IMG/VR virus record: IMGVR_UViG_3300045988_073455
Length of the DNA stretch: 64,000 nucleotides
Origin: a virus
Strand: one strand, 5' to 3'
Part shown: positions 1 to 64,000 of the stretch, in pieces
How the letters are laid out: each line of letters begins with the position of its first letter
Position numbering within the stretch: position 1 is the stretch's first letter
Notes under the pieces: model-generated
What the model was told of the DNA's origin: nothing
The model's input: only the letters and a program-made list of their open reading frames with translations
Database searches by the model: none
Translations under genes and position numbers: made by a program

Positions 1-54
1 GGGGATTCGAACCCCCGAACCGGTTTTGCCGGTTACACGCTTTCCAGGCGTGCC
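1..54 (-). tRNA. partial tRNA-Ser(GGA): anticodon arm, long variable arm and 5' side of T arm, cut by the window edge; probable att-site remnant
   Basis: The reverse complement reads CACGC-CTGGAAA-GCGTG (anticodon GGA). It continues with a variable-arm hairpin AACCGG/CCGGTT and then GGGGGTTCGAATCCCC. Positions 55-100 show no D-arm or acceptor features. Confidence 0.6.
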
Positions 55-103
55 TGAAAAATTCGGATTCCGCAGATTTTCAATCAGTTACAAACAAGCA
101 TTT

Positions 104-1159
104 TCAGACTTGCGGTTTATTTGCGGTTTTTTCGTGTTTAACCACATTTTGATTATCATTAGTACTGTCTCCATAAGACTTCTCGAATGAAGCCATACGA
201 AATGATTGAATTATTCTATCACTCATCTTTGATAAATCATCAATAGAGTCAAGTGTGACCCACTCGTTGGTTTTATAATCATTCATAGGAAAACAAACCT
301 TGACTTTATCTGCCGTCCTTTTGATTCTAACAATCCATCTCCATACAGAACCATGCTTGTTGATCGTAAAATACGATTTGAAAGACGTATATTTAATCTC
401 GTCCTCGTAAGCATAATGCTTCAGTATCTTCTTGACTAAAAGATAAGCTTTATAGTCTTCACCATTCACTATAGGTGATGGCTTGTCACCTTTCGGCTGT
501 GGAATAGATATTCTATCATTTATTTGATTACGAACCTCTCTTGCAACCTCATCTACAGAATAACTGCAACCGATTGAGTCAGCTATATATTTCGCAAATG
601 TATCAGAGCATTTGAATACGTCATTCTCTAGAAATGTCCTAACCTTCTCTTCAATATTAATGTTTTCTGCAATTTGCATGATTTTCTGCTCGTCAAAGCA
701 GTTTCTTTGAAACCTACCTAACAATTCTACATCATGTTTATCAAAAGAGCTTATATCGAAAACAAAGAATGGTTTTGAGTCCATCAAGTTCACTCTATCC
801 ATATCTGAATAGAAGCGATATTCTATACCGTTAGTAAGTATTGCGAACCTAGCCTTAGTTGCCACATAATACTTAGCTAGCTGGAGGACAAAAGCATCTA
901 GGCTCTTTTCACACTGCTTGCACTCTACTATCATCGCAGGTTTGGAATCAATATTAATAGCATAGTCCACCTTGTCTCCCTTGCGTGAAATATCGCAATC
1001 CATTTCGGGTATAACCTCTAGTGGATTGTATATATCATAGCCGAGTGAGACAAGAAAAGGAAGAACGAAGGCAGTCTTCGTGGCTTCCTCAGTCGCTACA
1101 TGATTTCTCAGCTTAGAAACCTTGTCAGATAACTCTTCAAGAGTTTTATATAATTCCAT
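104..1159 (-). CDS. HsdR_N-like PD-(D/E)xK nuclease-domain protein with an unassigned C-terminal half
   Basis: 351-aa ORF. The N-terminus (TKTAFVLPFL...DKVDYAI...MIVECK) resembles the type I restriction R-subunit N-terminal nuclease fold. Its start carries the TAGAGCAATGGAA phage start motif. Confidence 0.55.
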   Translation of the reverse strand: MELYKTLEELSDKVSKLRNHVATEEATKTAFVLPFLVSLGYDIYNPLEVIPEMDCDISRKGDKVDYAINIDSKPAMIVECKQCEKSLDAFVLQLAKYYVATKARFAILTNGIEYRFYSDMDRVNLMDSKPFFVFDISSFDKHDVELLGRFQRNCFDEQKIMQIAENINIEEKVRTFLENDVFKCSDTFAKYIADSIGCSYSVDEVAREVRNQINDRISIPQPKGDKPSPIVNGEDYKAYLLVKKILKHYAYEDEIKYTSFKSYFTINKHGSVWRWIVRIKRTADKVKVCFPMNDYKTNEWVTLDSIDDLSKMSDRIIQSFRMASFEKSYGDSTNDNQNVVKHEKTANKPQV

Positions 1160-1217
1160 TGCTCTACACCTTATTATATATATTATACTATGCGTAAAGT
1201 TAAATAATCTGAATATT

Positions 1218-1273
1218 AAGAAATTTCTTGGTTTTCTATATAGATATTTCAGAAATATTTATTATCTTTGCAC
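1218..1273 (+). promoter_or_regulatory. promoter/operator cassette, copy 1 (near-identical to 5211-5266)
   Basis: 56 bp, 1 mismatch to copy 2. Ends in the -7 box TATCTTTG (1263-1270). Contains palindromes TCTATATAGA (1235-1244) and ATATTTCAGAAATAT (1244-1258). Confidence 0.6.
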
Positions 1274-1381
1274 TGTCATTCTACAAATAACAATGCAAAG
1301 ATACAAAAAAGATTGGAATTTTGTGTGAATGATGTGTTAAGATGCACTAAGAGCAATAAGTTAAATTTAAAATTCGTCGTT

Positions 1382-1633
1382 ATGGGATGCACTAAGAGCA
1401 ATAAATCTCCAAAAGTTGGAGAAAAAAAGAACGCTTTCGTAGAATTGGTAGATTTGTGGAAGCAAGATGTTAATTGGAAAAGCAATGCAAAAAACAACAG
1501 AAAAATCTGCATTGGCTTCGGTATCTCTCTAACAGCAGTAATGGTATTCTGTCATACTTGGCTGTTCATACCAGCTATTATCGGATTGTTATGCTGTCTA
1601 TCTAGTCTGAAGGATTTAAATGTGGAGGAGTAA
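1382..1633 (+). CDS. small membrane protein (start uncertain)
   Basis: First ATG of ORF 1268..1633 that lies downstream of the promoter. Hydrophobic stretch ICIGFGISLTAVMVFCHTWLFIPAIIGLLCCL. Confidence 0.4.
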   Translation: MGCTKSNKSPKVGEKKNAFVELVDLWKQDVNWKSNAKNNRKICIGFGISLTAVMVFCHTWLFIPAIIGLLCCLSSLKDLNVEE

Positions 1634-1636
1634 GAT

Positions 1637-1840
1637 ATGGCAAAGTTTATCGAAGTAAGAAACATTGAAGGCTATAAGATACTCATCAATGTCGACAACA
1701 TACAATCAATACGACAAGTTGACGGTTTGGGTAAAACTTGCATTTTGCTTAATAATGATATTGTACGAACAGAACTTGAATACTCGAAGGTAGTCGAGCT
1801 TGTCAGCCCTAAAAAGAAAGGATTTCGCTTATGGCGGTAA
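1637..1840 (+). CDS. hypothetical protein
   Basis: 67-aa ORF, tightly packed and co-oriented with its neighbours. Confidence 0.5.
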   Translation: MAKFIEVRNIEGYKILINVDNIQSIRQVDGLGKTCILLNNDIVRTELEYSKVVELVSPKKKGFRLWR

Positions 1841-2034
1841 CAAGTAATGAACCAAAGGTAATAGCAACAAGCAGATACAGCATCAATGAGACCTGCGAGT
1901 TGCTTGGCATCACAAGAAAGACCTTACAGAAGTACACTATGTTTGGTCTTATCAAATGTGGGTTTAGAAAGGCAACCATGAAGAAGTTCTATACAGGACT
2001 TGAAATCATGAAGTTCTGGAGGACTGCGGTATGA
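1831..2034 (+). CDS. excisionase/MerR-like helix-turn-helix DNA-binding protein
   Basis: The YSINETCELLGITRKTLQKYTMFGLI pattern is typical of excisionase-family HTH proteins. ATGA-type overlap with the next gene. Confidence 0.6.
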   Translation: MAVTSNEPKVIATSRYSINETCELLGITRKTLQKYTMFGLIKCGFRKATMKKFYTGLEIMKFWRTAV

Positions 2035-3014
2035 TATATGATAAAAACCATCCTCTCCGAGTATGCACACTTTGCAGTGGATATGATTCGCAATGTCTAG
2101 CTTTGAAATATCTCAAAGATAAACATTCAGAATTTGATTTTGATTTGGTTGCCTGGAGTGAAATAGACAAGTCAGCTATTACAGCTCACAATATCCTCTT
2201 TCCAGAATACAAGGATAGAAACCTTGGAGATATGAGCAAGATCATGTGGGATGGTGTTAAAGATTTCGATATGCTCACATACTCTACACCCTGCCAGTCG
2301 GTTTCTACTGCAGGAATGAGAAAAGGCATAGAGGAAGGCAGCGGAACAAAATCATCTTTGCTATGGTATACACGGAATGCCATCATAGCTAAGAAACCAA
2401 GGTATCTCTTGATGGAAAACGTCAAAGGTCTGGTAACAGAAAAGTTTCGTCCATTTTTCTTTGCTTGGTTGAAAGAACTCGAAAGTTATGGTTATACATC
2501 ATATTACAGGGTACTCAATGCTAAAGATTATGGTGTTCCTCAAAATCGAGAACGAATATTCGTTATATCCATAAGGAGAGACGGAGAAGAAAACTTTCAC
2601 TATCATTTTCCGAAAGTAGAAAAGCTAACATTAAGGATAGCAGATATTTTGCAAGATAGCGAAGATAAAACCCTCTATATTTCCAAGAGCCTGTCAGACG
2701 GACTTATCAGAAAGACTAATGCCAATGAAGTAAGTTCTCCAAAAATAATACATATAGGAGACTTGCCTATAGGTGCCAAATTTGCAGGTAAGCAGAGAGT
2801 TTTCTCTATTCATGGCATATCTCCAACGCTTATGGAGAATATGTACAAAGATCCGAAAAATTATGGTTGCATTCCTAAAGTCGTAGTTAAAAACAAGGTT
2901 CGTAAGTTATCTCCTTTCGAGTGTTTCGCTTTGATGGGAGTACATAAAGAGGATAACTACAAGCTATGCAATAGTGGTCTAAAAAAAAACAAAGCTATAC
3001 AAGTTATCTGGTAA
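2031..3014 (+). CDS. DNA (cytosine-5)-methyltransferase, interrupted by a frameshift at an A9 tract; motif X lies in the +1 frame up to 3114
   Basis: Motifs LCSGYDS (I), TYSTPCQSVS (IV), ENVKGL (VI), QNRERIF (VIII), RKLSPFECFALMG (IX). GNSIV (X) is encoded in the +1 frame at 3010-3024. Confidence 0.9.
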   Translation: MIYDKNHPLRVCTLCSGYDSQCLALKYLKDKHSEFDFDLVAWSEIDKSAITAHNILFPEYKDRNLGDMSKIMWDGVKDFDMLTYSTPCQSVSTAGMRKGIEEGSGTKSSLLWYTRNAIIAKKPRYLLMENVKGLVTEKFRPFFFAWLKELESYGYTSYYRVLNAKDYGVPQNRERIFVISIRRDGEENFHYHFPKVEKLTLRIADILQDSEDKTLYISKSLSDGLIRKTNANEVSSPKIIHIGDLPIGAKFAGKQRVFSIHGISPTLMENMYKDPKNYGCIPKVVVKNKVRKLSPFECFALMGVHKEDNYKLCNSGLKKNKAIQVIW

Positions 3015-3114
3015 CTCTATAGTGACTAATTGCATGACTGCTATGTTCGAAGAGCTTCTCTACCCTACTGGCAACAGCTATGTAGAGAAAGATGGACAAT
3101 TATCATTGTTCTAG

Positions 3115-3386
3115 AGCCTACACCAAAGCTACTCCACCTTAGGCAAGTGGATTCTTTACTCTCAGAATTTGGCGGTAGCTTTGGCATCTGAGGATTGTGG
3201 CTACAGCGTTGAAAGTGTAGCAGTGCATATAAGCCTGGAGCGGTATTATTCTTATCAGACCATGTTTTACCTTGCCGTGTACCAGACCTCTATGATGCAA
3301 TAAGACCAAGAGGGTTTGACTCCCTCAATCCTCACTTAACGCAACAAGTGGTAAATAGGATAAGGTTTAGTTTTTATGTTTGTTGG
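3115..3386 (+). ncRNA. candidate structured non-coding RNA (family unknown)
   Basis: No ORF of 60 aa or more on either strand and non-AT-rich composition. Complementary segments: 3123-3132/3175-3184 (10 bp), 3189-3197/3326-3334 (9 bp), 3200-3205/3216-3221 and 3310-3314/3322-3326. Followed by an intrinsic terminator. Confidence 0.3.
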
Positions 3387-3422
3387 TCCCTCATTGTCTG
3401 TGAAGATGGTGAGGGATTTTTT
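3387..3422 (+). terminator. Rho-independent terminator
   Basis: Stem TCCCTCA (3387-3393) / TGAGGGA (3410-3416) followed by TTTTTT (3417-3422). Confidence 0.7.
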
Positions 3423-3443
3423 GTAGCCTTTTTGGAGACTAAG

Positions 3444-3824
3444 CCAACACACTTGCTAACACACCTACTAACACACTGCTAACACACTATAAAAGGCTTA
3501 TTTTCAATAATTTACAGAGATTGAAAAAAATCAGCTAACACACTCACTAACACAATAGCCAACACACCACCTATTTTTGCTAACACACTGCCAACACACT
3601 TTAAACAACTATAAAACAACGACTTACAGATATTTCAAAAAGGCAACTAACACACTGCCAACACACTGGTAATAAATATTGTCATTTTAGCATACACCAC
3701 CTAACACACTTGCTAACACACCTACTAACACACTGCTAACACACTATAAAAGGCTTATTTTCAATAATTTACAGAGATTGAAAAAAATCAGCTAACACAC
3801 TCACTAACACAATAGCTAACACAC
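3444..3824. repeat. iteron array: 18 same-orientation copies of (C/T)(C/T)AACACA(C/A) in six clusters; includes a 123-bp direct repeat (3446-3568 and 3703-3825)
   Basis: 9-mers start at 3444, 3456, 3468, 3479, 3535, 3547, 3559, 3580, 3591, 3647, 3658, 3701, 3713, 3725, 3736, 3792, 3804 and 3816. Spacing within clusters is 11-12 nt. Confidence 0.8.
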
Positions 3825-3860
3825 TGCCAAAAAACTTTTCTTTTGTACTAACGTAGTTAG

Positions 3861-3916
3861 TATCTTTCTTTTATAGTATATATATTTATTATTATATATA
3901 TAATTATAATATACTA
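3861..3916. other. near-pure A/T tract (possible DNA unwinding element next to the iterons)
   Basis: About 56 nt almost entirely A/T (TATAGTATATATATTTATTATTATATATATAATTATAATATA), flanked by ACTAACGT repeats at 3848 and 3913. Confidence 0.4.
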
Positions 3917-3948
3917 ACGTGCGCGCGAGAAATTTTTGGGCGGTTGTT

Positions 3949-4434
3949 CTAATGCAAAATAGTGATGCTGAACATTGCTCCATACTCATCATACTGAGGA
4001 ATGGTAATGATGGTTTTAGCTCTTGCCCCATCTTTAACCTTCTGAATTGTGATTAAAGAAGTCCACTTTGAAGGAATGTTCTCATCAAGTTCTTGGCATA
4101 CTAGGCGGTATACTTCAACAGCACCTCGGTCAACAAAAACTTTTCCTTCCTCATAACTGCAAGAAGTTATCTTGAAGGATAGCTCACCTTCGGTACCTGC
4201 ATCAATTGTCAGTTTACCTTCCTTCACAGAAATAGAGTGCTCAATTTGCATTGGATCGCAATCTTCGGCATCCTTGTTGGCAACGAAGTCACCTGCTCCA
4301 AAAAGCCAATGAATTTGCTCAGTTTGCGTTTCAAAACGCATAGAAAATGTACCAACAGAGATTTCTTGCGGTTCTAAAGCCATACAAGCCGAACAAACCA
4401 ATAATTCTACTACAAAAGAAACAAATCTTCTCAT
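3949..4434 (-). CDS. secreted or lipoprotein-like hypothetical protein
   Basis: 161-aa ORF with the N-terminal hydrophobic signal MRRFVSFVVELLVCSAC. Confidence 0.55.
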   Translation of the reverse strand: MRRFVSFVVELLVCSACMALEPQEISVGTFSMRFETQTEQIHWLFGAGDFVANKDAEDCDPMQIEHSISVKEGKLTIDAGTEGELSFKITSCSYEEGKVFVDRGAVEVYRLVCQELDENIPSKWTSLITIQKVKDGARAKTIITIPQYDEYGAMFSITILH

Positions 4435-4444
4435 AAGCGAAATT

Positions 4445-4720
4445 TTAAGGGTTATTTTGAATTTTAAACATCATACCTACACCTGTCAACAGCCATTCGG
4501 CATTAACGTTATAATCTTCAACTAGCCAAGCAAGCCATTCTGATTTGATAGCTCTTCCATCTGGGCACTTCTTAAACGTAGAGAAATTCCAATAGTTGAT
4601 ACCATGAGATTCTGTAAAAGTGCGTATTCCTCTAGCTTTACGCTGGTTGATAGCAACATCAAGAGCAAGGAAGAAACGCTTTGTTATCGCCATGCCTGTT
4701 GGCGTTGTCGTAAGTTTCAT
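4445..4720 (-). CDS. HTH-type regulator (repressor-module partner)
   Basis: 91 aa. The C-terminal EWLLTGVGMMF motif resembles the WLLTGEG ending of Bacteroidota XRE/CI-like HTH proteins. Confidence 0.5.
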   Translation of the reverse strand: MKLTTTPTGMAITKRFFLALDVAINQRKARGIRTFTESHGINYWNFSTFKKCPDGRAIKSEWLAWLVEDYNVNAEWLLTGVGMMFKIQNNP

Positions 4721-4748
4721 ACGCTATAAATATTTCCGTGTACGTTAA

Positions 4749-5186
4749 TTATATAGAAATCGCTTTTTTATCTGCAGGAGTAATAGTCTCCCCATTAGCT
4801 AGCTTCTCGAAACATCTAGCAAGATGTTCGTATGCCTGGCGTAGCTCCCTTATCTCCACATCTTTCTGTGCGTTAATTTCGATGAGACGATTTATAACAG
4901 AAAGCGAATCTATTTGCTCATTTGGCTTTTCTGCTCTAATTGAAGTCGCAGGAATATCATCATTAAGCATATTCCCTTCTCCAGTTAACAGCCAGTCGAT
5001 ATTATACATAGGCTTAACTGTATGTATAAGATTTGCCATACGAGCACTGACCTTTTTGGTTTTTCCTCGCAGAACATCATACAGAGCTTGCGACTTACGT
5101 CCATCAAGACCAATCTCTGTACAAAACTGAGAAGCGTTCTTGTTTTCTTGCGCCAAAATGGCACTAATAATGTCTTTTCCGTCCAT
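4749..5186 (-). CDS. CI-like phage repressor (HTH, no peptidase domain)
   Basis: N-terminal HTH ending in NIDWLLTGEGNM, followed by a helical C-terminus. Divergent from a Cro-like gene across an operator-bearing promoter region. Confidence 0.6.
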   Translation of the reverse strand: MDGKDIISAILAQENKNASQFCTEIGLDGRKSQALYDVLRGKTKKVSARMANLIHTVKPMYNIDWLLTGEGNMLNDDIPATSIRAEKPNEQIDSLSVINRLIEINAQKDVEIRELRQAYEHLARCFEKLANGETITPADKKAISI

Positions 5187-5210
5187 TTTATGATAAACAA
5201 TGTTAAAGCA

Positions 5211-5266
5211 AAGAAATTTCTTAGTTTTCTATATAGATATTTCAGAAATATTTATTATCTTTGCAC
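5211..5266 (+). promoter_or_regulatory. promoter/operator cassette, copy 2 (lysogeny switch, rightward promoter)
   Basis: Near-identical to 1218-1273. Palindromes at 5228-5237 and 5237-5251. The -7 box TATCTTTG ends at 5263. Confidence 0.6.
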
Positions 5267-5311
5267 CGTGAATATTTAAATAACAATGCAAAATTACAAA
5301 AAATTATTTGT

Positions 5312-5548
5312 ATGGCAAATAAAAGTGAAGAAAAAAAGCAAAAAATGACCCTTTTGGATTATTACGAGAACCTTCCAAAGTCCTCGTACCCAAAGAAGGA
5401 TTTCATTCAGCGCATCATGTCAGAATGCGATGTGTCATTTACTACAGCCCGCAACTGGACAAAAGGTCATACAAGACCGATTGTTGATTGGCAGATAGAA
5501 AAACTGTCTGAAATTACAGGAATACCAAAAGAACAGCTATGGCAGTAG
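5312..5548 (+). CDS. Cro/antirepressor-like small HTH protein
   Basis: First ATG after the promoter (MANKSEEKK...). The SFTTARNWTKGHTRP pattern looks HTH-like. Position is opposite the repressor. Confidence 0.5.
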   Translation: MANKSEEKKQKMTLLDYYENLPKSSYPKKDFIQRIMSECDVSFTTARNWTKGHTRPIVDWQIEKLSEITGIPKEQLWQ

Positions 5549-6099
5549 AGTTTTATATGTTTGATGATGAACTTTGGTTCATTAAGGATGGTACCGAAAA
5601 TCAAGCTCTCTCGGAAAAAGATACAGAAGTCATTAAGAAAATGATTGATGCTATCCGAGAAAGATACCCCGAAGCCTACAAGGCTTTATCTAAGGAGTAT
5701 CAAAAGAGTGCAATGAATGTTCCTTATTATCAGTTCTTGATAGTCAGAAGATTCTGTAAATGCAACTTCGGAAAGCTTGATACAACCACATACGATATTG
5801 ATAATCTCGGCAGGCTTAACTTTGAAAAAGTTGAATGCCCACTGAGAGGAGAATGTAAGAACGAAGGCATTATTTGCAGCCCAAAGTTTAACTCCAAGCT
5901 CTCTCCTGCCGAAGAAAGGGTAATGAACCTTATCTATCAAGGTTTCACAAAAGAAGAAGTTGGTGAAAAGCTTTGCCTCTCTCCGAACACAATTAAACAG
6001 CATGTCAGATCTGCTTACTGCAAGTTAGGTGTTCACGATAAGGGCGAGTTTGTAAAGCTAGCTAAAGATAATGGATTTTTTAATAATTTAAAGCACTAA
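5539..6099 (+). CDS. LuxR/GerE-family transcriptional regulator
   Basis: C-terminal LSPAEERVMNLIYQGFTKEEVGEKLCLSPNTIKQHVRSAYCKLGV is a classical GerE HTH. Confidence 0.75.
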   Translation: MAVEFYMFDDELWFIKDGTENQALSEKDTEVIKKMIDAIRERYPEAYKALSKEYQKSAMNVPYYQFLIVRRFCKCNFGKLDTTTYDIDNLGRLNFEKVECPLRGECKNEGIICSPKFNSKLSPAEERVMNLIYQGFTKEEVGEKLCLSPNTIKQHVRSAYCKLGVHDKGEFVKLAKDNGFFNNLKH

Positions 6100-6104
6100 G
6101 AGCA

Positions 6105-7058
6105 ATGAGTATGATTAAAAGAAGCAATGAAATTGCTATTCAGAAAAACGTTAAAATGATGGTTTACGGACAGGCAGGTATGGGTAAGACAACTTTTGCC
6201 CTCTCAGCACCTAAGCCTTTGTTGCTTGATTTCGATAATGGTGTCAAGCGTGTTAATACCGCACATTTGGATGATAATGTCGGTATCGTACAGGTTTCCA
6301 GTTGGCAAGATATTCTCAACTTGCTCAACTATAACAAGAAGGATTTGGAGGAGTTCGATACTATCGTTGTAGATACTATTGGAAAGATGATTGACTTCAT
6401 CATCGCCTACAGATGCAATGGTCGCAACCCTCAGATACAGGATTGGGGCACCATCAATAACGACTTCAAATGGTTCACCTCATCTTTGTCACAGCTTAAC
6501 AAGAACATCGTCTTTGTCGCACATCGTGACACACGCAAGGAAGGTGAAAGTACTGTGTATATCCCTGCACTTCGTGAGAAGAACTACAACAATATCGTTA
6601 CAGATTTGGACTTGCTTGGCTATCTCGAAATGAGAAGTGAGAATGGACAGCAAATCAGAACTATCACTTTTGACCCTACAAGTCGTAACGATGGTAAGAA
6701 CACCTGTCAGCTTCCTGGTTGTATGCAGATTCCGGTTATTCTTGATGCAAACGGACAGCCAACCGCTCCTAATAACTTCATCGCTACTCAGATTCTCTCA
6801 CGTTATCAGTCTATGATAGCTCAGAAAGAAGAAAAGGTCAAGGAGTACAATAAGGCTCTTGAAGAGATTAAGGAGGGTGTTCAGTTGATTACTGACGCAA
6901 GAGGGGCAAACCATTTCATCGAGCATATCAAAGATTATGCAAACTTGGGTAACTCCATCATTCTTCATGCAAGAAGTCTGTTCACAGAGAAGGTAAGTGC
7001 TTTGAAGTTGGTTTACAATAAGGAGACCAAGCAATACGAAGACCCACAAGCAGCATAA
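6105..7058 (+). CDS. Sak4-like AAA ATPase (RecA-fold, recombination)
   Basis: Walker A MVYGQAGMGKTTFAL and Walker B IVVDTIG. Lies in a recombination-module neighbourhood. Confidence 0.7.
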   Translation: MSMIKRSNEIAIQKNVKMMVYGQAGMGKTTFALSAPKPLLLDFDNGVKRVNTAHLDDNVGIVQVSSWQDILNLLNYNKKDLEEFDTIVVDTIGKMIDFIIAYRCNGRNPQIQDWGTINNDFKWFTSSLSQLNKNIVFVAHRDTRKEGESTVYIPALREKNYNNIVTDLDLLGYLEMRSENGQQIRTITFDPTSRNDGKNTCQLPGCMQIPVILDANGQPTAPNNFIATQILSRYQSMIAQKEEKVKEYNKALEEIKEGVQLITDARGANHFIEHIKDYANLGNSIILHARSLFTEKVSALKLVYNKETKQYEDPQAA

Positions 7059-7061
7059 GCT

Positions 7062-7853
7062 ATGGAAGTAGTCAAGTTTAGGTTCTATGCGACGCTTTTG
7101 GATGCGTATCAGAACTACCTTGATAGTGACATCATTTGGAGTAAATATTGGGGATGGTCTGAAAATCCACGCCATACTCCAGAAGAGTTCAAGAAGATAC
7201 AATTCCAGTCGTTAATAGATAAGATAAATCGAGTATCATTCGATAGTGAAGCTGCTGACAAAGGCACAGCATTTAATGAGGTTATTGATTGTATGGTCCT
7301 TCATCGCAACTCGGAGAATATGGAAATCCACACTATTTACCAAGATGTTGAAGATTATCACTTTAAACCATACAACAAACGAGTACCTATCAGTGTTGAA
7401 GCAAAGTTGAACGGCAGAAGTTTCTGCTTCCCTATTCAGCTAGTCCGACATTATGCAGCCTACTATAAAGGAGCATTGCCACAGGTTTATATACAAGCAG
7501 TCTTGCCTACCATGTATGGAAAAGTAATGCTGTATGGGTACATTGATTACCTTATGCCGTTCTGCACTCATGATCTGAAAACAACACGTCAGTATGCGGT
7601 TGGCAATTACAAGAGACACTGGCAACATAAGGTCTATCCTTATGCCCTCATGAAGAATGGTTGTGATGTTTACGACTTCGAATACAATATCTCGGAAATC
7701 GGAAAGACGTATTACAGAAACTACACAGAGAGTTATACGTTTAACCCTAAAAGGGATATTCCTCTACTCACTCAACACTGCGAAGGATTGATTAGTTTCA
7801 TTCAAGAAAACAGAGATTTGATAACAGACAAGAAAATATTCAATTTGGTTTAA
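7062..7853 (+). CDS. putative PD-(D/E)XK exonuclease
   Basis: YIDYLMP...HDLKTT resembles the D...D/E-x-K core. Sits directly after the Sak4-like gene. Confidence 0.45.
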   Translation: MEVVKFRFYATLLDAYQNYLDSDIIWSKYWGWSENPRHTPEEFKKIQFQSLIDKINRVSFDSEAADKGTAFNEVIDCMVLHRNSENMEIHTIYQDVEDYHFKPYNKRVPISVEAKLNGRSFCFPIQLVRHYAAYYKGALPQVYIQAVLPTMYGKVMLYGYIDYLMPFCTHDLKTTRQYAVGNYKRHWQHKVYPYALMKNGCDVYDFEYNISEIGKTYYRNYTESYTFNPKRDIPLLTQHCEGLISFIQENRDLITDKKIFNLV

Positions 7854-7854
7854 T

Positions 7855-8790
7855 ATGGCAGAAGAAAAGAACACCAATATCGTTGCACTCCAAGAAAAGG
7901 ATGTGCAATTGGTGGTAAGCAAAGAAACTATCGGCCAGCTTACCACCAATATCAAAGAGGTTAAAGCTAGAGTTGAAAAGGCTTTGCCTATGTATGACAT
8001 CAGCAACTATAGCACCGATGATATTCCAAAGTGCAAGGAAGACAAGGCTTTACTCAACAAGGCAGCTAAAGCACTTGACGATAAGCGCAAGGAGCTTGAA
8101 AAGGTTTGGAATAAGCCTTTTGAGGAGTTCAAGACAACCTGTAACGAAACATGCAAGCTTATCAAGAATGCGGTAACTCTCATTGATGGCGTAATCAAAG
8201 AAGACGAAAGCCGCACCAAAGCAGCAAAGCGAACAGAGATTGAAAAGCTTGCCGAGAAATGCGGAGTAGAAACCATCGGTATCAAACTTGACCTCATCTT
8301 TGATACGAAATGGCTCAACAAGACAACTTCAATGAAGTCTATCGAAAAGGCTATCACTGAAAAGGTTGATAACATCAAGAAAGACCTCGAAACCTTGAAG
8401 TTGTTTGCAGAAGATTACGATGCACTTGCTGCCCGATACAAGGAGAATCTCAATCTGCAGGAGACTATCGCATACGCAAACAAGCTGAAAGAACAGCGTG
8501 CTAGCTCAGTGTCTCATAGTAAGAAAGAAACTGCGACACCTCCAACATCACCTCAGAAGGAAGTCTCGGAGAACAATGCAGCCGAACAACAGGAAGAGCA
8601 GCCGAAGAATGGTAAGATGTCTTCTAATGAAGAAGATGCCATGGATGCTTTCGCTGCCGCTATGGGACAGTCGGTTGCACCTCCTACTCCAACCGAGACA
8701 CGTACTTACGTTTGTACCGGTACAAAAGAGGCAATGGAATGTTTGGAGCGCTTCATGCGTGACAATGGTATCACTTTTAATGTTCAGTAA
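7855..8790 (+). CDS. DUF1351-like protein
   Basis: The N-terminal pattern (TDDIPKCKEDKALLNKAAKALDDKRKELEKVWNKPFEEF) matches my recollection of DUF1351. Confidence 0.55.
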   Translation: MAEEKNTNIVALQEKDVQLVVSKETIGQLTTNIKEVKARVEKALPMYDISNYSTDDIPKCKEDKALLNKAAKALDDKRKELEKVWNKPFEEFKTTCNETCKLIKNAVTLIDGVIKEDESRTKAAKRTEIEKLAEKCGVETIGIKLDLIFDTKWLNKTTSMKSIEKAITEKVDNIKKDLETLKLFAEDYDALAARYKENLNLQETIAYANKLKEQRASSVSHSKKETATPPTSPQKEVSENNAAEQQEEQPKNGKMSSNEEDAMDAFAAAMGQSVAPPTPTETRTYVCTGTKEAMECLERFMRDNGITFNVQ

Positions 8791-8792
8791 TA

Positions 8793-9305
8793 ATGGCATT
8801 TCAGATTAGTGGAATTATTCAGCATATAGGGAATACGGAGAGTATTCCCTATCAAGACAAAGTCTTCAAAAAAAGAGAGCTTGTCTTGGATTGCTCCTAT
8901 CGTAACCAGTTCACAGGGCAGATAGAGAGAGCAAACTATCCAAAGTTTGAGTTTACAGGCAATCACGTTGATGATCTGAACGGCTTCAATATGGGTGATA
9001 TTGTGACGGTATCATTCTCCTTGAATGGTTCACGCTCAGAGAAAGATGGGCAAGTCAGATACTTCACTAACGTTCAAGGTTATAAAATCGAGAAATATCA
9101 ATCTCGTTATAATCAGCAACAAGGTGGAAATCAGACCGCACAAGCGGCTAACGGAAATCAGCCAACACCTACACAAGGGGCATGCCAAAGCGCACAACAA
9201 GCAGCTATGGAGTCTGCAAGAGCAGCATCAGCTTCTAATTTTCCCCCCGCCGTAGATGCGAACGGAGACCCTATTCAAGGTAATAATGACGACTTACCAT
9301 TTTAA
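8793..9305 (+). CDS. SSB-like protein (DUF3127 OB-fold with acidic DDLPF tail)
   Basis: DUF3127-like N-terminus, Gln/Ala-rich linker, and a C-terminal NNDDLPF matching the SSB tip motif. Confidence 0.65.
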   Translation: MAFQISGIIQHIGNTESIPYQDKVFKKRELVLDCSYRNQFTGQIERANYPKFEFTGNHVDDLNGFNMGDIVTVSFSLNGSRSEKDGQVRYFTNVQGYKIEKYQSRYNQQQGGNQTAQAANGNQPTPTQGACQSAQQAAMESARAASASNFPPAVDANGDPIQGNNDDLPF

Positions 9306-9315
9306 AGTTTAGACT

Positions 9316-9756
9316 ATGGCACTCTATAATTTGAAGAACGTTTACGATAGAAAAAAGTTCAAGGAAGCCTGTAATCAGATGGTTCTGAAGAATGAATACG
9401 TTGAACTGAAGAAAAAGAACACTCAACGTTCTTTGGCTCAGAATAGCTACCTGCATTGTCTGTTAGGTTACTTTGCTTCTGAATTTGGTTTTACCCTCGA
9501 AGAAGTTAAGTTTGATATTTTTAAGAAGATATGCAACAGGGATATATTCGAGAGAAAGCGAATTAATAAAAGGGGACAGGAAATTACCTACATTAGAAGT
9601 AGTACTGAACTCGATAAGGCTGAAATGACAACTGCAATAGAAAGATTCAGAAATTATAGTAGTGCTCAGTGTGGGCTTTACCTTCCTTCACCTCATGAAG
9701 GTGAAATGTTATTTTTTGCTCAACAGCAGATTGAGCAGTGTAAAGAATTTATGTAA
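9316..9756 (+). CDS. NinB/Orf-like recombination mediator
   Basis: 146 aa. RSLAQNSYLHCLLG parallels the lambda NinB segment RSLDQNRKLWACLG. Confidence 0.6.
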   Translation: MALYNLKNVYDRKKFKEACNQMVLKNEYVELKKKNTQRSLAQNSYLHCLLGYFASEFGFTLEEVKFDIFKKICNRDIFERKRINKRGQEITYIRSSTELDKAEMTTAIERFRNYSSAQCGLYLPSPHEGEMLFFAQQQIEQCKEFM

Positions 9757-9774
9757 TTTAAAACAGAAAATATT

Positions 9775-10446
9775 ATGTTAGCAGATTTGGATGGTCACAG
9801 ACCAGAGAAGATTGAGTTTTGTTTGACAGAAGCTCAGAAAGAAATGTTCAAGGACGTGTTGGTACTTTGCGAAGGTGCAAAGAGTGCAGACGAACCTATC
9901 AAGGTTCTGCATGACAAGTTCAATGCTCTCTTCCCAGACAATGAGGTTGTTGACCGCAAGTATGATGATTTCGAGATTCACGCTATCCGTGAAGAGTACT
10001 GCATCAAGCAGGAGAATGATGTGCCAAAGCGCAAGGAAGAGTTGGAAACCGTTCTTGCTCAGATCAAGACGATGAAGAAGAATGCCGAAGAAGCATACGC
10101 ATCAGCACTTCTTGAAGTCAGTGATTTGGCAGCAAGAGTTAAGAATGGTATCACGGATTTCCGCTTACCTTCTACTAAGACCGCTCGTATTGCTCTCAAT
10201 GGTCATTACCTCTTCTTTGCTTGGGTAGATGATAAGTTCCAGCTTTGCAAGGTTCAGAAAATTCCAGATTGGGATAGAAGCGGCTTGTGGAGCCAGGAAG
10301 ATGTCAATCAGCAGGCTATGAAGGAAGTTTTCGGCATCGAGTTCCCCGAAGTAGAAAAACCAAAAACAAAGGCTGAGGAGCAGACTGATGATAATGACCT
10401 TCCTTTCGGTGACGATGATGAGGATGGTAATGATGAAGAAGAGTAA
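9775..10446 (+). CDS. hypothetical protein with an acidic tail containing an internal DLPF motif
   Basis: 223-aa ORF ending in DDNDLPFGDDDEDGNDEEE. Confidence 0.6.
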   Translation: MLADLDGHRPEKIEFCLTEAQKEMFKDVLVLCEGAKSADEPIKVLHDKFNALFPDNEVVDRKYDDFEIHAIREEYCIKQENDVPKRKEELETVLAQIKTMKKNAEEAYASALLEVSDLAARVKNGITDFRLPSTKTARIALNGHYLFFAWVDDKFQLCKVQKIPDWDRSGLWSQEDVNQQAMKEVFGIEFPEVEKPKTKAEEQTDDNDLPFGDDDEDGNDEEE

Positions 10447-10448
10447 TC

Positions 10449-11624
10449 ATGTACACACTCAGACCATATCAGAAACAAGCAAGTGATGCTGCCGTCAGAG
10501 CGTTCACAGGCAAGACTAAGAAAAACGGACTTCTTATCTTGCCTACGGGCGCAGGCAAGTCGCTTGTAATCGCAGATATTGCAAGTAAGCTGGATAGTCC
10601 GCTACTCATCTTTTGTCCGTCAAAGGAAATTTTAGAGCAAAACTTCGCTAAACTGCAAAGCTATGGTGTTTTTGATTGTAGAGTATATTCCGCTTCTGTT
10701 GGTTGCAAGGATATAAACAGAATAACCTTTGCTACCATCGGAAGCGTTATGAACCACATGAAAGACTTTCAGCACTTCAAGTACGTAATGGTTGACGAAT
10801 GCCATCTTTGCAATGCTAGAGGAGGACAATACAAAACCTTCTTCGAAGCCGCGGATAGACAGGTTATCGGCTTAACAGCAACACCATATCGACTAGGAAG
10901 GGGACTTAATGGCAACTCGATGCTAAAGTTCCTTACGAGAACTAGACCAAGAATATTCGATGAGGTTCTGTACTATTGTCAGATTTCAGAATTGCTTGCA
11001 AAAGGTTATCTTGCCGATTTGAGATACTTCGATTGCACTCAGCTAGATATGTCTAATGTGCATGCCAACTCAACAGGAAACGACTTTGATGAAAACTCAC
11101 TAAAGTTGGAATATGAACGAAGCGGATTCTATGATCAGCTTACTTCCACTACCCTACGTGTATTGAAGCCAAAGAATAAAATACCAAGAAAAGGAGTTTT
11201 GGTCTTCACTCGATTCACGGAAGAAGCGGAAAGATTGACAGATAAACTGCAACAGAAAGGTATTAATTCTGCAATCGTTACAGGCGAGACTCCAAAAAAA
11301 GAACGTGAAGCTATCTTGGAGAAGTTCAAGGATGGCACCATAAAGGTTGTCTCTAATGTCGGAGTTCTCACCACAGGATTTGATTATCCCGCACTTGACA
11401 CGGTTATCTTGGCAAGACCAACGAAGTCTTTGAGTCTCTACTATCAGATGGTGGGACGAGCTATCAGACCTTTCAAGGATAAAGACGGATGGATAATCGA
11501 CCTTGGCGGTAGTTTCCGTTCCTTCGGAAAAGTCTCTGATTTAAGAATAGACCTAGAGGTGCAAGGTTCATCAAGATGGTGTATCAAGTCTTTAGGCAAA
11601 CAATTGACTAACGTAAGTTTTTAA
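10449..11624 (+). CDS. SF2 DEAD/DEAH-box DNA helicase
   Basis: Motifs LILPTGAGKS (I), VDECH (II), LTATP (III), and a C-terminal helicase domain VLTTGFDYP...QMVGRAIR. Confidence 0.85.
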   Translation: MYTLRPYQKQASDAAVRAFTGKTKKNGLLILPTGAGKSLVIADIASKLDSPLLIFCPSKEILEQNFAKLQSYGVFDCRVYSASVGCKDINRITFATIGSVMNHMKDFQHFKYVMVDECHLCNARGGQYKTFFEAADRQVIGLTATPYRLGRGLNGNSMLKFLTRTRPRIFDEVLYYCQISELLAKGYLADLRYFDCTQLDMSNVHANSTGNDFDENSLKLEYERSGFYDQLTSTTLRVLKPKNKIPRKGVLVFTRFTEEAERLTDKLQQKGINSAIVTGETPKKEREAILEKFKDGTIKVVSNVGVLTTGFDYPALDTVILARPTKSLSLYYQMVGRAIRPFKDKDGWIIDLGGSFRSFGKVSDLRIDLEVQGSSRWCIKSLGKQLTNVSF

Positions 11625-11627
11625 ATT

Positions 11628-12233
11628 ATGAAAATTGAAGCAAAACAGATTAATGAGTGGGTTAAAAAAGCCTACGATAATGCTGTCAAACATGGATGGC
11701 ATGAAGAAGAAAAGTCTAATGCGCATTGGTTGATGATGGTCTGCACAGAAGTAGCAGAAGCCGTACAAGCTGACCGCAAAGGAAACTATATGGACGACCT
11801 TGACAAAGAAGGTCTTAAAACCGTACTTGCCAACGACCATGGTGGCAGTTTGTTCAATAAATACTACTCTGATACCATCGAGGGAAAAGTAGAAAGCGAG
11901 TTGGCAGATATTTGTATTCGTGTTTTTGATTTGATGGGTGTTTGTGATGTTGAGGCAAAGGACGGATTTTCCACATTTGACTCTGAGGTTAAGTATGCTA
12001 AAGAGCATAGTTTTACCGAAAATGCCATCATGGTTACTAGAACTATCGTTTCGTGCAACCTTAACTCATCTATAAGTGTAAAGGCAGAAATGTTCTGTGT
12101 CTTATATAAAAGTATTCTTTCCTCCGTTTTTGAATGGGCAGAAGCACTTGGAATCGACCTCGTTCAGCACATCAACTTGAAGATGCGTTATAACGAAAGC
12201 AGAGAATACCATCACGGAAATAAGCTGTATTAA
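11628..12233 (+). CDS. MazG-like nucleotide pyrophosphohydrolase
   Basis: CTEVAEAVQADRK and ELADICIRVFDLMG resemble the MazG EEXXE/D helices. Confidence 0.5.
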   Translation: MKIEAKQINEWVKKAYDNAVKHGWHEEEKSNAHWLMMVCTEVAEAVQADRKGNYMDDLDKEGLKTVLANDHGGSLFNKYYSDTIEGKVESELADICIRVFDLMGVCDVEAKDGFSTFDSEVKYAKEHSFTENAIMVTRTIVSCNLNSSISVKAEMFCVLYKSILSSVFEWAEALGIDLVQHINLKMRYNESREYHHGNKLY

Positions 12234-12241
12234 AGAGTCCT

Positions 12242-12733
12242 ATGGTTATGAATAAATACTATTTCAACCGCAAGCCAAAAGCGGCTCAAGCCGAAAAAAA
12301 AGAGGTAAAAAAGACTACTTCTAAGAGCAAACCTAACTTGGTTAAAAAGCTCGATCGAATATTCTCTCTTTATATCCGCTTGCGTGATGTTATGGATAAT
12401 GGTTATGTTCGGTGTATATCCTGCGGGCAGATAAAGAGCTTTGAAGATGTGGACTGCGGTCACTTCCATAGTCGCCGCCACATGGCAACTAGATTCAATG
12501 AAGATAACTGCCATGCTGAATGTAAATACTGCAATCGTTTCTCTGCGGACCACCTCATAGGCTACCAACGCAACCTCATTCAAAAAATAGGGCAGCAAAG
12601 ATTTGATTTGCTAAACGTGAAGGCGCATTCTACATGTCATTTCACAAATAGCGAACTAGAAGATATGATTGTTCACTATACGACTGAGGTTAAGAAACTT
12701 AGCAGTCTCAAAGGCATCAAAGTTAATATTTGA
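12242..12733 (+). CDS. NinG/Rap-like recombination endonuclease
   Basis: The Cys/His pattern CISCG...CGHFHSRRH...NCHAECKYCN is typical of NinG. Confidence 0.7.
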   Translation: MVMNKYYFNRKPKAAQAEKKEVKKTTSKSKPNLVKKLDRIFSLYIRLRDVMDNGYVRCISCGQIKSFEDVDCGHFHSRRHMATRFNEDNCHAECKYCNRFSADHLIGYQRNLIQKIGQQRFDLLNVKAHSTCHFTNSELEDMIVHYTTEVKKLSSLKGIKVNI

Positions 12734-12774
12734 TAATATTTGCAGCAATATTATTTAATCAATAAATAATTTAT

Positions 12775-12782
12775 TATCTTTG
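12775..12782 (+). promoter_or_regulatory. -7 promoter box TATCTTTG upstream of the replication genes
   Basis: The ATTTATTATCTTTGCACCG context matches the cassettes at 1263 and 5256. Confidence 0.45.
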
Positions 12783-12910
12783 CACCGAAGAAATTAAATC
12801 TCTGAAACGTGGAACTTTCGGATAAAAAATATTCAGACCTCAATAAGTATTGTTTGGGTTCCACCTGCGTAAGCAGCTAAACAAGAAAGTTGAGGTTTTA
12901 TTGTACAACT

Positions 12911-13588
12911 ATGGCAGATTGGATAAGACTTCCTCGCAGCATGTTTGATTGGGATTGGTTCGATAAACCCGAAATGCTTTCCCTCTTTCTATACTTGCTC
13001 AACAATGCAAAAGAGAAAGAAGTAAAGCATGATGGGATAGTCGAGCATAGAGGACAGTTTTTGACTAGTCTTGGAAAACTCAGCACTACTATAGGTGCAG
13101 GAAAACAAGTAGTTAGAACCTGTTTGTCAAAGCTAATAAAAATGCAGCTAATAGAAGTGAATACGGAAAGATTATATTCCATCATCACTATCTGCAATTA
13201 TGATGACTATTTTGAAGCCGAGGTCAATAAGCCTAAAAATGAGCTAAAGAATGAAGATACTAAACCAGTAGAAGCACCTAAGGAAGATAAGCCTAAGAAA
13301 ACGAAAGAGGAGATTGCAGCAGCAACCGAAAAGCGAAAGAAAAAATTCGGTCAAGATTTAGTTCCTTATGTTGCAACTTATGGCAAGGATATGATCAGAA
13401 AGTTCTATGACTATTGGTCAGAAACGAATAAGTCCAAAACTAGGATGAGGTGTGAGACTGAGAAAACATGGGATTTAAATCTAAGGCTACAAAATTGGGC
13501 AAGACGAAATAAAGACTTCGGAACAAAGCAATCTGGTACGGCTCTACATAATTCGGAAAACAAAGATTATAACGAAGGAGGATGGTAA
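12911..13588 (+). CDS. replication initiator / replisome organizer (DnaD-like N-terminus)
   Basis: MADWIRLPRSMFDWDWF...LFLYLL is typical of phage replisome-organizer N-termini. It precedes a helicase loader. Confidence 0.55.
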   Translation: MADWIRLPRSMFDWDWFDKPEMLSLFLYLLNNAKEKEVKHDGIVEHRGQFLTSLGKLSTTIGAGKQVVRTCLSKLIKMQLIEVNTERLYSIITICNYDDYFEAEVNKPKNELKNEDTKPVEAPKEDKPKKTKEEIAAATEKRKKKFGQDLVPYVATYGKDMIRKFYDYWSETNKSKTRMRCETEKTWDLNLRLQNWARRNKDFGTKQSGTALHNSENKDYNEGGW

Positions 13589-14196
13589 TTATGAATGTAG
13601 ATTTCAATCAAATTATTCAAAGGTTCGAAAGAGGAGAAGACTTGTTTCTCGCTGACAAGGTGAGAATAAGGATTCCTAATGCAGAACAAAGGCTACGAGG
13701 GGGTCTAGACTATTTCGTTAAAAGATACACCTTTGGCAAGGAATCTCATGCAAAATGGATGGAGAAGAATTATCGCCCTATTGTTGATTGGATGTCTGAC
13801 AACGAAGGAAGGGGACTTCTTATTACAGGTGGGTGCGGTCTCGGAAAGACTCTAATAGCAAAGCATATTTTACCGCTCTTACTCCAAGACTCTTGCAGAA
13901 AACTCGTCAATATCTTTACAGCCCAGGAGTTGAATACAAAGATTGACGAGATTTTAAAACTTCACATCATCTGTATTGATGATGTTGGTACAGAAGAGCT
14001 TGCGAAGATTTTTGGCAATGTTAGATGCGCATTCTCTGAGTTATGTGATGCAGCAGAGCAAAAGGGAAAGCTTCTCATCATTACCACCAACTTAACTGCA
14101 AACGAACTCGAAGCAAAATATGGAGAACGAACTATAGATAGGTTAAAAGCCATCACTAAGTTTGTTCCTTTCACAGGTAAATCATTAAGAAAGTAG
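13582..14196 (+). CDS. DnaC/IstB-like helicase loader ATPase
   Basis: Walker A LLITGGCGLGKT and Walker B IICIDDVG. Confidence 0.7.
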   Translation: MVIMNVDFNQIIQRFERGEDLFLADKVRIRIPNAEQRLRGGLDYFVKRYTFGKESHAKWMEKNYRPIVDWMSDNEGRGLLITGGCGLGKTLIAKHILPLLLQDSCRKLVNIFTAQELNTKIDEILKLHIICIDDVGTEELAKIFGNVRCAFSELCDAAEQKGKLLIITTNLTANELEAKYGERTIDRLKAITKFVPFTGKSLRK

Positions 14197-14198
14197 AT

Positions 14199-14336
14199 AT
14201 GGAAATTAAAGAAGACAAAGATTTCTTGTTTGCTACAAAGCAAGCTAGATTAGCAACCTTCCTTGAAAATGATGAGGAAAGAAGAATGTTTAGAAACGCC
14301 ATTTACAACGCTATTAAGTGGGGTAAAAGACACTAG
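14199..14336 (+). CDS. small hypothetical protein (45 aa, not in the ORF track)
   Basis: ATG lies 2 nt after the previous stop. The frame is open to TAG at 14334. Confidence 0.3.
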   Translation: MEIKEDKDFLFATKQARLATFLENDEERRMFRNAIYNAIKWGKRH

Positions 14337-14362
14337 TATATAAATCTATAAACAAAAGAGCA

Positions 14363-14683
14363 ATGAAGATGTTACAAGACGTTACAGATTGGTTCAAGGC
14401 TGAAATTCTTGGCGACCAATCATTACAACAGGAAAGAAAGAAACAGAAATCACAGAAAGATTTCGAGAAGCGTATTAATGAAGCAGCTCATCATGTCTGC
14501 CTATCCGATCGTCCTAATGATGATGGGTCTCCATATCCTGTTATCTGCATGGATGGCACCGTTATCTACAAAATCTGCGAGAATCCTCGAATCGAGAAAG
14601 GAGAAATCAGCCTTGAAGATGTAGGGGAAGTTTTGGTAAGACAACGCATTCATTATGCCGAAAACAAGCTGAATTACAGATAG
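14363..14683 (+). CDS. hypothetical protein
   Basis: 106-aa ORF. Start lies within AAAGAGCAATGAAG. Confidence 0.5.
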   Translation: MKMLQDVTDWFKAEILGDQSLQQERKKQKSQKDFEKRINEAAHHVCLSDRPNDDGSPYPVICMDGTVIYKICENPRIEKGEISLEDVGEVLVRQRIHYAENKLNYR

Positions 14684-14738
14684 TTATGCGGTTTAAAAGT
14701 TAAATAAAGTTGCTAAAAAGCGATTAAAGAAAGTAACG

Positions 14739-14770
14739 TTTGGTCAATCCAAAATTTCTTTGTATCTTTG
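14739..14770 (+). promoter_or_regulatory. Bacteroidota-type promoter (TTTG-N20-TATCTTTG)
   Basis: TTTG at 14739-14742 and TATCTTTG at 14763-14770. Confidence 0.55.
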
Positions 14771-14820
14771 CATCAGTTAATTAAACAACAAATAAGTTTA
14801 ACAATTAAATGATAAGAGCA

Positions 14821-15066
14821 ATGAAAAAGGTAAAGTACGTTATTAAGGCAACAAAGTTCAAAGATAACACATACGAAGATGTTGTTTTTGAAAATCAGCC
14901 ACTCAGTCAAAAACAAGAAACATTCAGTGACGTAAAGCACATCTTAGATTTGGATTTCGAGAATGCTTTAGACGAAGGCAAGAAAGTTCAGTATGACGGA
15001 GTAGAGCTTGATATCTTCAATGAAGATGGTACAATTCTTAAAGAATGGATTCAAGACGTAGCATAA
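14821..15066 (+). CDS. hypothetical protein
   Basis: ATG lies within ATAAGAGCAATGAAAAAG. The upstream ATG at 14809 sits inside the motif itself. Confidence 0.5.
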   Translation: MKKVKYVIKATKFKDNTYEDVVFENQPLSQKQETFSDVKHILDLDFENALDEGKKVQYDGVELDIFNEDGTILKEWIQDVA

Positions 15067-15109
15067 AGGTAATGGGGTGACTAACAATCACTCCACAATA
15101 TATAGAGCA

Positions 15110-15274
15110 ATGAAATACGAAGAAACGTTTAAATCCGAAGTAGCTTCAATTGAAGCTATGCTTTACAAAGCAAAACAACGTAGAAAAGAATATGGTGCAT
15201 TGAATGCCATCATATTCATGAAAGGATGGCTTAAAGTTGTCTACGAAGAACTGAACGATTTCACATTGACTTAA
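15110..15274 (+). CDS. small hypothetical protein, paralog of 30706-30867
   Basis: MKYEETFKSE... Start lies within ATAGAGCAATGAAATAC. Confidence 0.5.
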   Translation: MKYEETFKSEVASIEAMLYKAKQRRKEYGALNAIIFMKGWLKVVYEELNDFTLT

Positions 15275-15413
15275 CAAAAGATATGAAACACGTATGTAGT
15301 AATTGCATATCTTCCGATATATGCTATTGTGAAGGCAAGAAGCCTAATGACACTTGCCATCAATGGGAATGGAGATATACAGGTTTATGGTTTGATAATT
15401 AAAAAGTAAGACA

Positions 15414-15707
15414 ATGGGGAAAGAAAAAGTTACAGTAAACGATTTGAAGGTTACACTCTCAGAGCTTGGTGTAACATCTGGCTTGAAGCAGGAAAAGATT
15501 ATTCAACGCCTGCAGGTCAATGGCTGTTTGATTGCAATGGTAACAGATGTATTGGATCAGCTCATCAAGGATGAACAGGGCATGTTTAGGCTGTTAAGCG
15601 TTCGCTACAAGCAAGAGCAGAAGATGCACTACACCCAGATGCAGGATGCAGCCAAAAAGTACTACTTCCATTTGAAACCCTTTAATAAGAGTTTCTTCGG
15701 TGACTAG
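15414..15707 (+). CDS. hypothetical protein (in-frame coding-looking extension beyond TAG to 15854)
   Basis: 97-aa ORF. 48 further sense codons follow the TAG at 15705. Confidence 0.5.
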   Translation: MGKEKVTVNDLKVTLSELGVTSGLKQEKIIQRLQVNGCLIAMVTDVLDQLIKDEQGMFRLLSVRYKQEQKMHYTQMQDAAKKYYFHLKPFNKSFFGD

Positions 15708-15858
15708 AATATTTGCGCCAACCTGGAGGATAACGCAAATGACATCTATGAAATCATCAAGCTTCTTGCGGACCACACTAACGACCACAAGGATATGGAA
15801 GTGATTAAGAGAAACCTCAGAAAGAGAAAGTTGAACCATCATATTTTCGATTAAGATT

Positions 15859-16098
15859 ATGTCAGTATATAAAGCAAACGTAGATTTATCAGACTTATTT
15901 CACGATATGTCTTACAATTATCAGAAAAGCTTCCTTGTTGAAGAGTTCTGTTCTTTACCTATAGAACATCAGGTAAAAGTTGTTGGCGAAATGCTGGAGA
16001 ACCTTAATGGCGATCAGACAGCCAAAGTTATAGAAGACGCTTTTGATAACTTGCATGAGCAAGGTCAAGAGCATGTAATCAACTATGTAAACGGATAA
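15859..16098 (+). CDS. hypothetical protein
   Basis: 79-aa ORF. Confidence 0.5.
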   Translation: MSVYKANVDLSDLFHDMSYNYQKSFLVEEFCSLPIEHQVKVVGEMLENLNGDQTAKVIEDAFDNLHEQGQEHVINYVNG

Positions 16099-16307
16099 AG
16101 ATATGATGTTTGGAGAAATGATTACTCGCAGATGTCTGCTTACTTTTGATGGGGGGGCAAAGATTCAAGCCATCCTCACTATGCCGAAGCCGACAAAACC
16201 CATCTTTCCAAAGGAAATGGAACGTCAGTTCATTAATAGTTTTAATGAATCTCAGCCAAATGCGGTTCACAAGGTTATTAAGTGTCACATAATGAGAAAT
16301 TAATGAT

Positions 16308-17288
16308 ATGGAAAAGAATATTAATTTAGCGAAAATCTTAAATGGTAAACCAGTAAATACGAAGTTGTGGTCTCCCTTATTTGGAGATGTATATACTTCA
16401 AGCATATGCAGCGAAGATACTATAATAGTAGTAAATCACCATGCTGAATCAGCTTCTTTCTATAATAATGGCAAGTACTTTGATCATGCAGAAGCAGAAC
16501 CTCTATTGTTCCCATCTAAAGAAATGCGAGATTGGGGTAAGTTCGCCTGGAAGAAGGGCGATTTGCTTATCAATAGTTGTGGATTTCAGTGCATTTTCAA
16601 AGAATGGGCATCTGGCGATTATACAAAGTTCAACGGATGCTATTCTAATAGCAGGGATGGTTACGAAGACGTAACAAATGCAGAAACAGCTAAGTTTGAC
16701 AAGTTAGATAACAATATTGCCTATGGATATGTCAGAGAGATTGAAAGAAAATTAGGAGGAATATTAAACCTCACCACTTTGGAGATTGAAAAGCAGTATG
16801 AGTTCAAGGATGGAGATATAGCTTTTGCCGACTATGGTAATAGACAAGATGTATTTATTGTATCAGGCAAAACTGGTTTATCAGAAGGTTATAGCTCATT
16901 TATTTCTTTAGATTTAAGTAGTCTAACTTTGAGTATGGCATGCAGAACTAGTTTCTTTAAGAAAGACCTTTGTGAACTTCGCCTTGCCACAGAAGAAGAG
17001 AAAAAACAGCTCTTCTCAGCTCTCGAAAAGAAAGGTAAGGTTTGGGATAGTGAGCATAAAATGATTGTGGACTTACCTAAGAAGTGTGAGTTTAAGCCAT
17101 TCGATAAGGTGTTGGGGCGAAATGAGAAATATGATGTATGGGAAGCTGAACTCTTTTCTCATTATAGAGAAAAATCACAATATCCTTTTCGTTGTATCGG
17201 ATTTGGTCGTAAGTATTGTATTCCTTACAATGAAGAGACAGCACATCTACTAGGAACGACTGATGATTGGGAAGGAGGTGAGCAATGA
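16308..17288 (+). CDS. hypothetical protein
   Basis: 326-aa ORF with no recognised motif. Confidence 0.65.
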   Translation: MEKNINLAKILNGKPVNTKLWSPLFGDVYTSSICSEDTIIVVNHHAESASFYNNGKYFDHAEAEPLLFPSKEMRDWGKFAWKKGDLLINSCGFQCIFKEWASGDYTKFNGCYSNSRDGYEDVTNAETAKFDKLDNNIAYGYVREIERKLGGILNLTTLEIEKQYEFKDGDIAFADYGNRQDVFIVSGKTGLSEGYSSFISLDLSSLTLSMACRTSFFKKDLCELRLATEEEKKQLFSALEKKGKVWDSEHKMIVDLPKKCEFKPFDKVLGRNEKYDVWEAELFSHYREKSQYPFRCIGFGRKYCIPYNEETAHLLGTTDDWEGGEQ

Positions 17289-17611
17289 AAGAATTTAAAG
17301 ATTTGGTAGCTGGTGATGATGTACTAGTTACAGGTAGGTCTTACAGACGTATCGTCAAAATTGATAAAGTGACAAAGACTCAAATTATTGTTAATAACGC
17401 TAGATTCAGAAGAGATTCTGGCTGGCAATGCGGTAGTGATAGATGGAATGTTAGAAGAATATCTGTTCCTACAGAAAAGGAAATATCAGATGTTAAAGAA
17501 GAGAATCTTCGTAAGACTCTCGTCTACGCTATCAGTTCTTTTGATTTCAAACGCTTATCAACAGATGAGTTAAAACAAGTGTACAATATTGTAAAAGGCA
17601 AAGAAAAATGA
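17285..17611 (+). CDS. hypothetical protein
   Basis: 108-aa ORF with ATGA overlap to the upstream gene. Confidence 0.6.
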   Translation: MKEFKDLVAGDDVLVTGRSYRRIVKIDKVTKTQIIVNNARFRRDSGWQCGSDRWNVRRISVPTEKEISDVKEENLRKTLVYAISSFDFKRLSTDELKQVYNIVKGKEK

Positions 17612-17769
17612 AAAAGAATAAATACTCATTAAAGATAAGTCGTAGCTTCTTTGGCGATACTACCCTTGATGGTTATCCAATAGCTACATATTCGAATGAT
17701 GAATTGAAGATTCTAAAGAACCTGCTAAAACAGGTTTTGGGTGAAGTAAATGAATATATAAAAGACTAA
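17608..17769 (+). CDS. small hypothetical protein (53 aa, not in the track)
   Basis: ATGA overlap with the upstream stop. Open to TAA at 17767. Confidence 0.4.
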   Translation: MKKNKYSLKISRSFFGDTTLDGYPIATYSNDELKILKNLLKQVLGEVNEYIKD

Positions 17770-17773
17770 GCGT

Positions 17774-17953
17774 ATGAAAGAGTTTAAAGTTGGAGAAAGA
17801 GTAGTCTTGGAGATTACTGAAACCGAGGAAGAAACTTGCTATGGTTGTTTCTTTTTTGGCAATAGTGCTTGTGAAGTTTGGAGGAAATACCCATGCGATT
17901 CTAAACTACGTAAGGATAATAAGAATGTAATCTTTGAAGAGGTTAAGGAGTAA
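17774..17953 (+). CDS. small Cys-rich hypothetical protein (59 aa, not in the track)
   Basis: TAAGCGTATGAAA start context. Open to TAA at 17951. Confidence 0.45.
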   Translation: MKEFKVGERVVLEITETEEETCYGCFFFGNSACEVWRKYPCDSKLRKDNKNVIFEEVKE

Positions 17954-17958
17954 AGCGT

Positions 17959-18132
17959 ATGAAACAGAAGTTGAAAATGATATGGCGAATCCTCCGTGAC
18001 AGACAGGTTGTAGTAATAACCGAAAGTTACGGAAGACTATATTGTAATTGGGATGCAAGAAGTCTTGAAGATGTTTGCCAAATGTGTTGTGAGACATTTG
18101 ATAAAGCTAAAGAAATGTTGGATAAAAAGTAA
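17959..18132 (+). CDS. small hypothetical protein (57 aa, not in the track)
   Basis: TAAAGCGTATGAAA start context. It fills the gap before 18139 better than track ORF 18053..18250. Confidence 0.45.
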   Translation: MKQKLKMIWRILRDRQVVVITESYGRLYCNWDARSLEDVCQMCCETFDKAKEMLDKK

Positions 18133-18138
18133 AGAGAT

Positions 18139-18681
18139 ATGTTGTACGAAGCAAAAAAGGGAAGTAAGGCTTACGAATACATTAAAGGTATTCTCGAAGC
18201 TGAAGAAAAAGAGCGTCAAGCCTACACGAAAAGAGTGGAAGAAGCCGTAGGCTTCGAGTTTGAAAAATATCAGGGCTATCAGCCTAACAGAACTCTCTCA
18301 AGAGAGTACGAGGTTACTGCTATATGGGTTCTTTCTGAGCGTTACGATACGCTAGATAAGAAGGTGTGGAAGAAGATAGACGGTGTAAAATTGGAGGACG
18401 GTTACTATGTATGCATTGCGCCTAACAAGCGTAGTAAGCAAGGTAAGGCAATAGCAGCAGTACTTACATCATATAAATCCTTTACTCATCATTTCAAGAT
18501 ATTGAAGGAACTGAATATCGAAGTTCCGCACGTCAGCCGATTCTCCATCACCCAGCTTTTACGTCACAAAGAACGCATTTTCGTTTACTTCGATGATAGT
18601 ATTAGAGCTGAGAAGCAAAATCCAGACTTCGTGGAAATCACGATAGGTGAGTATGAGGATTTCATTAATGGTAAAGACTAA
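18139..18681 (+). CDS. hypothetical protein
   Basis: 180-aa ORF. Confidence 0.65.
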   Translation: MLYEAKKGSKAYEYIKGILEAEEKERQAYTKRVEEAVGFEFEKYQGYQPNRTLSREYEVTAIWVLSERYDTLDKKVWKKIDGVKLEDGYYVCIAPNKRSKQGKAIAAVLTSYKSFTHHFKILKELNIEVPHVSRFSITQLLRHKERIFVYFDDSIRAEKQNPDFVEITIGEYEDFINGKD

Positions 18682-18685
18682 GCGT

Positions 18686-19096
18686 ATGGATAAGTTAGAA
18701 TATATTCCAGGAGATTTTGTGACAATAGAAACAGAATCAACGAAACCAAGAGTAGTAAAAGTTTCAGATGTTGATAAGAATAGTGTTATCTATTGTGAAG
18801 GTTGGGGAAATGTCGGTTACTATGACGAGATAAAACCTATTCCTTTAACAAAGGATATACTTCTTAGAAACGGATGGAAAGTTAGCAGAGATTCGTTGTT
18901 GCTAAAAATTGATGATAATGTTACATTGGGGGTTGTCTTTGCATTTGAACATAAAGTTTGTTATATCAGAGCAACGAATGACATTATTCACAAAGAGCAA
19001 AATTTTACTAGGTTGAAGCTTTCTGATGTTGATTTTGTTTCTGATTTACAGCACATTCTTTTCGGCTTGAACATTAATCACGAAATGGAGGTGTAG
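18686..19096 (+). CDS. hypothetical protein
   Basis: ATG lies within TAAGCGTATGGA, directly after the upstream stop. Confidence 0.55.
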   Translation: MDKLEYIPGDFVTIETESTKPRVVKVSDVDKNSVIYCEGWGNVGYYDEIKPIPLTKDILLRNGWKVSRDSLLLKIDDNVTLGVVFAFEHKVCYIRATNDIIHKEQNFTRLKLSDVDFVSDLQHILFGLNINHEMEV

Positions 19097-19098
19097 GT

Positions 19099-19293
19099 AT
19101 GAAAAGAATAATAGCAATTATAAAGTTTCCTATATACGCAATGGTTGTATTATTGTTTATTCTATCAATACTGACAGCAAAAGGTATATTGTGTATCGTA
19201 AGATTAAAGCCTTCTGATTTCGATAATCTTCCTAAGTTCTTGCAAGACAAAGCAAGGAAGCTGTCAAATGTGGTTGAAAATTTAATGAATTGA
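19099..19293 (+). CDS. small membrane protein
   Basis: Hydrophobic segment FPIYAMVVLLFILSILTAKGILCIV. Confidence 0.5.
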   Translation: MKRIIAIIKFPIYAMVVLLFILSILTAKGILCIVRLKPSDFDNLPKFLQDKARKLSNVVENLMN

Positions 19294-19327
19294 TTGTTTA
19301 ACGCCTTCTGGCATAAATAGTAGTAAT

Positions 19328-19483
19328 ATGACATCAGAACAAGTAGCAAAAGTATTGAGTTCTCTAGGTAAACGAAAGGTATGCTTTCAGCATGGAGACA
19401 AAGTAGAGATAGTTAAGGGAATCAACGTAACAAATGATAACGTGATTCTGATTAGTGAACTTCCTTCGAGCACAAATAGTTAG
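19328..19483 (+). CDS. small hypothetical protein (51 aa, not in the track)
   Basis: AAATAGTAGTAATATGA start context, shared with 19487 and 19661. Confidence 0.35.
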   Translation: MTSEQVAKVLSSLGKRKVCFQHGDKVEIVKGINVTNDNVILISELPSSTNS

Positions 19484-19486
19484 AAT

Positions 19487-19630
19487 ATGAAACATATTAA
19501 GTTTACAATAGATATAACATTGTCTCCTGATAAAGAGTTCCTTACGAAGGAAGACTTTGTGGAGGCAGTATATACATGTTATGGAAACATTAGAGATGTT
19601 GCTCCTGATACAATAATAAAGATTGATTAA
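19487..19630 (+). CDS. small hypothetical protein (47 aa, not in the track)
   Basis: AAATAGTTAGAATATGA start context. Confidence 0.35.
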   Translation: MKHIKFTIDITLSPDKEFLTKEDFVEAVYTCYGNIRDVAPDTIIKID

Positions 19631-19660
19631 CCATCCGCAAGGATATAAATAGATAGTAAT

Positions 19661-19876
19661 ATGAATACAGAAAAATTAGAAAGAGCAAATATCTTAGCAA
19701 AGAGTTTAATTCCTAAAGTAAATGAACTCTTAAATATATCTCCAAAATCAATGCGTAGTAGTCTTGCTGATGCTATTTGTTGGCTTTCAGAGTGTGATGA
19801 AGAGTTTAAAACAAAATTCAAGCAGCTTCTGAATGAAACAAAACAGAGATTTCAGAAAGAGTTTGATGATTTGTAA
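19661..19876 (+). CDS. hypothetical protein
   Basis: 71-aa ORF with AAATAGATAGTAATATGA start context. Confidence 0.5.
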   Translation: MNTEKLERANILAKSLIPKVNELLNISPKSMRSSLADAICWLSECDEEFKTKFKQLLNETKQRFQKEFDDL

Positions 19877-20124
19877 CTAACCACCCTCTCCTTGGTGAAA
19901 TTAAGATAATAACGAAAAAGCCGTGCTCGAATTAGATTGGTTGGCATTAGGTGTAGCCGTAAAATATCAATTACCGCTTGACAATTCACCTCAGAGCACT
20001 CTTATGTGGAAAAGGCATCAAGCATTTAGTACACATCGAAGAACGTTAATGAGTGAAAGGCTCATAAAGACTCCAATCCGTTATTATTTTGATAACATCA
20101 TGGAGAGGGTAAAAAGATTAGAAT

Positions 20125-20448
20125 ATGGCAGAGATTATTTATTTTGGAACGAATGGATGTTCCTGTTATTGTCCTATCGGCATCGACAAAGTGCTGACCT
20201 CGGCAGAATATGGAATGTGGTGCGAATGCGATAATGAAACTTGGATAAATAATATCCGAAAGAATCCTGGTCGCCATCTCATCAAGCATCACGGAGAGGT
20301 TTATACTAATTATGGTGTTCCGTTCTCTGTAGATGTTGACAGAGGTGGTAGTCATACCGAACTATTTTGGAAAGGCATTCATTCGGAAGAAGAAATTGTC
20401 AACTTGATAAAGAATAATCAGTTTTTGGCAAGGCAATTTAAAAAGTAG
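20125..20448 (+). CDS. hypothetical protein
   Basis: 107-aa ORF. Confidence 0.5.
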   Translation: MAEIIYFGTNGCSCYCPIGIDKVLTSAEYGMWCECDNETWINNIRKNPGRHLIKHHGEVYTNYGVPFSVDVDRGGSHTELFWKGIHSEEEIVNLIKNNQFLARQFKK

Positions 20449-20647
20449 GAGGAATAGTCATAAGTGATAGTTATATATATTATGGAAGTGATGGCTCGTA
20501 TCATATAATACGCCCGATAGGAGAAGGATTTGATATAGAGACAGCTTTCTTAATAGCCTTGGTGATTGTTGCTATATACGTCATGTTTCATTATTCCCCA
20601 AAGGAAGTTTGGAATAAAATAAAGTCGTATTTTAAAGAATTATAGTT

Positions 20648-20749
20648 ATGGTTGGATTTTATGTTATTCTTACCATAGCTATTCTATATATAGCTTTTGT
20701 GGGCGGAGTTATCGGTTATTTAATTGGTAAATATTGGAAAAAGAAATAG
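20648..20749 (+). CDS. 33-aa single-pass membrane peptide (not in the track)
   Basis: MVGFYVILTIAILYIAFVGGVIGYLIGKYWKKK. Its stop is part of the TAGCGTATG junction. Confidence 0.35.
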   Translation: MVGFYVILTIAILYIAFVGGVIGYLIGKYWKKK

Positions 20750-20752
20750 CGT

Positions 20753-21118
20753 ATGAATATAAAAGACATCAAGTTCAAGGGTAAACGTCTTGACAATAAC
20801 ACTTGGGTAGAAGGTTACTTCTATGCTGAATGTGGTAACACTTACATCATCGAGGATAGGCAGAGTGAATCAATGCTTAATAGAAACGAGGCACATCGGG
20901 TTAACCCTTCAACAGTCTGTATGTTCACAGGACTGACAGACAAGAATGGAACACCTATCTATGAGGGGGATATAGTTATGTACAAAGATAACAATGCGGA
21001 AAGAAGAGGTGATATTAATTGGGATAGTAAATCTACTGCTTTCTGCTTTGGGCAAGATTTCTTAGTTCACTACCCTTCTGAAGATATGGTAGTTGTCGGC
21101 AACAAATTCGATAAGTAG
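20753..21118 (+). CDS. YopX-family protein
   Basis: NPSTVCMFTGLTDKNGTPIYEGDIV matches the YopX signature. Confidence 0.7.
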   Translation: MNIKDIKFKGKRLDNNTWVEGYFYAECGNTYIIEDRQSESMLNRNEAHRVNPSTVCMFTGLTDKNGTPIYEGDIVMYKDNNAERRGDINWDSKSTAFCFGQDFLVHYPSEDMVVVGNKFDK

Positions 21119-21121
21119 CGT

Positions 21122-21355
21122 ATGAAGAATAAGATATTAGACTTTATCAAATCAGCCGTTTGGCTCTTTTTGATTTTCATAATAGGGGTATTTGGTTTTA
21201 GGGTTTCTTTCAGCTTAGGAACTCCACACAAAAAAGAAGAGTTTAATATAAAAATATTCACCAAGAAAGGACATGAATACCTGTTTGTGGGCAAGGAACA
21301 TGGAGCTTGCGTTATTATTCACGCTAGTAGTTGTCCTTGTAATAAAAAGAAGTAG
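21122..21355 (+). CDS. small membrane protein
   Basis: Hydrophobic segment AVWLFLIFIIGVFGF. TAGCGTATG junction. Confidence 0.5.
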   Translation: MKNKILDFIKSAVWLFLIFIIGVFGFRVSFSLGTPHKKEEFNIKIFTKKGHEYLFVGKEHGACVIIHASSCPCNKKK

Positions 21356-21358
21356 CTT

Positions 21359-21730
21359 ATGAAAGTAAAGAATTTACCAAAGAAGATTTACCTCAACATC
21401 TGTAGCAACGAAGATGTGGTAGATTACAATAAGCTGAACGGAGTAACGTTCAGCTCAGAAAAGGTTGGTGTTACCGATTGTGATACGGAAAACGTTCCTT
21501 ACGTGAATGCTGCATCATTATGGCGCGACCTAAAAGAAGATAAGCCACCATTAAGAAAGTGGGTGATGTTCCGATATAGTGGAGGTGGCGTAAATCCTAC
21601 GGCTCTTCACTACGGAGCAATGAGTGATGATGTATGGATTGTCACAAGAGGAGACGGAACACAGCGTATTGAAGTTCTGTACGAGTGCTACGATAAAATA
21701 GAGTGGCTTGATTTTGATGAACTAAAATAG
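21359..21730 (+). CDS. hypothetical protein
   Basis: 123-aa ORF with a TAGCTTATG junction. Confidence 0.6.
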   Translation: MKVKNLPKKIYLNICSNEDVVDYNKLNGVTFSSEKVGVTDCDTENVPYVNAASLWRDLKEDKPPLRKWVMFRYSGGGVNPTALHYGAMSDDVWIVTRGDGTQRIEVLYECYDKIEWLDFDELK

Positions 21731-21739
21731 TAATAGCGT

Positions 21740-22060
21740 ATGAAGGTTAGATTAGCTAAGAAGATTATGAAACGTTGCTACGGAAGTCCTCACTATTTAA
21801 GGATGGTATTGGATGGTTTAGATGTATCGAAAAAGCAGCCTAAGATTAAGCAATACTGGGAGCCTAGATGGGCTTCGTATTATGCTAGCAAAGGTGGTGG
21901 TTATGGCAGAGCTGACCATCGTATCGTAAAGGCTGAAAAGATTACTGCAAGATATTCTCGTAAGCTAATGAATTGCCTTACTAGATGGGCTGGCAAAACT
22001 CCTTTCGAGGTTAGAGATACATTAAGTAGTGCAAATAAACTAAAAAGATATGACTTATGA
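21740..22060 (+). CDS. hypothetical protein
   Basis: 106-aa ORF with a TAGCGTATG context. Confidence 0.55.
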   Translation: MKVRLAKKIMKRCYGSPHYLRMVLDGLDVSKKQPKIKQYWEPRWASYYASKGGGYGRADHRIVKAEKITARYSRKLMNCLTRWAGKTPFEVRDTLSSANKLKRYDL

Positions 22061-22326
22061 TAAGAGAAAGATATTATTACGCAGTAGCCGCCTTCATGCG
22101 TAAGGATGGCAAATTAACCTATACCTCAGTTACGAGCTCTGTTAAAGGTGAAGAGAAGGATATAGTTTTCTATCCTCTCATGAACCTCATCACGGACGTA
22201 GAAGAGAAATTCAAGGATGATATGGTTAGCGGTACAACTCTCATACATAGCGTTATTGAGATTAGTAAAGAGGACTATGATGCCTACAATGATCGTATTG
22301 CTAAAATTAACGAGAAGGAGGGTTAG
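22057..22326 (+). CDS. hypothetical protein
   Basis: 89-aa ORF with ATGA overlap. Confidence 0.55.
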   Translation: MIRERYYYAVAAFMRKDGKLTYTSVTSSVKGEEKDIVFYPLMNLITDVEEKFKDDMVSGTTLIHSVIEISKEDYDAYNDRIAKINEKEG

Positions 22327-22329
22327 CAC

Positions 22330-22701
22330 ATGACTTTTTTGAATATTACTATAGGTGAGAAGGAGTTTGATGAAATCAAAGAAGGCAAGGTAGGACTAGT
22401 ATGTTTACCTTGCACTCCACGTTGGTGTCATACCATTGTCGAAGGTGTAAAGAGGGAAGAAAGATTAGACCGATTAACGATCAGAATAGATAGTAACGGC
22501 AAACCTCATATTCGGTATGGTTACTCTCTTGAACATTACTTTAAGAAAGTTGATTATGTTCAGCTTTCCTGTAAGGTTGGTTCTCAAATAAGAGTTCTCG
22601 TTAAGGATTGCGCAGGTTTCAGTATTGAGACTACTCAAACGAAAAAGGATAATGCCTTTATCGAGTTTAAGCCAAAAAACTTTGTTGTTCATCTAAAATG
22701 A
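22330..22701 (+). CDS. hypothetical protein (possibly ASCH-like)
   Basis: The N-terminal ITIGEKEFDEIKEGK resembles the ASCH beta-barrel start. Confidence 0.45.
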   Translation: MTFLNITIGEKEFDEIKEGKVGLVCLPCTPRWCHTIVEGVKREERLDRLTIRIDSNGKPHIRYGYSLEHYFKKVDYVQLSCKVGSQIRVLVKDCAGFSIETTQTKKDNAFIEFKPKNFVVHLK

Positions 22702-22714
22702 TTAAGATTAGCTT

Positions 22715-23155
22715 ATGGAAAGATTAACTAAAGTAATGGATAAGTATTTATCAGAAGCAAAGAAGAAGGTTCTTACCCTCGCAGTCAGCAAGGAATGGTT
22801 CGATATGATAGTGTCGGGCGAAAAGAATGAAGAGTATCGGGTAATTAAAGATTTTTGGATGAGTCGCCTTCTCCTTGTCAAGGATGAGAAATTCAAAGAT
22901 TTCGATAAGTACGATAAACTTCATATCGGTAAGACATTTGAGATGCTTATAGACATCAATACTATCAAGGAGAAACTGAATAATGGTACAATGAAGTTCG
23001 TACCATTCACTCACGTTCTCTTCAAGAACGGCTACTATGACGATAGCCCAAAGGTAGAAAAGGAGATTGAGAGTATCACCATCGGCAAGCCGAAGAAAGG
23101 TCTTTGCCCAGGCAAGTGGTTGGATCATGAATTTTTCATCATCAAGTTCAAGTAA
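22715..23155 (+). CDS. ASCH-domain-like protein
   Basis: LTLAVSKEWFDMIVSGEKNEEYRVIKDFW matches the ASCH N-terminal pattern. Confidence 0.55.
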   Translation: MERLTKVMDKYLSEAKKKVLTLAVSKEWFDMIVSGEKNEEYRVIKDFWMSRLLLVKDEKFKDFDKYDKLHIGKTFEMLIDINTIKEKLNNGTMKFVPFTHVLFKNGYYDDSPKVEKEIESITIGKPKKGLCPGKWLDHEFFIIKFK

Positions 23156-23156
23156 T

Positions 23157-23288
23157 ATGGATAAGACAACAGAACTATCATATAATCACCTCATTTCGCA
23201 ACTCAGAAAAGAAAACGCTGATTTGAGGAATGAGGTGCGAGAATTAAGGAAGTTGCTAACAAGAAAAGGTGGTAAACCACCTAATTAA
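23157..23288 (+). CDS. small coiled-coil protein (43 aa)
   Basis: An internal ATG of track ORF 23067..23288, placed immediately after the upstream stop. Confidence 0.4.
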   Translation: MDKTTELSYNHLISQLRKENADLRNEVRELRKLLTRKGGKPPN

Positions 23289-23546
23289 CACTCCGTAACA
23301 CCATGTTAAAAGCAGTTTTTGCGCTTTTCTTGTCAAATTAGCTTCCTGTAGTTTCCTGTAACATTAGTTAAGTTAACGAAACGGCAAAAATCACACATAA
23401 GCCTTTCTAAGCTGTCTATTTTTCTTCTCCATATCCTTATATCATTTTTCAGAAAAAGCCCTATATAGAGGGAAATAGGTTTTATTTAACACACTAGCAA
23501 TCAATAAGTTATATAAAGTTAAGCAAGAAAAATAATGAGGTTAAAA

Positions 23547-23578
23547 TTTGGTCAAATGCTAAAAAATGACTACCTTTG
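23547..23578 (+). promoter_or_regulatory. Bacteroidota-type promoter (TTTG-N20-TACCTTTG) with a conserved leader
   Basis: TTTG at 23547-23550 and TACCTTTG at 23571-23578. The leader CTATCAAAAATAAATAATAACAATTAAAAGATAAGAGCAATG is shared with 30667, 34150 and 43778. Confidence 0.6.
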
Positions 23579-23619
23579 CACTATCAAAAATAAATAATAA
23601 CAATTAAAAGATAAGAGCA

Positions 23620-23886
23620 ATGAAACAGACAATAAACGTATCAAACAAAGCTGAGGTTGTAGCAGTAGTTACAAGTGATTTTGATGGAGGTTATAACTAT
23701 TTCGAAGGTGACATTCGTAAGGGTAATCTTAGAGCTCATGTAATTAACTACTTCCAAGGTAACAAGTTGAGAATCCAGATTACCTATTGGGAGGATGGCA
23801 AAAGTGTGGCAGTTGAAACCGCTTCAACATGTTCAACAGCAAAGGGAATTGTTAGTAAGGTTTCTAAATTCTTAGATATTAAGTAA
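23620..23886 (+). CDS. hypothetical protein
   Basis: 88-aa ORF with the ATAAGAGCAATGAAAC start. Confidence 0.55.
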   Translation: MKQTINVSNKAEVVAVVTSDFDGGYNYFEGDIRKGNLRAHVINYFQGNKLRIQITYWEDGKSVAVETASTCSTAKGIVSKVSKFLDIK

Positions 23887-23937
23887 ATAAAAAGGTAACG
23901 GCTGGTCCAACCAACTAGTCACAATAAGAGCAATGAA

Positions 23938-24204
23938 ATGTTAGACAGAACAAACATTCACTTTAAGAAAGCAGTTAATGCTGTATTGGTAAAGGTTAGC
24001 AGAATACATAACAATACCATATCAGTAAGTATTAACCAAAGATTCATCGACATCACTTTGTTGGATAATAATTCTGGTATTTTTTATTCAGACATGATAA
24101 GCCATTTTTTAAGCAAGGATGAAATCCTTCAGAAGTTAGATAACTTCAATAAAATGTATCACGCATGGGTGCAACTTCAAAAGAAAGGAGGTCGCCATGA
24201 GTAA
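23938..24204 (+). CDS. hypothetical protein
   Basis: 88-aa ORF. The motif ATG at 23933 is out of frame and opens only a 3-codon ORF. Confidence 0.45.
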   Translation: MLDRTNIHFKKAVNAVLVKVSRIHNNTISVSINQRFIDITLLDNNSGIFYSDMISHFLSKDEILQKLDNFNKMYHAWVQLQKKGGRHE

Positions 24205-24415
24205 GGAGTACATTGGAACAGATTGCTATAATCGCAAGATGGAGCTTTACCATATCGGCAATGAAGTTTATTGTGACCACATCAAAAACGGAGTTGTCGT
24301 CAAGACAAACAGCATCACTGTAGATAACCGCATTCTTGGATTGTTTGGCAGTCCTCATACAAGCGGAGCATATATCTACGATGAGATAGCAAGAATGTAT
24401 GGCAAGAAGTTATAA
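24197..24415 (+). CDS. hypothetical protein
   Basis: 72-aa ORF. Confidence 0.5.
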   Translation: MSKEYIGTDCYNRKMELYHIGNEVYCDHIKNGVVVKTNSITVDNRILGLFGSPHTSGAYIYDEIARMYGKKL

Positions 24416-24440
24416 TAACTGCATATAAAAAGTAAGAGCA

Positions 24441-25460
24441 ATGAAGACAGACAACGTTTTAGAGCATTTCGCTGAAATGATGATTTCACGAATGCAAAAG
24501 ATGAAGGCAGGAGATTGGAAGATGGGTTGGTTCACCACATCTTATGGTGGTAACCCAGTGAACCTTGGAGGGCGTGAATATAATGGAATGAACTCATTCT
24601 TCCTGTTCCTCTGCATGATGGACGAAGAAAGATTCAAATATCCTATCTTTGCTACCTTCAATCAGATAAAGGCATTAGGAGCTAGTGTGAACAAAGGAGA
24701 GAAAAGCTTCCCTGTTCTGTTTTGGTCCATTCAGTACAAAGACAAGAATGGAAACAAAATAACAGAAGACAGCTACAATGGAATGACTCGATCAGCCCAA
24801 CTAGACTGCAAAGTCCAGCCTTTCTTGAAGAGCTACAACGTGTTCAATCTCAGCCAAACCAACCTCGAAGAGATAGCACCTAAGACGATGCAGAAGTTGA
24901 AGGAGAAGTTCAGTCTCAAAGATAAGGATGAGTTGCCGACAGACACGGCTGGTATGTACGTCAACGAGAAAATTGATGATATGCTTCTTTATCAGAAGTG
25001 GCTCTGCCCTATCCGCTACGACAAGTATTCAAGTGGAGCTTTTTACAGATTTGGGGTAGATGATATTACAACACCACTTAAAAGTCAGTTCAAGAAGGGC
25101 AATACAGAGCAGGAGATATTCGAGGATGGACAGGAGTACTACTCAACCCTTCTACATGAAATGGTTCACTCAACAGGGCATAAGTCTAGATTGAATAGAG
25201 GGTTTGAGAATGAGAAAGGAGAAAAGGACTATGCAAGAGAAGAGTTGGTTGCAGAGCTTGGAGCAGCTCTTATCGGAAACGTCCTAGGCTTTAGCAGTCG
25301 CATTTTAGATAATAACGCTGCTTACCTAGATGGTTGGATCAGCAAGCTTAAAAAGCAACCAAAGTTCATCGTTTCTGTTTTGACAGACGTAAACAAGGCA
25401 GCTAAAATGGTATTAGAAATCGTGAACAAAGAAAAGGCACAATTACTAATGCCTGCATAA
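24441..25460 (+). CDS. ardC: ArdC-like antirestriction protein (N-terminal ssDNA-binding domain plus zincin metallopeptidase)
   Basis: NGMNSFFL and FATFNQIKALGASVNKGEKSFPVLFW match the ArdC-N/DUF1738 pattern. HEMVHSTGH (HExxH) and YAREELVAELGAAL are also present. Confidence 0.85.
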   Translation: MKTDNVLEHFAEMMISRMQKMKAGDWKMGWFTTSYGGNPVNLGGREYNGMNSFFLFLCMMDEERFKYPIFATFNQIKALGASVNKGEKSFPVLFWSIQYKDKNGNKITEDSYNGMTRSAQLDCKVQPFLKSYNVFNLSQTNLEEIAPKTMQKLKEKFSLKDKDELPTDTAGMYVNEKIDDMLLYQKWLCPIRYDKYSSGAFYRFGVDDITTPLKSQFKKGNTEQEIFEDGQEYYSTLLHEMVHSTGHKSRLNRGFENEKGEKDYAREELVAELGAALIGNVLGFSSRILDNNAAYLDGWISKLKKQPKFIVSVLTDVNKAAKMVLEIVNKEKAQLLMPA

Positions 25461-25482
25461 GATATTTTATTGCTCTATCTAA

Positions 25483-25518
25483 GGCGGTATAAGCGGATTT
25501 GCTTGTATCGCCTTTATT
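25483..25518 (+). terminator. terminator hairpin after ardC
   Basis: GGCGGTATA (25483-25491) pairs with TGTATCGCC (25504-25512), followed by TTTATT. Confidence 0.5.
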
Positions 25519-25585
25519 CATTATCATCAAAAACATAAAAAGCTCTATAAGCGAAAATAAATATGCAATTTCTTAGTTAAACCTA

Positions 25586-25615
25586 TTTGTTGATTAAATA
25601 TTTTTAGTATCTTTG
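25586..25615 (+). promoter_or_regulatory. promoter (TTTG-N18-TATCTTTG) of the CTATTTGTTGATTAAATA family
   Basis: Shares CTATTTGTTGATTAAATA with 34852 and 46050. Confidence 0.55.
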
Positions 25616-25634
25616 CACCAAAAGTAGTAAAGAT

Positions 25635-27065
25635 ATGAACATCGAAGAAATACTCAAGAAAACTGATACTATCAGCCAAAAGATAGAAGAGCTACGCAGA
25701 AGGACTGTAATGGTCCCTTTGTGGAGTTATCTTTTGAGTTTATATGAGCCAGCAAGCCATAAGGTAATGACAGATACCATAAGCCTTCGTGATAAAGACA
25801 ATGGTGAAAAATCATCCCGTATAGCGGTTGCCCTTGAAAAGCTGCTCACAAACAGAATAACAGAATTTACATTCTCTATACCAGTTAAGAGAAAGTACAA
25901 CACTCCAGAAAATGATATTCAGAGGGAAATCCAAAAGGCATTAGAAAAAATCTACGATTGTGCTCATATTGACAACATGAACTACAAACGTGGACTAGCC
26001 TATTTCGCAAGCTGTGAAATCTTCACCATCTGGTATTCTGTTAAGAAGCATAACTCTCTATATGGTTTTGAATCAAACTACAAGTTGAAGTGCAAAACCT
26101 TCTCCCCTATGGATGGAGTAAGATTGTACCCTATCATTGATGAGTATGATGATATGCAAGCTATGTCGTTTGAGTATGATAAGACCGTTTCCGATAAAGA
26201 GACGATAACATTCTTCGAAACCTTTACAGAAAACTATCATTTCATTTGGAAGAAAAGTAACCTTGGTGAAATGTGGGAGGAAGTAACTGCACAAGTTGAT
26301 GAGGATGGGAACACTAAGAGTGGTGAGGAAATCATCATCCGTAAGATTCCTGGAGCATACCTGTCTCGACCTCATGCCATCTACGAGGGGCTTGATAATA
26401 TCCGAAGTGAATTTGAGTATAATGTCAGTCGCAATAGCAACGTGATTGCATATAACGCTGCACCAATCGCAAAAGTCAAGGGTGGCATAGTCGGACAGGA
26501 GAAAAAGGGAGAAAGTTTGCGTATATGGAGAGTCGAGAATGATGGCGATATTTCATACGTATCATGGAATCAGTCGCAAGAAGCGGTTAGCGGTCAGAAT
26601 AAAACCCTCCTCGGATTGTACTGGATGCTTTCTCAAATGCCAGATATTAGCTTTGAGAATATGAAATCTCTTGGTAATATCGGCTACGATGCAAGACAGA
26701 CGTTGCTCACAGATGCACATCTGAAAGTTCGCATGGAATCGGGCGCTTTCAAGGAGTTCTTTGAAAGAGAGTTCAATGTAATCAAGGCATTCTTGAAGGT
26801 CATGAATCCAAAATGGGAAAAGGAGATAGATAACGTCACCTGCGACCACATCATCACTCCTTATATACCAAAGGATGAGAGCTACGACATCACCATCAGA
26901 CAAAAGGCTAATGGTGGTAAGCCGGTAGAAAGTCAGCTTGAATCCATCGTTAAGCTTGGGCAGTCGCAAGACCCTCAGCAGACAATGGAGGATATTCGAC
27001 AGGATGAACTTAATGCGGCAGCAGTACAGCAGTCTGCTTTTGCTATGGGTGAACAAACAATATAA
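25635..27065 (+). CDS. portal protein (SPP1 gp6-like, by size and synteny)
   Basis: 476 aa. A MuF-type head morphogenesis gene lies two small ORFs downstream, and the C-terminus is acidic. No motif-level proof. Confidence 0.6.
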   Translation: MNIEEILKKTDTISQKIEELRRRTVMVPLWSYLLSLYEPASHKVMTDTISLRDKDNGEKSSRIAVALEKLLTNRITEFTFSIPVKRKYNTPENDIQREIQKALEKIYDCAHIDNMNYKRGLAYFASCEIFTIWYSVKKHNSLYGFESNYKLKCKTFSPMDGVRLYPIIDEYDDMQAMSFEYDKTVSDKETITFFETFTENYHFIWKKSNLGEMWEEVTAQVDEDGNTKSGEEIIIRKIPGAYLSRPHAIYEGLDNIRSEFEYNVSRNSNVIAYNAAPIAKVKGGIVGQEKKGESLRIWRVENDGDISYVSWNQSQEAVSGQNKTLLGLYWMLSQMPDISFENMKSLGNIGYDARQTLLTDAHLKVRMESGAFKEFFEREFNVIKAFLKVMNPKWEKEIDNVTCDHIITPYIPKDESYDITIRQKANGGKPVESQLESIVKLGQSQDPQQTMEDIRQDELNAAAVQQSAFAMGEQTI

Positions 27066-27086
27066 ACGCAATAAACTGCACAAGTT

Positions 27087-27425
27087 ATGAAGAAAAAAAT
27101 CGCAATTTGGCTATTCAAGTTAGCTAGAAGACTCTACCCTATCAGTGTAACTGTCTTCGAACAGAAAGAAATCCTAGAGCCAAAGGTATGTGCCAAGGCT
27201 TATCGTATCGACAAGAATTACATTCGCCACTACAAGCGAGACCATCATGTCAAGTCCATGAGAGAAGCTTTGCATGAGATAACAAAGGAAACTCTCGCAC
27301 AGGCAAAGAAAGATGTACTCAATACTATCGAATCCAAGATCATGAAGCAGAGAGTATATCAGAAGGATGGCAATACGATTGTAGAGGTAAAGGTTAATTG
27401 CTATGTCTCCAAAGAAGAAGGTTAA
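27087..27425 (+). CDS. hypothetical protein
   Basis: 112-aa ORF. Confidence 0.5.
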   Translation: MKKKIAIWLFKLARRLYPISVTVFEQKEILEPKVCAKAYRIDKNYIRHYKRDHHVKSMREALHEITKETLAQAKKDVLNTIESKIMKQRVYQKDGNTIVEVKVNCYVSKEEG

Positions 27426-27588
27426 GCCTATTCCAAAAGAACCTCAGTTCTGCAAATTATGTGCCCACGTTTCCAATCCACGTAATCTTAGTGTTACGGG
27501 AGAGCCAACGTTGGGCACTTGCCCTTATGAGGAGTTTGCTATCCTCTATCAAAGGGAATGTGTAAACGAACATTATAAGCCGAAATAA
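27403..27588 (+). CDS. small Cys-containing hypothetical protein
   Basis: 61-aa ORF with CKLC...C pattern. Confidence 0.4.
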   Translation: MSPKKKVKPIPKEPQFCKLCAHVSNPRNLSVTGEPTLGTCPYEEFAILYQRECVNEHYKPK

Positions 27589-30207
27589 ATGAGACCAAAT
27601 ATCCCCAATCAAAAGAAAGCATACGATGCTCTGAACAGACGCTTAGTTAACTACGTGGCACAAGTTCTGAGCATTTATGATAGAATCGCTAGCCAAGTTT
27701 CTACTGCTATAGATGGTGTCGGTTATGATGGTTCTGCGGAGTTCTTGTTTGGGGACTATCCAGAACTGAAACAAACCATCAATGGCATCATGATCAGTTA
27801 TGCTGCACAGATGAATAATCTCATCTATGCAGGTACCGCAAATGAGTGGAAAGAAAGTAACATCATGCAGGACCTACTTGCAAGAAAGGTACTTCGTGCT
27901 TATGATTTTGAGAAGGGAGGAGATAAGTACAACAGGTATTTCCAACCTAATTCAGATGCTTTGAAGGCTTTTCAGAATAGGGTTGATAAGGGGTTGTCTG
28001 TTTCGCAGAAACTATGGTATCAGTCACAAGCCTTGAAAAAGGAGCTGGAGCATACCATATCAACTGCAATAGAAAGAGGGCAGTCTGCGGTTGTTCTCAG
28101 CAAGCGAATCAGTAAGTATCTGTTAGACTATCCTTCATTAAAGGCTGATTATACAGAAAAATTCGGAAAAGCCGCTACATGCGCGAATTGCCAATACGCT
28201 TCTATACGTTTGGCAAGAACCGAGATAAACATGGCTTACCGAAAGGCAGAGCAGACACGTTGGCAACAATTTGACTTCATCTTGGGATATGAGATTAAGT
28301 TGAGTAAACGCCATCCTGCACCAGACATCTGTGATGATTTGTTGGGAATATACCCAAAAGACTTTGTCTTCCTAGGTTGGCATCCTAACTGCATGTGTTA
28401 TGTTGTACCTATTGTGATGAGCGATGAAGAGTACTATGGTTCTCCTTCCATTCAGAAGTCAGCTATGATTTCTCGCACCCCAAAGAACTTTAATGACTGG
28501 GTACGCAATAACCGCAGCCGAATCGGGCAAGCTGAAACACTTCCATACTTCTTGAAGGATAACAGAAAGTATTGGCACCTGTCCGTTGAGGACGCGGCTG
28601 AGTACCGCCATGCTGACAGAGACGAAAAAGCCATAAAGCTTGCTTGGAAGAACAGAGACTTATTGAAATACAACATAGATGTAGATAATTCTGACATAGC
28701 AACATTAAGGCGAAATGCTAAAGCCTATGAAGTTGATATATCAAGCTTTGAAAAATTCCTCACTACACATCAATTTAAAGAGAGTTTTGGAATGCTGACT
28801 GATAGTGAACGTTCTGTTTTGTCAGATATGTTCGACAAGTATGATGACAAGGTTCGTCAAGCTGTAGAGTATTTCGGCAGGACAAAGAAAAGTTATCTAG
28901 CAAAGTTTGATTATAGCTATAATTTCGGCGATTGGAGGGATGGCATAACTAATAAGTTTGCAAATATCACTCCTACACAATTCGAACCAGTGAGCAAGAT
29001 AAAACCAAAGTTGAAGGCTACCTATGATGAAGCTCGTAGGGAACTGCAAGACCTTCGTTCTATTCCGTTGAAGCCTAAGAAGCTAATAGATGATTTCGAT
29101 GATTGGGAATTGGAGACTGCATTAGACGACCAGGAAGCAGTTATGGCAGGAAAGAAACTCATGCAAAATCTGTATGGTCCAAACATTGATAACGTCAATT
29201 CTTGGATAAGAGTAGAATCGGCTCGCATAACAGAAGGCTGGGGCAAGGCTTATGAGGTCTTTCTTGACGAGTATCATAACGGCTTGAAGGAGGTCATGGA
29301 AGCTGCTACCCATCTGAACGAATTGAGAACAGCAGATTTGAGTATTATTCCTACAAGATGGATTCCTCGCTTCAATGATTATATCAAGACTATAGAAACT
29401 GCAAGGATTGATGTCCGAGGTTACGAAAGGGTTTATCGTGAGATAGAGGGTGCGTACAACATCTACAAGCTGTCTTCGGATCAAGATTTGATTGCGTATG
29501 GCTTAGATAAGCTATCCTTCAATACACCTCATACCATCGTGGAAGGCTTTAGAGGTATTGGATTGAGTCCGACCAAATGGCTCGGAAAGAAAGAGTTTTA
29601 TGATAGCTTTGACAAGTTTGTTCCTTGTATTAGCCTTAGCGGAAACAAAGCATACTTTTGGAGCAAATACAATCATGTGCGAATAGACTTCGATGGTCTG
29701 AAGGAAAGAATCTTAAATTCAGAATGGTATCGCAAGGGTCTCCAATATCACGAATACGGACACGCTAAAGCCGCATTACAAGGTAATTGGGAAGAAAATG
29801 CAGACTTCAAAAATCTTTATAAAAGGTTTTTTGCTGACTACAACAAGCCCGAATATAGATACGTAGATGGAGAAGGTGTTTCGCAATGGAAAATCGCTGA
29901 TAGACTATTTGAAGAGCTCAAACTCGTAAAAGACAAAACGTATGATGTAATGGAACAATTTGGCAAAATCTCTGATACTTTGCAAGCTATCGACAAAGAT
30001 CACAACTGGATACAGGGAATGTTAGGACACGACGTCGATTACTTCGCATCGAGTTCGCATAATTGTTTAGCTGATATTATAGCCCATTTAAGCGAAAATT
30101 ATTGGTCTAACAATAAATACTTCAAAAAGGTTTTGCCAAGGCTTTATAATGAAGCTATGGCTCTCTATGAGAAGTATTATAAGCTAAACAAACCGACAAA
30201 AAGATAG
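27589..30207 (+). CDS. MuF/SPP1-gp7-like minor head protein fused to a long C-terminal extension with an HExxH metallopeptidase-like motif
   Basis: IRLARTEINMAYRKAE and WHPNCMCYVVP are MuF hallmarks. LQYHEYGHAKAA lies near residue 715. Confidence 0.8.
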   Translation: MRPNIPNQKKAYDALNRRLVNYVAQVLSIYDRIASQVSTAIDGVGYDGSAEFLFGDYPELKQTINGIMISYAAQMNNLIYAGTANEWKESNIMQDLLARKVLRAYDFEKGGDKYNRYFQPNSDALKAFQNRVDKGLSVSQKLWYQSQALKKELEHTISTAIERGQSAVVLSKRISKYLLDYPSLKADYTEKFGKAATCANCQYASIRLARTEINMAYRKAEQTRWQQFDFILGYEIKLSKRHPAPDICDDLLGIYPKDFVFLGWHPNCMCYVVPIVMSDEEYYGSPSIQKSAMISRTPKNFNDWVRNNRSRIGQAETLPYFLKDNRKYWHLSVEDAAEYRHADRDEKAIKLAWKNRDLLKYNIDVDNSDIATLRRNAKAYEVDISSFEKFLTTHQFKESFGMLTDSERSVLSDMFDKYDDKVRQAVEYFGRTKKSYLAKFDYSYNFGDWRDGITNKFANITPTQFEPVSKIKPKLKATYDEARRELQDLRSIPLKPKKLIDDFDDWELETALDDQEAVMAGKKLMQNLYGPNIDNVNSWIRVESARITEGWGKAYEVFLDEYHNGLKEVMEAATHLNELRTADLSIIPTRWIPRFNDYIKTIETARIDVRGYERVYREIEGAYNIYKLSSDQDLIAYGLDKLSFNTPHTIVEGFRGIGLSPTKWLGKKEFYDSFDKFVPCISLSGNKAYFWSKYNHVRIDFDGLKERILNSEWYRKGLQYHEYGHAKAALQGNWEENADFKNLYKRFFADYNKPEYRYVDGEGVSQWKIADRLFEELKLVKDKTYDVMEQFGKISDTLQAIDKDHNWIQGMLGHDVDYFASSSHNCLADIIAHLSENYWSNNKYFKKVLPRLYNEAMALYEKYYKLNKPTKR

Positions 30208-30215
30208 GTGGTAGT

Positions 30216-30503
30216 CTATGGTTCTACCACCCATCTTGATTTTCTTTCGGTAGGACCTACGGCTGATTCATTGGTAATATAGGTCAGACCAAACTTTGTT
30301 TTAGTTTTCATTGCCTTGCGAATAGAGAGCATTATTTCTTCTCTCGTAAAGCCGCTAATAGGATAGTTTTGTAGAGCTAATTCTACTGCGCACATTTGAG
30401 CTACACCTGCATTTCCTTTGGTATAGTAGTTCACTACCTGTTCGTCTGTAAGCTCATTCACGGACTTAACAGAGCATTGTTCTAGATATTCTTGTATATT
30501 CAT
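30216..30503 (-). CDS. hypothetical protein; lone minus-strand gene, apparently leaderless
   Basis: MNIQEYLEQ... The minus-strand TATCTTTG box ends 4 nt before the ATG. Confidence 0.5.
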   Translation of the reverse strand: MNIQEYLEQCSVKSVNELTDEQVVNYYTKGNAGVAQMCAVELALQNYPISGFTREEIMLSIRKAMKTKTKFGLTYITNESAVGPTERKSRWVVEP

Positions 30504-30634
30504 GCTGCAAAGATAGTAAAAGTTTCCCAAACTACAATACGTCCGATTAAAAAGTTAGCAAAAGTTAGCAAACAGGCTATAAAGAAGTTTAAAAGTTAAA
30601 CTATTGTAAGTACCTGAAAATAAGATAGTTGATA

Positions 30635-30666
30635 TTTGGTTAATTCGCAAAAAACGACTATCTTTG
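30635..30666 (+). promoter_or_regulatory. Bacteroidota-type promoter (TTTG-N20-TATCTTTG) with a conserved leader
   Basis: TTTG at 30635-30638 and TATCTTTG at 30659-30666. Confidence 0.55.
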
Positions 30667-30705
30667 CACTATCAAAATAAAAATAACAATTAAAAGATAA
30701 GAGCA

Positions 30706-30867
30706 ATGAAATACGAAGAAACGTTTAAACAACAAATGGTAGTAATTGAAGCCATGGTAGAAAAGACCAAAAAGGCGAAGGAAGAGAACTGCGACCTTTA
30801 TGCTCTCATTTACATGAGGGGATGGCTTAAAGGAATTGTAGATGATTTGGATAAGATTATCCCTTAA
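30706..30867 (+). CDS. small hypothetical protein (53 aa, not in the track), paralog of 15110-15274
   Basis: MKYEETFKQQ...MRGWLKGIVDDL aligns with MKYEETFKSE...MKGWLKVVYEEL. The minus-strand track ORF 30658..30912 is rejected in its favour. Confidence 0.5.
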   Translation: MKYEETFKQQMVVIEAMVEKTKKAKEENCDLYALIYMRGWLKGIVDDLDKIIP

Positions 30868-30900
30868 CAACATGTTTTTAATTCTTAAAGGTAAGTAATT

Positions 30901-31296
30901 ATGACACAGCAAGAATTTGAACAGCGAGTAGGAATATCGGTCAATGCTACCGAATACGCTTCCATCGAGAATGTATATATGGCAAGCGACCTAGATAAGG
31001 ATGCTTTCTGCATTCTTTGGGAGAAGATGAACTTCAAAAGAGTTGCAAGAGCTAGAGAAGAGAAATCAGCTAAGTTGAAGGAGCAAATGAAGAAGGAACA
31101 GCTATTCGACATACTGAACAAGCCATACGGCAAAAACGAGTTCGGTACGCTAGCAGATAACTTCTACAGCAAAAGTGAAAAAGCTGTACTAGAAAGCATC
31201 GGAATCCACATGCAGCAAGAAAGAAATGGCATTCCATACTTTGTAAGCGTAGCATCAGTATTGGTTGATTTACGCAAATATTTGAAAGTCGCATAA
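30901..31296 (+). CDS. hypothetical protein
   Basis: 131-aa ORF. Confidence 0.55.
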   Translation: MTQQEFEQRVGISVNATEYASIENVYMASDLDKDAFCILWEKMNFKRVARAREEKSAKLKEQMKKEQLFDILNKPYGKNEFGTLADNFYSKSEKAVLESIGIHMQQERNGIPYFVSVASVLVDLRKYLKVA

Positions 31297-31343
31297 GAAG
31301 GAAATGGTAGGGCTAACCACCCTACCTCAATACGATAAGAGCA

Positions 31344-32507
31344 ATGAATACGATAAAGACGTTTATTCCATCAGAGTCAGTTGACGCATTTAAGAAGTTC
31401 GCTGAGAAGACAAAGCGCAATGTAGAAGGTTTCGACTACACCATTAGTAACCCACGAAAAAAGTTATTCCGTCATGCGGTAGTAGAAGATTGTCAAACCA
31501 TCATTGGGAAGTATTGGCATGACATCTGTGACCTCACCATCAATATGCCAGACGAAAGTAATTGGAGATTGCTGGCCACATATAAGAATGGAGCCTTTAC
31601 TCCTGCTGATACAACCAAGGAGTTGGTATTCAAGATTAAGGAGCATGGAGCTGATTACGGCAAATGCGACCTATGTGGTCATTGGTGTAACAACGCATAC
31701 GTAATCGAGAATACGCAAACTGGCGATGAACTGCAAGTAGGTTGCGAGTGCATAAAAAAGTTCGGATTGAAGTACATTGACTTCCTCTCAGACTTTACAC
31801 GCAAACTTTATGAGACCTACGACCACACCATCAGATATGCCACCGATGATGACTATGGAGACCTTATTCCAATTTGGGGTGGTCCTAAGGATAGTAGATA
31901 TACGGATGCCATCTTGAAGAATGACATGATCGCCATGTGCAAGGCTCAGTATGACGAGTGCCCTGTTTACAAGAAAGGCTATTACGCAAATGGTCACTAT
32001 TACCCATCAGAAACAATCGCCAAATTAGAGGAAATAAGAGATTCTAAGAAGTTTACGGTTGACTCCTCATACATAACAAAGGTCTGCGATTTTGCGCTCT
32101 CTAAAGAGCCTAAATCGCAATTCGAGGTTGAAATGCAGAAAGTAGCAAATGACTACTACACATTCTCGGAGCAGTTCGTTTATGCTTTCTTCCTGGTGAA
32201 GAACTACGAGGATAGCTTAAAAGGTGGTATTGATGCCATCAAGAAAGGTATGCAAGTCAAGGTAGTCGGTAAAGTCATTCAACAGCGCACAGAGCAGTCT
32301 TACTACGGAGAAATGGTCACAAACACCATCCTTACTAAAAACGGAATAGTCTGTGAAAGGGTTGGCAAAATACCAACTGCACAAAAAGATGGCGAGAAGA
32401 CCACCGAGTTCTATGCTATCGTCAAGGGTTTGTTCAATGGAAAGGTTTGCCTAGACAGAGCTACTAAGAATCCAAAGAAAGGAATTGAAGTGGCTATGGA
32501 GATTTAG
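31344..32507 (+). CDS. hypothetical protein with a Zn-ribbon-like CxxC...CxC motif
   Basis: 387 aa with CDLCGHWC...GCEC. Start lies within ATAAGAGCAATGAATAC. Confidence 0.65.
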   Translation: MNTIKTFIPSESVDAFKKFAEKTKRNVEGFDYTISNPRKKLFRHAVVEDCQTIIGKYWHDICDLTINMPDESNWRLLATYKNGAFTPADTTKELVFKIKEHGADYGKCDLCGHWCNNAYVIENTQTGDELQVGCECIKKFGLKYIDFLSDFTRKLYETYDHTIRYATDDDYGDLIPIWGGPKDSRYTDAILKNDMIAMCKAQYDECPVYKKGYYANGHYYPSETIAKLEEIRDSKKFTVDSSYITKVCDFALSKEPKSQFEVEMQKVANDYYTFSEQFVYAFFLVKNYEDSLKGGIDAIKKGMQVKVVGKVIQQRTEQSYYGEMVTNTILTKNGIVCERVGKIPTAQKDGEKTTEFYAIVKGLFNGKVCLDRATKNPKKGIEVAMEI

Positions 32508-32509
32508 TT

Positions 32510-32668
32510 ATGAGCGCATTCAACATCAACGCCTATTATGGCTGTGAAACTTGCGAAGCAGCCGACGAATATGGTAATGGTTGCAAGCATGGTCTGTTAT
32601 TCCCTGTCCTGCTTGTGATAGCTAATAAAAGGGAATGCCCAAATTATAGATTTCAAAGAAAGGAATAG
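32510..32668 (+). CDS. small Cys-rich hypothetical protein (52 aa, not in the track)
   Basis: ATG lies 2 nt after the upstream stop. Confidence 0.35.
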   Translation: MSAFNINAYYGCETCEAADEYGNGCKHGLLFPVLLVIANKRECPNYRFQRKE

Positions 32669-32669
32669 A

Positions 32670-32825
32670 ATGAGTTATAAAGACAGAATAGAATTAGAGC
32701 AACTTTTAGGTAGTTTTGTAACATCACCTAAAAGCCTTCTATCAGAAAAAGAGGTCAAATTGCTAAGAAAAGCCATGCGACTTATTGGTAGAGTAAATAA
32801 GAGATACGCGGATTTATACATGTAA
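32670..32825 (+). CDS. small hypothetical protein (51 aa, not in the track)
   Basis: ATG lies 1 nt after the upstream stop. Confidence 0.35.
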   Translation: MSYKDRIELEQLLGSFVTSPKSLLSEKEVKLLRKAMRLIGRVNKRYADLYM

Positions 32826-32837
32826 ATACGAAATGAT

Positions 32838-33071
32838 ATGAAATTGCAGGTTTATTTCTTATACAGAACAGATGAGCACCTATCAACAGACAGCAAGGAA
32901 TTGCTCTTTATTGGCAACCTTCCAAATTGCATGAAAGCAGCAAGGAAGTTTAATGCTACAGATACTCAGATTAATGAACTTGGGTATCATAAGCAAAGTC
33001 AACTTAACAATGTAGGTTACGAGTTTATGCTAGAACAGCATACACTTAACGAATATATAGTAGAACCATAA
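32838..33071 (+). CDS. hypothetical protein
   Basis: 77-aa ORF. Confidence 0.5.
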   Translation: MKLQVYFLYRTDEHLSTDSKELLFIGNLPNCMKAARKFNATDTQINELGYHKQSQLNNVGYEFMLEQHTLNEYIVEP

Positions 33072-33082
33072 AATATACGATT

Positions 33083-33289
33083 ATGAAGATATACAAATTG
33101 ATATGGTATCTCTACACAGAGGACCAACTTAAAGAATCCCTCATCACCGATAAGGAAGTTGCAGAAAAACGTTATCAAGAGCTGAAGAAGTTTCTTTATC
33201 GTGGATGCTGGTTATCCCTCTCAGAATTAGTTGAAAACGAAGACCACGAACTAGTGAAGGGTGAAGGTCTTCATTATAACGACATTTAA
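33083..33289 (+). CDS. hypothetical protein
   Basis: 68-aa ORF. Confidence 0.5.
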   Translation: MKIYKLIWYLYTEDQLKESLITDKEVAEKRYQELKKFLYRGCWLSLSELVENEDHELVKGEGLHYNDI

Positions 33290-33300
33290 AAGTTAGAGCA

Positions 33301-33849
33301 ATGGAACAGAAGTTATTAGATTTGATTATCCATATAGGACAAGTTAGAGGTTGGGCTGTAGATGCTACAGATAATGGCAATGACTTTGCCTACATCTTCT
33401 TTCAGCGTTATTCTCCTGCTGGTCAAGATTTCAACATGTCAATCGAAATGCCAAACAATGACCCGAATGAGTTTTTGAAGAACCTCGATGATTACTACGA
33501 GAACTTCGATCCAGATAGTGAAGCCCTAAACCGGTGTGACAAAGAAGGTCATGGTATAAATGGAGCACCCAAACGCTTGAAGGATATCATCATTGATTTC
33601 GAGGAAATCGAAAAGGAAATCAAAGAACTCCTAGAAGTGTTCAATCTTCAAATAGAGGAACTAGAGAAAGCTGCCATTCACAAGGTTAAAGTGCAAGTCA
33701 CCGAATACCTGCAAAAGGTAGTGGAGGTTGATGCCATCAATGGCAGTGACGCATGCGATAAAGTCGAAGAAATGGTTAATGGATCAGAAATCATCTTGAC
33801 AGCAGACGATTTCACAACAAGAAACATTGAGCCTTATGAAGATAAGTAA
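33301..33849 (+). CDS. acidic hypothetical protein
   Basis: 182-aa ORF. Start lies within TTAGAGCAATGGAA. Confidence 0.6.
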   Translation: MEQKLLDLIIHIGQVRGWAVDATDNGNDFAYIFFQRYSPAGQDFNMSIEMPNNDPNEFLKNLDDYYENFDPDSEALNRCDKEGHGINGAPKRLKDIIIDFEEIEKEIKELLEVFNLQIEELEKAAIHKVKVQVTEYLQKVVEVDAINGSDACDKVEEMVNGSEIILTADDFTTRNIEPYEDK

Positions 33850-34087
33850 AACTGCACAAGCTGTGCAAAAGCTAAAAGATGGAGATTTGAAAGGAGCACT
33901 CTCCATCTTTTCTACTTTTAAGTATGATTTCACAAGGGATGAACGTAGAATCATGCGAATTGCATACGAAACACTTTGCGGACATGGTGCTTTCTATCAA
34001 TCATTAGGAATTGATGCTAGTCAGATGATAGTAGATGCGTCAAGTATACTATACGATAAGTATCTGAATAACAATAAGTTAAACTAA
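33827..34087 (+). CDS. hypothetical protein
   Basis: 86-aa ORF. Its last 32 nt are duplicated at 43682-43713. Confidence 0.5.
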   Translation: MSLMKISKTAQAVQKLKDGDLKGALSIFSTFKYDFTRDERRIMRIAYETLCGHGAFYQSLGIDASQMIVDASSILYDKYLNNNKLN

Positions 34088-34197
34088 GTTAGCAAAAAGT
34101 ACTTTATGCTCAAAACGTTTGGTCATTTGCAAAAAAATGATTACCTTTGCACTATCAAAAATAAATAATAACAATTAAAAGATAAGAGCAATGAAAC
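34056..34197 (+). repeat. 142-bp direct repeat, copy 1 (gene 3' end + promoter + leader + ATGAAAC)
   Basis: Near-identical to 43682-43829, with one substitution and small indels in the A-rich leader. Confidence 0.85.
34118..34149 (+). promoter_or_regulatory. Bacteroidota-type promoter (TTTG-N20-TACCTTTG)
   Basis: TTTG at 34118-34121 and TACCTTTG at 34142-34149. Confidence 0.6.
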
Positions 34198-34469
34198 GAT
34201 TTGAAGATTACGAAAAAGCTTATAATAAATGCTATGAACTTTTGCAAAAACTCACAGCATTGATAAAAGAGACAGATGGCAACCTCACTATCGAGATAAG
34301 ATTTACTTATATTGACAAATATCCAATGCTTTCTGTTAAATACTATTGTAATTACCTATACTCATTTCTTCCACAAGAAGATGGTACATTTATTATTTCT
34401 ACAGACAATAAAATCTATACAATGGATGAAATTGAGGCGAAGATAAGAAAGAATTGTTATTTAGACTAA
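34191..34469 (+). CDS. hypothetical protein
   Basis: 92-aa ORF with the motif start. Confidence 0.55.
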   Translation: MKRFEDYEKAYNKCYELLQKLTALIKETDGNLTIEIRFTYIDKYPMLSVKYYCNYLYSFLPQEDGTFIISTDNKIYTMDEIEAKIRKNCYLD

Positions 34470-34481
34470 AATATAAGAGCA

Positions 34482-34826
34482 ATGAAACTGATTACGAAAG
34501 AAATTAAGAAGAGACTGGAAAAATATCCTCTCTACTCGCAGGATGGTAAAAAGGAAGAAGCCATCTGTCAAGCAAAGTTCTTCCTTTGTGTTGGTGCATG
34601 GTCTTGGTTCATATTGGAAGCAGACCTAGAGAACAATATCGCCTACGGAATCACTATCAATGGAAGTGGTGAAGGCGAGTACGGCTACACAAGCTTAACC
34701 GAGTTGCAGGGGCTAACAACTAAGTTAGGCTTAACCGTAGAGCGAGACACCTCATTCTCCCCTACTCCACTAAAGGATATTAATAACGAATATCTAAAGA
34801 AGTTTCTTAAGAAAATGTACGCTTGA
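34482..34826 (+). CDS. DUF2958-like protein
   Basis: LYSQDGKKEEAICQAKFF...WSWFILEAD...GEYGYTSLTELQ matches my recollection of DUF2958. Confidence 0.65.
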   Translation: MKLITKEIKKRLEKYPLYSQDGKKEEAICQAKFFLCVGAWSWFILEADLENNIAYGITINGSGEGEYGYTSLTELQGLTTKLGLTVERDTSFSPTPLKDINNEYLKKFLKKMYA

Positions 34827-34856
34827 AAATAATTTCTCACTTTTTTCGAGAAACTA

Positions 34857-34887
34857 TTTGTTGATTAAATAATTTTATCTATCTTTG
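34857..34887 (+). promoter_or_regulatory. promoter (TTTG-N19-TATCTTTG); 65-bp cassette shared with 46022-46088
   Basis: GAAAATAATTTCTCACTTTTTT..AAACTATTTGTTGATTAAATAAT is conserved in both copies. Confidence 0.6.
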
Positions 34888-34905
34888 CAAAAAGTTACAA
34901 AAGAA

Positions 34906-35304
34906 ATGAAGATTTATACATCATACTTCTCAAACGGAGCTAAGTTAGCAAAAGCTGGTATCATGATGATCGGCATTGCCCTCTACCCTCCGAAATGGTT
35001 TACAGGATTATCAAACAAGTACGTGTCACCATCATGGGACATTCTTCACAACTCCAAATCGGAAGAAGATTACGTACAACGTTTCAATTCTGAGATATTG
35101 GCTCATCGGGACCCAAAAGCATTTCTCTCAGCAATAGAGAAAATGGCAAATGGAAAAGATGTAGCTCTATGTTGCTTCGAAAAGCCAGATGATTTTTGCC
35201 ATCGCCACCTAGTGGCAAAATGGCTGAATGAAAAGCTGGGAGTGCAGGTCGAGGAATTTGGAATTTCCAAGAATCCTGTTTACTCGGAGCAAAGCTTGTT
35301 TTAG
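34906..35304 (+). CDS. DUF488-family protein
   Basis: MKIYTSYFSN...VALCCFEKPDDFCHRHLVAKWL matches the DUF488 pattern. Confidence 0.7.
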   Translation: MKIYTSYFSNGAKLAKAGIMMIGIALYPPKWFTGLSNKYVSPSWDILHNSKSEEDYVQRFNSEILAHRDPKAFLSAIEKMANGKDVALCCFEKPDDFCHRHLVAKWLNEKLGVQVEEFGISKNPVYSEQSLF

Positions 35305-35389
35305 GAATTCCTCCTTTCAAAATACACACAATGGTTGACGGCTCGGAAAGACGAGCATTTTTGCGTGTATAGAATATTGTTATTATAAG

Positions 35390-35462
35390 CGGAGATAGCT
35401 CAGTTAGCAGAGCGCAGTGATACCATCACTGAGGTCGTTGGTGCGGCTCCAACTCTCCGCTC
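35390..35462 (+). tRNA. tRNA-like gene, anticodon ACC (Gly) by manual folding; atypical D and T loops
   Basis: Fold: GCGGAGA-TA-GCTC-AGTTAGCA-GAGC-G-CAGTG-ATACCAT-CACTG-AGGTC-GTTGG-TGCGGCT-CCAAC-TCTCCGC. The cloverleaf is perfect, but the T loop is TGCGGCT and the D loop has no GG. Confidence 0.6.
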
Positions 35463-35467
35463 TTTTG

Positions 35468-35541
35468 CGGGTATAGCTCAGTCGGTCAGAGCGTTACATT
35501 CCCAATGTGAAGGTCGAAGGTTCGAGTCCCTCTAGCCGCTC
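35468..35541 (+). tRNA. tRNA-Gly(CCC)
   Basis: Fold: GCGGGTA-TA-GCTC-AGTCGGTCA-GAGC-G-TTACA-TTCCCAA-TGTGA-AGGTC-GAAGG-TTCGAGT-CCCTC-TAGCCGC. There is one acceptor-stem and one T-stem mismatch. Confidence 0.75.
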
Positions 35542-35569
35542 TATTTTTGTAGAATTAAAATAAAAGAGC

Positions 35570-36637
35570 ATGAAAATAGCAGTTATAGGAACGGGCAACG
35601 TGGGAGTAGCTTTTGCCGCAGACCTCTCTATTAAAGGTCATGAAGTTACACTCCTAAAGACATCTTCATACAAATCAGATGCCTTTGATAGACTTATCAA
35701 GAACGGCAAAAGGGTTTTTCTTAAAGAGAAATCAACTTATATAGAAACTGCAATCAAAGAGGTTTCTAAAGACCTCAGTAAGGTTGCAGAAGCAGAAGTT
35801 ATATTTTGTACTATTCAGAGTAACTTCTATGAGGGTCTAGTAGAACGTATACATCAATACCTTCACAATGATCAGATTGTTGTCTGTATCTCTAGTTACG
35901 CATCCTCTTTCTATTTTGAGAAACATTGCAGAAAACTACCAATGTTAGTTGAAGCAACAGGTCCATATTTGGAAGGACGAGTAGAGTTGGATGATAAACC
36001 AAACGAAGTTGTTTTTCGTGTTGGTTATAGGCATGAAGTTATTCCTGTAGCATGCTTTTCTAATCATGATACCTGCATGGAGAAACTGCATAAAATTAGC
36101 AAAGGTTTTATAGCAAAATATTGCGTGCTTGAATCTGCATTACTCAATCCAAATATGGTGTTGCATACGGTAGGTTCAATTATGAGTATTCCGAGAATAG
36201 AATATTCAAAGGGAAATTTCTGTATGTATCGTGAAGCATACGCAAGAGGAAATGACTCCACCATCAATCTATTGATGAGACTTGACGAAGAAAAGATGAA
36301 AGTCTTAAAAAGCTTGGGCTTTTTCAAAACAAGCGTATTTGAAGCAGGAGGTTTTAATATGTCAGACCCAATAGAGAGTTTGCATCGTTACTCAGAATCT
36401 AGTGATAGAGCCATCAGCCCAACATCTGTTCACTCACGTTACATCACAGAAGACGTTTCAGAGGGATTGGTACTGATGGAGAGTATTGCACTTCATATAG
36501 GCTTAGAGTTACCAGTTACATCATCCCTCATTACGCTTGCAAGTGTAGCTTTAGGAATAGACTTCCGTAAGACAGGAAGAACTATTCAGAGATTAGGTAT
36601 TATTAACGAAATAGATATGCTTCATGAATGTAGATAG
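35570..36637 (+). CDS. NAD(P)-dependent opine (octopine/nopaline) dehydrogenase-family protein
   Basis: Rossmann motif MKIAVIGTGNVG. LLNPNMVLHTVGSI...FCMYREAY...LDEEKMKVLKSLGF and RYITEDVSEGLV fit the Octopine_DH C-domain pattern. Confidence 0.7.
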   Translation: MKIAVIGTGNVGVAFAADLSIKGHEVTLLKTSSYKSDAFDRLIKNGKRVFLKEKSTYIETAIKEVSKDLSKVAEAEVIFCTIQSNFYEGLVERIHQYLHNDQIVVCISSYASSFYFEKHCRKLPMLVEATGPYLEGRVELDDKPNEVVFRVGYRHEVIPVACFSNHDTCMEKLHKISKGFIAKYCVLESALLNPNMVLHTVGSIMSIPRIEYSKGNFCMYREAYARGNDSTINLLMRLDEEKMKVLKSLGFFKTSVFEAGGFNMSDPIESLHRYSESSDRAISPTSVHSRYITEDVSEGLVLMESIALHIGLELPVTSSLITLASVALGIDFRKTGRTIQRLGIINEIDMLHECR

Positions 36638-38702
36638 CGATATAAAAAACAGAACATTTGGTATTGAAATCGAAATGTGCAATCTTGAAAGGGCGAAGGT
36701 AACTTTGCCCGAAGGTTACTCCTGGAGCAAGGAAGAGAGCATTGATAATACCGATTGTTCAAGCAATAAGCAGTTTGGTGGAGAGGTAAATACCCCTCCA
36801 CTACATCTTTGCTGCCTAAAGGAATTGCACGACCTCCGCTCTGTATATGAATCAATGGTTGCTGCAGGTGGCAGGCTAAAATGGAGCATCTACACCCATG
36901 TGCACATTTATGTCGGTGATTTACCTGTTGATCAGATAAAGAAAGTATTCCTATTCTTCTATCTGTGTTACCATTATTTTAAGCAGTATGCTAAAATATC
37001 AGAATGCGATGAGCTTATATCCATAGCGATGCCAACTCCAACGGAAAAGTATTATAAAGGAGTCCTGCAGGCTCAGACTTTCGAGGATATTCAGAAGTTA
37101 TTCACTAACAACTCAAACAAAGGTTTCATACGTCATGCAGTGAATATTTCTGCATATTTTAAGACAAAGACGATAGAGTTTAGACTTTATCATGCTACTG
37201 ATGATTTCTATCAAGCTATGGCTTGTGTTCTTTCCACATACAGGCTATTTTATTACGCTATAAGCCACGAATTGGAGGATTTCAAATCAATTACATCATA
37301 CCAGCAGTTCTGTGAGGTTACTGGGCTTAAATATGATGTTCCAGACGAATTATGTCCGCTAATCTACCAAGGAAATCCATACGACAAGGTAGAGTCGTAT
37401 ATGACAAAGCCTTTACCATACAATTCTGAAATGGTTTCAGCTCTGTATGATGCTGTAAAAGCTAACGGACACAAGGAAATCTGCATAGTAAATGGCTTCA
37501 TGTATTACTATGAGTTATTCTTCCTTGATAAGATGGAAGTATCTATATACTGCCAAGATGCCTACTGTTATCTGCTCTATATGTTGGCAAATGGTAAAAC
37601 ATCACTAACATATAAGGATAAGCTTGCATGGTTGGAGGACTATAACAATTCTACACCATCAAGACAGCTTGCTTTGGCTCTTTATGCGGTGAAACTGCAA
37701 AAGTATTTCATGAGTGAATCGGCAAGAAATAGTGCCATCTTCGAAGCGTTGAAAATTAAGGCAAGGGAATCTATCGAGAAAACCGAGGAGGCAAATGAGC
37801 GATTGATGAGATTACTCACTACATGTGATTTCCATGTCGGAACACTAGAAGAAGCCATCAAGAATAAGAAGGTAATCTTCTTTAATTACGGAAGAATAGA
37901 GAAAAAGCAGAAGAGAGCATTCAAACTCATTTCTGAGAATAGTGACTTGAAATCAGACTTTTCTGTTGCAAGGAACGACTACTATAATCTTGTGGAAAGT
38001 ATTCCGAGTGATAGTTATTTCTATTATTTCAGCAACAGCCCTTATCTGAGAAACCTGCATAAGATAGCTATGTGGAATAATTCAAGTGGGGAAAGACGGT
38101 CTGCAGGAAGGTTCCTATATTGCAATAAGCCAACTGCACAAAACAATGCAAGCACCTCGTATTCTTCATACAGAATCGAATGCAATGAGATAGTTCCTCC
38201 AGATGATTTGGAGATTACAGACGCAAATAAGCTAAAGATTGAACGAGTAACCCCTCCTTTACTTCATTGCTTGCAAAAGAAGTATATCAAGAAGGTGGAC
38301 CAATGTAGTGTCTGTCAATTTGCTTTTGTGGTGAAATACGACAAATATACCCTAGGTGGATTTGGTTTTACGCTACCTCAACACAAGGGGTATGATTTGT
38401 TTCAGTTAACGGACTTCTGCACGAATAACGCAATCCCTCGATTGAGTAAACTCATACTGTACTGCATTCAGTCTGTAGGCGTTCAAAGATATGTGAGCAG
38501 AAGAATGCGCAAGCTTTGCGAGAAGGTTATCTCCTGCGCTTATACCCATAAGCCAGTGAGTATGAAATATCGTGGCGTATACAAGAAAGTGAAGGAACAC
38601 TGCACATCATCTTATCTTGCTTACGAAGGAATACTTGGTATATACCCTACGAATAAGAAAATCATTGAGAAATATCAAAAATCGTTGAAGAATGGAAAAT
38701 GA
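36624..38702 (+). CDS. glutamine-synthetase-like amidoligase (Amidoligase_2-type N-domain) fused to about 450 aa of unassigned sequence
   Basis: Motifs RTFGIEIEMC, FGGEVNTPP, YTHVHIYVG and KTIEFRLYHATDD. Overlaps the upstream stop by 14 nt. Confidence 0.7.
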   Translation: MNVDSDIKNRTFGIEIEMCNLERAKVTLPEGYSWSKEESIDNTDCSSNKQFGGEVNTPPLHLCCLKELHDLRSVYESMVAAGGRLKWSIYTHVHIYVGDLPVDQIKKVFLFFYLCYHYFKQYAKISECDELISIAMPTPTEKYYKGVLQAQTFEDIQKLFTNNSNKGFIRHAVNISAYFKTKTIEFRLYHATDDFYQAMACVLSTYRLFYYAISHELEDFKSITSYQQFCEVTGLKYDVPDELCPLIYQGNPYDKVESYMTKPLPYNSEMVSALYDAVKANGHKEICIVNGFMYYYELFFLDKMEVSIYCQDAYCYLLYMLANGKTSLTYKDKLAWLEDYNNSTPSRQLALALYAVKLQKYFMSESARNSAIFEALKIKARESIEKTEEANERLMRLLTTCDFHVGTLEEAIKNKKVIFFNYGRIEKKQKRAFKLISENSDLKSDFSVARNDYYNLVESIPSDSYFYYFSNSPYLRNLHKIAMWNNSSGERRSAGRFLYCNKPTAQNNASTSYSSYRIECNEIVPPDDLEITDANKLKIERVTPPLLHCLQKKYIKKVDQCSVCQFAFVVKYDKYTLGGFGFTLPQHKGYDLFQLTDFCTNNAIPRLSKLILYCIQSVGVQRYVSRRMRKLCEKVISCAYTHKPVSMKYRGVYKKVKEHCTSSYLAYEGILGIYPTNKKIIEKYQKSLKNGK

Positions 38703-39420
38703 AGATAGATGGAAATACGCAAAAGTTGATATAAACCTCATAGATGAGGTAGAAATCAATGCAAATGAAATGTCGGGTGAAGACTTCGCCCAACTAACAG
38801 ACAACATTGCTAAGTCTGGATTGAGTAGTGTGCCTACCTGTATCAAGAAGGATAATGGTAGATACATCATGATCAGCGGTAATCATCGTTTGAGAGCATG
38901 CAAGAAACTGCACTATAAAATGCTAGGCATCTTATATGTAGAAGAGAGCGAGATTACAAATGATGAAGCTATTGCTATTGAATTATCTCACAACTCCCTT
39001 CATGGTGAAGCTAATGTTAGCATCTTGAAGAAGTTGTTTGCATCAATTCAATCTATCGACTTCAAGAAGTTTGCTCATGTGAACATTGACGAGATTAAGC
39101 CCATAAGCACAGAGGGTATAAATGTATATGCCATGCAGGAGAATTTCGTATTCACAATCATCCTCTACCCTAGCTCATTTGCAAGTCTGGACACATTGTA
39201 TGGGGATATTCGTGAACAAGCTCGCAAAAGTGATGCTCTCGTTCTAGCTTCCGAAGAAGATAACGAGAAAACCCTGCTTAAAATCCAACAAGAGATAGGT
39301 AAGGAGTTTGGCATAAAATCCCCAAGCATCACATTTGCAAAGTTGCTAGAGTTAGCAAGTGAACGTTTAACCGAAATAAAGGAAGGAGAAAAAGAAAATG
39401 ATTTGGAGCATAACAAGTAA
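38692..39420 (+). CDS. ParB N-terminal-domain (ParB/sulfiredoxin-fold) protein
   Basis: VDINLIDEVE...RYIMISGNHRLRACKKL...AIAIELSHN fits the ParBc pattern. 11-nt overlap with the upstream gene. Confidence 0.7.
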   Translation: MENEDRWKYAKVDINLIDEVEINANEMSGEDFAQLTDNIAKSGLSSVPTCIKKDNGRYIMISGNHRLRACKKLHYKMLGILYVEESEITNDEAIAIELSHNSLHGEANVSILKKLFASIQSIDFKKFAHVNIDEIKPISTEGINVYAMQENFVFTIILYPSSFASLDTLYGDIREQARKSDALVLASEEDNEKTLLKIQQEIGKEFGIKSPSITFAKLLELASERLTEIKEGEKENDLEHNK

Positions 39421-40255
39421 GAAGGAAATGGAAGAACTGAATACACCTTCAGTTTTCAGATATTACCAAGAAGCACTTGGTAGAGAAAATATCCAATTAG
39501 CAGTTGTTGACGAGACAGACAACCTCGACTTCATTGACAAAGAGGATGTCGTATTGCTAAGAACTGCAAGTGAGTTACTCATCAATACAATCCGAAAAAA
39601 AGGTGTAAGGACCACGGCAGAAGATTTTAGCAAGTACGAACTTGTAAGGGATAAAGCTAAACTTGCAAGATGGCTTACAATGAATGGTATTAGAGTACCA
39701 CATCAGTATCATCAGGTGTTTGACTTGCACGGAAAAACTTATTTCGTAAAGCCTAGATATGGAAGTGATAGTGTTGGTATCTCTGAACTAAACATCTGTC
39801 ACACCGCGGATGAAATCAGAGTTCAAACAAAAAAGCTTGATCCGAAAGGTAAAGGAGACGTTGTTATAGAAGACTTTATAAATGGAAGAGAATTTACGGT
39901 TGTCTGCATAAAAGGCTTTCCCCTCAGAACATTTGTAATGGAGGTAATCTGTACAACAAATGGCGGCATCCAAACATACGAAAGCAAGAAAAACTATATG
40001 GAGGTCGGCTGCAAGGTCTATGGAGATTTAGATGATAGGGCTAAGAGGATAGCTTCCGATGTTTTCTCCAGTCTTGGGTTACAACATCATGCACGTATTG
40101 ATATGCGCTGCGATAATGAAGGTAACCTTTACGTGATAGACGTCAATCTCCTTCCTGGTCTCGGACCTATTGGAGATTTAGCACGTTGCTTGTTGCTAAC
40201 AGAAAATATGTCTTACATAGATGCTTTGAAAGCAGTCATAGCATCTGCAAGTTAG
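39398..40255 (+). CDS. ATP-grasp ligase (D-Ala-D-Ala-ligase-like)
   Basis: Motifs KAKLARWLTMNGIRVP, YFVKPRYGSDSVGI, VVIEDFINGREFTV and ARIDMRCDNEGNLYVIDVNLLPGLG. 23-nt overlap with the upstream gene. Confidence 0.8.
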   Translation: MIWSITSKKEMEELNTPSVFRYYQEALGRENIQLAVVDETDNLDFIDKEDVVLLRTASELLINTIRKKGVRTTAEDFSKYELVRDKAKLARWLTMNGIRVPHQYHQVFDLHGKTYFVKPRYGSDSVGISELNICHTADEIRVQTKKLDPKGKGDVVIEDFINGREFTVVCIKGFPLRTFVMEVICTTNGGIQTYESKKNYMEVGCKVYGDLDDRAKRIASDVFSSLGLQHHARIDMRCDNEGNLYVIDVNLLPGLGPIGDLARCLLLTENMSYIDALKAVIASAS

Positions 40256-40266
40256 AAAGGTTGATT

Positions 40267-40620
40267 ATGACAAAGGTAAGAAGAACAGAATTAAAAAAAA
40301 TTGCCGCTGCTTATGAAAAGAAAGGCGGCAATATGGCTGCTACGGCAGTAGCTTTGGGCATTACACGACAAGCCTTATATAACTGGCGAAAAGAGGATGA
40401 GAAGTTAGCCAAGATGTTGGATGATATAGATGAAGGCATTCTTGACTTTACTGAAAGCAAGCTGGTCGAAAAGGTGAACGAAGGTAATCTAACTGCAATA
40501 ATCTTCCTTCTGAAAACTAAGGGCAAGAAGCGTGGCTATGTCGAGCAAGTAGATAACAGATTAGTAGAAAACCCATTCGAGAAGTTAATGAAGGAGCTTC
40601 CCGATGATGAAGAAGGATAA
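40267..40620 (+). CDS. terS: terminase small subunit (HTH type)
   Basis: AATAVALGITRQALYNWRKEDEKL (HTH), LTAIIFLLKTKGKKRGY, and position upstream of terL. Confidence 0.65.
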   Translation: MTKVRRTELKKIAAAYEKKGGNMAATAVALGITRQALYNWRKEDEKLAKMLDDIDEGILDFTESKLVEKVNEGNLTAIIFLLKTKGKKRGYVEQVDNRLVENPFEKLMKELPDDEEG

Positions 40621-40622
40621 TT

Positions 40623-40952
40623 ATGTATAACGGAGAATTGTATATACCAGACTGTTTGTTTCCTACGGACAATCCGTTGGAGATACCATGTTTGTTGTCT
40701 GATGTGCAACCTCAGTACATAGAAATCCCATTCTATTGCTTTGGTGAGCAGGCAAGAACAACGAATATGAATGGCAGGGGAACACTCCACTTCTATACTG
40801 ACGATTATAGATTCCGGTCAATCTATGAGAAGCCAGAGAAGATTTTGAAGTACAACCCTGGCAGTATTATTGAGCCAAACTTCAGCTTATCAAATGATAC
40901 TCCAATAGCTTTTGAGAACCATGAGCATGAGTTCTATAGGTGGGGGGAATAA
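40623..40952 (+). CDS. DUF4417-like protein, apparently N-terminal part only
   Basis: LHFYTDDYRFRSIYEKPEKIL...IEPNFSLSNDTP matches the DUF4417 core. The ORF ends just after a G6 tract at 40938-40943. Confidence 0.5.
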   Translation: MYNGELYIPDCLFPTDNPLEIPCLLSDVQPQYIEIPFYCFGEQARTTNMNGRGTLHFYTDDYRFRSIYEKPEKILKYNPGSIIEPNFSLSNDTPIAFENHEHEFYRWGE

Positions 40953-41403
40953 GCAAGAAAGCTTCAGTGGCACCAAATCTTATGGCTTCAAGCTCGGTGG
41001 AAGAGATGTTGAAGCAAACTTTAAAAACGGAGCTATTGAAAAAATAGATCAGTACTTTAATCTCTCAACAAAGGATAGGTCTAGATTGCGTAACGCTGTG
41101 TCACACGTTCTTGGGAATACTTTGAATAAAACCAAGGGAAATGAGGTTGATGAGTATATGGTTGGCGGTTTCGATGGAACAGGACTTCGTATAATATCCT
41201 CTAGAAATAATTTTACAAAAAATATGATGATGGTAGATAAGTATGGAGTCGTCGAATATGGCAAGGGAACAGTCGACCCGTATTTGTTTAGAGGCGAAGA
41301 CATCAACCCTAAAGTGTTTAGTAAAGTATTAGACAGGGCGTTAAGAGCGCTTAAAAATCCATATAATGGAGATATAAAGCATAGAGATAAATGGAATATA
41401 TAA
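40912..41403 (+). CDS. hypothetical protein (start uncertain; overlaps the upstream ORF in the +1 frame)
   Basis: 163-aa ORF. Confidence 0.4.
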   Translation: MRTMSMSSIGGGNKQESFSGTKSYGFKLGGRDVEANFKNGAIEKIDQYFNLSTKDRSRLRNAVSHVLGNTLNKTKGNEVDEYMVGGFDGTGLRIISSRNNFTKNMMMVDKYGVVEYGKGTVDPYLFRGEDINPKVFSKVLDRALRALKNPYNGDIKHRDKWNI

Positions 41404-41509
41404 AATAATTGTTTATGGGTAAACGTAGTAATGGAACAAGAGGAATGAATAGTTTCTTATGCAAGACGTATTATAAATAAAAGATAGGAATATTTCACAA
41501 TAAATAGGA

Positions 41510-41914
41510 ATGAAGAAAAAAGGATATTACGAATACGACCCTGTTATCTATCCGAGATTGTTATGTGTCGCTATTGGCATGAGCCAAGAAGACGCTAATA
41601 AGTGTTTTGAAGGTAGAAAAGGTGAGGTTTTGAAGGTTGATTTCTCTAATTATGAAGCAATAACCTACGATATAGTTAGAGAAAAGGCGAATAAGAGGCT
41701 TTGTGCATTTATTAATTTTGCAAGCAAGGATTCTATGAAGATGAGGTGTTGTTGCCATGAAGCTTCTCATGCTTGCGATAACATCGAGAATGATATTGGT
41801 ATGGAACACGGCGGCGAACCTTCTGCCTATCTGATAGGTTGGATTGCGTCTTGCATCAACAAGGCTCGTTTGGGTAATGGTGATTTTGTAGAGATTAAGG
41901 ATAGAGAAAAATAA
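41510..41914 (+). CDS. hypothetical protein (HExxH-like CCHEASHACD)
   Basis: 134-aa ORF. Confidence 0.5.
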   Translation: MKKKGYYEYDPVIYPRLLCVAIGMSQEDANKCFEGRKGEVLKVDFSNYEAITYDIVREKANKRLCAFINFASKDSMKMRCCCHEASHACDNIENDIGMEHGGEPSAYLIGWIASCINKARLGNGDFVEIKDREK

Positions 41915-41927
41915 TATTATAAAGAAT

Positions 41928-43442
41928 ATGTCAGAACAGAAAGCAATAAAAAAAATGATTGCATGGCGCAATGATTGGTGTCTCTTCGCTAAGGAAGTCT
42001 TGAAGGCTCGCCTTGACGAAGAGCAAAAGGCTATATTGCGTTCTGTTCAAAAGAACAAAATGACAACGGTAGCCAGTGGAACTGCAAGGGGTAAGGACTT
42101 CATCGCTGCCGTAGCCGCTTTATGTTTTCTATACCTCACTCCTCGCTTCGGCAAGGATGGTAGTTTAGAAAAGAACACCAAGATTGCCCTTACAGCACCA
42201 ACAGGAAGACAGGTAACAAACATCATGATACCAGAAGTGGCACGTCTTTACAAAAAGGCAGGCTTCCTGCCTGGTCGTTTGCTGTCGGATGGCATCAGAA
42301 CTGATTATGAGGAATGGTATCTGACAGGTTTCAAATCTTCAGCCGACAACACAGAGGCTTGGTCGGGATTCCATGCTGTAAACACCATGTTCATCGTAAC
42401 AGAAGCATCCGGTATCTCGGACACCATCTATAATGCAATCGAGGGTAACCTGCAAGGTAACTCTCGATTGCTATTGGTATTCAACCCAAACGTTACTACA
42501 GGGTATGCAGCCAACTCCATGAAGTCTCCCAGATTCAAGAAGTTTAGATTATCATCTCTCAACGCAGAGAACGTAGTAAGCAAGAAAAACATTATCCCTG
42601 GTCAAGTTGACTATGAATGGGTATCCGATAAGGTCTCAGCATGGGCACAGAAGATCAGAAAGTCTGAGTTTGATGAAGGTCGTGGTGATTTTGTGTGGGA
42701 AGGTGGATATTACACTCCAAATGACCTTTTTCGTGTTAAGGTTCTCGGTATGTTTCCGAAGGTGTCCGAAGATACCCTCATTCCATACGAATGGTGCGAG
42801 ATTGCCCATAGAAGATGGAAGGAACTTAAAGATAGTGGCTTTATCACCCATAAGCCAATACGCTTAGGTGTCGATGTCGCAGGTATGGGTCGCGATAGGT
42901 CTTGCTATGTTCCACGACAAGGAAATTATGTTTCAGAAATCAAGTGTCATAATTCGGGTGGTCATGCGGACCACATGGCAGTCGCAGGTCAAGTCGCACA
43001 CTACCTAAGTTTGAGTTCAAAGAATAAAGCATTCATTGATACCATTGGAGAAGGTGCTGGAGTTTATTCAAGACTCATAGAGCAAAAGTATTTAACTGCA
43101 TTCTCTTGCAAGTTCTCGGAAGGCGTGAGAAACAAGCATGATGTGACAGGCTGCTACTCTTTCGCTAACATGAGGGCTTATCTGTTTTGGTGCATACGTG
43201 ACTGGCTCAACCCAAAGAATGGATTCTTTGCAGCACTCCCACCTGACGATGAGTTGGATCAAGAATTGTGCGAAGTGCATTGGCTGTTTCAGTCAGATGG
43301 TTCAATCATCATGGAACCAAAAGACGAAATCAAGAAGCGTCTGAAACGTTCTCCCGACAAGATGGATGCCCTTGCCAACACCTTCTATCCATACGACTTC
43401 GATAGAGACAATGATTTGCAATTGTTAAATAGTATAGTATAA
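41928..43442 (+). CDS. terL: terminase large subunit
   Basis: 504 aa with the P-loop-like VASGTARGKDF and Walker-B-like MFIVTEASG. Synteny with terS. Confidence 0.75.
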   Translation: MSEQKAIKKMIAWRNDWCLFAKEVLKARLDEEQKAILRSVQKNKMTTVASGTARGKDFIAAVAALCFLYLTPRFGKDGSLEKNTKIALTAPTGRQVTNIMIPEVARLYKKAGFLPGRLLSDGIRTDYEEWYLTGFKSSADNTEAWSGFHAVNTMFIVTEASGISDTIYNAIEGNLQGNSRLLLVFNPNVTTGYAANSMKSPRFKKFRLSSLNAENVVSKKNIIPGQVDYEWVSDKVSAWAQKIRKSEFDEGRGDFVWEGGYYTPNDLFRVKVLGMFPKVSEDTLIPYEWCEIAHRRWKELKDSGFITHKPIRLGVDVAGMGRDRSCYVPRQGNYVSEIKCHNSGGHADHMAVAGQVAHYLSLSSKNKAFIDTIGEGAGVYSRLIEQKYLTAFSCKFSEGVRNKHDVTGCYSFANMRAYLFWCIRDWLNPKNGFFAALPPDDELDQELCEVHWLFQSDGSIIMEPKDEIKKRLKRSPDKMDALANTFYPYDFDRDNDLQLLNSIV

Positions 43443-43480
43443 ATTTGCAAGATACAGAAAAGTTTTGTAACTTTGCAGCC

Positions 43481-43547
43481 GAAACGTTACCTTTAACGTT
43501 TCATTGCTCTTAGTGCACTCCGACCGTGAGGTTAGAGTGCATTTTTT
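43481..43547 (+). ncRNA. candidate small RNA or 3'-UTR element carrying an antisense copy of the phage start motif
   Basis: Possible promoter TTTG (43444) -N20- TAACTTTG (43468-43475). 5' hairpin AAACGTTA/TAACGTTT (43482-43501), exposed CATTGCTCTTAG (43502-43513), and terminator TGCACTC/GAGTGCA (43514-43541) plus T6. Confidence 0.35.
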
Positions 43548-43681
43548 ATTTAATATAAAGTAATTCAGAAAAAGACTATACACTTCAATATAAGCCTTTC
43601 TAAGCGGTTCATTTTTTATCTCCATATAACTTATACCATTTTTAAGAAATAGACTTACATACACAAAATTAATAGTTTGAC

Positions 43682-43829
43682 ATAAGTATCTGAATAACAA
43701 TAAGTTAAACTAAGTTAGCAAAAAGTACTTTATGCTCAAAACATTTGGTCATTTGCAAAAAAATGATTACCTTTGCACTATCAAAAATAAAATAACAATT
43801 TAAAAGATAGGAGATAAGAGCAATGAAAC
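43682..43829 (+). repeat. direct repeat, copy 2 (includes a 32-nt relic of the 3' end of gene 33827-34087)
   Basis: See 34056-34197. Confidence 0.85.
43744..43775 (+). promoter_or_regulatory. Bacteroidota-type promoter (TTTG-N20-TACCTTTG)
   Basis: TTTG at 43744-43747 and TACCTTTG at 43768-43775. Confidence 0.6.
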
Positions 43830-44236
43830 TAATTGGAATGGAAACGTCAGATTATAACGAAACACGTTATATACAATGTGAGACAATGGAAGAATACAAC
43901 GATGTTTTGAAACGTGAAAAGAGTAAACACGGAATTAAAAATGGTGCAGATGTTACCACTTACGTTTACGAAACATCAAATTCTTCAAAAGTTGCAGGAA
44001 AAGTCATTAATACAAACCTTGAAGTTGAAATCTACTATACTGGCGCAAAATTTCGTGAACTCTATGCAAAACCATCTACAAATCCAGAAATAGATAGAGA
44101 AGTAAAAGCTCATGAGGTGTATGGAGGCTGCGGCATAATCACATATAAGGAGAAAGGTATCTCAAAACAATACTATGGTGTTGGGCATAAAACATTCAAC
44201 ACCAAGAAAGAAGCGAAAAAATATATTGATGAGTAA
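43823..44236 (+). CDS. hypothetical protein
   Basis: 137-aa ORF with the motif start. Confidence 0.6.
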   Translation: MKLIGMETSDYNETRYIQCETMEEYNDVLKREKSKHGIKNGADVTTYVYETSNSSKVAGKVINTNLEVEIYYTGAKFRELYAKPSTNPEIDREVKAHEVYGGCGIITYKEKGISKQYYGVGHKTFNTKKEAKKYIDE

Positions 44237-44252
44237 TTAAAAGATAAGAGCA

Positions 44253-44471
44253 ATGAACGTTTACACAGAATCAGATAGATATACGGTATTACTTCACGCA
44301 TTCGACACTTTTGAAGGTGCTTGTGAGTATATAACTCAAATTATAAATGTATGGGAGTGTAAGGTTCTCCCCCTCATAAAAGCATGGAATGACGGTGTGG
44401 TTACAGCTAAATGGATGGCTAAGAAAACCGAAAAAGGAATAAAATTTGAATTGTTGGATAGCAATGTTTAA
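44253..44471 (+). CDS. hypothetical protein
   Basis: 72-aa ORF with the motif start. Confidence 0.55.
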   Translation: MNVYTESDRYTVLLHAFDTFEGACEYITQIINVWECKVLPLIKAWNDGVVTAKWMAKKTEKGIKFELLDSNV

Positions 44472-44486
44472 TAGGAGGAAACGGAT

Positions 44487-44678
44487 ATGACAGTATATGA
44501 ATTATCGGAACTTCAGAAAGAAGAACTCAAAACCGAAATATTGAAAGATAAGTTTGTTGGGTACAAACTTTCATTCAGAGAGTTAGCATGTGCTAATGAT
44601 TGCATCAGCGACCGAGAGTTGTTCGAAAAATTCAAGGACCAGACCTTTACGGATAATGACTTCATCGTATCACGCTAA
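44487..44678 (+). CDS. hypothetical protein
   Basis: 63-aa ORF preceded by AGGAGGAAACGGATATG, a rare SD-like site. Confidence 0.5.
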   Translation: MTVYELSELQKEELKTEILKDKFVGYKLSFRELACANDCISDRELFEKFKDQTFTDNDFIVSR

Positions 44679-44688
44679 ATGGAATCGT

Positions 44689-45009
44689 ATGGAATGCAAT
44701 TGCACAACAATAGAAGAGCTTAAATCCGTAACCACGCAGATTAGTGGTGATGAATGGAAAGATTTCTTCTCACTCATCAAAAAAGGCTCATATAGCCTTT
44801 ATGGTTTCCACCAGTTTCTTGATGAGAGACCAGACCTATGCTTATTAATTCAAGGTATAGGAGATTACCAAACTGCCATTAAAGCTACGTTAGACGAAAT
44901 CGGATTGAATGATGGTGATATAAATGGACCAGGAGGAAATCATCTTAAATTGATTGTGGCGGATCAGATAGGATTCATAGTATATGAAACTAAAGTTATG
45001 AACTTTTAA
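44689..45009 (+). CDS. hypothetical protein
   Basis: Internal ATG (MECNCTT...) of track ORF 44590..45009, located after the upstream stop. Confidence 0.5.
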   Translation: MECNCTTIEELKSVTTQISGDEWKDFFSLIKKGSYSLYGFHQFLDERPDLCLLIQGIGDYQTAIKATLDEIGLNDGDINGPGGNHLKLIVADQIGFIVYETKVMNF

Positions 45010-45024
45010 AAATAAGATAGAGCA

Positions 45025-45201
45025 ATGGAAGAGAACGTTATCATAGCAATGGATGCCGAAAAGTCTAAAAAGATAAAAGGCATTCCTTCAAGTTGGGACT
45101 GGGAAGATATTCATTTCTACCTCATTACTGAATTGGGATTCAATTTTGATGTTGTGTTCAATTATTCAAAAGACATAGAGGAGGTATCTTATGAAGGATA
45201 A
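45025..45201 (+). CDS. small hypothetical protein (58 aa, not in the track)
   Basis: ATAGAGCAATGGAA start. Overlaps the radC-like start by 11 nt. Confidence 0.45.
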   Translation: MEENVIIAMDAEKSKKIKGIPSSWDWEDIHFYLITELGFNFDVVFNYSKDIEEVSYEG

Positions 45202-45871
45202 TGCAAGAACTATCAAGTACGATTCTATCACATCATACGTAAAGGAATATGGGGTAGAATATCTTAGTAACGAGAACCTTATTGCTTCAATTATCGGTAT
45301 AGACCCTATGCTACAGGGTAATGAACCAATAAGAAAAATCTTTGATGGTAGTCATTCCCTCAGAAAGACAAGCAAGAGTACATTGCAGGAGCTTACATCT
45401 ATCAAAGGAATAGGTGAAAAGAAGGCTACCGCTATACTCGCTGCATTCGAACTTGGCAGAAGATTCATGAAAGAGAAGTCGCAAGAACTTACAGATTTGG
45501 GTAGTTCTCTCGACATCTACAACTATATTTTACCATACGTCAAGGATTTAGAAATAGAAGAATCTTATCTGTTCTGTATGGATAGCAACTTCAAGTTAAT
45601 CAAAATGGTTCGATTGTCACAAGGTGGAATATCAGAAACCACTATAGACGTAAGAATTGTGTGTAAAGAAGCTATCTCCTGCAATGCCGTAATAATAGCA
45701 TTGGTTCACAATCATCCAAGCCCTAACTGCTTTCCATCAAAGTCTGACGATGAGATAACATATAAGATACAGAAGGCTTGTGAAATTATGAGATTGTATT
45801 TTATGGACCACGTTATCATCAGTAGCAAGTCCGATCAGTATTACTCTTACCACGACAAAGGGAGACTATAG
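45191..45871 (+). CDS. radC: RadC-like JAB/MPN-domain protein
   Basis: HhH-like SIKGIGEKKATAILAAFELGRR and the JAMM motif LVHNHPSPNCFPSKSD. Confidence 0.85.
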   Translation: MKDNARTIKYDSITSYVKEYGVEYLSNENLIASIIGIDPMLQGNEPIRKIFDGSHSLRKTSKSTLQELTSIKGIGEKKATAILAAFELGRRFMKEKSQELTDLGSSLDIYNYILPYVKDLEIEESYLFCMDSNFKLIKMVRLSQGGISETTIDVRIVCKEAISCNAVIIALVHNHPSPNCFPSKSDDEITYKIQKACEIMRLYFMDHVIISSKSDQYYSYHDKGRL

Positions 45872-45982
45872 GCTACAAGCCGATAAAATACCTCAAACCC
45901 ATAATTACATACCAAAAGAATCTAACTTGAACACAGAAGATATTTTGCACGTTTAAGTGCATTTTTATTGCATCTTATCTTT

Positions 45983-46010
45983 CAAGGGAGGGCTGTGAAG
46001 TTCTCCCTTG
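45983..46010 (+). terminator. hairpin (8-bp perfect stem) after radC
   Basis: CAAGGGAG (45983-45990) pairs with CTCCCTTG (46003-46010). No clear T-run follows. Confidence 0.4.
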
Positions 46011-46054
46011 ATTATTGAAATGAAAATAATTTCTCACTTTTTTTGCAAAAACTA

Positions 46055-46085
46055 TTTGTTGATTAAATAATATTTCGTATATTTG
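46055..46085 (+). promoter_or_regulatory. putative late promoter (TTTG-N19-TATATTTG)
   Basis: The cassette is shared with 34825-34889. It precedes the scaffold and capsid genes. Confidence 0.55.
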
Positions 46086-46159
46086 CACCCATAAAAGCGT
46101 GTGAAGATGCACGTGACAGAACTTTTCGTAACATTGCTCTTACACCGAGTTCTACGTTT

Positions 46160-46193
46160 GGTCTGCCTGCATTTCGCTCGCAGACCATTTTTT
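46160..46193 (+). terminator. intrinsic terminator inside the late-operon leader
   Basis: GGTCTGC (46160-46166) pairs with GCAGACC (46180-46186), followed by ATTTTTT. It lies between the promoter and the scaffold ATG at 46216. Confidence 0.6.
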
Positions 46194-46215
46194 GTTAAAT
46201 ATAACTCAACAAGCA

Positions 46216-46950
46216 ATGAACAAGTATTACAGAAAAGTTCTTGAAGCACTGAAAACCAATCGAGACATTAAGGCATTGGGGTTCAGTCGTAAGGAGTTAA
46301 AGGGTGTTGCCGCCAATGTTGCCAACAAACTTCAACTCAAAGATGATGCTACTGACGAAGAAGTTAGTGAAGGTATTAGTGACGCAATTGATGATGTCTT
46401 GCCGTTACTCCAGTTAACTCAGTCCGCAGCTGACCGCCAAGTCTCAGAGTACAAAAACGCTCATCCTGCACCCGATGATGACGATGATCCAGATGACGAT
46501 CCAGATGATGATGACGATCCAGCACGTAGAAGTCCGTCACGGAAGGGCAAGAAGGGCAAGAAGGATAGCGATGATGATGACTCCGCTACCCTCAACGCAA
46601 TCAAGGAACTTACGAAGGCTGTTGCTACACTCCAAGGTGATGTAACTGCATTGAAGTCTGGCAATACCACAAACAGCCGTACCGCAAAGGTAAGGGAACT
46701 GCTGAAGGACACAGGTAAGTTCGGAGAGCGTCGACTTAAATCTTTCTCTCACATGAAGTTTGAGAATGAAGAGGAGTTTGAGGACTACCTCGATGAGTTG
46801 AAGGAAGATATTGAGGAAGAGAACAAGGAAAGACTTGAAAAGGGTCTTGAAAAGCTTGGACGAATCCCTGCTCCCGATACCAAACCTCAGCCAAAGGAGG
46901 AAGATAAGTTAATGTCTGATGATGAAGTCAAGAGGCTGGCTAAGATGTAA
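46216..46950 (+). CDS. scaffolding protein (acidic, coiled-coil)
   Basis: Position before the capsid gene, D/P-rich acidic tract, and helical charged C-terminus. The ATG follows AGCAATGAAC. Confidence 0.6.
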   Translation: MNKYYRKVLEALKTNRDIKALGFSRKELKGVAANVANKLQLKDDATDEEVSEGISDAIDDVLPLLQLTQSAADRQVSEYKNAHPAPDDDDDPDDDPDDDDDPARRSPSRKGKKGKKDSDDDDSATLNAIKELTKAVATLQGDVTALKSGNTTNSRTAKVRELLKDTGKFGERRLKSFSHMKFENEEEFEDYLDELKEDIEEENKERLEKGLEKLGRIPAPDTKPQPKEEDKLMSDDEVKRLAKM

Positions 46951-46983
46951 TCATCTATTGTTTCACTAATAAATTATTAGATT

Positions 46984-47385
46984 ATGGTAGCAGAAGACTA
47001 CAAGCCAAAAACCAAAGGCTACGACATGGGTAAGGACGCTGTGGTTATCCGTCAGTATCTCGGTGGTATCACAGGCGGTAGAGCACTCGACTACGCCAAC
47101 TTCAAGGATGAGGTTATTCAGGCAGGTCACATCATTGTCCGCAAGAAGGTTGATGATGTTTATGAGTATTCTCCACTTGAAACCGAAGGCGGTAAGTACA
47201 AAGACAAGACTAGTGATGCAGAATTTGCTGGTGTTGTTGTTCGCTCACGCATGAAGGGTGAAGCGGTTGCCATTATGGATAATGGTCGCGTGAATGATGT
47301 TGCAATGCCTTATCAGTTCAAGGACGGAACTCAGAGAACCGCCATCAAGACCGCTCTCCCAAGTCTTATTTTTGAGCATGACTAA
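46984..47385 (+). CDS. head-associated hypothetical protein
   Basis: 133-aa ORF between the scaffold and capsid genes. Confidence 0.5.
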   Translation: MVAEDYKPKTKGYDMGKDAVVIRQYLGGITGGRALDYANFKDEVIQAGHIIVRKKVDDVYEYSPLETEGGKYKDKTSDAEFAGVVVRSRMKGEAVAIMDNGRVNDVAMPYQFKDGTQRTAIKTALPSLIFEHD

Positions 47386-47421
47386 GTTGTGCTCTAGTTT
47401 TTAACTTAAAAGATTGTTTAT

Positions 47422-48783
47422 ATGAACGAATCACTTTTTATTCAGTTTATTCGTGCTATCTTCCCTAAACTTAGCTTGTATGTTAAGGAGAAGGAGAATC
47501 CGAAGGAGCGCACCTACCTCTACAAGGAGATGCTTACCGATGTGTATTCTGCCGATCAGAAATGGGAAGGTTCATCAGCTAAGACCACATATGTAGCTGC
47601 CGACATCGTTGAGATGGATTCAGACATTCCTTTGAAGAAGCGTGGTCAAATCGCAACCTCTAATGGTAAGTTGCCAAAGATTGCGATGAAGAAGATTCTC
47701 ATGGAGTCTGACATCAACAACATCAACATTATGAAGGCTCAGTACGAGAACCTTGTAGCAAGAGCCAACTCATTCCAGGCGCAAGGTTTGGTTGAGCAGG
47801 CTGCATCAACACGACAGGCTGCTGAAACTGCAAAGGCTCGTATCATCAACAAGCTCATGAATGATGGTGTCGCTTGCTCTGTCGGTCTCGAAGAGCGTAA
47901 CGAAATGAACTTCTTGGCTGGTCTCTCTAATGGTATTATTGCCGTTGAAGATGCAGACAATTCGGGTAAGGCTATCCGTGTTGACTATGGTTACATGAAG
48001 GCTAACTCTTTCAAAACAGCAACCAATGGTGTTACTACCCGTGATGATTTCGAGAAAATCTTCGAAAAGGCAAATGCTGATGGTAATACCATCATACAGG
48101 TTATGCTCGCTAAGACGCAGATTAAGAAAATCCGCAAGGAGCAGTGGGCGAAAGAACTTGTTGCCGACTACGAGGGTAAGACTTATACCGAAAATACCAA
48201 GCTCAAGACACCATCGGAGTCAGCTTTCTCGGAAGCATTCGAGGATGAGTTCGGTGCAGCCATCAAGGTTATCAACAGAACCGTGATTATCGAGAAGAAC
48301 GGAAAGCAGCACTCTCTCAAACCATGGAATGAGGATAACATTATCTTCATCTGTAACACCAACGTAGGCTCTTTCGTTTGGGGTACCCTTGCAGAGGACA
48401 CCAACCGAGTAGCAGGTGTTCAGTACTCTAACGTTGACAGCTACAAGCTTATCTCTAAGTACTCCAAGAATGAGCCATCTTTGCAGGAGGTTACCGCAGG
48501 ACAGGCTATCTGCTTGCCAGTAATCGAGGACGTAGATCAGATTTACATGCTTACTACCAAGTCTGAGGAGGTTGATACAGAAGCCGAGACAGACGATACT
48601 ACCGATCAGTATACAACTTACAAGGGTAAGAAGTATAATAAGGCTAACCTCATCGCTGCTTTGAAGGCTGCTGGTGTCAATGTGAAGACTAACTCAACCG
48701 ATGAGACTCTGATTAAGGCTCTCAACTCACTCAGCGATGAGGAGGAAGCCGAAGTTCTCTCTAAACTCACTCCAGAGGTTTAA
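47422..48783 (+). CDS. major capsid protein (by synteny and size)
   Basis: 453-aa ORF after the scaffold gene. No motif-level proof. Confidence 0.6.
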   Translation: MNESLFIQFIRAIFPKLSLYVKEKENPKERTYLYKEMLTDVYSADQKWEGSSAKTTYVAADIVEMDSDIPLKKRGQIATSNGKLPKIAMKKILMESDINNINIMKAQYENLVARANSFQAQGLVEQAASTRQAAETAKARIINKLMNDGVACSVGLEERNEMNFLAGLSNGIIAVEDADNSGKAIRVDYGYMKANSFKTATNGVTTRDDFEKIFEKANADGNTIIQVMLAKTQIKKIRKEQWAKELVADYEGKTYTENTKLKTPSESAFSEAFEDEFGAAIKVINRTVIIEKNGKQHSLKPWNEDNIIFICNTNVGSFVWGTLAEDTNRVAGVQYSNVDSYKLISKYSKNEPSLQEVTAGQAICLPVIEDVDQIYMLTTKSEEVDTEAETDDTTDQYTTYKGKKYNKANLIAALKAAGVNVKTNSTDETLIKALNSLSDEEEAEVLSKLTPEV

Positions 48784-48794
48784 TTTGAATTGAT

Positions 48795-49118
48795 ATGAAG
48801 ACAATAAAGCAAGCATTGATTGATGAAATCCACTACCCTATCCCTTTAGGATTCGTGGAGAATAAGATGATAGAACGTCAGCTTAATGGTGATGATGAAT
48901 ATACATTCGAGGTCGCTCAGTCCAAGGAATGGAAAGGTGCGCTTGCTGATTGTCTGTACTCTCTCATACAAGCTGTAAGCTTATCCGAGTCAGACAAGAG
49001 CATTGGAACACTATCTGACAAGGATAAGGAAAGGCTGCTAGTGCGAATAAATGCTTTATACAAAACCATCGGTGAATCCCCTGCACTGGGTCAACCGATG
49101 GTTTATATAGGAGGTTAA
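48795..49118 (+). CDS. head-tail connector/adaptor (by position)
   Basis: 107-aa ORF after the capsid gene. Confidence 0.45.
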   Translation: MKTIKQALIDEIHYPIPLGFVENKMIERQLNGDDEYTFEVAQSKEWKGALADCLYSLIQAVSLSESDKSIGTLSDKDKERLLVRINALYKTIGESPALGQPMVYIGG

Positions 49119-49121
49119 GAT

Positions 49122-49454
49122 ATGGCTGTATTGGATTTCGCTGCTCATACCCTAGATTACCTACACGTAACTGATGGGTATGAAGACGATAACGGAGACT
49201 ATGTTCAAGGCTCAGAAGAATGGGTGGAGAACTATTGTAAGTGTGATATTGTTCCTGCTGGCAAGGCAAACGTTATCACTATCCCCGATGGTTCTGCAAA
49301 GAACTATTCCTACACCATCTACAACCTTCCTAGAGCATGCCGAGATTTCGAGTACGGAGACAAAATCCGTGTAAAGCTCTTCGGAAACGAAGTGAAGGAA
49401 TTTGTTGTACTCGGCTTTCATCGTTATCAACTGCAATGTAAAATATGGGTATAA
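49122..49454 (+). CDS. head closure / neck protein (by position)
   Basis: 110-aa ORF. Confidence 0.45.
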   Translation: MAVLDFAAHTLDYLHVTDGYEDDNGDYVQGSEEWVENYCKCDIVPAGKANVITIPDGSAKNYSYTIYNLPRACRDFEYGDKIRVKLFGNEVKEFVVLGFHRYQLQCKIWV

Positions 49455-49927
49455 AACTCTCAACCTCTCAGTCTGCGCTCGATAACTTTTTTCAGTCCGC
49501 TATGGCGATAATAAAGCAAGAAATCCTCACTGCTTATGCCAAGCTAGGAGAAGAATGTAATGCAAGGATAAGAGATCGCTCGGCAGAGGAAAGTTGGATA
49601 GACCATACAGGAAACCTACGAAGCTCCATCGGTTATGCCATCTTTGACTACGGAAGGAAACAAGTAGAATCAGCCTTTGCTTCCATAGGCAATGGTTCTA
49701 ATGGTTCACAAGAAGGAAGACAAATGATAGCTGACCTAGCCAAGGAATACTCACAGGTTTACGCATTGGTAGTAGTCGCGGCTATGAACTATGCAGACTT
49801 TGTAGAAGCTAAAGAAAATAAAGATGTGCTTGCATCCACTGAGTTATGGGCTCGTTCCGTCGTTGATGGTAAACTAAAGCTCGCTGTGGATAAAGCTGTA
49901 AGTAGAATCAATCAGATAAAGCTATGA
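49445..49927 (+). CDS. HK97 gp10-like neck/tail-completion protein
   Basis: IDHTGNLRSSIGY matches the gp10-family TGNLRxSI signature. Confidence 0.6.
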   Translation: MGIKLSTSQSALDNFFQSAMAIIKQEILTAYAKLGEECNARIRDRSAEESWIDHTGNLRSSIGYAIFDYGRKQVESAFASIGNGSNGSQEGRQMIADLAKEYSQVYALVVVAAMNYADFVEAKENKDVLASTELWARSVVDGKLKLAVDKAVSRINQIKL

Positions 49928-50343
49928 AATCGGATATTGATATTAAGGATGATGTGTACAACATTATCTCTTCTTCGAAATTAAAGACTGCTGTAACAGG
50001 TAGTCTTTGCAAGCGAGGAAGACCATTCTATGGAACAGGTACAACTGGCAAGGAAGATATTTGCATCTCAGTGCTAGCAAATCAAACCTCGCAAATCCAA
50101 GAAGCTTTCGTGAATGTAAACATCTATGTTCAAGATCAAGCTATCACAAAGAAAGGCAATACCCGAAAGGAAGAGAACACGGCAAGGCTCCGTGAGTTAT
50201 GCCAACTCTCTTTCTATACCTTCGAAGCAGTTCATGGATCGGATTTCCGTTTGTCTATGAGCGAACAGAGGGTAATAGCTTGCGAGGGCACAAGAGAGCA
50301 CATCATTAATAACAAATTATTGTATCAAACTATAAACGATTAA
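49924..50343 (+). CDS. tail completion/terminator protein (by position)
   Basis: 139-aa ORF. Confidence 0.45.
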   Translation: MKSDIDIKDDVYNIISSSKLKTAVTGSLCKRGRPFYGTGTTGKEDICISVLANQTSQIQEAFVNVNIYVQDQAITKKGNTRKEENTARLRELCQLSFYTFEAVHGSDFRLSMSEQRVIACEGTREHIINNKLLYQTIND

Positions 50344-50347
50344 GATT

Positions 50348-50950
50348 ATGTCAGTAATAACATGGGGAAAACCATCCATCTATGTTCGTGACCTTAGTGT
50401 TGCAACCAACAACTGGAAGAAGCTTGATACTCCAAAGGAGAACACTACTCAGTTGAACCCTACCAAGGGTGATACAACAGAAGCTAAGGAGGAAGGTGGC
50501 GGTATTGTCGATTCCAAGACAGCTAAGTCCACCTACGAACTCGTTTATCAAGAGTTCATCAAGAAGGGCTTATCTCAGCCTTTCCCTACCATTGATGGAC
50601 TTATCGAAGGAAACTACGCTATCGCTGTTCAGCCGGAAGATGCAGAGAACCCTGGCTGCTATATCGGCAAGTCAACCGTAAGCGTGGAGGAGTCATATTC
50701 TTCAGCGGATGGTGCTTTGATGCAGTACACCCACAAGGCTCTTGTGCCAGAGGGTGACGAGGTAGCAAAGACCACCAACAAGAAGGGTGAGACCGTATAT
50801 TGTCAGTTCCGTTGGCGCATCATCACAGCCAAGAAAGCTAAGGGTAAGACTGATGAATATGTTCTTACATTCAAGCATCCTGCAGGTGCTACAGACACAA
50901 CAACGGAGATAACTGTTCCAACAAACGGACAGGTCGAAGGTGGCGCCTAA
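50348..50950 (+). CDS. major tail (tube) protein (by position)
   Basis: 200-aa ORF, the last gene before the chaperone and tape-measure genes. Confidence 0.55.
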   Translation: MSVITWGKPSIYVRDLSVATNNWKKLDTPKENTTQLNPTKGDTTEAKEEGGGIVDSKTAKSTYELVYQEFIKKGLSQPFPTIDGLIEGNYAIAVQPEDAENPGCYIGKSTVSVEESYSSADGALMQYTHKALVPEGDEVAKTTNKKGETVYCQFRWRIITAKKAKGKTDEYVLTFKHPAGATDTTTEITVPTNGQVEGGA

Positions 50951-51009
50951 GGCAATATGTTGATTTCTTCTCACCCTTCAGCCGATTGAGGGTTATCAGT
51001 CGGCAACCT

Positions 51010-51117
51010 ACCCAAGTAGCTCAGTTGGTTAGAGCGAGACCAAAGTCCGTCACATGAAATCCAGTTGGTCTTTAAAAAGCTGGTTGAAAGACGCAGGTTC
51101 GAGTCCTGCCTTGGGTG
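51010..51117 (+). tRNA. tRNA-like element, 108 nt: canonical acceptor, D and T arms with an about 51-nt segment where a 17-nt anticodon arm is expected
   Basis: Acceptor ACCCAAG/CTTGGGT, D arm GCTC-AGTTGGTTA-GAGC, T arm GCAGG-TTCGAGT-CCTGC. The central region folds alternatively as AGACCAA/TTGGTCT (21-nt loop) or GTCTTT/AAAGAC (13-nt loop). Confidence 0.45.
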
Positions 51118-51137
51118 CTAACAAATATTATTGGCTT

Positions 51138-51860
51138 ATGAAGAATGACATCGAAATTGGCGCTATTATAGCCATGGTGTTAACAGATACACCTCTAGGC
51201 ATACAGGTAGGTAGAAGGCACATGTTCATCTACCCTCAGACTTTAGGCAAGATGTATTTGACAGCTCCACTGATTAAGCTGCTAGGCATCAAAGATGATA
51301 ACCTAAAGCTAAATCCCCTCATTGAAGCACTCCGTGTAGTAGGTGAGAATCGAAGTCTCTGTTGTAAGCTAATAGCCTACCACACCCTTCAGAAGAAATC
51401 CGATATGCTCAGTTCACGCATATTGAAGGCAAGGGAAAACATCATCTTCAAGTTCTGTGATAACGATGATATAGCTACTCTTCTCATCACCATACTCTCA
51501 GATAACAAGCTTCACGACATAATCACGGAATGTGGGATAGACAAGGAAGCAGAGCGTATGGAGAAGATAAACCAAGCCAAAGACTTCAGCAATCAGTATA
51601 TCTTTGGTGGCAGAACCATTTGGGGCTCTCTCATTGACGCAGCTTGCGAGAGATATAAATGGACTCTTGACTATGTTCTGTGGGAAATCTCATACAACAA
51701 CCTCACGCTTATGATGAAGGATAAGATAACTTCCATCTATCTATCCGATGAGGAAAGAAAGAAGGCTCACATTCCATCAGCAACAGAGAAGGTCTTCAGC
51801 GGAGATAACAAAGAGGACATCATGGAGCTGATCAGACAGAGCGAAGAAAATCCAATTTAA
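51138..51860 (+). CDS. tail assembly chaperone candidate (by position)
   Basis: First ATG downstream of the tRNA-like element within track ORF 51054..51860. Confidence 0.4.
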   Translation: MKNDIEIGAIIAMVLTDTPLGIQVGRRHMFIYPQTLGKMYLTAPLIKLLGIKDDNLKLNPLIEALRVVGENRSLCCKLIAYHTLQKKSDMLSSRILKARENIIFKFCDNDDIATLLITILSDNKLHDIITECGIDKEAERMEKINQAKDFSNQYIFGGRTIWGSLIDAACERYKWTLDYVLWEISYNNLTLMMKDKITSIYLSDEERKKAHIPSATEKVFSGDNKEDIMELIRQSEENPI

Positions 51861-51934
51861 CCTCCAACACAAAAAGTAAAGAATAAAGGTTTGGCTGAGG
51901 AGGTGCACCTTTACGTAATTGACAGAATAAAAAA

Positions 51935-54900
51935 ATGGCAAGTATCAAGTTTGACATAACAGGCGATAATTCATCCGTACTGAAAGCCTTTCGAGGGGTG
52001 CAGGATGGGGTGTCACAGACAGCAAGAGTAGTCGAGCAGCAGGGTCAGAGCATTGAGAACGTTTTCAATCGCATCAAGTCTGTTGCATCGGTAGCTTTTG
52101 CTGGGTTCACGGCAAAGGAAATCATCAGCACACTGGGTACTGTCCGAGGAGAGTTTCAGCAGTTTGAGATTGCCTTTGAAACCATGCTCGGTAGTGGACA
52201 GAAGGCAAAGGGAATGATTTCGGACATCGCCAACCTTGCTGCTACTACTCCTTTTGACATGAAGGGTGTGGTAAATGGCGCAAAGCAGCTCCTTGCATAC
52301 GGATTTGCAGCCAACGAGATTACCGATACAATGAGAAGGCTCGGTGACGTATCTGCAGGATTGGGATTGAACTTGCAGGACCTCACATGGCTCTATGGTA
52401 CCACGATGGTACAAGGTCGATTGTTCACAAGAGACTTGATGCAATTTACAGGTCGCGGTATTCCTTTGACAGAGGAACTTGCCAAGCAGTTCGGAGTTAC
52501 CGAGGATAAGGTTTCGGAATTGGTGACAGCAGGTAAGGTAGGTTTCCCCGAAGTTAAGAAGGCTATCGAAAGCCTTACCAATGAAGGCGGCAAGTTCGGT
52601 GGATTGATGGAAAAGCAATCTCACTCTATTACGGGTCAGATAAGCAATATACAAGATACCATCGAAATGGCTATCAATGACCTCGGCACACAGACCGAAG
52701 GCTTGATGAATGATGCTTTGGATATCACATCTAAGGTTATCGACCATTGGAAGGAGATAGGTGAGGTTATCCTTGCAGCCGCATCTGCCATCGGTCTTTA
52801 TAAGGCAATGGCAGTTAGTATAGCAGCCTTTGACACAGCAACAACAAATGCAGGATATGCAGCCGAGTTGTCAGCTCTTGAATCTTTGCTCCCTATGAAG
52901 GAAGAAGCAAAGAAGACAGACCTTGAAGAAGCAGTAGCCAAAGGTCAATTATCAGCAGCACAGGCAGAGTTGGTAGCATCTAAGCGTGAAGAGGTCGCGG
53001 CTTATGTTGCCGAACTACAGGCGCAGGCAAAAGCAAAGGCAGACGCAGCCACCGCAGCCGCAGAGGAAGTGAAGGCATTGGAGAACAAACTTGCAATGCA
53101 GGACAATGAGGTCCAATCACTCCAAGATGCTTACGATGCCCTGCAATCCTATACAGACGGGCAGAAGGTAGAGACAGCAGAAATCAAACTCAATACTGCC
53201 GTTAACGAAAGGAACACCATCGCAAAGCAACTCCAAACGGCTAGAGAAACTGCTGCAACCGCAGCCACAGAAGCAAATACAGCAGCCAATGCGGCTAACA
53301 CTGCATCCCAAGGTTTGAATACCGCAGCTACCGCAAGAGACACCGCAGCCAAAGGAATATGGGCACAGGTCACCCTTCTCTGCAAAAGGGCACAGGACGC
53401 ATGGAATGCTTCTATGTTCTCAAGTCCTCTTTTTTGGATAGCTGCCACCATCGCAGCAGTAACCTATGCCGTATATAAGCTAGCTACCGCAGAAACGGCA
53501 CATGAAACGGCAGTAAGGAAATCCAATGAAGCATGGGATGAGTTTGATAACAAGGTCAAGGAACGTCAGCAGAATATCGAAAGCCTTATCAGAACTATTC
53601 AGTCTGAGACAGCTACAGAATACGAGAAGGCAGAAGCTTACCAAAAACTCTCCAACCTCGCACCTCAGTTAACGGAGCAATACTCACAAGCTCAACTTGC
53701 ATCTGCCGATTTTGCTAAGACGCAGAAGGAAGTTGCCGAGAGCATGGATGAGTTGAAGTACGACAAGGCAGTTGAGGAAGTTGAGAAGTATCGAAAGAAG
53801 GTTGAGGAGCTTCAAATGCAACTCAGAGCAGACGCAGCCAATGGCGGTCAAGGTAGCATCGCTATCTCATCACAGATAAGCCAAGTCCAAGCAGACCTTG
53901 ATCAAGCAGAAGAAAAGCTTTCCAATATCATCCAACTTCGAGACCAAGCAGCCGAGAACGCAAAGCCTATCGAAGTTCGCTTGCAAGAAGCACAGGAGAA
54001 CGAAAGTGTACGTCAAGAAATCTTTGACTTCTATGACGAAGCAATCAATCTGGCTAACGATTGGCAAGCTGCCAACGAAACCATCAACTACGCCACAGGT
54101 GAGAGTAGATTGGATGCGTTCATCAATAAGGCTCAGAAAGAGATAGCAGGTCTTCGAGAAGACATCAAGAACAATCCTGCTGATCTGAATCTCCGCATGC
54201 AGGAGTCTGAGAAAACAAAGGTTCTGAACAACCTCTTAACTATGAAGCGGAATTGGGCGGTCACAGGCGCAACGACCATTCCTTTGATTTTCAAGGCTCA
54301 ATGGAATACAGCCAAACAATCCCTCAACCAAGCAAAAAAAAGAGCACAAGCGTTGGCTAACAATGGTTCTACGGAAACCTATCAGCAAGCTTACAACAGG
54401 ACGCAGCGTGAATATAACGCAGCCAAGAGGAGGGTTGCTGCTATGGAGAGAAATAAGAGCAAATACACCGCCGCTCAGTACGAAACCGCCACCCAAAACT
54501 TGAAAGCAGCCAAGGATGCCTACTCGAAACTAGGTGGTGATGTAAGTGGAAGAGCGGCAAAGACAGTAGCAACGGCACATAAGAATCGCATCAAGGAAGA
54601 GAACAAGACTATCAAGGCTCAAGAGGATTTAAACAACCGCTTGAAGACTTTGCAGCAGAAAAATACAGATGAAACTATCTCCCTCATGCAGGAAGGCACG
54701 GAGAAGAAACTTGCTCAAATCAAGAACGACTATGCCAAGCGCAAAGCCGAGATTGACAAGCAGGAAGCAGAGTTCAAGAAGAAAAACAAGGAAGCTGGCA
54801 AGAAAGTAACCCTTACCTCTGCTCAGTCCAATGCCCTCAATAAGGCTAGAGACCTCGCTACCCAAGAGTATAACAAGAAGCTTGATGAGGTCAACAGGGA

Positions 54901-57091
54901 AGCCCTCACCTCTATGCGTGACTACTTGAAGGAGTATGGTTCACTCTATCAGCAGAAACAAGCCATTGCCGAGGAGTATGAAGAGAAGATTGCCAAGGCT
55001 CAGACGCAGGGCGAAAAGCTATCTCTTCAGCAGCAGAGAAAGAAGGACCTCCAAACCATCGAGATAAATGCCATCAGACAGAACATCGATTGGGGAAGCG
55101 TCTTCGGAGACTTCGGTACTATGTTCAAGGACCAACTAGAGCCTACCATTGAGAAGCTGCAAGAGCTCTCCAAGAGCACAACAGATGTCAATGAGCAGAA
55201 GACCATACAGGAACTTATCTCCAAGTTACAAGGCTCTGCCACCATCTGGAATAGTGACATCTTTAAGAAAGTATCTGACGACATCAACTCCTATCAGTCA
55301 GCCATGCAGGGCTATATTGATGCACAGGAGCGAGAGATTGAAGCCACGAAAGCTGTCACCAAGGCGCAGGAAGACCTCGCCAAGGCTAAGAAGAGCGGTG
55401 ACAAGACAAGTATCAGCAAGGCTGAAGCCAACCTCTCTAGAGCGCAGGGCGTACTTGCTACCGCATCTAACAGCGTTTTGGAGTTCGGTTCATCAGTTCA
55501 GAAGGCATCATCAGACTTGCAGACATCAGCACAGAAGGCAGTTTCTCAGTTTCAGCAGCTTGAAAATGGTTTGCAGGGTCTTACATCGGGGTCGCTCAAA
55601 GGCATAGGAAACTCTATCCTAGGGCTTGACAAGCTTTTCGGTGGCTCTATGCAGAAGGACGTTGCCAACACGCTTGCAAAGGGCATCCAAGGGTTGCTCG
55701 GTAAAGATAGTGACGCAGCCAAATCTCTGACGAAAGCTTTAGGGGATAGCGGTATGGCAGGTGAAATAATCTCAGCAATACTCGGTATCCTCGATATTCT
55801 GAAAGATGGCTTCGGAACACTCATCAGCAACCTCATGGACACGGTCTTTGGCGTAGTAACGGGCATCCTCGATGATGCTTTATCGGGTGACATCGTTATG
55901 AAACCATTGAAGAGTATCGGGAACAACGTTTCTCATATCCTCAACACGCTTTCATTCGGTGGCTTTAATAGTCTGTTCGGTGGAGACGGAAATGCAAAGA
56001 AAGTCAATGATACCATCGAAAGGCTGACGGATAGAAATACCCTCTTGCAGCAATCCATCGAGGATTTGACTGATGCAATGGAAAACTCCTATGGTTCCAA
56101 GGCAACCTCATACTACGAGCAAGCCTATAAGAATCAGCAGGAGACCAATCAGAACTACCTAGACATCGCAAAAGCGCAGGCAAGCTATCACGGTTCGCAC
56201 GGCTCATGGAATCGCTATTGGGGTGGCTTCGGTAGTGATGAGATGGATTGGATCAAGAAGAACGTCAAATCAGACTTCAATGGCGACCTATTCTCCCTTA
56301 GTCCAGAGGAAATGAAGCTCCTCCGTGGCAACGTTGCTATCTGGAATCACATTGAGAACACTGGAAAGGGTAACTATGGTGGGCGTCTGACAGAGAAGCT
56401 GAATGACTACATAGACCAAGCGGGCAAGCTGGATGAGTTATCAGACAAGCTGAAGGAAAGCCTTACGCAGATTTCCTTTGACAGCATGAAGGATAGCTTC
56501 GTATCAGACCTTATGGATATGAGCAAGTCAGCGCAGGATTTCGCAGACGATTTCTCCGAAATGATGCAGAAGGCTCTTCTCTCCTACTCTATGGAAGACC
56601 TCATCAACGGCGACTTGAAGAAGCTCTATGATGATTGGGCAAAGGCTATCGAGGACAACGATGGCAAGCTTACCGAAACAGACATAGAAGCATTCAACAA
56701 GCGTTACGATGATATAGTCCAGGAAGGATTGAAGAGACGTGACGAGTGGGCAAAGGTAACAGGCTACACCGGTTCCTCATCCTCATCACAGACCGCAACA
56801 AGCGGAGGATGGGCATCTATGGGGCAAGATACCGCGGACGAGCTGAATGGTCGCTTCACCGCCCTGCAGATTGCAGGAGAGTCAATCGCTCAGAACATGA
56901 CTACCACCATATCACAGATGGAGAGCATCGTTACACTCGGAATCTCAACCAATGGCGCAGTATTGGAGATTAGAAACATGATGATTATGACAAACAGCTA
57001 CCTCGAAGACATCGTGAAGTATTCAAAGCTTACCTATAATGACTTCGGAGCCAAGCTGGATGACATGAACAGAAGATTAAAGGATATTTGA
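51935..57091 (+). CDS. tail tape measure protein
   Basis: 1718 aa. The N-terminal TMP core is LAATTPFDMKGVVNGAKQLLAYGF...RLGDVSAGLG. There are long Ala/Gln/Lys-rich coiled coils and a hydrophobic segment near residue 500. Confidence 0.9.
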   Translation: MASIKFDITGDNSSVLKAFRGVQDGVSQTARVVEQQGQSIENVFNRIKSVASVAFAGFTAKEIISTLGTVRGEFQQFEIAFETMLGSGQKAKGMISDIANLAATTPFDMKGVVNGAKQLLAYGFAANEITDTMRRLGDVSAGLGLNLQDLTWLYGTTMVQGRLFTRDLMQFTGRGIPLTEELAKQFGVTEDKVSELVTAGKVGFPEVKKAIESLTNEGGKFGGLMEKQSHSITGQISNIQDTIEMAINDLGTQTEGLMNDALDITSKVIDHWKEIGEVILAAASAIGLYKAMAVSIAAFDTATTNAGYAAELSALESLLPMKEEAKKTDLEEAVAKGQLSAAQAELVASKREEVAAYVAELQAQAKAKADAATAAAEEVKALENKLAMQDNEVQSLQDAYDALQSYTDGQKVETAEIKLNTAVNERNTIAKQLQTARETAATAATEANTAANAANTASQGLNTAATARDTAAKGIWAQVTLLCKRAQDAWNASMFSSPLFWIAATIAAVTYAVYKLATAETAHETAVRKSNEAWDEFDNKVKERQQNIESLIRTIQSETATEYEKAEAYQKLSNLAPQLTEQYSQAQLASADFAKTQKEVAESMDELKYDKAVEEVEKYRKKVEELQMQLRADAANGGQGSIAISSQISQVQADLDQAEEKLSNIIQLRDQAAENAKPIEVRLQEAQENESVRQEIFDFYDEAINLANDWQAANETINYATGESRLDAFINKAQKEIAGLREDIKNNPADLNLRMQESEKTKVLNNLLTMKRNWAVTGATTIPLIFKAQWNTAKQSLNQAKKRAQALANNGSTETYQQAYNRTQREYNAAKRRVAAMERNKSKYTAAQYETATQNLKAAKDAYSKLGGDVSGRAAKTVATAHKNRIKEENKTIKAQEDLNNRLKTLQQKNTDETISLMQEGTEKKLAQIKNDYAKRKAEIDKQEAEFKKKNKEAGKKVTLTSAQSNALNKARDLATQEYNKKLDEVNREALTSMRDYLKEYGSLYQQKQAIAEEYEEKIAKAQTQGEKLSLQQQRKKDLQTIEINAIRQNIDWGSVFGDFGTMFKDQLEPTIEKLQELSKSTTDVNEQKTIQELISKLQGSATIWNSDIFKKVSDDINSYQSAMQGYIDAQEREIEATKAVTKAQEDLAKAKKSGDKTSISKAEANLSRAQGVLATASNSVLEFGSSVQKASSDLQTSAQKAVSQFQQLENGLQGLTSGSLKGIGNSILGLDKLFGGSMQKDVANTLAKGIQGLLGKDSDAAKSLTKALGDSGMAGEIISAILGILDILKDGFGTLISNLMDTVFGVVTGILDDALSGDIVMKPLKSIGNNVSHILNTLSFGGFNSLFGGDGNAKKVNDTIERLTDRNTLLQQSIEDLTDAMENSYGSKATSYYEQAYKNQQETNQNYLDIAKAQASYHGSHGSWNRYWGGFGSDEMDWIKKNVKSDFNGDLFSLSPEEMKLLRGNVAIWNHIENTGKGNYGGRLTEKLNDYIDQAGKLDELSDKLKESLTQISFDSMKDSFVSDLMDMSKSAQDFADDFSEMMQKALLSYSMEDLINGDLKKLYDDWAKAIEDNDGKLTETDIEAFNKRYDDIVQEGLKRRDEWAKVTGYTGSSSSSQTATSGGWASMGQDTADELNGRFTALQIAGESIAQNMTTTISQMESIVTLGISTNGAVLEIRNMMIMTNSYLEDIVKYSKLTYNDFGAKLDDMNRRLKDI

Positions 57092-57192
57092 CCTCTATAG
57101 GCTTTTCGCTCGTCAACCCTTACAACTATACTCAACAATAGAAAAAGCGGCTCACAGCGAAGCCTATGAGGTTATTTAATGATTAAATAGTT

Positions 57193-57636
57193 ATGCTTAA
57201 AGGACAACTTTACATAAATGGCAAGGATGCCTATCTTACGTGGGGCATATTCTTAGACGAAACTGCCCTCAGTGCGCTCATGACCCCTGCACCAAACAAG
57301 GAGTTCATCAGCAACAAGTATCGCTCAAAGGACGGAAAGTCGGTTATCAAGCACAATCCTAGATTGGATGAGAGGGAGATAACGCTGCCGTTCAATATGA
57401 CCGCCAAGGACTCAGATACGTTCTTGATGAACTATGCTAGGTTCTGCGAGGAGGTTCTTGCCAAGGGAGAATTGGTTATCCGCACCCGATTCCAGCCTAA
57501 TGTGTGGTATCGGTGTATCTATCTCTCCTGCACTCAGTTTAGTCAGTGCATTCGGGAAATGGCAAAGTTCAGCCTAAAGCTCAACGAGCCAGACCCTAGT
57601 GACAGAGGTGAAACAAGTAAATACGCAAGCTCATGA
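57193..57636 (+). CDS. distal tail protein (Dit-like, by position)
   Basis: 147-aa ORF directly after the tape measure gene, with ATGA overlap to the next gene. Confidence 0.5.
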   Translation: MLKGQLYINGKDAYLTWGIFLDETALSALMTPAPNKEFISNKYRSKDGKSVIKHNPRLDEREITLPFNMTAKDSDTFLMNYARFCEEVLAKGELVIRTRFQPNVWYRCIYLSCTQFSQCIREMAKFSLKLNEPDPSDRGETSKYASS

Positions 57637-60600
57637 TTCAGATTAAGAGAAACAACAAGGTATTCTTCACACTAGAGGACTTCGGTGAGGGTTCTAAGCT
57701 GTCATATCAGCTTATGGACCACCACTACATCATCTTGAAGTTCACTACGGCTACACCTATCTATTTCGAGATTGGTGATTCTGTAGAGATACCCGACTTC
57801 GGCTATTTCGAACTGACATCGGCATACTTCCCTAAACACAATGATAGTGACGGCTACGACTACGAAATGCAGATGGATGCCTACTATATGGCTTGGAAGA
57901 ATAAGCTTTGCAAGTATCGCCCTCAGCACGGAGCAAACGAAACCTCGTTCAAACTCACCACTACTGTAGGCGTGCACATGAACGTTATCCTCGGCAACCT
58001 AAAGGCTCTAGGGCTTACGTACAATGGCAAGGAGTTCTCCGTTGACTACACTACATACAACAACAAGGCTTTCGATGTTCAGAAGAGGTTCTTGATCGAA
58101 TACGGTTCCATCAGCATACTTGATGCTCTTAATTCCATCTGTTCCGAAGATGCACTCAACTGTGAATGGTGGATAGATGGTTCCATTATATACCTTGGAT
58201 ATTGCGAAATGGAAGGACAGACAACATTCGAGCAGGATGTTAATGTTCTGTCTATGTCCTATTCGGAATCCAAGTCAACTTATACCACAAGACTGTACGC
58301 ATTCGGCTCAGACAGGAATATTCCGAAAGGATATTTCACTGGAGCCGATGCGGACGTTACCACCGATGGTGTAGCTACCGATTACCTCATGCTTCCAAAC
58401 AAGGAAGTAGATAGTGATGGTTTCTACGCCAAGGATGGCTACCTGGAGAACGTGAATGTCGTGAAGAACGACAAGCAGGCTATTGAAGGTGTCGTGATGT
58501 TTGAGGAAGAATATCCCAAGGTGGAAAGCGTAGTTAGCAGTATCAAGACCTACGATAGCACCGTTGATAATGAAGATGGTACGAAGACAACACAGACCTT
58601 CTGGCAGGTTACGGCTACAGATTCTTTTGCAACAAGCTTTGAATCTAGTTGGATAAAGAGCAACCTCACTCTAGGCATCAAGTTCACTAGCGGTGCTCTC
58701 ATGGGCATGGAGTTCGATGTTAGTTTCAAAGTTATCGACAAGGTTAACTACTTCGAGATTGTTGCTAATGACACCTACGGAAGAACACTTCCCGATGGCG
58801 TTATGTGCCCGAAGGTAGGTGACAAGTTCTTTCTATTCAATTGGGACGCAACCAAGATTACAGATACGGACCTCATCCCTACTGCTCAATTATCTCTGTT
58901 CGATAGAGCGAAGCAGTACTATCAGAAGACCATGATCAGCAATTCAAACTTCACCTGCACGATGGATGGCGACAAGTTCTACAATGATGGAACATACGAT
59001 TACCATCCTCTCGGTGAACAGGTAAAGCTGATTAATGATATGTTTGCGCAGGTGGACGCGGATGGCAAGCACTACCGAAACTCTCGAATCATCGGAATGG
59101 AGATACCTTTGGATATTCCTTACGACCATCCTCAGTACATAGTAGGCGAAAAGGCAGCTACTAGCCGGTTGGGTAAGTTGGAAGACAAGGTTGATTCCAT
59201 CAAGGTGAACGGAATGCAGATAGGCGGCACAGGAAGCGGTAATGGTGGAGGTGTCTATGTCATTGGCATGAACGATACCACTCCTGCATCCGATAGTAAC
59301 GTTTATTCTGATAGACGTTCTAGGATGGAGTTCTTGTCGCGGCTCTATGATGGAACCGCACAAGGAACCATAACTTTTCAAATGCTTCAGAAGTTCATAC
59401 AAGGCTTCCGTATCGGTAACAACAATGAGTTCAGCATAGATGGAAGCGGTAATGCTATCTTATCTAGTGTCTTGGTAAACCTCTTAAAGTCTCTCGACTT
59501 TAACGAAGCAGAGCAGAGCGGATTTGCAATAAAGCAGAGAAGCGATGGTAAGTATCAGATGTTGCTCACTGACTTGATAGTTTGGGGCAAGGCAATATTC
59601 AATACGTTGCTCATCCGTGAACTCAGCTACGTTGGTGGTAACATCGTCCTCTCACCTGCTGCTGGCAAGATAAGCTACATAAAGGAGGTATTCAGCGAGA
59701 CAACGAATGAAATGATTGGCTGGAAGTGCTATCTTCTCGCTGATGATGGAACAACCGCAACAATCAACTCATTCAAGGTGGAAGACCAAGTTAGATGTAA
59801 GACGTTCAACATAGCACCTGGTGTCTATGAGAACGTCAGCAACAAGGACTACTGGAGAATTGTCACAAAGGTATCAACCGAGAATGAGGTAATCACCGAT
59901 GCCGAAGGTCACGAGCTCTATGACGGAAAGAAGTTCGCTTGGATTCAGATAGCGAAGGAGAACTGCATGGAAGGCTCGGATAACCCTGCTGTAGGAGATA
60001 CCATCGTCCTCATGGGTAACAGAAGCGACAGAAGCCGACAGCACCTTCTGATGATGGAGACCGAAGGAGATTCCGCACCTACATTCACCATGTACCGAGG
60101 TATCAACTCCTACTCCCTCAAAGGTAAATCCATCTTCGATGTAGGATTCAACGGCATCAACATCGTGTCAAAGTACTACCACATAACCACAGTTGACGGA
60201 GAGAAGATTTGGATTCCCGTCTATCGTGGTGATTGGAAGGAAGGTACGGAATACAGCTACTATGATGAGGTTACATGGCTTGGCACAAGATGGCTCTGTA
60301 TCTCTCCAGAAGGACAGACCACAACAGATGAACCATCTGAGGATTCACCTTATTGGAAGGCGACTACGAATATATACAAGCCGCAAGTTATCCTATATAC
60401 CGATATTGTTTACAGCGGTATCTCTATAGGCGAGACACACAACATTACTTGCAAGCTAATGCTTGGTGATAAAGATGTATCAAACGGAGTAGCTTCATGG
60501 AAGGTGACACGCAAAACCAATGATTCCTTAGATGATGCTGCATGGGCGACTAAAGATAAGGTTAAGAACTTCAATGGCTCAATAGATATTGTCTGGTCTA

Positions 60601-60704
60601 ATGATGGAACAGAAGACGATTTGGGCAAGGGTGATACTGCGAAATTTGTATTCACAGCAACGACCACAACAGGAAAAATTCATCAAGAATATATTAAAGT
60701 TTAA
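57633..60704 (+). CDS. tail tip / Tal-like baseplate protein
   Basis: 1023-aa ORF following the Dit-like gene. Confidence 0.55.
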   Translation: MIQIKRNNKVFFTLEDFGEGSKLSYQLMDHHYIILKFTTATPIYFEIGDSVEIPDFGYFELTSAYFPKHNDSDGYDYEMQMDAYYMAWKNKLCKYRPQHGANETSFKLTTTVGVHMNVILGNLKALGLTYNGKEFSVDYTTYNNKAFDVQKRFLIEYGSISILDALNSICSEDALNCEWWIDGSIIYLGYCEMEGQTTFEQDVNVLSMSYSESKSTYTTRLYAFGSDRNIPKGYFTGADADVTTDGVATDYLMLPNKEVDSDGFYAKDGYLENVNVVKNDKQAIEGVVMFEEEYPKVESVVSSIKTYDSTVDNEDGTKTTQTFWQVTATDSFATSFESSWIKSNLTLGIKFTSGALMGMEFDVSFKVIDKVNYFEIVANDTYGRTLPDGVMCPKVGDKFFLFNWDATKITDTDLIPTAQLSLFDRAKQYYQKTMISNSNFTCTMDGDKFYNDGTYDYHPLGEQVKLINDMFAQVDADGKHYRNSRIIGMEIPLDIPYDHPQYIVGEKAATSRLGKLEDKVDSIKVNGMQIGGTGSGNGGGVYVIGMNDTTPASDSNVYSDRRSRMEFLSRLYDGTAQGTITFQMLQKFIQGFRIGNNNEFSIDGSGNAILSSVLVNLLKSLDFNEAEQSGFAIKQRSDGKYQMLLTDLIVWGKAIFNTLLIRELSYVGGNIVLSPAAGKISYIKEVFSETTNEMIGWKCYLLADDGTTATINSFKVEDQVRCKTFNIAPGVYENVSNKDYWRIVTKVSTENEVITDAEGHELYDGKKFAWIQIAKENCMEGSDNPAVGDTIVLMGNRSDRSRQHLLMMETEGDSAPTFTMYRGINSYSLKGKSIFDVGFNGINIVSKYYHITTVDGEKIWIPVYRGDWKEGTEYSYYDEVTWLGTRWLCISPEGQTTTDEPSEDSPYWKATTNIYKPQVILYTDIVYSGISIGETHNITCKLMLGDKDVSNGVASWKVTRKTNDSLDDAAWATKDKVKNFNGSIDIVWSNDGTEDDLGKGDTAKFVFTATTTTGKIHQEYIKV

Positions 60705-60723
60705 AAAATAGGAGATTAAAAAT

Positions 60724-61803
60724 ATGGGAAAAGAAATTCATCTTTCGGCAACCGCAGCAGTCAGACGAACATTGAAGGGTGACACATTATCCCTCAGTCT
60801 GCAAACAAATGGCGTACCGCTCTTTCAGGGATTGAACCCTGATACGTTTACCGTATCGCCAAAATGGAGCGAGAGCGGAACGCATCCTATCATTACTCCA
60901 TCTGTTGGCTCTGCACGTAAAAACAACGTAACACTGACAAATCACGCATGGGCTTACAACGGAAAAAATTTAGGATTCAGCTCTAGCGGTACTGGATGGG
61001 AGACCTCGACTGTTGATAATAGATTCAAACTAAATCATGCTAATGGTTCTCTCTCTATTATCGGAGACCTAGCATCTAAGGTCAATCAAGATTCCGATAC
61101 TCTTACCTATTCGGGTGATGCCGTATTGGGAGCTAGCATATATCCAATGCAGAAAAGCATTGATATATTGGTATCTATGTTGGGCGGCTCATCTTATTTC
61201 GGAGGTGTTTCTGCTGATACTACTGTGTTAAGCAAGGGACAGACAGAAGCTACCCTCAGACCTTGGTTATTCAACTCCGCAGGTGGAGAGGTTTCTACCT
61301 ATTCTATTAATCTGTATCGTGGCAGCGGAACAGACCTTGTAGGAACTTACACAAATCCGGAAAGCGGTATCACTATACACAGAGATAAGACGGGAGATTC
61401 GGACAAACTCTATGTAGATAGTCATCAGCTCTTCGTCCTTGAGTTCGTTGTTGATGGTGCTGCCGTGTATAGAACAGGTATCAGCATTGATGATATTTCT
61501 GATATTTATCAGATTGCCCTTAATTCGGTAGGACAGGTTGATGAAGATAGTAATCAGACGTTCAGATGTATCGTTACCAACTGCGAGACAGGACTAGTGC
61601 CGAAGAGTATAACTGGCAATGTCACCTTCGTTATCTATACTGATAGCAATGGTAACATCGAGAATAAACGCTCGGAGACAATGACTTGGGCAAAGAACGT
61701 CAGTGATGGATTCGTTGTGAGGGATGCTGATACGATTGACGAAAACAAAAATATCATCGGTGTATCGGTGTCAGCAGATGCTTATTTAACACTTGATGAT
61801 TAG
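60724..61803 (+). CDS. tail fibre / receptor-binding accessory protein (by position)
   Basis: 359-aa ORF with Ser/Thr/Gly-rich, beta-type composition. Confidence 0.45.
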   Translation: MGKEIHLSATAAVRRTLKGDTLSLSLQTNGVPLFQGLNPDTFTVSPKWSESGTHPIITPSVGSARKNNVTLTNHAWAYNGKNLGFSSSGTGWETSTVDNRFKLNHANGSLSIIGDLASKVNQDSDTLTYSGDAVLGASIYPMQKSIDILVSMLGGSSYFGGVSADTTVLSKGQTEATLRPWLFNSAGGEVSTYSINLYRGSGTDLVGTYTNPESGITIHRDKTGDSDKLYVDSHQLFVLEFVVDGAAVYRTGISIDDISDIYQIALNSVGQVDEDSNQTFRCIVTNCETGLVPKSITGNVTFVIYTDSNGNIENKRSETMTWAKNVSDGFVVRDADTIDENKNIIGVSVSADAYLTLDD

Positions 61804-61814
61804 GAGGAACACTT

Positions 61815-63038
61815 ATGCCAATAGTTAGTAATAAGGCGAATAGAAAATTCGCCCCTTTGGACGTTTCTGTATCAGTAGTGTGCGCATCGCCTAAGTCTCC
61901 ATTCATGCAGACTATGGCTGGCGATAAATTCTTCCCAGACAGAACACAGAGCGGCTTTGAGTGTATTGCCTACCCGAGTATCAATGCTACGGCAAAGGAT
62001 GATTCATGGGATAGCAAGCAGTCGAATATGTCTCTTGCCAATATGGTATGGAAGGTTTCTACGGGCACGGAATGGAAGGACATATCTAAAATTAATTCTT
62101 GGAGCGGTAAGTATAGCATTGATACAAGCAATACATCTAATCGTGGTTCGCTTACTATCAAGAGGAATCTTTCAAGTAATGATAAGCAGCAGTTGCAATT
62201 CGAAGCTGACCTGTATGATTATAGAACGAATTCTATATTGCATATCACCGCTGACCCTATTACTCTGTATACGGCAGATAAGGGTGCAGATACCTATGGT
62301 ATGGGTATTCGGGAAGATACCGATATATCCTATAACCCATTCCTTGATAAGCTGGCTCTCTACGAGTATAAGGTTGCTAATAACATCATATCGGCATCTA
62401 CGGAAGCAAGAAACGCTTGCTTTGACGGCAATCAGTATGAATGTCACATTCCGATTGATGTATATAAGTCTAAGGATAGAATTACAAGCGGATTCTCTAT
62501 TGAGCTGTATCGAGGAACGACTAAGATGTCTGCTTCTTCTGCTGCAAGCCCTAACGAGATTATATCTATCTCCACATCTGAGATTGTGCTTGACCTTAGA
62601 CTTGTAGAGAAGAATAATTATACCATCAAGGCGGTAATAAACGGCAAGGCTGTTGCTCAGTTCCAATTTTCCGCTTCTAGGTTCTATCCTTCTTTCAATC
62701 AGCCTAAGTTCATGGTATGCAATGATATTGAATGGGGTAAGATATACAGAAGCAACAAGGCTATTTTGGAGTACAACGGAAGGGTTGTTGAATACCCTAA
62801 CCGCATCGTAGAATTGCAATGGCATACCGAAGCTTCAAACGGAAGTATCATAACAAAGAAGTCTTGGCAAGAGGGAAATAGCTGTACCTTCTCTATCGAA
62901 GAGAGTGGTCTTGGCGATGTTGAGAGCGATTATCTTGAAGAACAGATAGAATACAGACGGCGCCCTGCCAACGACTATCTCATTGATGAAGGTGGCAATT
63001 ACCTGCTTGATGAGGATGACAATGCTTTAATTGATTAA
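61815..63038 (+). CDS. tail fibre / receptor-binding accessory protein (by position)
   Basis: 407-aa ORF. Confidence 0.45.
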   Translation: MPIVSNKANRKFAPLDVSVSVVCASPKSPFMQTMAGDKFFPDRTQSGFECIAYPSINATAKDDSWDSKQSNMSLANMVWKVSTGTEWKDISKINSWSGKYSIDTSNTSNRGSLTIKRNLSSNDKQQLQFEADLYDYRTNSILHITADPITLYTADKGADTYGMGIREDTDISYNPFLDKLALYEYKVANNIISASTEARNACFDGNQYECHIPIDVYKSKDRITSGFSIELYRGTTKMSASSAASPNEIISISTSEIVLDLRLVEKNNYTIKAVINGKAVAQFQFSASRFYPSFNQPKFMVCNDIEWGKIYRSNKAILEYNGRVVEYPNRIVELQWHTEASNGSIITKKSWQEGNSCTFSIEESGLGDVESDYLEEQIEYRRRPANDYLIDEGGNYLLDEDDNALID

Positions 63039-63063
63039 TATGTATAATTAAAAAATATAAGAT

Positions 63064-64000
63064 ATGGGTGTTAAATTGACAGAAAAGAAGCTTGTGACGG
63101 CAATGAATCCCGACCAAACCTTCTTGATTGTAGTAGATGGAGCTCTTCGCAGATTAAGTCTCGGAGACCTTCAGAAAATGATGGGTAACAATATTTTCTA
63201 CCCATCAATCACATTGGAGCAGTCTTCTAATCCTAAATTCGCTCTGCCAACGCCTTTCATGGCTGATATGTATCAGAGGGCAATGGGTGGATATATGATG
63301 AAGGTTGTGAATGGTAAGGTGTATGCTGCTAAGCTAGACCCTAGTAATTGGGAGTTCTTTGCTGACGGAACAAAGGTGGATGATGCGGCAAAGTATGAGA
63401 CGATGGTTCATGTTCCCGATTGCCACTTCAAGGCAGAAAACAAGACCTTGCAATTTGGAGGATTATTCCCTATTTCGGGCGGCAAGACATTCGATTCGCC
63501 AAACTGGGTAGGTGCATACAAGATGTATGTGGATGTAAGCGGTGTGGGTCATTCAAGACCTAACGTTGCCCCTTCACATTCAAGGACGATGAGTGCATTT
63601 TGGGCTTGCGCACAGAAGCTTGGTTCGAACTTTGGTCTTGCAAACTATGGATTTCAATGCCTCATAGAAGCATTGGAACAAGTAAGTTTTGGTGACCTTA
63701 ATACACAATCTGTAATTGGAGCTGGATTCCAAAGTAGTTCTTGGGAAGCATGTCGTGATGTACCTATGGGTAAGTGTATATCTCTCGGTGATGGTAGCGG
63801 TAAGGTACTCTATAACGATACTACTCTCGATAATCAATACCCCGTCAAATTATTTGGCTTTGAGGAATTATGGGGTAAGCTTTGGGAGTTCCGTCCAGGC
63901 ATCCGTTTCTACATGGATGGCGATACTCGATACGCTGTTGTCTATAGCGGCAATCAGGTAAGTAATACGGCAAATGGGCGAAAATTTACCATTCTGTCAT
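63064..64000 (+). CDS. virion/tail-associated protein, 3'-partial (runs off the window)
   Basis: I translated this frame by hand from the ATG at 63064 to 64000 and found no stop. It is absent from the ORF track because it has no stop codon. Confidence 0.6.
   Translation, partial: MGVKLTEKKLVTAMNPDQTFLIVVDGALRRLSLGDLQKMMGNNIFYPSITLEQSSNPKFALPTPFMADMYQRAMGGYMMKVVNGKVYAAKLDPSNWEFFADGTKVDDAAKYETMVHVPDCHFKAENKTLQFGGLFPISGGKTFDSPNWVGAYKMYVDVSGVGHSRPNVAPSHSRTMSAFWACAQKLGSNFGLANYGFQCLIEALEQVSFGDLNTQSVIGAGFQSSSWEACRDVPMGKCISLGDGSGKVLYNDTTLDNQYPVKLFGFEELWGKLWEFRPGIRFYMDGDTRYAVVYSGNQVSNTANGRKFTILS

What the first reader, a model, noticed from the sequence alone, without database searches (positions are those of the whole stretch)
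14355..45030. Start-codon-overlapping motif (T/A)AAGAGCAATG(A/G)A shared by about 17 genes across the early and accessory regions
The sequence AGAGCAATG(A/G)A, usually preceded by TA/AA, includes the initiation ATG of the following genes:
- + strand genes starting at 6105, 14363, 14821, 15110, 23620, 24441, 30706, 31344, 33301, 34191, 34482, 43823, 44253 and 45025.
- The minus-strand gene 104-1159 (ATG at 1159).
- A reduced form at 35570 (AAGAGCATG) and at 46216 (AGCAATGAA).

The motif also occurs at 23926-23938 (its ATG at 23933), 5 nt out of frame with the apparent start at 23938. Two further internal copies (GCACTAAGAGCAATAA) lie at 1344 and 1390.

This is much longer and more specific than the A-rich, SD-less initiation regions typical of Bacteroidota. 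It is confined to some gene blocks; the structural genes and the 17.7-22.7 kb block lack it. The pattern resembles a post-transcriptional regulon operator, as with T4 RegA binding sites that overlap the start codons of many early mRNAs. It could also be a target for the antisense elements described separately.
Basis: seen in the sequence. Interest (0 to 1): 0.65.

Follow-up and report, generated by a model that had tools for sequence, protein, structure and literature searches.

The report
Start-codon tag matched by phage antisense RNAs
A 13-base tag overlapping the start codon of about 17 accessory genes in an uncultured human-gut phage is the exact mirror image of an exposed stretch in two small structured RNAs encoded by the same phage, so the phage probably switches this whole gene set off together by RNA-RNA pairing.

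Summary
In detail: AGAGCAATGRA occurs 16 times against 0.12 expected. In 14 of these copies the ATG starts a real gene (15 gene starts carry the 9-nt core AGAGCAATG). The genes are unrelated to each other. In relatives the tag precedes at least 63 unrelated protein families. The A-rich flank fits the generic Bacteroidota start context; the invariant G(-5), G(-3), C(-2) core does not.

The two minus-strand copies are the key. On the + strand each is the reverse complement of the tag, inside a short promoter-to-terminator unit:
- sRNA-1 (~43480-43550): hairpin, free seed UUCAUUGCUCUUA, terminator.
- sRNA-2 (~46092-46195): leader of the late operon, seed in an apical loop.

In relatives their stems change by compensatory substitutions while the seeds stay fixed. 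Tag and seeds co-occur: 71 of 71 close loci against 0 of 9 distant ones. Where the sRNA-1 base facing target position +6 changed from U to A, the tagged genes lost their A at +6 (p about 0.04). Two conserved ATG-less copies (1344, 1389) keep 15 nt of sRNA-1 complementarity.

Best reading (about 0.55): an RNA-based counterpart of the T4 RegA regulon. The tag is also the junction where gene cassettes are swapped. No expression data exist. The closest pattern analogue is the unexplained SAS motif of Cluster K mycobacteriophages.

The parts
1155..1167 (-). Tag at the start of the HSDR_N nuclease-like gene 104-1159 (gtgTAGAGCAATGGAA). Its upstream GGTG matches sRNA-2.
   Evidence: duplex -22.4 kcal/mol with sRNA-2
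1344..1359 (+). ATG-less copy GCACTAAGAGCAATAA in the 5'UTR of the small membrane-protein gene (ATG 1382). It has a 15-nt Watson-Crick match to sRNA-1.
1389..1404 (+). Second ATG-less copy, in codons 3-8 of gene 1382-1633. It has a 15-nt match to sRNA-1.
6097..6109 (+). Tag at the AAA_24 gene start (gcacTAAGAGCAATGAG). 16-nt match to sRNA-1. Its TAA is the stop codon of the upstream LuxR-type gene.
14355..14367 (+). Tag at gene 14363-14683.
14813..14825 (+). Tag at gene 14821-15066, the first gene behind the class-I promoter at 14763.
15102..15114 (+). Tag at gene 15110-15274.
17277..17289 (+). Near-tag (GAGCAATGAAA) at the start of the Phage_ProQ_C_like gene.
23612..23624 (+). Tag at gene 23620-23886, behind the class-I promoter at 23571.
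23925..23937 (+). Tag whose ATG opens a 3-codon mini-ORF overlapping the real ATG at 23938. The arrangement is conserved in 28 relatives.
24433..24445 (+). Tag at the ArdC-like anti-restriction gene.
30698..30710 (+). Tag at gene 30706-30867, behind the class-I promoter at 30659.
31336..31348 (+). Tag at gene 31344-32507.
33293..33305 (+). Tag (TTAGAGCAATGGAA sub-variant) at the DpnD/PcfM gene.
34183..34195 (+). Tag at gene 34191-34469, behind the class-I promoter at 34142. 16-nt match to sRNA-1.
34474..34486 (+). Tag at the DUF2958 gene.
35562..35574 (+). Reduced tag (AAAGAGCATG) at the octopine-DH-like gene.
43815..43827 (+). Tag at gene 43823-44236, behind the class-I promoter at 43768.
44245..44257 (+). 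Tag at gene 44253-44471.
45017..45029 (+). Tag (ATAGAGCAATGGAA sub-variant) at gene 45025-45201.
46208..46220 (+). Reduced tag (AAGCAATGAA) at the first late-operon gene, 75 nt downstream of the sRNA-2 seed.
43444..43550 (+). Candidate sRNA-1 gene. -33 TTTG at 43444; -7 TAACTTTG at 43468-43475; RNA ~43480-43550 with a 5' hairpin, the seed TTCATTGCTCTTA (43500-43512), then a terminator hairpin and T6.
46022..46195 (+). Candidate sRNA-2, the late-operon leader. Shared upstream element at 46022-46074; -7 TATATTTG at 46078-46085; RNA ~46092-46195; seed CATTGCTCTTA (46132-46142) in an apical loop; terminator 46159-46187 plus T6.
   Evidence: (D8)
25465..25514 (+). Possible third antisense element: TTTTATTGCTCTATCT in the 3'UTR of the ArdC-like gene, followed by the terminator at 25481-25514. 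Weaker evidence.

Best explanation
The motif is an RNA-level address tag. Any mRNA whose start codon sits inside UAAGAGCAAUGAA can pair with the exposed seed of two phage-encoded small RNAs. sRNA-1 is a ~70-nt promoter-to-terminator unit just downstream of the large-terminase gene. sRNA-2 is the ~100-nt terminated leader of the late structural operon. The duplex covers positions -8 to +6, so it would block 30S binding and repress translation of about 17 accessory and early genes together. That makes it an RNA counterpart of the T4 RegA regulon.

Shown by sequence analysis: the tag, the complementary seeds, the RNA structures, and their conservation, covariation and co-occurrence.

Inferred: that the RNAs are made, that pairing occurs, that the effect is repression, and that the timing is late. 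The timing inference rests on sRNA-2 sharing its promoter upstream element with the portal-gene promoter.

The A-rich part of the tag (-14 to -11, -6, +4 to +6) also serves as an ordinary good Bacteroidota start context. Because every tagged gene shares this sequence, the tag also serves as the joint at which gene cassettes are exchanged between phages.
For: 1. Enrichment and phasing. There are 16 copies against 0.12 expected. In all 14 sense gene-start copies the ATG is the start codon.
2. Unrelated genes. There is no paralogy, and the tag precedes 63 unrelated families in relatives.
3. The only two minus-strand copies each lie in a short + strand unit with a Bacteroidota -33/-7 promoter and an intrinsic terminator.
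4. sRNA-1 folds as hairpin, free seed, terminator (-27.9 kcal/mol, z -6.4). sRNA-2 shows its seed in an apical loop (z -3.4).
5. sRNA-1 has 22 variants. 94% of cells are paired against 23-44% when partners are slid; 5 pairs show double compensatory changes; 0 of 500 shuffles reach the observed score. The seed is invariant except for two C-to-U changes, which still pair with G by wobble.
6. sRNA-2 homologues at 70-80% identity keep UCAUUGCUC while the rest of the loop changes and the stem covaries.
7. Duplex energies are bimodal: 17 starts at -17 to -29 kcal/mol, with a median of -9 for the rest.
8. In the one-per-family logo the information lies at -8 to +6, matching the sRNA-1 complement. G-5, G-3 and C-2 are not explained by generic start rules.
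9. Sites 1344, 1389 and 6105 extend 7-8 nt further into sRNA-1-specific sequence (GCAC). Two of them have no ATG and are conserved.
10. Lineage test. Where the sRNA-1 base facing +6 is U, tagged genes have A at +6 (22 of 29 families). Where it is A, T rises to 6 of 14 families (Fisher p about 0.04). Non-motif genes show no such shift.
11. Co-occurrence. All 71 loci with at least 92% terminase identity have the tag plus sRNA-1. All 9 loci at 85% or less have 0-2 tag hits and no intact seed.
12. The minus-strand ORF across sRNA-1 is broken in about half of the loci, so coding does not explain the conservation.
Against: - There is no transcript evidence of any kind. Promoters and terminators are predictions.
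- The seed never changes together with the core of the tag, so classical compensatory covariation is missing. The +6 result is marginal (p about 0.04) and rests on one evolutionary change in the sRNA.
- Co-occurrence comes from about two clades, so it is confounded by phylogeny.
- Natural variants lack the sRNA-2 seed (L179, a 6-nt deletion; L152, G to C) yet keep the tags.
- L188 keeps an sRNA-1 homologue with a drifted seed and has no tagged genes within 10 kb either side.
- In the variant lineage, position -8 is often A although sRNA-1 keeps A opposite it.
- The -15 to -9 consensus TAAAAGA is not complementary to either RNA.
- Pairing at +4 to +6 needs the base of hairpin 1 to open.
- From my own knowledge, Bacteroidota lack Hfq and ProQ. 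The only candidate helper, a ProQ_C-like protein at 17285, rests on a Pfam match just above threshold.
Confidence: 0.55

Rival explanations
1. The tag is the operator of a sequence-specific RNA-binding protein, phage or host encoded, acting as a RegA-like translational repressor or activator. The antisense copies are incidental.
For: The tag overlaps the AUG of a subset of non-structural genes, as RegA operators do. ATG-less copies also fit an operator. The phage encodes a Phage_ProQ_C_like protein and several HTH proteins of unknown role.
Against: No RegA, CsrA or Hfq family was found in the 98 proteins scanned. A protein operator does not explain why the exact complement is the conserved, exposed part of two structured RNAs. 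It also does not explain why +6 shifts with the sRNA-1 base.
Confidence: 0.12
2. The tag is simply an optimal ribosome-loading sequence for strong translation in an SD-blind Bacteroidota host, with no dedicated regulator.
For: The A-run at -14 to -11, A at -6 and the A-rich second codon match the known positive determinants. The phase with the ATG is fixed.
Against: G-5, G-3 and C-2 carry the most information and are not favourable determinants; -3 is G rather than A. The highly expressed structural genes lack the tag. Conserved copies without an ATG exist. The +6 preference differs between two sister lineages that presumably share host-type ribosomes. This reading does not explain the conserved antisense seeds.
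Confidence: 0.1
3. The tag is primarily a recombination linker: a microhomology at which gene cassettes are swapped, as with the T4-type PeSL cassettes. It is kept by hitch-hiking rather than by a role in expression.
For: The same gene (over 90% protein identity) is found behind more than 10 unrelated upstream contexts. Pairwise identity is 0.97-1.0 from -6 inward, then falls to about 0.8 by -9 to -14 and about 0.55 further upstream. A 60-110-nt promoter/5'UTR cassette ending in the tag is repeated in front of many different families.
Against: Thirteen nucleotides is short for homologous exchange. A pure linker need not include the ATG in fixed register, need not be near-invariant, and does not predict antisense RNAs. 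I regard this as a consequence of the shared regulatory tag rather than an alternative to it.
Confidence: 0.08
4. The tag is a DNA site for a DNA-binding regulator, like the asymmetric multi-copy stoperators of Cluster A mycobacteriophages, acting on transcription.
For: It is asymmetric, has about 17 copies, and sits in one orientation relative to transcription. HTH and LuxR-type proteins are present.
Against: The strict register with the start codon is not needed for a DNA site. No immunity repressor or integrase was recognised. The two reverse copies lie in the unpaired parts of covarying RNA hairpins.
Confidence: 0.08
5. The sRNA-2 seed acts only in cis. The leader loop UCAUUGCU pairs with the AGCAAUGA start of the first late gene, 75 nt downstream, on read-through transcripts. 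It is unrelated to the other tagged genes.
For: The 8-nt complementarity between the leader loop and the first late-gene start is kept in both lineages.
Against: This does not account for sRNA-1, or for the 15 or more other tagged genes. It is compatible with the main model as an extra function.
Confidence: 0.05

Closest known systems
Start-Associated Sequences (SAS/ESAS) of Cluster K mycobacteriophages (Pope et al. 2011, PMC3203893)
   Same: Both are 13-nt asymmetric motifs present in 11-19 copies, in one orientation, and confined to non-structural genes of unrelated families. Both are absent from other genomes. In both, about half of the copies carry an extended upstream version containing a promoter (ESAS, PMC11373665; here the class-I promoter cassette). 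Both have a single reverse-orientation copy not at a gene start. SAS function is still unknown (PMC12699233, 2025).
   Different: SAS lies 3-7 nt upstream of the start and contains an SD core (GGGATAGGAGCCC). Here the tag overlaps the ATG, has no SD, and has an unrelated sequence. The host phyla differ. No antisense RNA partner has been proposed for SAS.
T4 RegA translational repressor regulon (own knowledge)
   Same: Many early mRNAs share an operator overlapping the AUG and are shut off together after the early phase.
   Different: RegA is a protein with a loose AU-rich operator. Here no RegA homologue exists, the operator is a sharp 13-mer, and the likely effector is RNA.
Phage antisense immunity RNAs: P1/P7 c4 and P4 CI (own knowledge)
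   Same: A small structured phage RNA shows loop or linker sequences complementary to short sequences repeated in the phage's own transcripts. c4 occludes a ribosome-binding site.
   Different: Those RNAs act on one or two sites in a single operon. Here the RNAs would act on about 17 dispersed genes and more than 60 gene families. Rfam found no match at gathering thresholds to any described RNA family.
Trans-acting seed-type sRNAs such as RybB and GcvB, and Bacteroides GibS (own knowledge)
   Same: A conserved single-stranded seed next to a terminator hairpin pairs at the translation initiation regions of many mRNAs.
   Different: Cellular regulons use short, imperfect and heterogeneous target sites. 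Here all targets carry one identical tag locked to the start codon, and both regulator and targets belong to the phage.
PeSL mobile regulatory cassettes of T4-type phages (Arbiol et al. 2010; own knowledge)
   Same: Repeated promoter-containing cassettes flank variable accessory ORFs and mark mosaic junctions.
   Different: PeSLs are early promoters plus stem-loops with no start-codon tag and no antisense partner.

Membership tests
Trans-acting base-pairing sRNA regulon | A discrete small transcript with its own promoter and intrinsic terminator | tested here: inconclusive
   -33/-7 Bacteroidota boxes and a hairpin plus T-run are present and conserved. Expression cannot be tested with these tools.
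Trans-acting base-pairing sRNA regulon | Conserved RNA secondary structure with an exposed, conserved seed | tested here: met
   94% of cells paired, 5 compensated pairs, slid controls 23-44%, seed invariant. The sRNA-2 loop seed is kept at 70-80% identity.
Trans-acting base-pairing sRNA regulon | Seed complementary to the initiation regions of several mRNAs | tested here: met
   Watson-Crick runs of 9-16 nt at 19 sites. 17 starts give -17 to -29 kcal/mol against a median of -9.
Trans-acting base-pairing sRNA regulon | Seed and targets change together | tested here: inconclusive
   The core never varies. The only seed changes are C to U, which is G.U compatible. The +6 shift follows the sRNA-1 change at p about 0.04. 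The shift at -8 does not follow it.
Trans-acting base-pairing sRNA regulon | Regulation of the targets demonstrated | not testable with these tools
   Needs reporters and RNA analysis.
T4 RegA-type regulon | A RegA-family (Translat_reg) protein is encoded | tested here: not met
   No such Pfam family in 98 proteins.
T4 RegA-type regulon | An operator overlapping the AUG of many non-late mRNAs | tested here: met
Cluster K SAS | Consensus GGGATAGGAGCCC with an SD core, 3-7 nt upstream of the start | tested here: not met
   The tag is TAAGAGCAATGAA and includes the ATG.
Cluster K SAS | Multi-copy, one orientation, non-structural genes of unrelated families, with an extended promoter-bearing form | tested here: met
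   PMC3203893 and PMC11373665
P1 c4 / other described phage antisense RNAs | Match to the described RNA family model | tested here: not met
   Rfam 15 at gathering thresholds gave only tRNA hits.
Stoperator-type DNA sites | A cognate immunity repressor in a temperate phage | tested here: inconclusive
   No integrase or recognisable repressor in the window and no prophage copies. However, about 4 kb of the genome lies outside the window.
PeSL-type mobile regulatory cassettes | Repeated promoter cassette at mosaic junctions of accessory ORFs | tested here: met
   The stem-loop component was not found.

The most novel reading that the evidence does not exclude
A phage-wide plug-and-play address system. 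Any gene that acquires the 13-nt start-codon tag is automatically placed under one or two master antisense RNAs made from late-class promoters, giving a global early-to-late translational shut-off without a protein repressor. Because the tag is also the recombination joint, newly captured accessory genes arrive already wired into the circuit. The same logic may explain the SAS motif of Cluster K mycobacteriophages, unexplained for 15 years: their single reverse SAS copy sits in the apical loop of a conserved, covarying hairpin in a gene-free region.
Probability: 0.35. Interest if true: 0.85.

Novelty: new variant of a known kind. Interest (0 to 1): 0.72.

Why it matters
If true, this would be the first phage-internal sRNA regulon defined by a uniform start-codon tag.

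It would show how an SD-blind phylum that lacks Hfq and ProQ can still run global post-transcriptional control. It would also explain how highly mosaic accessory regions stay coordinately regulated while genes are constantly swapped.

It provides a compact, portable 13-nt tag plus ~70-nt RNA pair that could be tested as a translational switch in Bacteroides. It also turns the unresolved function of start-associated sequences in mycobacteriophages into a concrete, testable hypothesis, namely an antisense loop RNA.

Tried and rejected
- **Paralogy of the tagged genes:** rejected. Only 15110/30706 are related.
- **Protein coding as the cause of sRNA-1 conservation:** rejected. The 66-codon minus ORF at 43425-43625 is broken in about half of the loci.
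- **A matching anti-motif for the second start-context class** (TAGCGTATG, in the 19.3-22.7 kb block and at 4720-): none found.
- **Known RNA families:** Rfam gave only tRNAs.
- **Prophage and host identification with the 19-mer in 185,579 genomes:** 30 scattered singletons, which is background level.
- **Core seed/tag covariation in divergent relatives:** L188, L183, L184, L189 and L190 simply lack tagged genes. The L002 fragment holds only one tagged gene.
- **RegA, CsrA, Hfq or integrase:** none found.
- **Structure of the ProQ_C-like protein:** the single-sequence AlphaFold model is unusable (pLDDT 46), and there was no PDB sequence match. I ran no further search on this side issue.
- **SAS/anti-SAS covariation in mycobacteriophage Ekdilam:** negative. 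The SAS is standard while the loop is altered.
- **Metagenome scan:** not used. The viral scans already showed the seeds to be invariant, so more copies would add little.

Full report
**1. The observation**

AGAGCAATGRA occurs 16 times in the 64-kb window, against 0.12 expected from dinucleotide-preserving shuffles. Fifteen real genes start with the ATG of AGAGCAATG: 1159(-), 6105, 14363, 14821, 15110, 23620, 24441, 30706, 31344, 33301, 34191, 34482, 43823, 44253 and 45025.

One further copy, at 23933, opens a 3-codon mini-ORF overlapping the true ATG at 23938. Reduced forms lie at 35570 and 46216, and a near-copy at 17285. Two ATG-less copies (GCACTAAGAGCAATAA) lie at 1344 and 1389. Structural genes lack the motif. 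The 19.3-22.7 kb block has a different recurrent start context...TAGCGTATG.

**2. What the genome is**

The window comes from an uncultured human-gut tailed phage (97.9% identical over part of its length to MT836221). It encodes portal (25635), head morphogenesis (27589), large terminase (41928), major capsid (47422) and tape-measure proteins. Its promoters are of the Bacteroidota -33 TTTG / -7 TAnnTTTG type.

The nearest cultured relatives by capsid protein are Cellulophaga and Riemerella phages at 25-27% identity. No integrase was found. No prophage copy exists in 185,579 species-representative genomes, so nothing supports lysogeny.

The tagged genes sit in accessory islands between the packaging and structural genes. 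They encode unrelated products: ArdC-like anti-restriction, AAA_24, DpnD/PcfM, DUF2958, an HSDR_N nuclease and many unknowns. Only 15110 and 30706 are paralogues.

**3. Distribution in relatives**

The extended 19-mer AAAAGATAAGAGCAATGAA hit at least 117 stretches of gut viral contigs before the scan reached its limit. Those 867 kb hold 431 core motifs, 351 of them followed by an ORF of at least 40 codons. With all loci pooled, the tag precedes 63 unrelated protein families.

In a logo built from one site per family, the information lies at -8 to +6 (TAAGAGCAATGAAA), with a weaker A-run at -14 to -11. Baez et al. (PMC6847099) showed that Bacteroidota initiation favours A at -3, -6, -12 and -13, with G and C depleted. 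That accounts for the A-rich flanks. It does not account for the invariant G-5, G-3 and C-2.

**4. The antisense partners**

The only two minus-strand copies are not gene starts. Read on the + strand, each is the reverse complement of the tag inside a short promoter-to-terminator unit.

- sRNA-1: -33 TTTG at 43444 and TAACTTTG at 43468, with the RNA at about 43480-43550. It folds as a 9-bp hairpin, a free AUUGCUCUU linker and a terminator with U6 (-27.9 kcal/mol, z -6.4).
- sRNA-2: TATATTTG at 46078, with the RNA at about 46092-46195. It is the terminated leader of the late structural operon. It presents CAUUGCUC in an apical loop (z -3.4). Its promoter shares a 53-nt upstream element with the promoters of the portal gene and of gene 34906 (repeat D8).

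Rfam has no family for either RNA.

**5. Conservation of the RNAs**

sRNA-1 has 22 sequence variants in relatives. On a register-correct alignment, 94% of cells pair, against 23-44% when partners are slid. Five pairs show double compensatory changes, and none of 500 shuffles reaches the observed covariation score. Hairpin 1 exists in four compensated versions.

The seed CATTGCTCTTAGTGC is invariant except for C-to-U changes in L107 and L188. These would still pair with the tag's G residues by wobble.

sRNA-2 homologues at 70-80% identity keep UCAUUGCUC, while the rest of the loop changes and the stem covaries. Two rare variants have lost it (L179, a 6-nt deletion; L152, G to C).

A 66-codon minus-strand ORF crosses sRNA-1, but it is broken in about half of the loci. 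Protein coding therefore does not explain the conservation.

**6. Evidence that pairing is what matters**

(a) Duplex energies with the sRNA-1 seed are bimodal: 17 gene starts give -17 to -29 kcal/mol, and the rest have a median of -9.

(b) Sites 6105, 1344 and 1389 extend the match 7-8 nt into sRNA-1-specific sequence (GCAC) rather than following the general AAGA consensus. Sites 1344 and 1389 have no ATG, are conserved, and flank the start of a small membrane-protein gene. Gene 1159(-) extends instead into sRNA-2-specific GGTG.

(c) Among loci chosen only by terminase homology, all 71 with at least 92% identity have 2-8 tagged starts plus sRNA-1. All 9 with 85% or less have 0-2 tag hits and no intact seed. 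This amounts to about two clades, so it is confounded by phylogeny.

(d) In the lineage where the sRNA-1 base facing +6 changed from U to A (L167-171, L180 and three others), tagged genes lose their strong A at +6 and T rises. A falls from 22 of 29 families to 6 of 14, and T rises from 3 of 29 to 6 of 14 (Fisher p about 0.04). Non-motif genes show no comparable shift. A ribosome-preference explanation does not predict a lineage-specific change.

**7. The tag as a mosaic junction**

I took orthologues by protein homology alone. The same gene, at over 90% identity, is found behind more than ten unrelated upstream contexts. Pairwise identity is 0.97-1.0 from -6 inward. It falls to about 0.8 across -9 to -14 and to about 0.55 further upstream.

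Five promoters of one class (14763, 23571, 30659, 34142, 43768) carry a common 5'UTR ending in the tag. In relatives, this cassette fronts about 25 different families.

So the tag is also where cassettes are exchanged. I regard this as a consequence of a shared regulatory sequence, as with T4-type PeSL cassettes, rather than as its reason for existing.

**8. Mechanism proposed**

The sRNAs pair across -8 to +6 of tagged mRNAs, occlude the start codon and repress translation of the accessory set together. The late-class promoter of sRNA-2 suggests this happens when late transcription begins. That would make it an RNA counterpart of T4 RegA.

Shown: the sequences, structures, conservation, co-occurrence and partial covariation. 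Inferred: expression, pairing in vivo, the direction of the effect and the timing. I put confidence at about 0.55.

Weak points:
- There are no transcript data.
- There is no covariation in the core.
- The sRNA-2 seed has been lost naturally in a few genomes.
- L188 keeps a drifted sRNA-1 without nearby targets.
- The -8 shift in the variant lineage is not matched by sRNA-1.
- Pairing at +4 to +6 needs partial opening of hairpin 1.

**9. Rivals**

- A RegA-like protein operator: no RegA, CsrA or Hfq family in 98 proteins.
- A pure optimal start context: contradicted by the G/C core, by the absence of the tag from structural genes, by the ATG-less copies and by the lineage shift.
- A pure recombination linker.
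- A DNA-level stoperator-like site.
- A cis-only role for the sRNA-2 loop on the first late gene.

None of these explains the conserved exposed antisense seeds.

**10. Comparison with known systems**

The closest pattern analogue is the Start-Associated Sequence of Cluster K mycobacteriophages (PMC3203893). It is a 13-nt asymmetric motif in 11-19 copies, confined to non-structural genes of unrelated families. It has an extended form containing a promoter (PMC11373665). Its function was still unknown in 2025 (PMC12699233). The tag here is not a member of that family: the sequence is different, it overlaps the ATG and it has no SD core.

By mechanism the system resembles seed-type trans-acting sRNAs and the phage antisense immunity RNAs P1 c4 and P4 CI. 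It differs in having one uniform tag on many dispersed genes. Literature searches found no description of such a phage sRNA regulon.

**11. A lead outside the window**

The SAS paper notes one reverse-orientation SAS copy per K1 genome. In Anaya it lies in a 385-nt gene-free gap, in the apical loop of a GC-rich hairpin. The region is conserved in 138 Cluster K phages. An alignment of seven of them gives two hairpins with nine compensated pairs, and the anti-SAS loop is kept in five of the seven.

Ekdilam has an altered loop but standard SAS copies, so that covariation test failed. This remains a lead, not a finding.

Noticed in passing
window 17285-17611 (+): A 108-aa protein matches Pfam Phage_ProQ_C_like (PF24203; 30.1 bits against a cutoff of 27; full-length profile). 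Its own start is an SD-like GGAGG followed by a near-tag, GAGCAATGAAA. It is a possible phage RNA-duplexing helper in a phylum without Hfq or ProQ.
   Followed up: partly
window 25465-25514 (+): The 3'UTR of the ArdC-like gene reads TTTTATTGCTCTATCT just before its terminator. It is complementary over 16 positions (2 of them G.U) to the start of gene 45025 (AGATAGAGCAATGGAA). That start belongs to the TAGAGCAATGG sub-variant, which pairs least well with sRNA-1 and sRNA-2. It is a possible third, 3'UTR-derived antisense RNA. It is identical in all close relatives, so conservation is uninformative.
   Followed up: partly
window 19322-22720 (+) and 4720 (-): A second, different recurrent start context (aaaTAGyTAGCGTATGAA and TAGTAATATG) is shared by about 10 small genes of the 19.3-22.7 kb block. 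No antisense partner was found in the window.
   Followed up: partly
window 25553-25605, 34824-34876, 46022-46074: A 53-nt upstream element (..CTATTTGTTGATTAAATA..) is shared by the promoters of the portal gene, the DUF488 gene and the late operon. It is probably the binding region of a late activator. A LuxR/sigma-r4-like protein is encoded at 5539-6099.
   Followed up: no
window 3375-3420 (+): Another very short promoter-to-terminator unit (TATGTTTG, then the hairpin TCCCTCA..TGAGGGA, then T6) sits at the edge of the iteron region. Its loop contains CATTGTCT, which resembles the seed only loosely.
   Followed up: no
window 3446-3848: An iteron-like array: a 122-nt unit repeated twice at 99% identity, and five copies of CTAACACACTGCCAACACAC. 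It is probably a replication origin or an operator array.
   Followed up: no
window 35389-35541 and 51010-51117: Two adjacent tRNA-Gly genes with anticodons ACC and CCC (ARAGORN). Rfam additionally reports a 108-nt tRNA-like hit at 51010-51117 that ARAGORN does not call and that overlaps ORF 51054-51860.
   Followed up: partly
window 23397-23434 and 43590-43627 (- strand): A conserved segment (rc ATATGGAGA..CTTAGAAAGGCTTAT) lies upstream of two class-I promoters. It starts a 13-codon ORF at one site and a 66-codon ORF at the other. It is probably a divergent regulatory element or micro-ORF rather than a conserved protein.
   Followed up: partly
L316 35790-35960 (Mycobacterium phage Anaya JF704106 59789-59959): The single reverse-orientation SAS copy of Cluster K mycobacteriophages lies in the apical loop of a covarying hairpin, in a gene-free region conserved in 138 phages. 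It may be an anti-SAS RNA. Ekdilam has an altered loop but standard SAS copies, so covariation was not confirmed.
   Followed up: partly
L188, L183, L184 (contigs IMGVR_UViG_3300045988_113792, _141804, _121875): Some IMG/VR UViGs contain two different terminase genes (for example 99% and 85% identical to the window's). They therefore look like concatenations of two related phage genomes, which calls for caution in per-contig counts.
   Followed up: no

Follow-up and report, generated by a model that had tools for sequence, protein, structure and literature searches.

What is a chain of four enzyme-like genes doing directly in front of the terminase genes of a phage? The locus lies in a 64,000-nucleotide stretch of viral DNA (IMG/VR record IMGVR_UViG_3300045988_073455), referred to here as the window. 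A first-pass annotation had described it as a four-enzyme operon inside the packaging module. The four-gene operon is real, yet it is specific to one lineage, an addition to an uncharacterised phage module of wide occurrence; we tentatively read that module as a DNA-modification system that draws on glycyl-tRNA. The transcription unit consists of the following elements:

34857–34887, plus strand: Bacteroides-type promoter (TTTG..N19..TAnnTTTG, motif match) heading the unit
34906–35304, plus strand: DUF488-N3a protein (Pfam PF22751, E 1.1e-12); the reading frame opens at TTG 34885, with ATG 34906 the likely start
35341–35356, plus strand: terminator-like hairpin 3' of the DUF488 gene (consensus match only)
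35389–35462, plus strand: tRNA-Gly, anticodon ACC, "type A" (T-loop UGCGGCU, D-loop without GG; ARAGORN, Rfam tRNA 49.7 bits)
35467–35541, plus strand: tRNA-Gly, anticodon CCC, "type B" (canonical T-loop; ARAGORN, Rfam 61.5 bits)
35570–36637, plus strand: opine-dehydrogenase-family enzyme (ODH), 355 aa, variable accessory
36624–38702, plus strand: three-domain protein, 692 aa
36636–37328, plus strand: its Amidoligase_2 domain (GS/GCS2/PafA-like carboxylate-amine ligase; Pfam E 2.6e-15)
37338–38213, plus strand: its degenerate Dam-like domain (PF22556, DAM-like-phage2, E 1.1e-90)
38226–38684, plus strand: its basic GNAT-phage-like domain (pI 9.8; PF22559, E 3.8e-36)
38692–39420, plus strand: acidic ParB-like protein, 242 aa (phrog_7405, E 1e-67; structure model and Foldseek)
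39398–40255, plus strand: Ddl-like ATP-grasp ligase, 285 aa, variable accessory
40267–40620, plus strand: terS, small terminase subunit with HTH (PHROG terS families, Pfam HTH/GP3_package)
41928–43442, plus strand: large terminase subunit, last gene of the unit (phrog_2, E 3.9e-28)
43481–43502: terminator-like hairpin past the large terminase gene (hairpin scan)

As first described, the four reading frames are chained, with successive overlaps of 14, 11 and 23 nt, and terS begins 12 nt past the last of them (TAG ending at 40255, ATG at 40267). The Bacteroides-type promoter motif occurs 13 times in the window against 2.8 expected, with no match between 34887 and 43415, and the proposed direct coupling to terS holds as co-transcription with terS and terL. 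The unit is larger than four genes, as the promoter, DUF488 and the two tRNA-Gly genes (35389–35541) belong to it too. The promoter at 34857 shares 81% identity with those upstream of the portal gene (25586) and the head genes (46055), and its sequence suggests a late promoter. The hairpin after DUF488 may serve attenuation or allow read-through. The operon had also been placed inside a packaging block running from portal and MuF to terS. It is not part of such a compact block: MuF is separated from the module by some 5 kb that holds small genes and promoters of their own (30635, 34118). The module does have its promoter type in common with the portal and head genes. Elsewhere in the window, polyvalent-type counter-defence domains sit by the head genes (ArdC-N plus MPTase, 24441–25460; MuF-ART, 27589–30207), and a C5-methyltransferase (2031–3014) has an ordinary PCQ motif.

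Gene order is kept in all 80 IMG/VR relatives and extends to Bacteroidota genomes with as little as about 25% identity; the arrangement is therefore not due to chance. Within this order, ODH and the ATP-grasp ligase vary, so they cannot be treated with the other two genes as one four-enzyme unit. Both had been correctly named. ODH carries Octopine_DH (Pfam E 1.7e-27) and a Rossmann domain, and its nearest solved structure is 1bg6 (CENDH, 5e-17); 17 of the 80 relatives lack it, as do most of the distant Bacteroidota loci (L091–L104). The ligase matches Dala_Dala_lig_C/ATP-grasp_3 (E 2.6e-15) and scores far under the NCBIfam Ddl cut-offs. Its alleles show 100, 84, 56, 37 or 32% identity beside a core of 90–99% identity. 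The gene is thus replaced by alleles of 32–56% identity, and it may also be duplicated or give way to a saccharopine-dehydrogenase-like or PLP-like enzyme. The two genes are thus swappable, lineage-specific accessories, and they are missing from most of the Dam-like/GNAT-like family.

The conserved core consists of DUF488, the Dam-like/GNAT-like protein and the ParB-like protein. In prophages from many phyla these genes stand side by side or as fusions, in most cases right before the terminase. A set of 56 genome loci spans Proteobacteria, Chloroflexota, Chlorobiota, Planctomycetota, Actinomycetota, Bacillota and one Methanobacterium MAG; in 55 of them the Dam-like/GNAT-like protein stands beside, or is fused to, a full-length ParB-like homologue, and DUF488 is nearby in most. 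Every Bacteroidota locus has DUF488 upstream of the module, and most loci in other phyla have it a few kb away at most. Similarly, terS follows the module in all Bacteroidota loci, directly so in this one with its terS/terL pair, and GpA-type or T4-type terL genes take that place in other phyla.

Most of the functional signal comes from parts that the first-pass annotation had missed: DUF488, the two tRNA-Gly genes, and the Dam-like and GNAT-like domains (PF22556 and PF22559) of the 692-aa protein. Its Amidoligase_2 domain had been recognised, and Foldseek matches to YbdK/GCS2 (1r8g) and PafA (4bjr) agree; residues E15, E17, H94, R170, T183, E185 and R187 do not vary across 24 sequences with identities as low as 22%. 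The whole architecture matches phrog_2443 (E 2e-181). In addition, a 430-aa family is homologous to residues 268–692, Dam-like domain included (hhalign E 1e-50), and a 92%-identical Segatella copri protein is named "GNAT-like putative antirestriction protein" at NCBI. The Dam-like domain has neither a DPPY nor an FxGxG motif. Foldseek pairs it with E. coli Dam at probability 0.9–0.98 and a TM of about 0.4, hhalign finds no significant sequence match to Dam, and PDB profile searches with the two family alignments returned neither Dam nor Mom. The putative Dam assignment thus combines the Pfam name with a moderate fold match. In Foldseek the GNAT-like domain, with D597, S646, K648, Y649, R650, G651 and Y667 invariant, matches a range of GNATs, among them Naa50/60 and Mu Mom (8bv8). 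Ordinary protein acetyltransferases are at least as close to it in fold as Mom, and hhalign detects no sequence homology to Mom (probability 0.1).

The call of a ParB N-domain in the next protein stands on structure: the Pfam score is below cut-off (18.4 bits), but the Foldseek probability for a match to the ParB/Noc/KorB/sulfiredoxin nucleotide-binding domain is 1.0, and the GxxR motif "SGNHR" is invariant. The model places a helical C-terminus after this domain, and neither model nor Foldseek reveals an HTH or other DNA-binding domain. The ParB-like gene always adjoins the GNAT-like gene, and the two are fused in loci L144, L147 and L150.

The tRNA genes show an equally close association. 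All 80 IMG/VR relatives carry one or more tRNAs in the slot. Glycine accounts for 158 of 179 tRNAs within 2.5 kb of the amidoligase/GNAT-like gene, and another six resemble tRNA-Gly but have loops of 6 or 8 nt. Direct placement of tRNA-Gly upstream of the GNAT-like gene is seen in Bacteroidota, Chloroflexota, Actinomycetota and a mycobacteriophage. Outside the amidoligase clade, tRNAs less than 1 kb from the GNAT-like gene are Gly in 5 of 5 cases (L113, L137, L138, L162 Taptic and L216), against 2 of 20 at more than 2.5 kb (Fisher p = 4e-4). The aligned tRNA-Gly sequences form 22 base pairs, 95.6% paired, with compensatory changes in 17. G1-C2-G3, C35, C36 and U73 are invariant or nearly so; position 34 drifts (A 21, U 25, C 11, G 1), and six relatives bear an ACC anticodon on the type B backbone. 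Of 58 distinct sequences, 13 have lost U33 and 24 open the T-loop with UGC; anticodon loops of 6 or 8 nt occur. Because GlyRS identity elements are kept while position 34 drifts, U33 is lost and loops are odd, these genes look like carrier tRNAs rather than decoders.

These features lead us to a tentative reading: a late-expressed anti-restriction module, transcribed along with the terminase genes, would hypermodify phage DNA before packaging by a ParB-assisted, Gly-tRNA-dependent reaction that amidoligase, ATP-grasp ligase and opine dehydrogenase extend. The host glycyl-tRNA synthetase would charge the phage tRNA-Gly, whose degenerate anticodon loops, and degenerate T-loop in one paralogue, would exclude it from translation and make it a dedicated glycyl carrier. 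The basic GNAT-like domain would then move the glycyl group onto a base of the double-stranded phage DNA, perhaps N6 of adenine if it acts as Mu Mom does, and the degenerate Dam-like domain could provide DNA binding or base flipping. The ParB-like protein, a nucleotide-binding domain without HTH, would be an obligate partner that enables the enzyme on dsDNA or clamps it there. In this Bacteroidota lineage the fused glutamine-synthetase-type amidoligase would lengthen the adduct by an ATP-dependent amide bond, possibly joining a carboxylate to the free glycyl amine. Swappable neighbours would make or tailor the moiety: here the Ddl-like ATP-grasp ligase and opine dehydrogenase, elsewhere saccharopine-dehydrogenase-like, PLP-like or small GNAT proteins. 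Related phages would then end up with different peptide- or opine-like side chains.

We infer donor, acceptor, step order and product from the observed genes, folds, synteny, fusions and tRNA features. The argument rests on the core triad, the linkage and features of tRNA-Gly, and accessories that diversify around a conserved core. The basic GNAT-like domain with its fold matches, literature precedents, the position before the terminase, the portal/head promoter type and the "antirestriction" name add to it. An amino-acid, peptide or opine-like adduct on DNA, already favoured at first sight, is now the best-supported reading. Against it count the acidic ParB-like protein without a DNA-binding domain, the lack of GNAT-like/Mom sequence homology, the moderate Dam-like call, and the absence of a tRNA from most non-Bacteroidota loci together with the other tRNAs that the slot takes. 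The Bacteroidota counts are, moreover, phylogenetically non-independent. Chemistry of the Ddl-like, racemase-like and Fem-like kinds is just as characteristic of the making of cell-wall peptides, and the scheme has no step for DUF488.

Some of these points would suit a protein target. The GNAT-like/amidoligase protein might aminoacylate or peptide-tag a restriction enzyme, terminase or virion protein of host or phage, possibly packaged or early-acting, as in polyvalent-protein effectors, L/F-transferase or PafA-type ligation. Points in favour are the fold matches to PafA and protein N-acetyltransferases, an acidic ParB-like protein that lacks a DNA-binding domain, an NCBI name that goes no further than "antirestriction", and the polyvalent-type domains in which the window is rich by its head genes (PMC5512222). 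We consider this unlikely, as the obligate ParB partner and Dam-like fold indicate DNA, the 692-aa family shows no MuF, portal or MPTase fusion, the promoter is of late type, and the module is kept right before the terminase in unrelated phage lineages.

A cell-envelope or small-molecule role is likewise improbable. In that case a Fem/PacB-like Gly-tRNA-dependent transferase, with the Ddl-like, racemase-like, amidoligase and opine-dehydrogenase enzymes, would remodel peptidoglycan precursors or make a peptide or opine metabolite for superinfection exclusion, lysis timing or signalling. Every accessory is an amino-acid or peptide enzyme typical of cell-wall or opine metabolism, and non-decoding tRNA-Gly has its classic link to Fem transferases. 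The phrog_2443 gene adjoins a gamma-glutamyl cyclotransferase gene in Clostridium prophages, and a role in altering cell-wall receptors has been put forward for phage Amidoligase_2 proteins (Iyer 2009, as cited in PMC11318856). However, the universal ParB-like partner, ParB-GNAT fusions, Dam-like domain and terminase linkage would go unexplained, the core occurs in hosts of very different envelopes, including an archaeal MAG, and most of the family lacks the accessories.

The genes might also share no function: the tRNA-Gly genes could be ordinary decoders in an insertion hot-spot or a GNAT substrate, as TacT-type toxins acetylate Gly-tRNAGly (PMC13219725), and the enzymes a loose auxiliary or moron set before terS. 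Some relatives carry Asn, Ile, Met, Lys, Ser or Arg tRNAs in the slot, and four have such other tRNAs and no Gly, so the slot is also a general tRNA insertion site. Outside Bacteroidota, moreover, most loci have no tRNA (present in 3 of 80 in one set, absent from most of L105–L160). Even so, A34, U33 loss, 6- or 8-nt loops and UGC T-loops are incompatible with normal decoding, stems covary around invariant GlyRS identity elements, tRNA-Gly adjoins the GNAT-like gene independently in four phyla, and overlapping start and stop codons with strict synteny do not suit a loose set, which leaves this quite unlikely. Least likely is a packaging accessory, in which the ParB-like protein would act with terS as a pac-site or partition-type DNA-binding or nicking protein beside unrelated enzymes: only the ATP-grasp gene separates it from terS, ParB folds are known to nick and to hydrolyse NTPs, and ParB-nuclease and ParB-methylase genes commonly adjoin terminases (PMC5512222), but there is no HTH and no ParA, and ParB pairs or fuses with the GNAT-like protein, not terS, across three unrelated terminase types.

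Among known systems, thymidine hypermodification (5-hmdU kinase plus amino-acid:DNA transferases) also yields amino-acid-derived phage DNA adducts with variable tailoring enzymes, but its donors are free amino acids rather than tRNA; the earlier view that the locus does not fit it agrees with the window ORFs scanned, which include no aGPT-Pplase/AADT, 5-HMUDK or hmU-forming enzyme. Staphylococcal Fem aminoacyl-transferases pair a GNAT fold with dedicated non-proteinogenic tRNA-Gly, and their acceptor is a peptidoglycan precursor. These tRNAs keep GlyRS identity, have altered D- and T-loops (G-U-G-C T-arm) and stay outside translation. Fem systems thus resemble the module in transferase fold and tRNA, but they belong to cells rather than viruses and are not known to include ParB or Dam-like parts. 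Phage Amidoligase_2 systems (Iyer et al. 2009; phrog_2443) share the GS-like domain, but the contexts given in the accessible descriptions differ, with GATase and gamma-glutamyl-cyclotransferase neighbours. Those descriptions, Iyer et al. 2009 itself aside, contain no Dam-like/GNAT-like half, ParB partner or tRNA link.

The CmoA/CmoX/CmoY pathway for 5-carboxymethylcytosine-glycine uses an ATP-dependent amide ligase to add glycine to a DNA base, with ParBc in the same contigs and diversified ligase specificities (PMC12783734). That ligase is asparagine-synthetase-like (AMP-forming), whereas the one here is GS/GCS2-like; its handle comes from a C5-methyltransferase homologue with Cx-SAM, and the window ORFs scanned contain no CmoA-like match. 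Phage thymine dioxygenases (5mYOX) need ParB homologues, themselves lacking a DNA-binding domain, to activate them on dsDNA, and terminases often co-occur with these pathways (PMC13229309). Here, too, a ParB with nucleotide-binding and C-terminal domains lies near terminase genes, and by analogy a post-replicative DNA-modifying enzyme may depend on it; the partner there, however, is an Fe/2OG dioxygenase rather than a GNAT, and phrog_7405 ("LSHNS..GEDD" motif), the ParB family here, is a separate one.

Among characterised mechanisms, phage Mu Mom comes closest: this GNAT glycylates dA in dsDNA with Gly-tRNAGly as its donor (Silva et al., Nat Commun 2026, PMC13219725). The first-pass annotation had set Mom aside, which is right for sequence family but misleading as to the proposed mechanism. 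Both are GNAT-fold phage enzymes with late expression, an anti-restriction role and a basic nucleic-acid-binding surface, all three being putative here. The Gly-tRNAGly donor, shown for Mom, is suggested here by the cis-encoded tRNA-Gly genes. Mom is a single 231-aa enzyme without sequence homology to the module; it uses host tRNAs and has no partner. The enzyme here, unlike Mom, is fused to Dam-like and amidoligase domains and accompanied by a ParB-like neighbour, DUF488 and phage-borne non-decoding tRNA-Gly. Because further ligases follow, its product is probably something other than Mom's 6-NcmdA.

The gene cluster that leads into terS begins further upstream than its four enzyme genes and includes two tRNA genes. 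An ORF check recovered all four plus-strand ORFs where the first-pass annotation had placed them, with successive overlaps of 14, 11 and 23 nt; terS follows directly, as claimed, with its ATG at 40267 after the ATP-grasp stop at 40255. That annotation had nevertheless overlooked the promoter, DUF488-N3a and the two tRNA-Gly genes upstream, the latter occupying a seemingly empty gap of 265 nt. The cluster comprises:

34857-34887, Bacteroides-type promoter, upstream of DUF488-N3a
35389-35462, tRNA-Gly with anticodon ACC (ARAGORN)
35467-35541, tRNA-Gly with anticodon CCC (ARAGORN)
35570-36637, plus strand, opine dehydrogenase (ODH)
36624-38702, plus strand, 692-aa amidoligase fusion
38692-39420, plus strand, ParB-like protein
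39398-40255, plus strand, ATP-grasp protein

Bacteroides-type promoters (TTTG..TAnnTTTG) have 13 matches in the window, against 2.8 expected by chance. After the one at 34857-34887, the next of the same type comes only beyond terL. Near-identical members of its family, at 25586, 34857 and 46055, precede the portal, the DUF488-terL unit and the head genes, respectively. Because no later promoter of this type occurs before the end of terL and the promoter family is common to the portal and head genes, we infer that DUF488 through terL form one late transcription unit. Another family of near-identical promoters, at 14739, 23547, 30635, 34118 and 43744, stands before blocks of small genes.

Joint conservation of the four genes, a further expectation, holds for their order and fails for two members. 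Across 80 IMG/VR relatives (69-99% identity), the sequence DUF488, tRNA(s), ODH where present, amidoligase fusion, ParB-like, ATP-grasp, terS, terL is invariant, but ODH is missing from 17 of the 80 loci and ATP-grasp switches alleles, with identities of 100, 84, about 56, about 37 and about 32% beside neighbours at 90-99%. The accessory set shifts further in remoter Bacteroidota prophages (25-38% identity). Most of these loci lack ODH, some have a second ATP-grasp, and in some a lysine-ketoglutarate-reductase/saccharopine-dehydrogenase-like enzyme (PDB 8e8u, 1e-38) replaces ATP-grasp; others carry a small GNAT and a 285-aa protein with weak likeness to fold-type-III PLP D-amino-acid enzymes.

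A search of a representative set of 1.8 billion proteins returned about 30 tri-domain clusters and many proteins of about 430 aa that combine DAM-like-phage1 and GNAT-phage-like domains. By hhalign (E 1e-50), this 430-aa family shares homology with the window protein over residues 268-692 of the latter. At 56 genome loci in seven other phyla, all but one have the 430-aa protein adjoining or fused with a full-length homologue of the window's ParB-like protein (55 of 56), the clear fusions being at loci L144, L147 and L150. DUF488 lies close by in most of the 56, and the set usually has replication genes on one side and a large terminase of GpA or T4 type on the other. Given this pairing and proximity outside Bacteroidota, together with the changing accessories within it, the conserved core is the triad of DUF488, the Dam-like/GNAT-like protein and the ParB-like protein; amidoligase, ATP-grasp and ODH elaborate this core in Bacteroidota. 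When all 30 members of the 430-aa family were scanned with Pfam, no weak family recurred, and PADLOC gave just two weak DUF488 matches to candidate systems.

Some homologues are built differently. In P0199 (770 aa), an HNH endonuclease insertion splits the DAM-like-phage1 domain, and P0153 (873 aa) has an extra canonical acetyltransferase N-terminal to its amidoligase and GNAT-like domains. Loci of other phyla also hold a second pair, no more than about 5 kb from the triad, in which another DUF488 lies next to a ParB of canonical type with N-domain and HTH and about 300 aa long (L154 3378-4621; L105 6839-8078; also L106, L111-113, L123, L133, L146, L153 and L156). This second pair suggests that ParB and DUF488 are partners more widely; CTP binding is known for an archaeal ParB-DUF488-HTH fusion (bioRxiv 10.1101/2025.10.10.680097).

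Pfam, PHROGs, PDB sequence searches and Foldseek bear out all four fold calls made from the sequence. For the 692-aa protein, the amidoligase assignment was correct and incomplete, since two more domains had been missed: Pfam resolves Amidoligase_2 (57.4 bits against a gathering cut-off of 22, E 2.6e-15), PF22556 'DAM-like-phage2' (E 1e-90) and PF22559 'GNAT-phage-like' (E 3.8e-36). The protein matches phrog_2443 along its full length, and NCBIfam has no model for it. Its AlphaFold model (pLDDT 87), used for Foldseek, places the amidoligase fold with YbdK 1r8g/1tt4 (GCS2), PafA and plant GCL; against viral models, Foldseek returned generic phage amidoligases alone. The active-site residues E15, E17, H94, R170, E185 and R187 are invariant in 24 sequences, down to 22% identity.

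The second domain resembles E. coli Dam in fold (Foldseek probability 0.9-0.98, TM about 0.4), with no significant hhalign match to that enzyme (probability 0.2). Neither the FxGxG SAM motif nor the (D/N/S)PP(Y/F) catalytic motif appears in this domain of the 692-aa protein. The Dam-like motifs VGCSGNF, SNDVSLYS and FPPTYxGGYE are kept in the 430-aa family and lost in the amidoligase lineage, including the window protein, so the window's Dam-like domain is, judged from its motifs, not a methyltransferase.

The third domain has a GNAT fold and is basic (pI 9.8). Foldseek matches it to Naa50/60 and other GNATs and to Mu Mom (8bv8, E 2e-3, probability 1.0), ordinary acetyltransferases being as close as Mom. 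At the sequence level, hhalign of the A1 profile with Mu Mom detects no homology (probability 0.1, E 0.59), and PDB profile searches gave no Mom match; a polyubiquitin match from those searches was rejected as an artefact of repeat summation. On sequence and fold, the domain does not belong to the Mom family. The window domain's own family has the invariant set D597, S646, K648, Y649 and R650, and it gave no reliable residue-level alignment with the catalytic R111/S124/D149/R151 and the HTH-like insertion of Mom.

The neighbouring proteins can be characterized in the same way. The N-domain of the acidic ParB-like protein matches ParB-CTP, Noc, KorB, PadC and Srx at Foldseek probability 1.0; the arginine of GxxR (Box II) is present and 'SGNHR' is invariant, with a Pfam ParB_N score of 18.4 bits lying under the cut-off of 26.3. 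Neither the model nor Pfam reveals an HTH, no ParA homologue was found among the neighbouring ORFs scanned, and the protein is not a partition ParB (ParABS). ODH consists of a Rossmann N-domain and an Octopine_DH helical domain (PF02317, 96.7 bits, cut-off 30, E 1.7e-27), and its residues 3-344 match CENDH 1bg6 (5e-17) in the PDB sequence search. ATP-grasp has a Ddl-like C-domain in Pfam and is not recognized as a true D-Ala-D-Ala ligase, its best score being 60 bits against NCBIfam/TIGR Ddl cut-offs of at least 243.

The interval after DUF488 holds one or more tRNAs in all 80 close relatives, mostly a tRNA-Gly pair (ARAGORN, all loci). Up to 2.5 kb from the enzyme gene there are 179 tRNAs, of which 158 are Gly and another six are Gly-like with anticodon loops of 6 or 8 nt; these counts are not independent within Bacteroidota. 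Outside the amidoligase clade, the GNAT-like gene is preceded at 0-20 nt by a tRNA-Gly in four loci, and at a greater distance in one:

L113, Dehalococcoidia, tRNA-Gly 0-20 nt upstream
L137, Anaerolineaceae, tRNA-Gly 0-20 nt upstream
L138, Gleimia europaea prophage, tRNA-Gly 0-20 nt upstream, with the order DUF488, tRNA, enzyme, ParB retained
L162, Mycobacterium phage Taptic, tRNA-Gly 0-20 nt upstream
L216, locus of the 430-aa family, tRNA-Gly 750 nt upstream

In this set, glycine makes up 5/5 tRNAs within 1 kb versus 2/20 beyond 2.5 kb (Fisher p = 4e-4), and tRNA-Gly genes in cis are found across four phyla. Most other-phyla loci have no tRNA. Only 3 of another 80 IMG/VR loci of the 430-aa family contain tRNAs, including a single tRNA-Gly, 750 nt upstream, so the link is restricted by lineage and not universal. 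In rumen and environmental relatives (L061-L079), genuine tRNA arrays (Asn, Ile, Met, Lys, Ser, Arg) occupy the interval between DUF488 and ODH, for example at L061 6434-6916, and four relatives (L062, L064, L066, L079) have other isotypes there and no Gly.

The 58 distinct tRNA-Gly sequences compared fold as tRNA, with 22 base pairs, 95.6% paired, and compensatory changes in 17. G1-C2-G3, C35, C36 and U73, the identity elements of bacterial GlyRS, are invariant or nearly so. At position 34, 21 sequences have A, 25 have U, 11 have C and 1 has G, and the base there switches between otherwise identical backbones. U33 is absent from 13 of the 58, anticodon loops of 6 or 8 nt also occur, 24 have a UGC T-loop, and one paralogue combines that T-loop with a D-loop without GG. 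GlyRS identity is thus retained and decoding features have decayed, a pattern that fits a putative chargeable carrier not meant for decoding. At L045, the paralogue with anticodon ACC has mutated to ACG.

Other parts of the window contain further modification and conflict genes. At the left end, a separate methylation function is borne by the phage or its flank:

104-1159, minus strand, HSDR_N-domain protein
2031-3014, plus strand, ordinary C5-cytosine methyltransferase with PCQ motif

An ArdC-N plus MPTase-PolyVal (zincin) protein at 24441-25460, immediately 5' of the SPP1-type portal (25635-27065), is a classic anti-restriction/polyvalent-protein module within the phage head region. The 872-aa product of 27589-30207, a MuF-like head-morphogenesis protein fused to a region matching a Bxa-type ADP-ribosyltransferase PHROG, is likely a packaged effector. 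Other counter-defence or conflict-type genes encode a DpnD/PcfM-like protein (33301-33849), a RadC/JAB protein directly 3' of terL (45191-45871) and an nSTAND3-like NTPase (13582-14196). The DUF4417 gene after terS (40623-40952) keeps just the N-terminal 109 aa of the 250-aa protein of L085 (12010-12762), and ORF 40912-41403, considered as the C-terminal piece of a frameshifted gene, is unrelated, so the gene looks truncated or replaced; a DUF4417-ParB fusion exists elsewhere (phrog_940). In the head/tail block (46000-60000), G+C climbs from about 0.36-0.40 to 0.43-0.48 and AT skew is high, which suggests a mosaic origin of the structural module.

Because the module unites the themes of three precedents, namely Mom, a ParB activator and an amide ligase, a common pathway can be proposed. 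The non-decoding phage tRNA-Gly would serve as a dedicated glycyl carrier, from which a ParB-assisted Dam-like/GNAT enzyme would glycylate phage DNA late in infection. The fused amidoligase would then lengthen the glycyl adduct by an amide bond, and swappable ATP-grasp, opine-dehydrogenase and saccharopine-dehydrogenase-like enzymes would add opine-type tailoring, giving a peptide- or opine-like base side chain. By analogy, this sequence of glycylation, extension and tailoring stands slightly below an even chance. The module probably uses glycyl-tRNA; that the acceptor is DNA is less secure. Taken whole, with carrier tRNA-Gly, ParB-assisted DNA aminoacylation and an amidoligase-led side chain forming a system common in Segatella/Prevotella prophages of the human gut and rumen, the reading is doubtful.

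Several rivals bear on the acceptor and on the link itself. Protein rather than DNA may be the target, consistent with a window rich in polyvalent-type counter-defence domains (cf. PMC5512222). Cell-wall or small-molecule peptide chemistry would suit the Ddl-like, racemase-like and Fem-like flavour of the enzymes and agrees with a proposal cited in PMC11318856. The tRNAs and enzymes may also be functionally unlinked, a reading to be set beside both the 0-20 nt spacing and the many tRNA-free loci. A packaging role for the ParB-like protein would match its terminase neighbourhood. Among established base modifications, thymidine hypermodification by the AADT pathway found no counterpart, as aGPT-Pplase/AADT, the 5-hmdU kinase and an hmU source were all missing from about 40 window ORFs (Pfam/PHROGs), and CmoX-type carboxymethylation was rejected on the ordinary PCQ motif of the window's C5-methyltransferase.

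The domain families are already in Pfam and PHROGs without function, and in NCBI a Segatella copri protein with 92% identity bears the name 'GNAT-like putative antirestriction protein'. Strains of that species that harbour the prophage can be recognized by protein WP_118201114. INPHARED contains no phage with the amidoligase form; it holds the 430-aa form in Gordonia phage Clawz and the Mycobacterium phage Taptic group, annotated as hypothetical or 'methyltransferase', and the enzyme/ParB pair of isolated actinophages is likewise annotated hypothetical. A limited literature search, which does not prove absence, found no description of the triad, the tRNA-Gly linkage or the amidoligase/ATP-grasp/ODH elaboration. 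To our knowledge, tRNA-dependent DNA modification has so far been demonstrated solely for Mu Mom (2026).

There is a real chance that the glycylation pathway defines a new DNA-adduct class. If true, it would extend tRNA-dependent DNA modification to a second GNAT family, sequence-unrelated to Mom and far more widespread, and would provide the first phage-borne non-translational tRNA feeding DNA modification, the first dedicated carrier tRNA for that purpose and the first peptidyl/opine DNA hypermodification. It would also predict new glycyl-peptide or opine-like DNA adducts, give DUF488, PF22555, PF22556, PF22559 and phrog_7405 a testable function, and offer one explanation of 'odd' phage tRNAs with impossible anticodons. 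The variable tailoring enzymes would then be the trace of an arms race between restriction and anti-restriction in abundant phages of gut Bacteroidota. Practical uses could include site-directed DNA functionalization by new enzymes and an account of why some gut phage DNA is refractory to cutting or sequencing. Should the acceptor be other than DNA, the terminase-adjoining tRNA-Gly/GNAT/ParB module would still be a widespread, conserved phage system lacking explanation.

Each theme has a known counterpart. With Gly-tRNAGly as donor, the GNAT enzyme Mom of phage Mu places glycine on adenine N6 in dsDNA, where the adduct rearranges to 6-NcmdA (PMC13219725). Phage thymine dioxygenases are activated on dsDNA by ParB homologues without a DNA-binding domain, and such pathways often have ParB and terminase genes beside them (PMC13229309). 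An ATP-dependent amide ligase joins glycine to 5-carboxymethylcytosine, with ParBc genes close by (PMC12783734). The window module brings the three themes together through unrelated proteins: a GNAT-like domain on a Dam-like scaffold, an acidic HTH-less ParB-like protein, and a GS-type amidoligase with intact catalytic residues alongside variable amino-acid enzymes. The likeness to Mom, a ParB activator and an amide ligase is accordingly a functional analogy, describing how the module may work, and not a family assignment.
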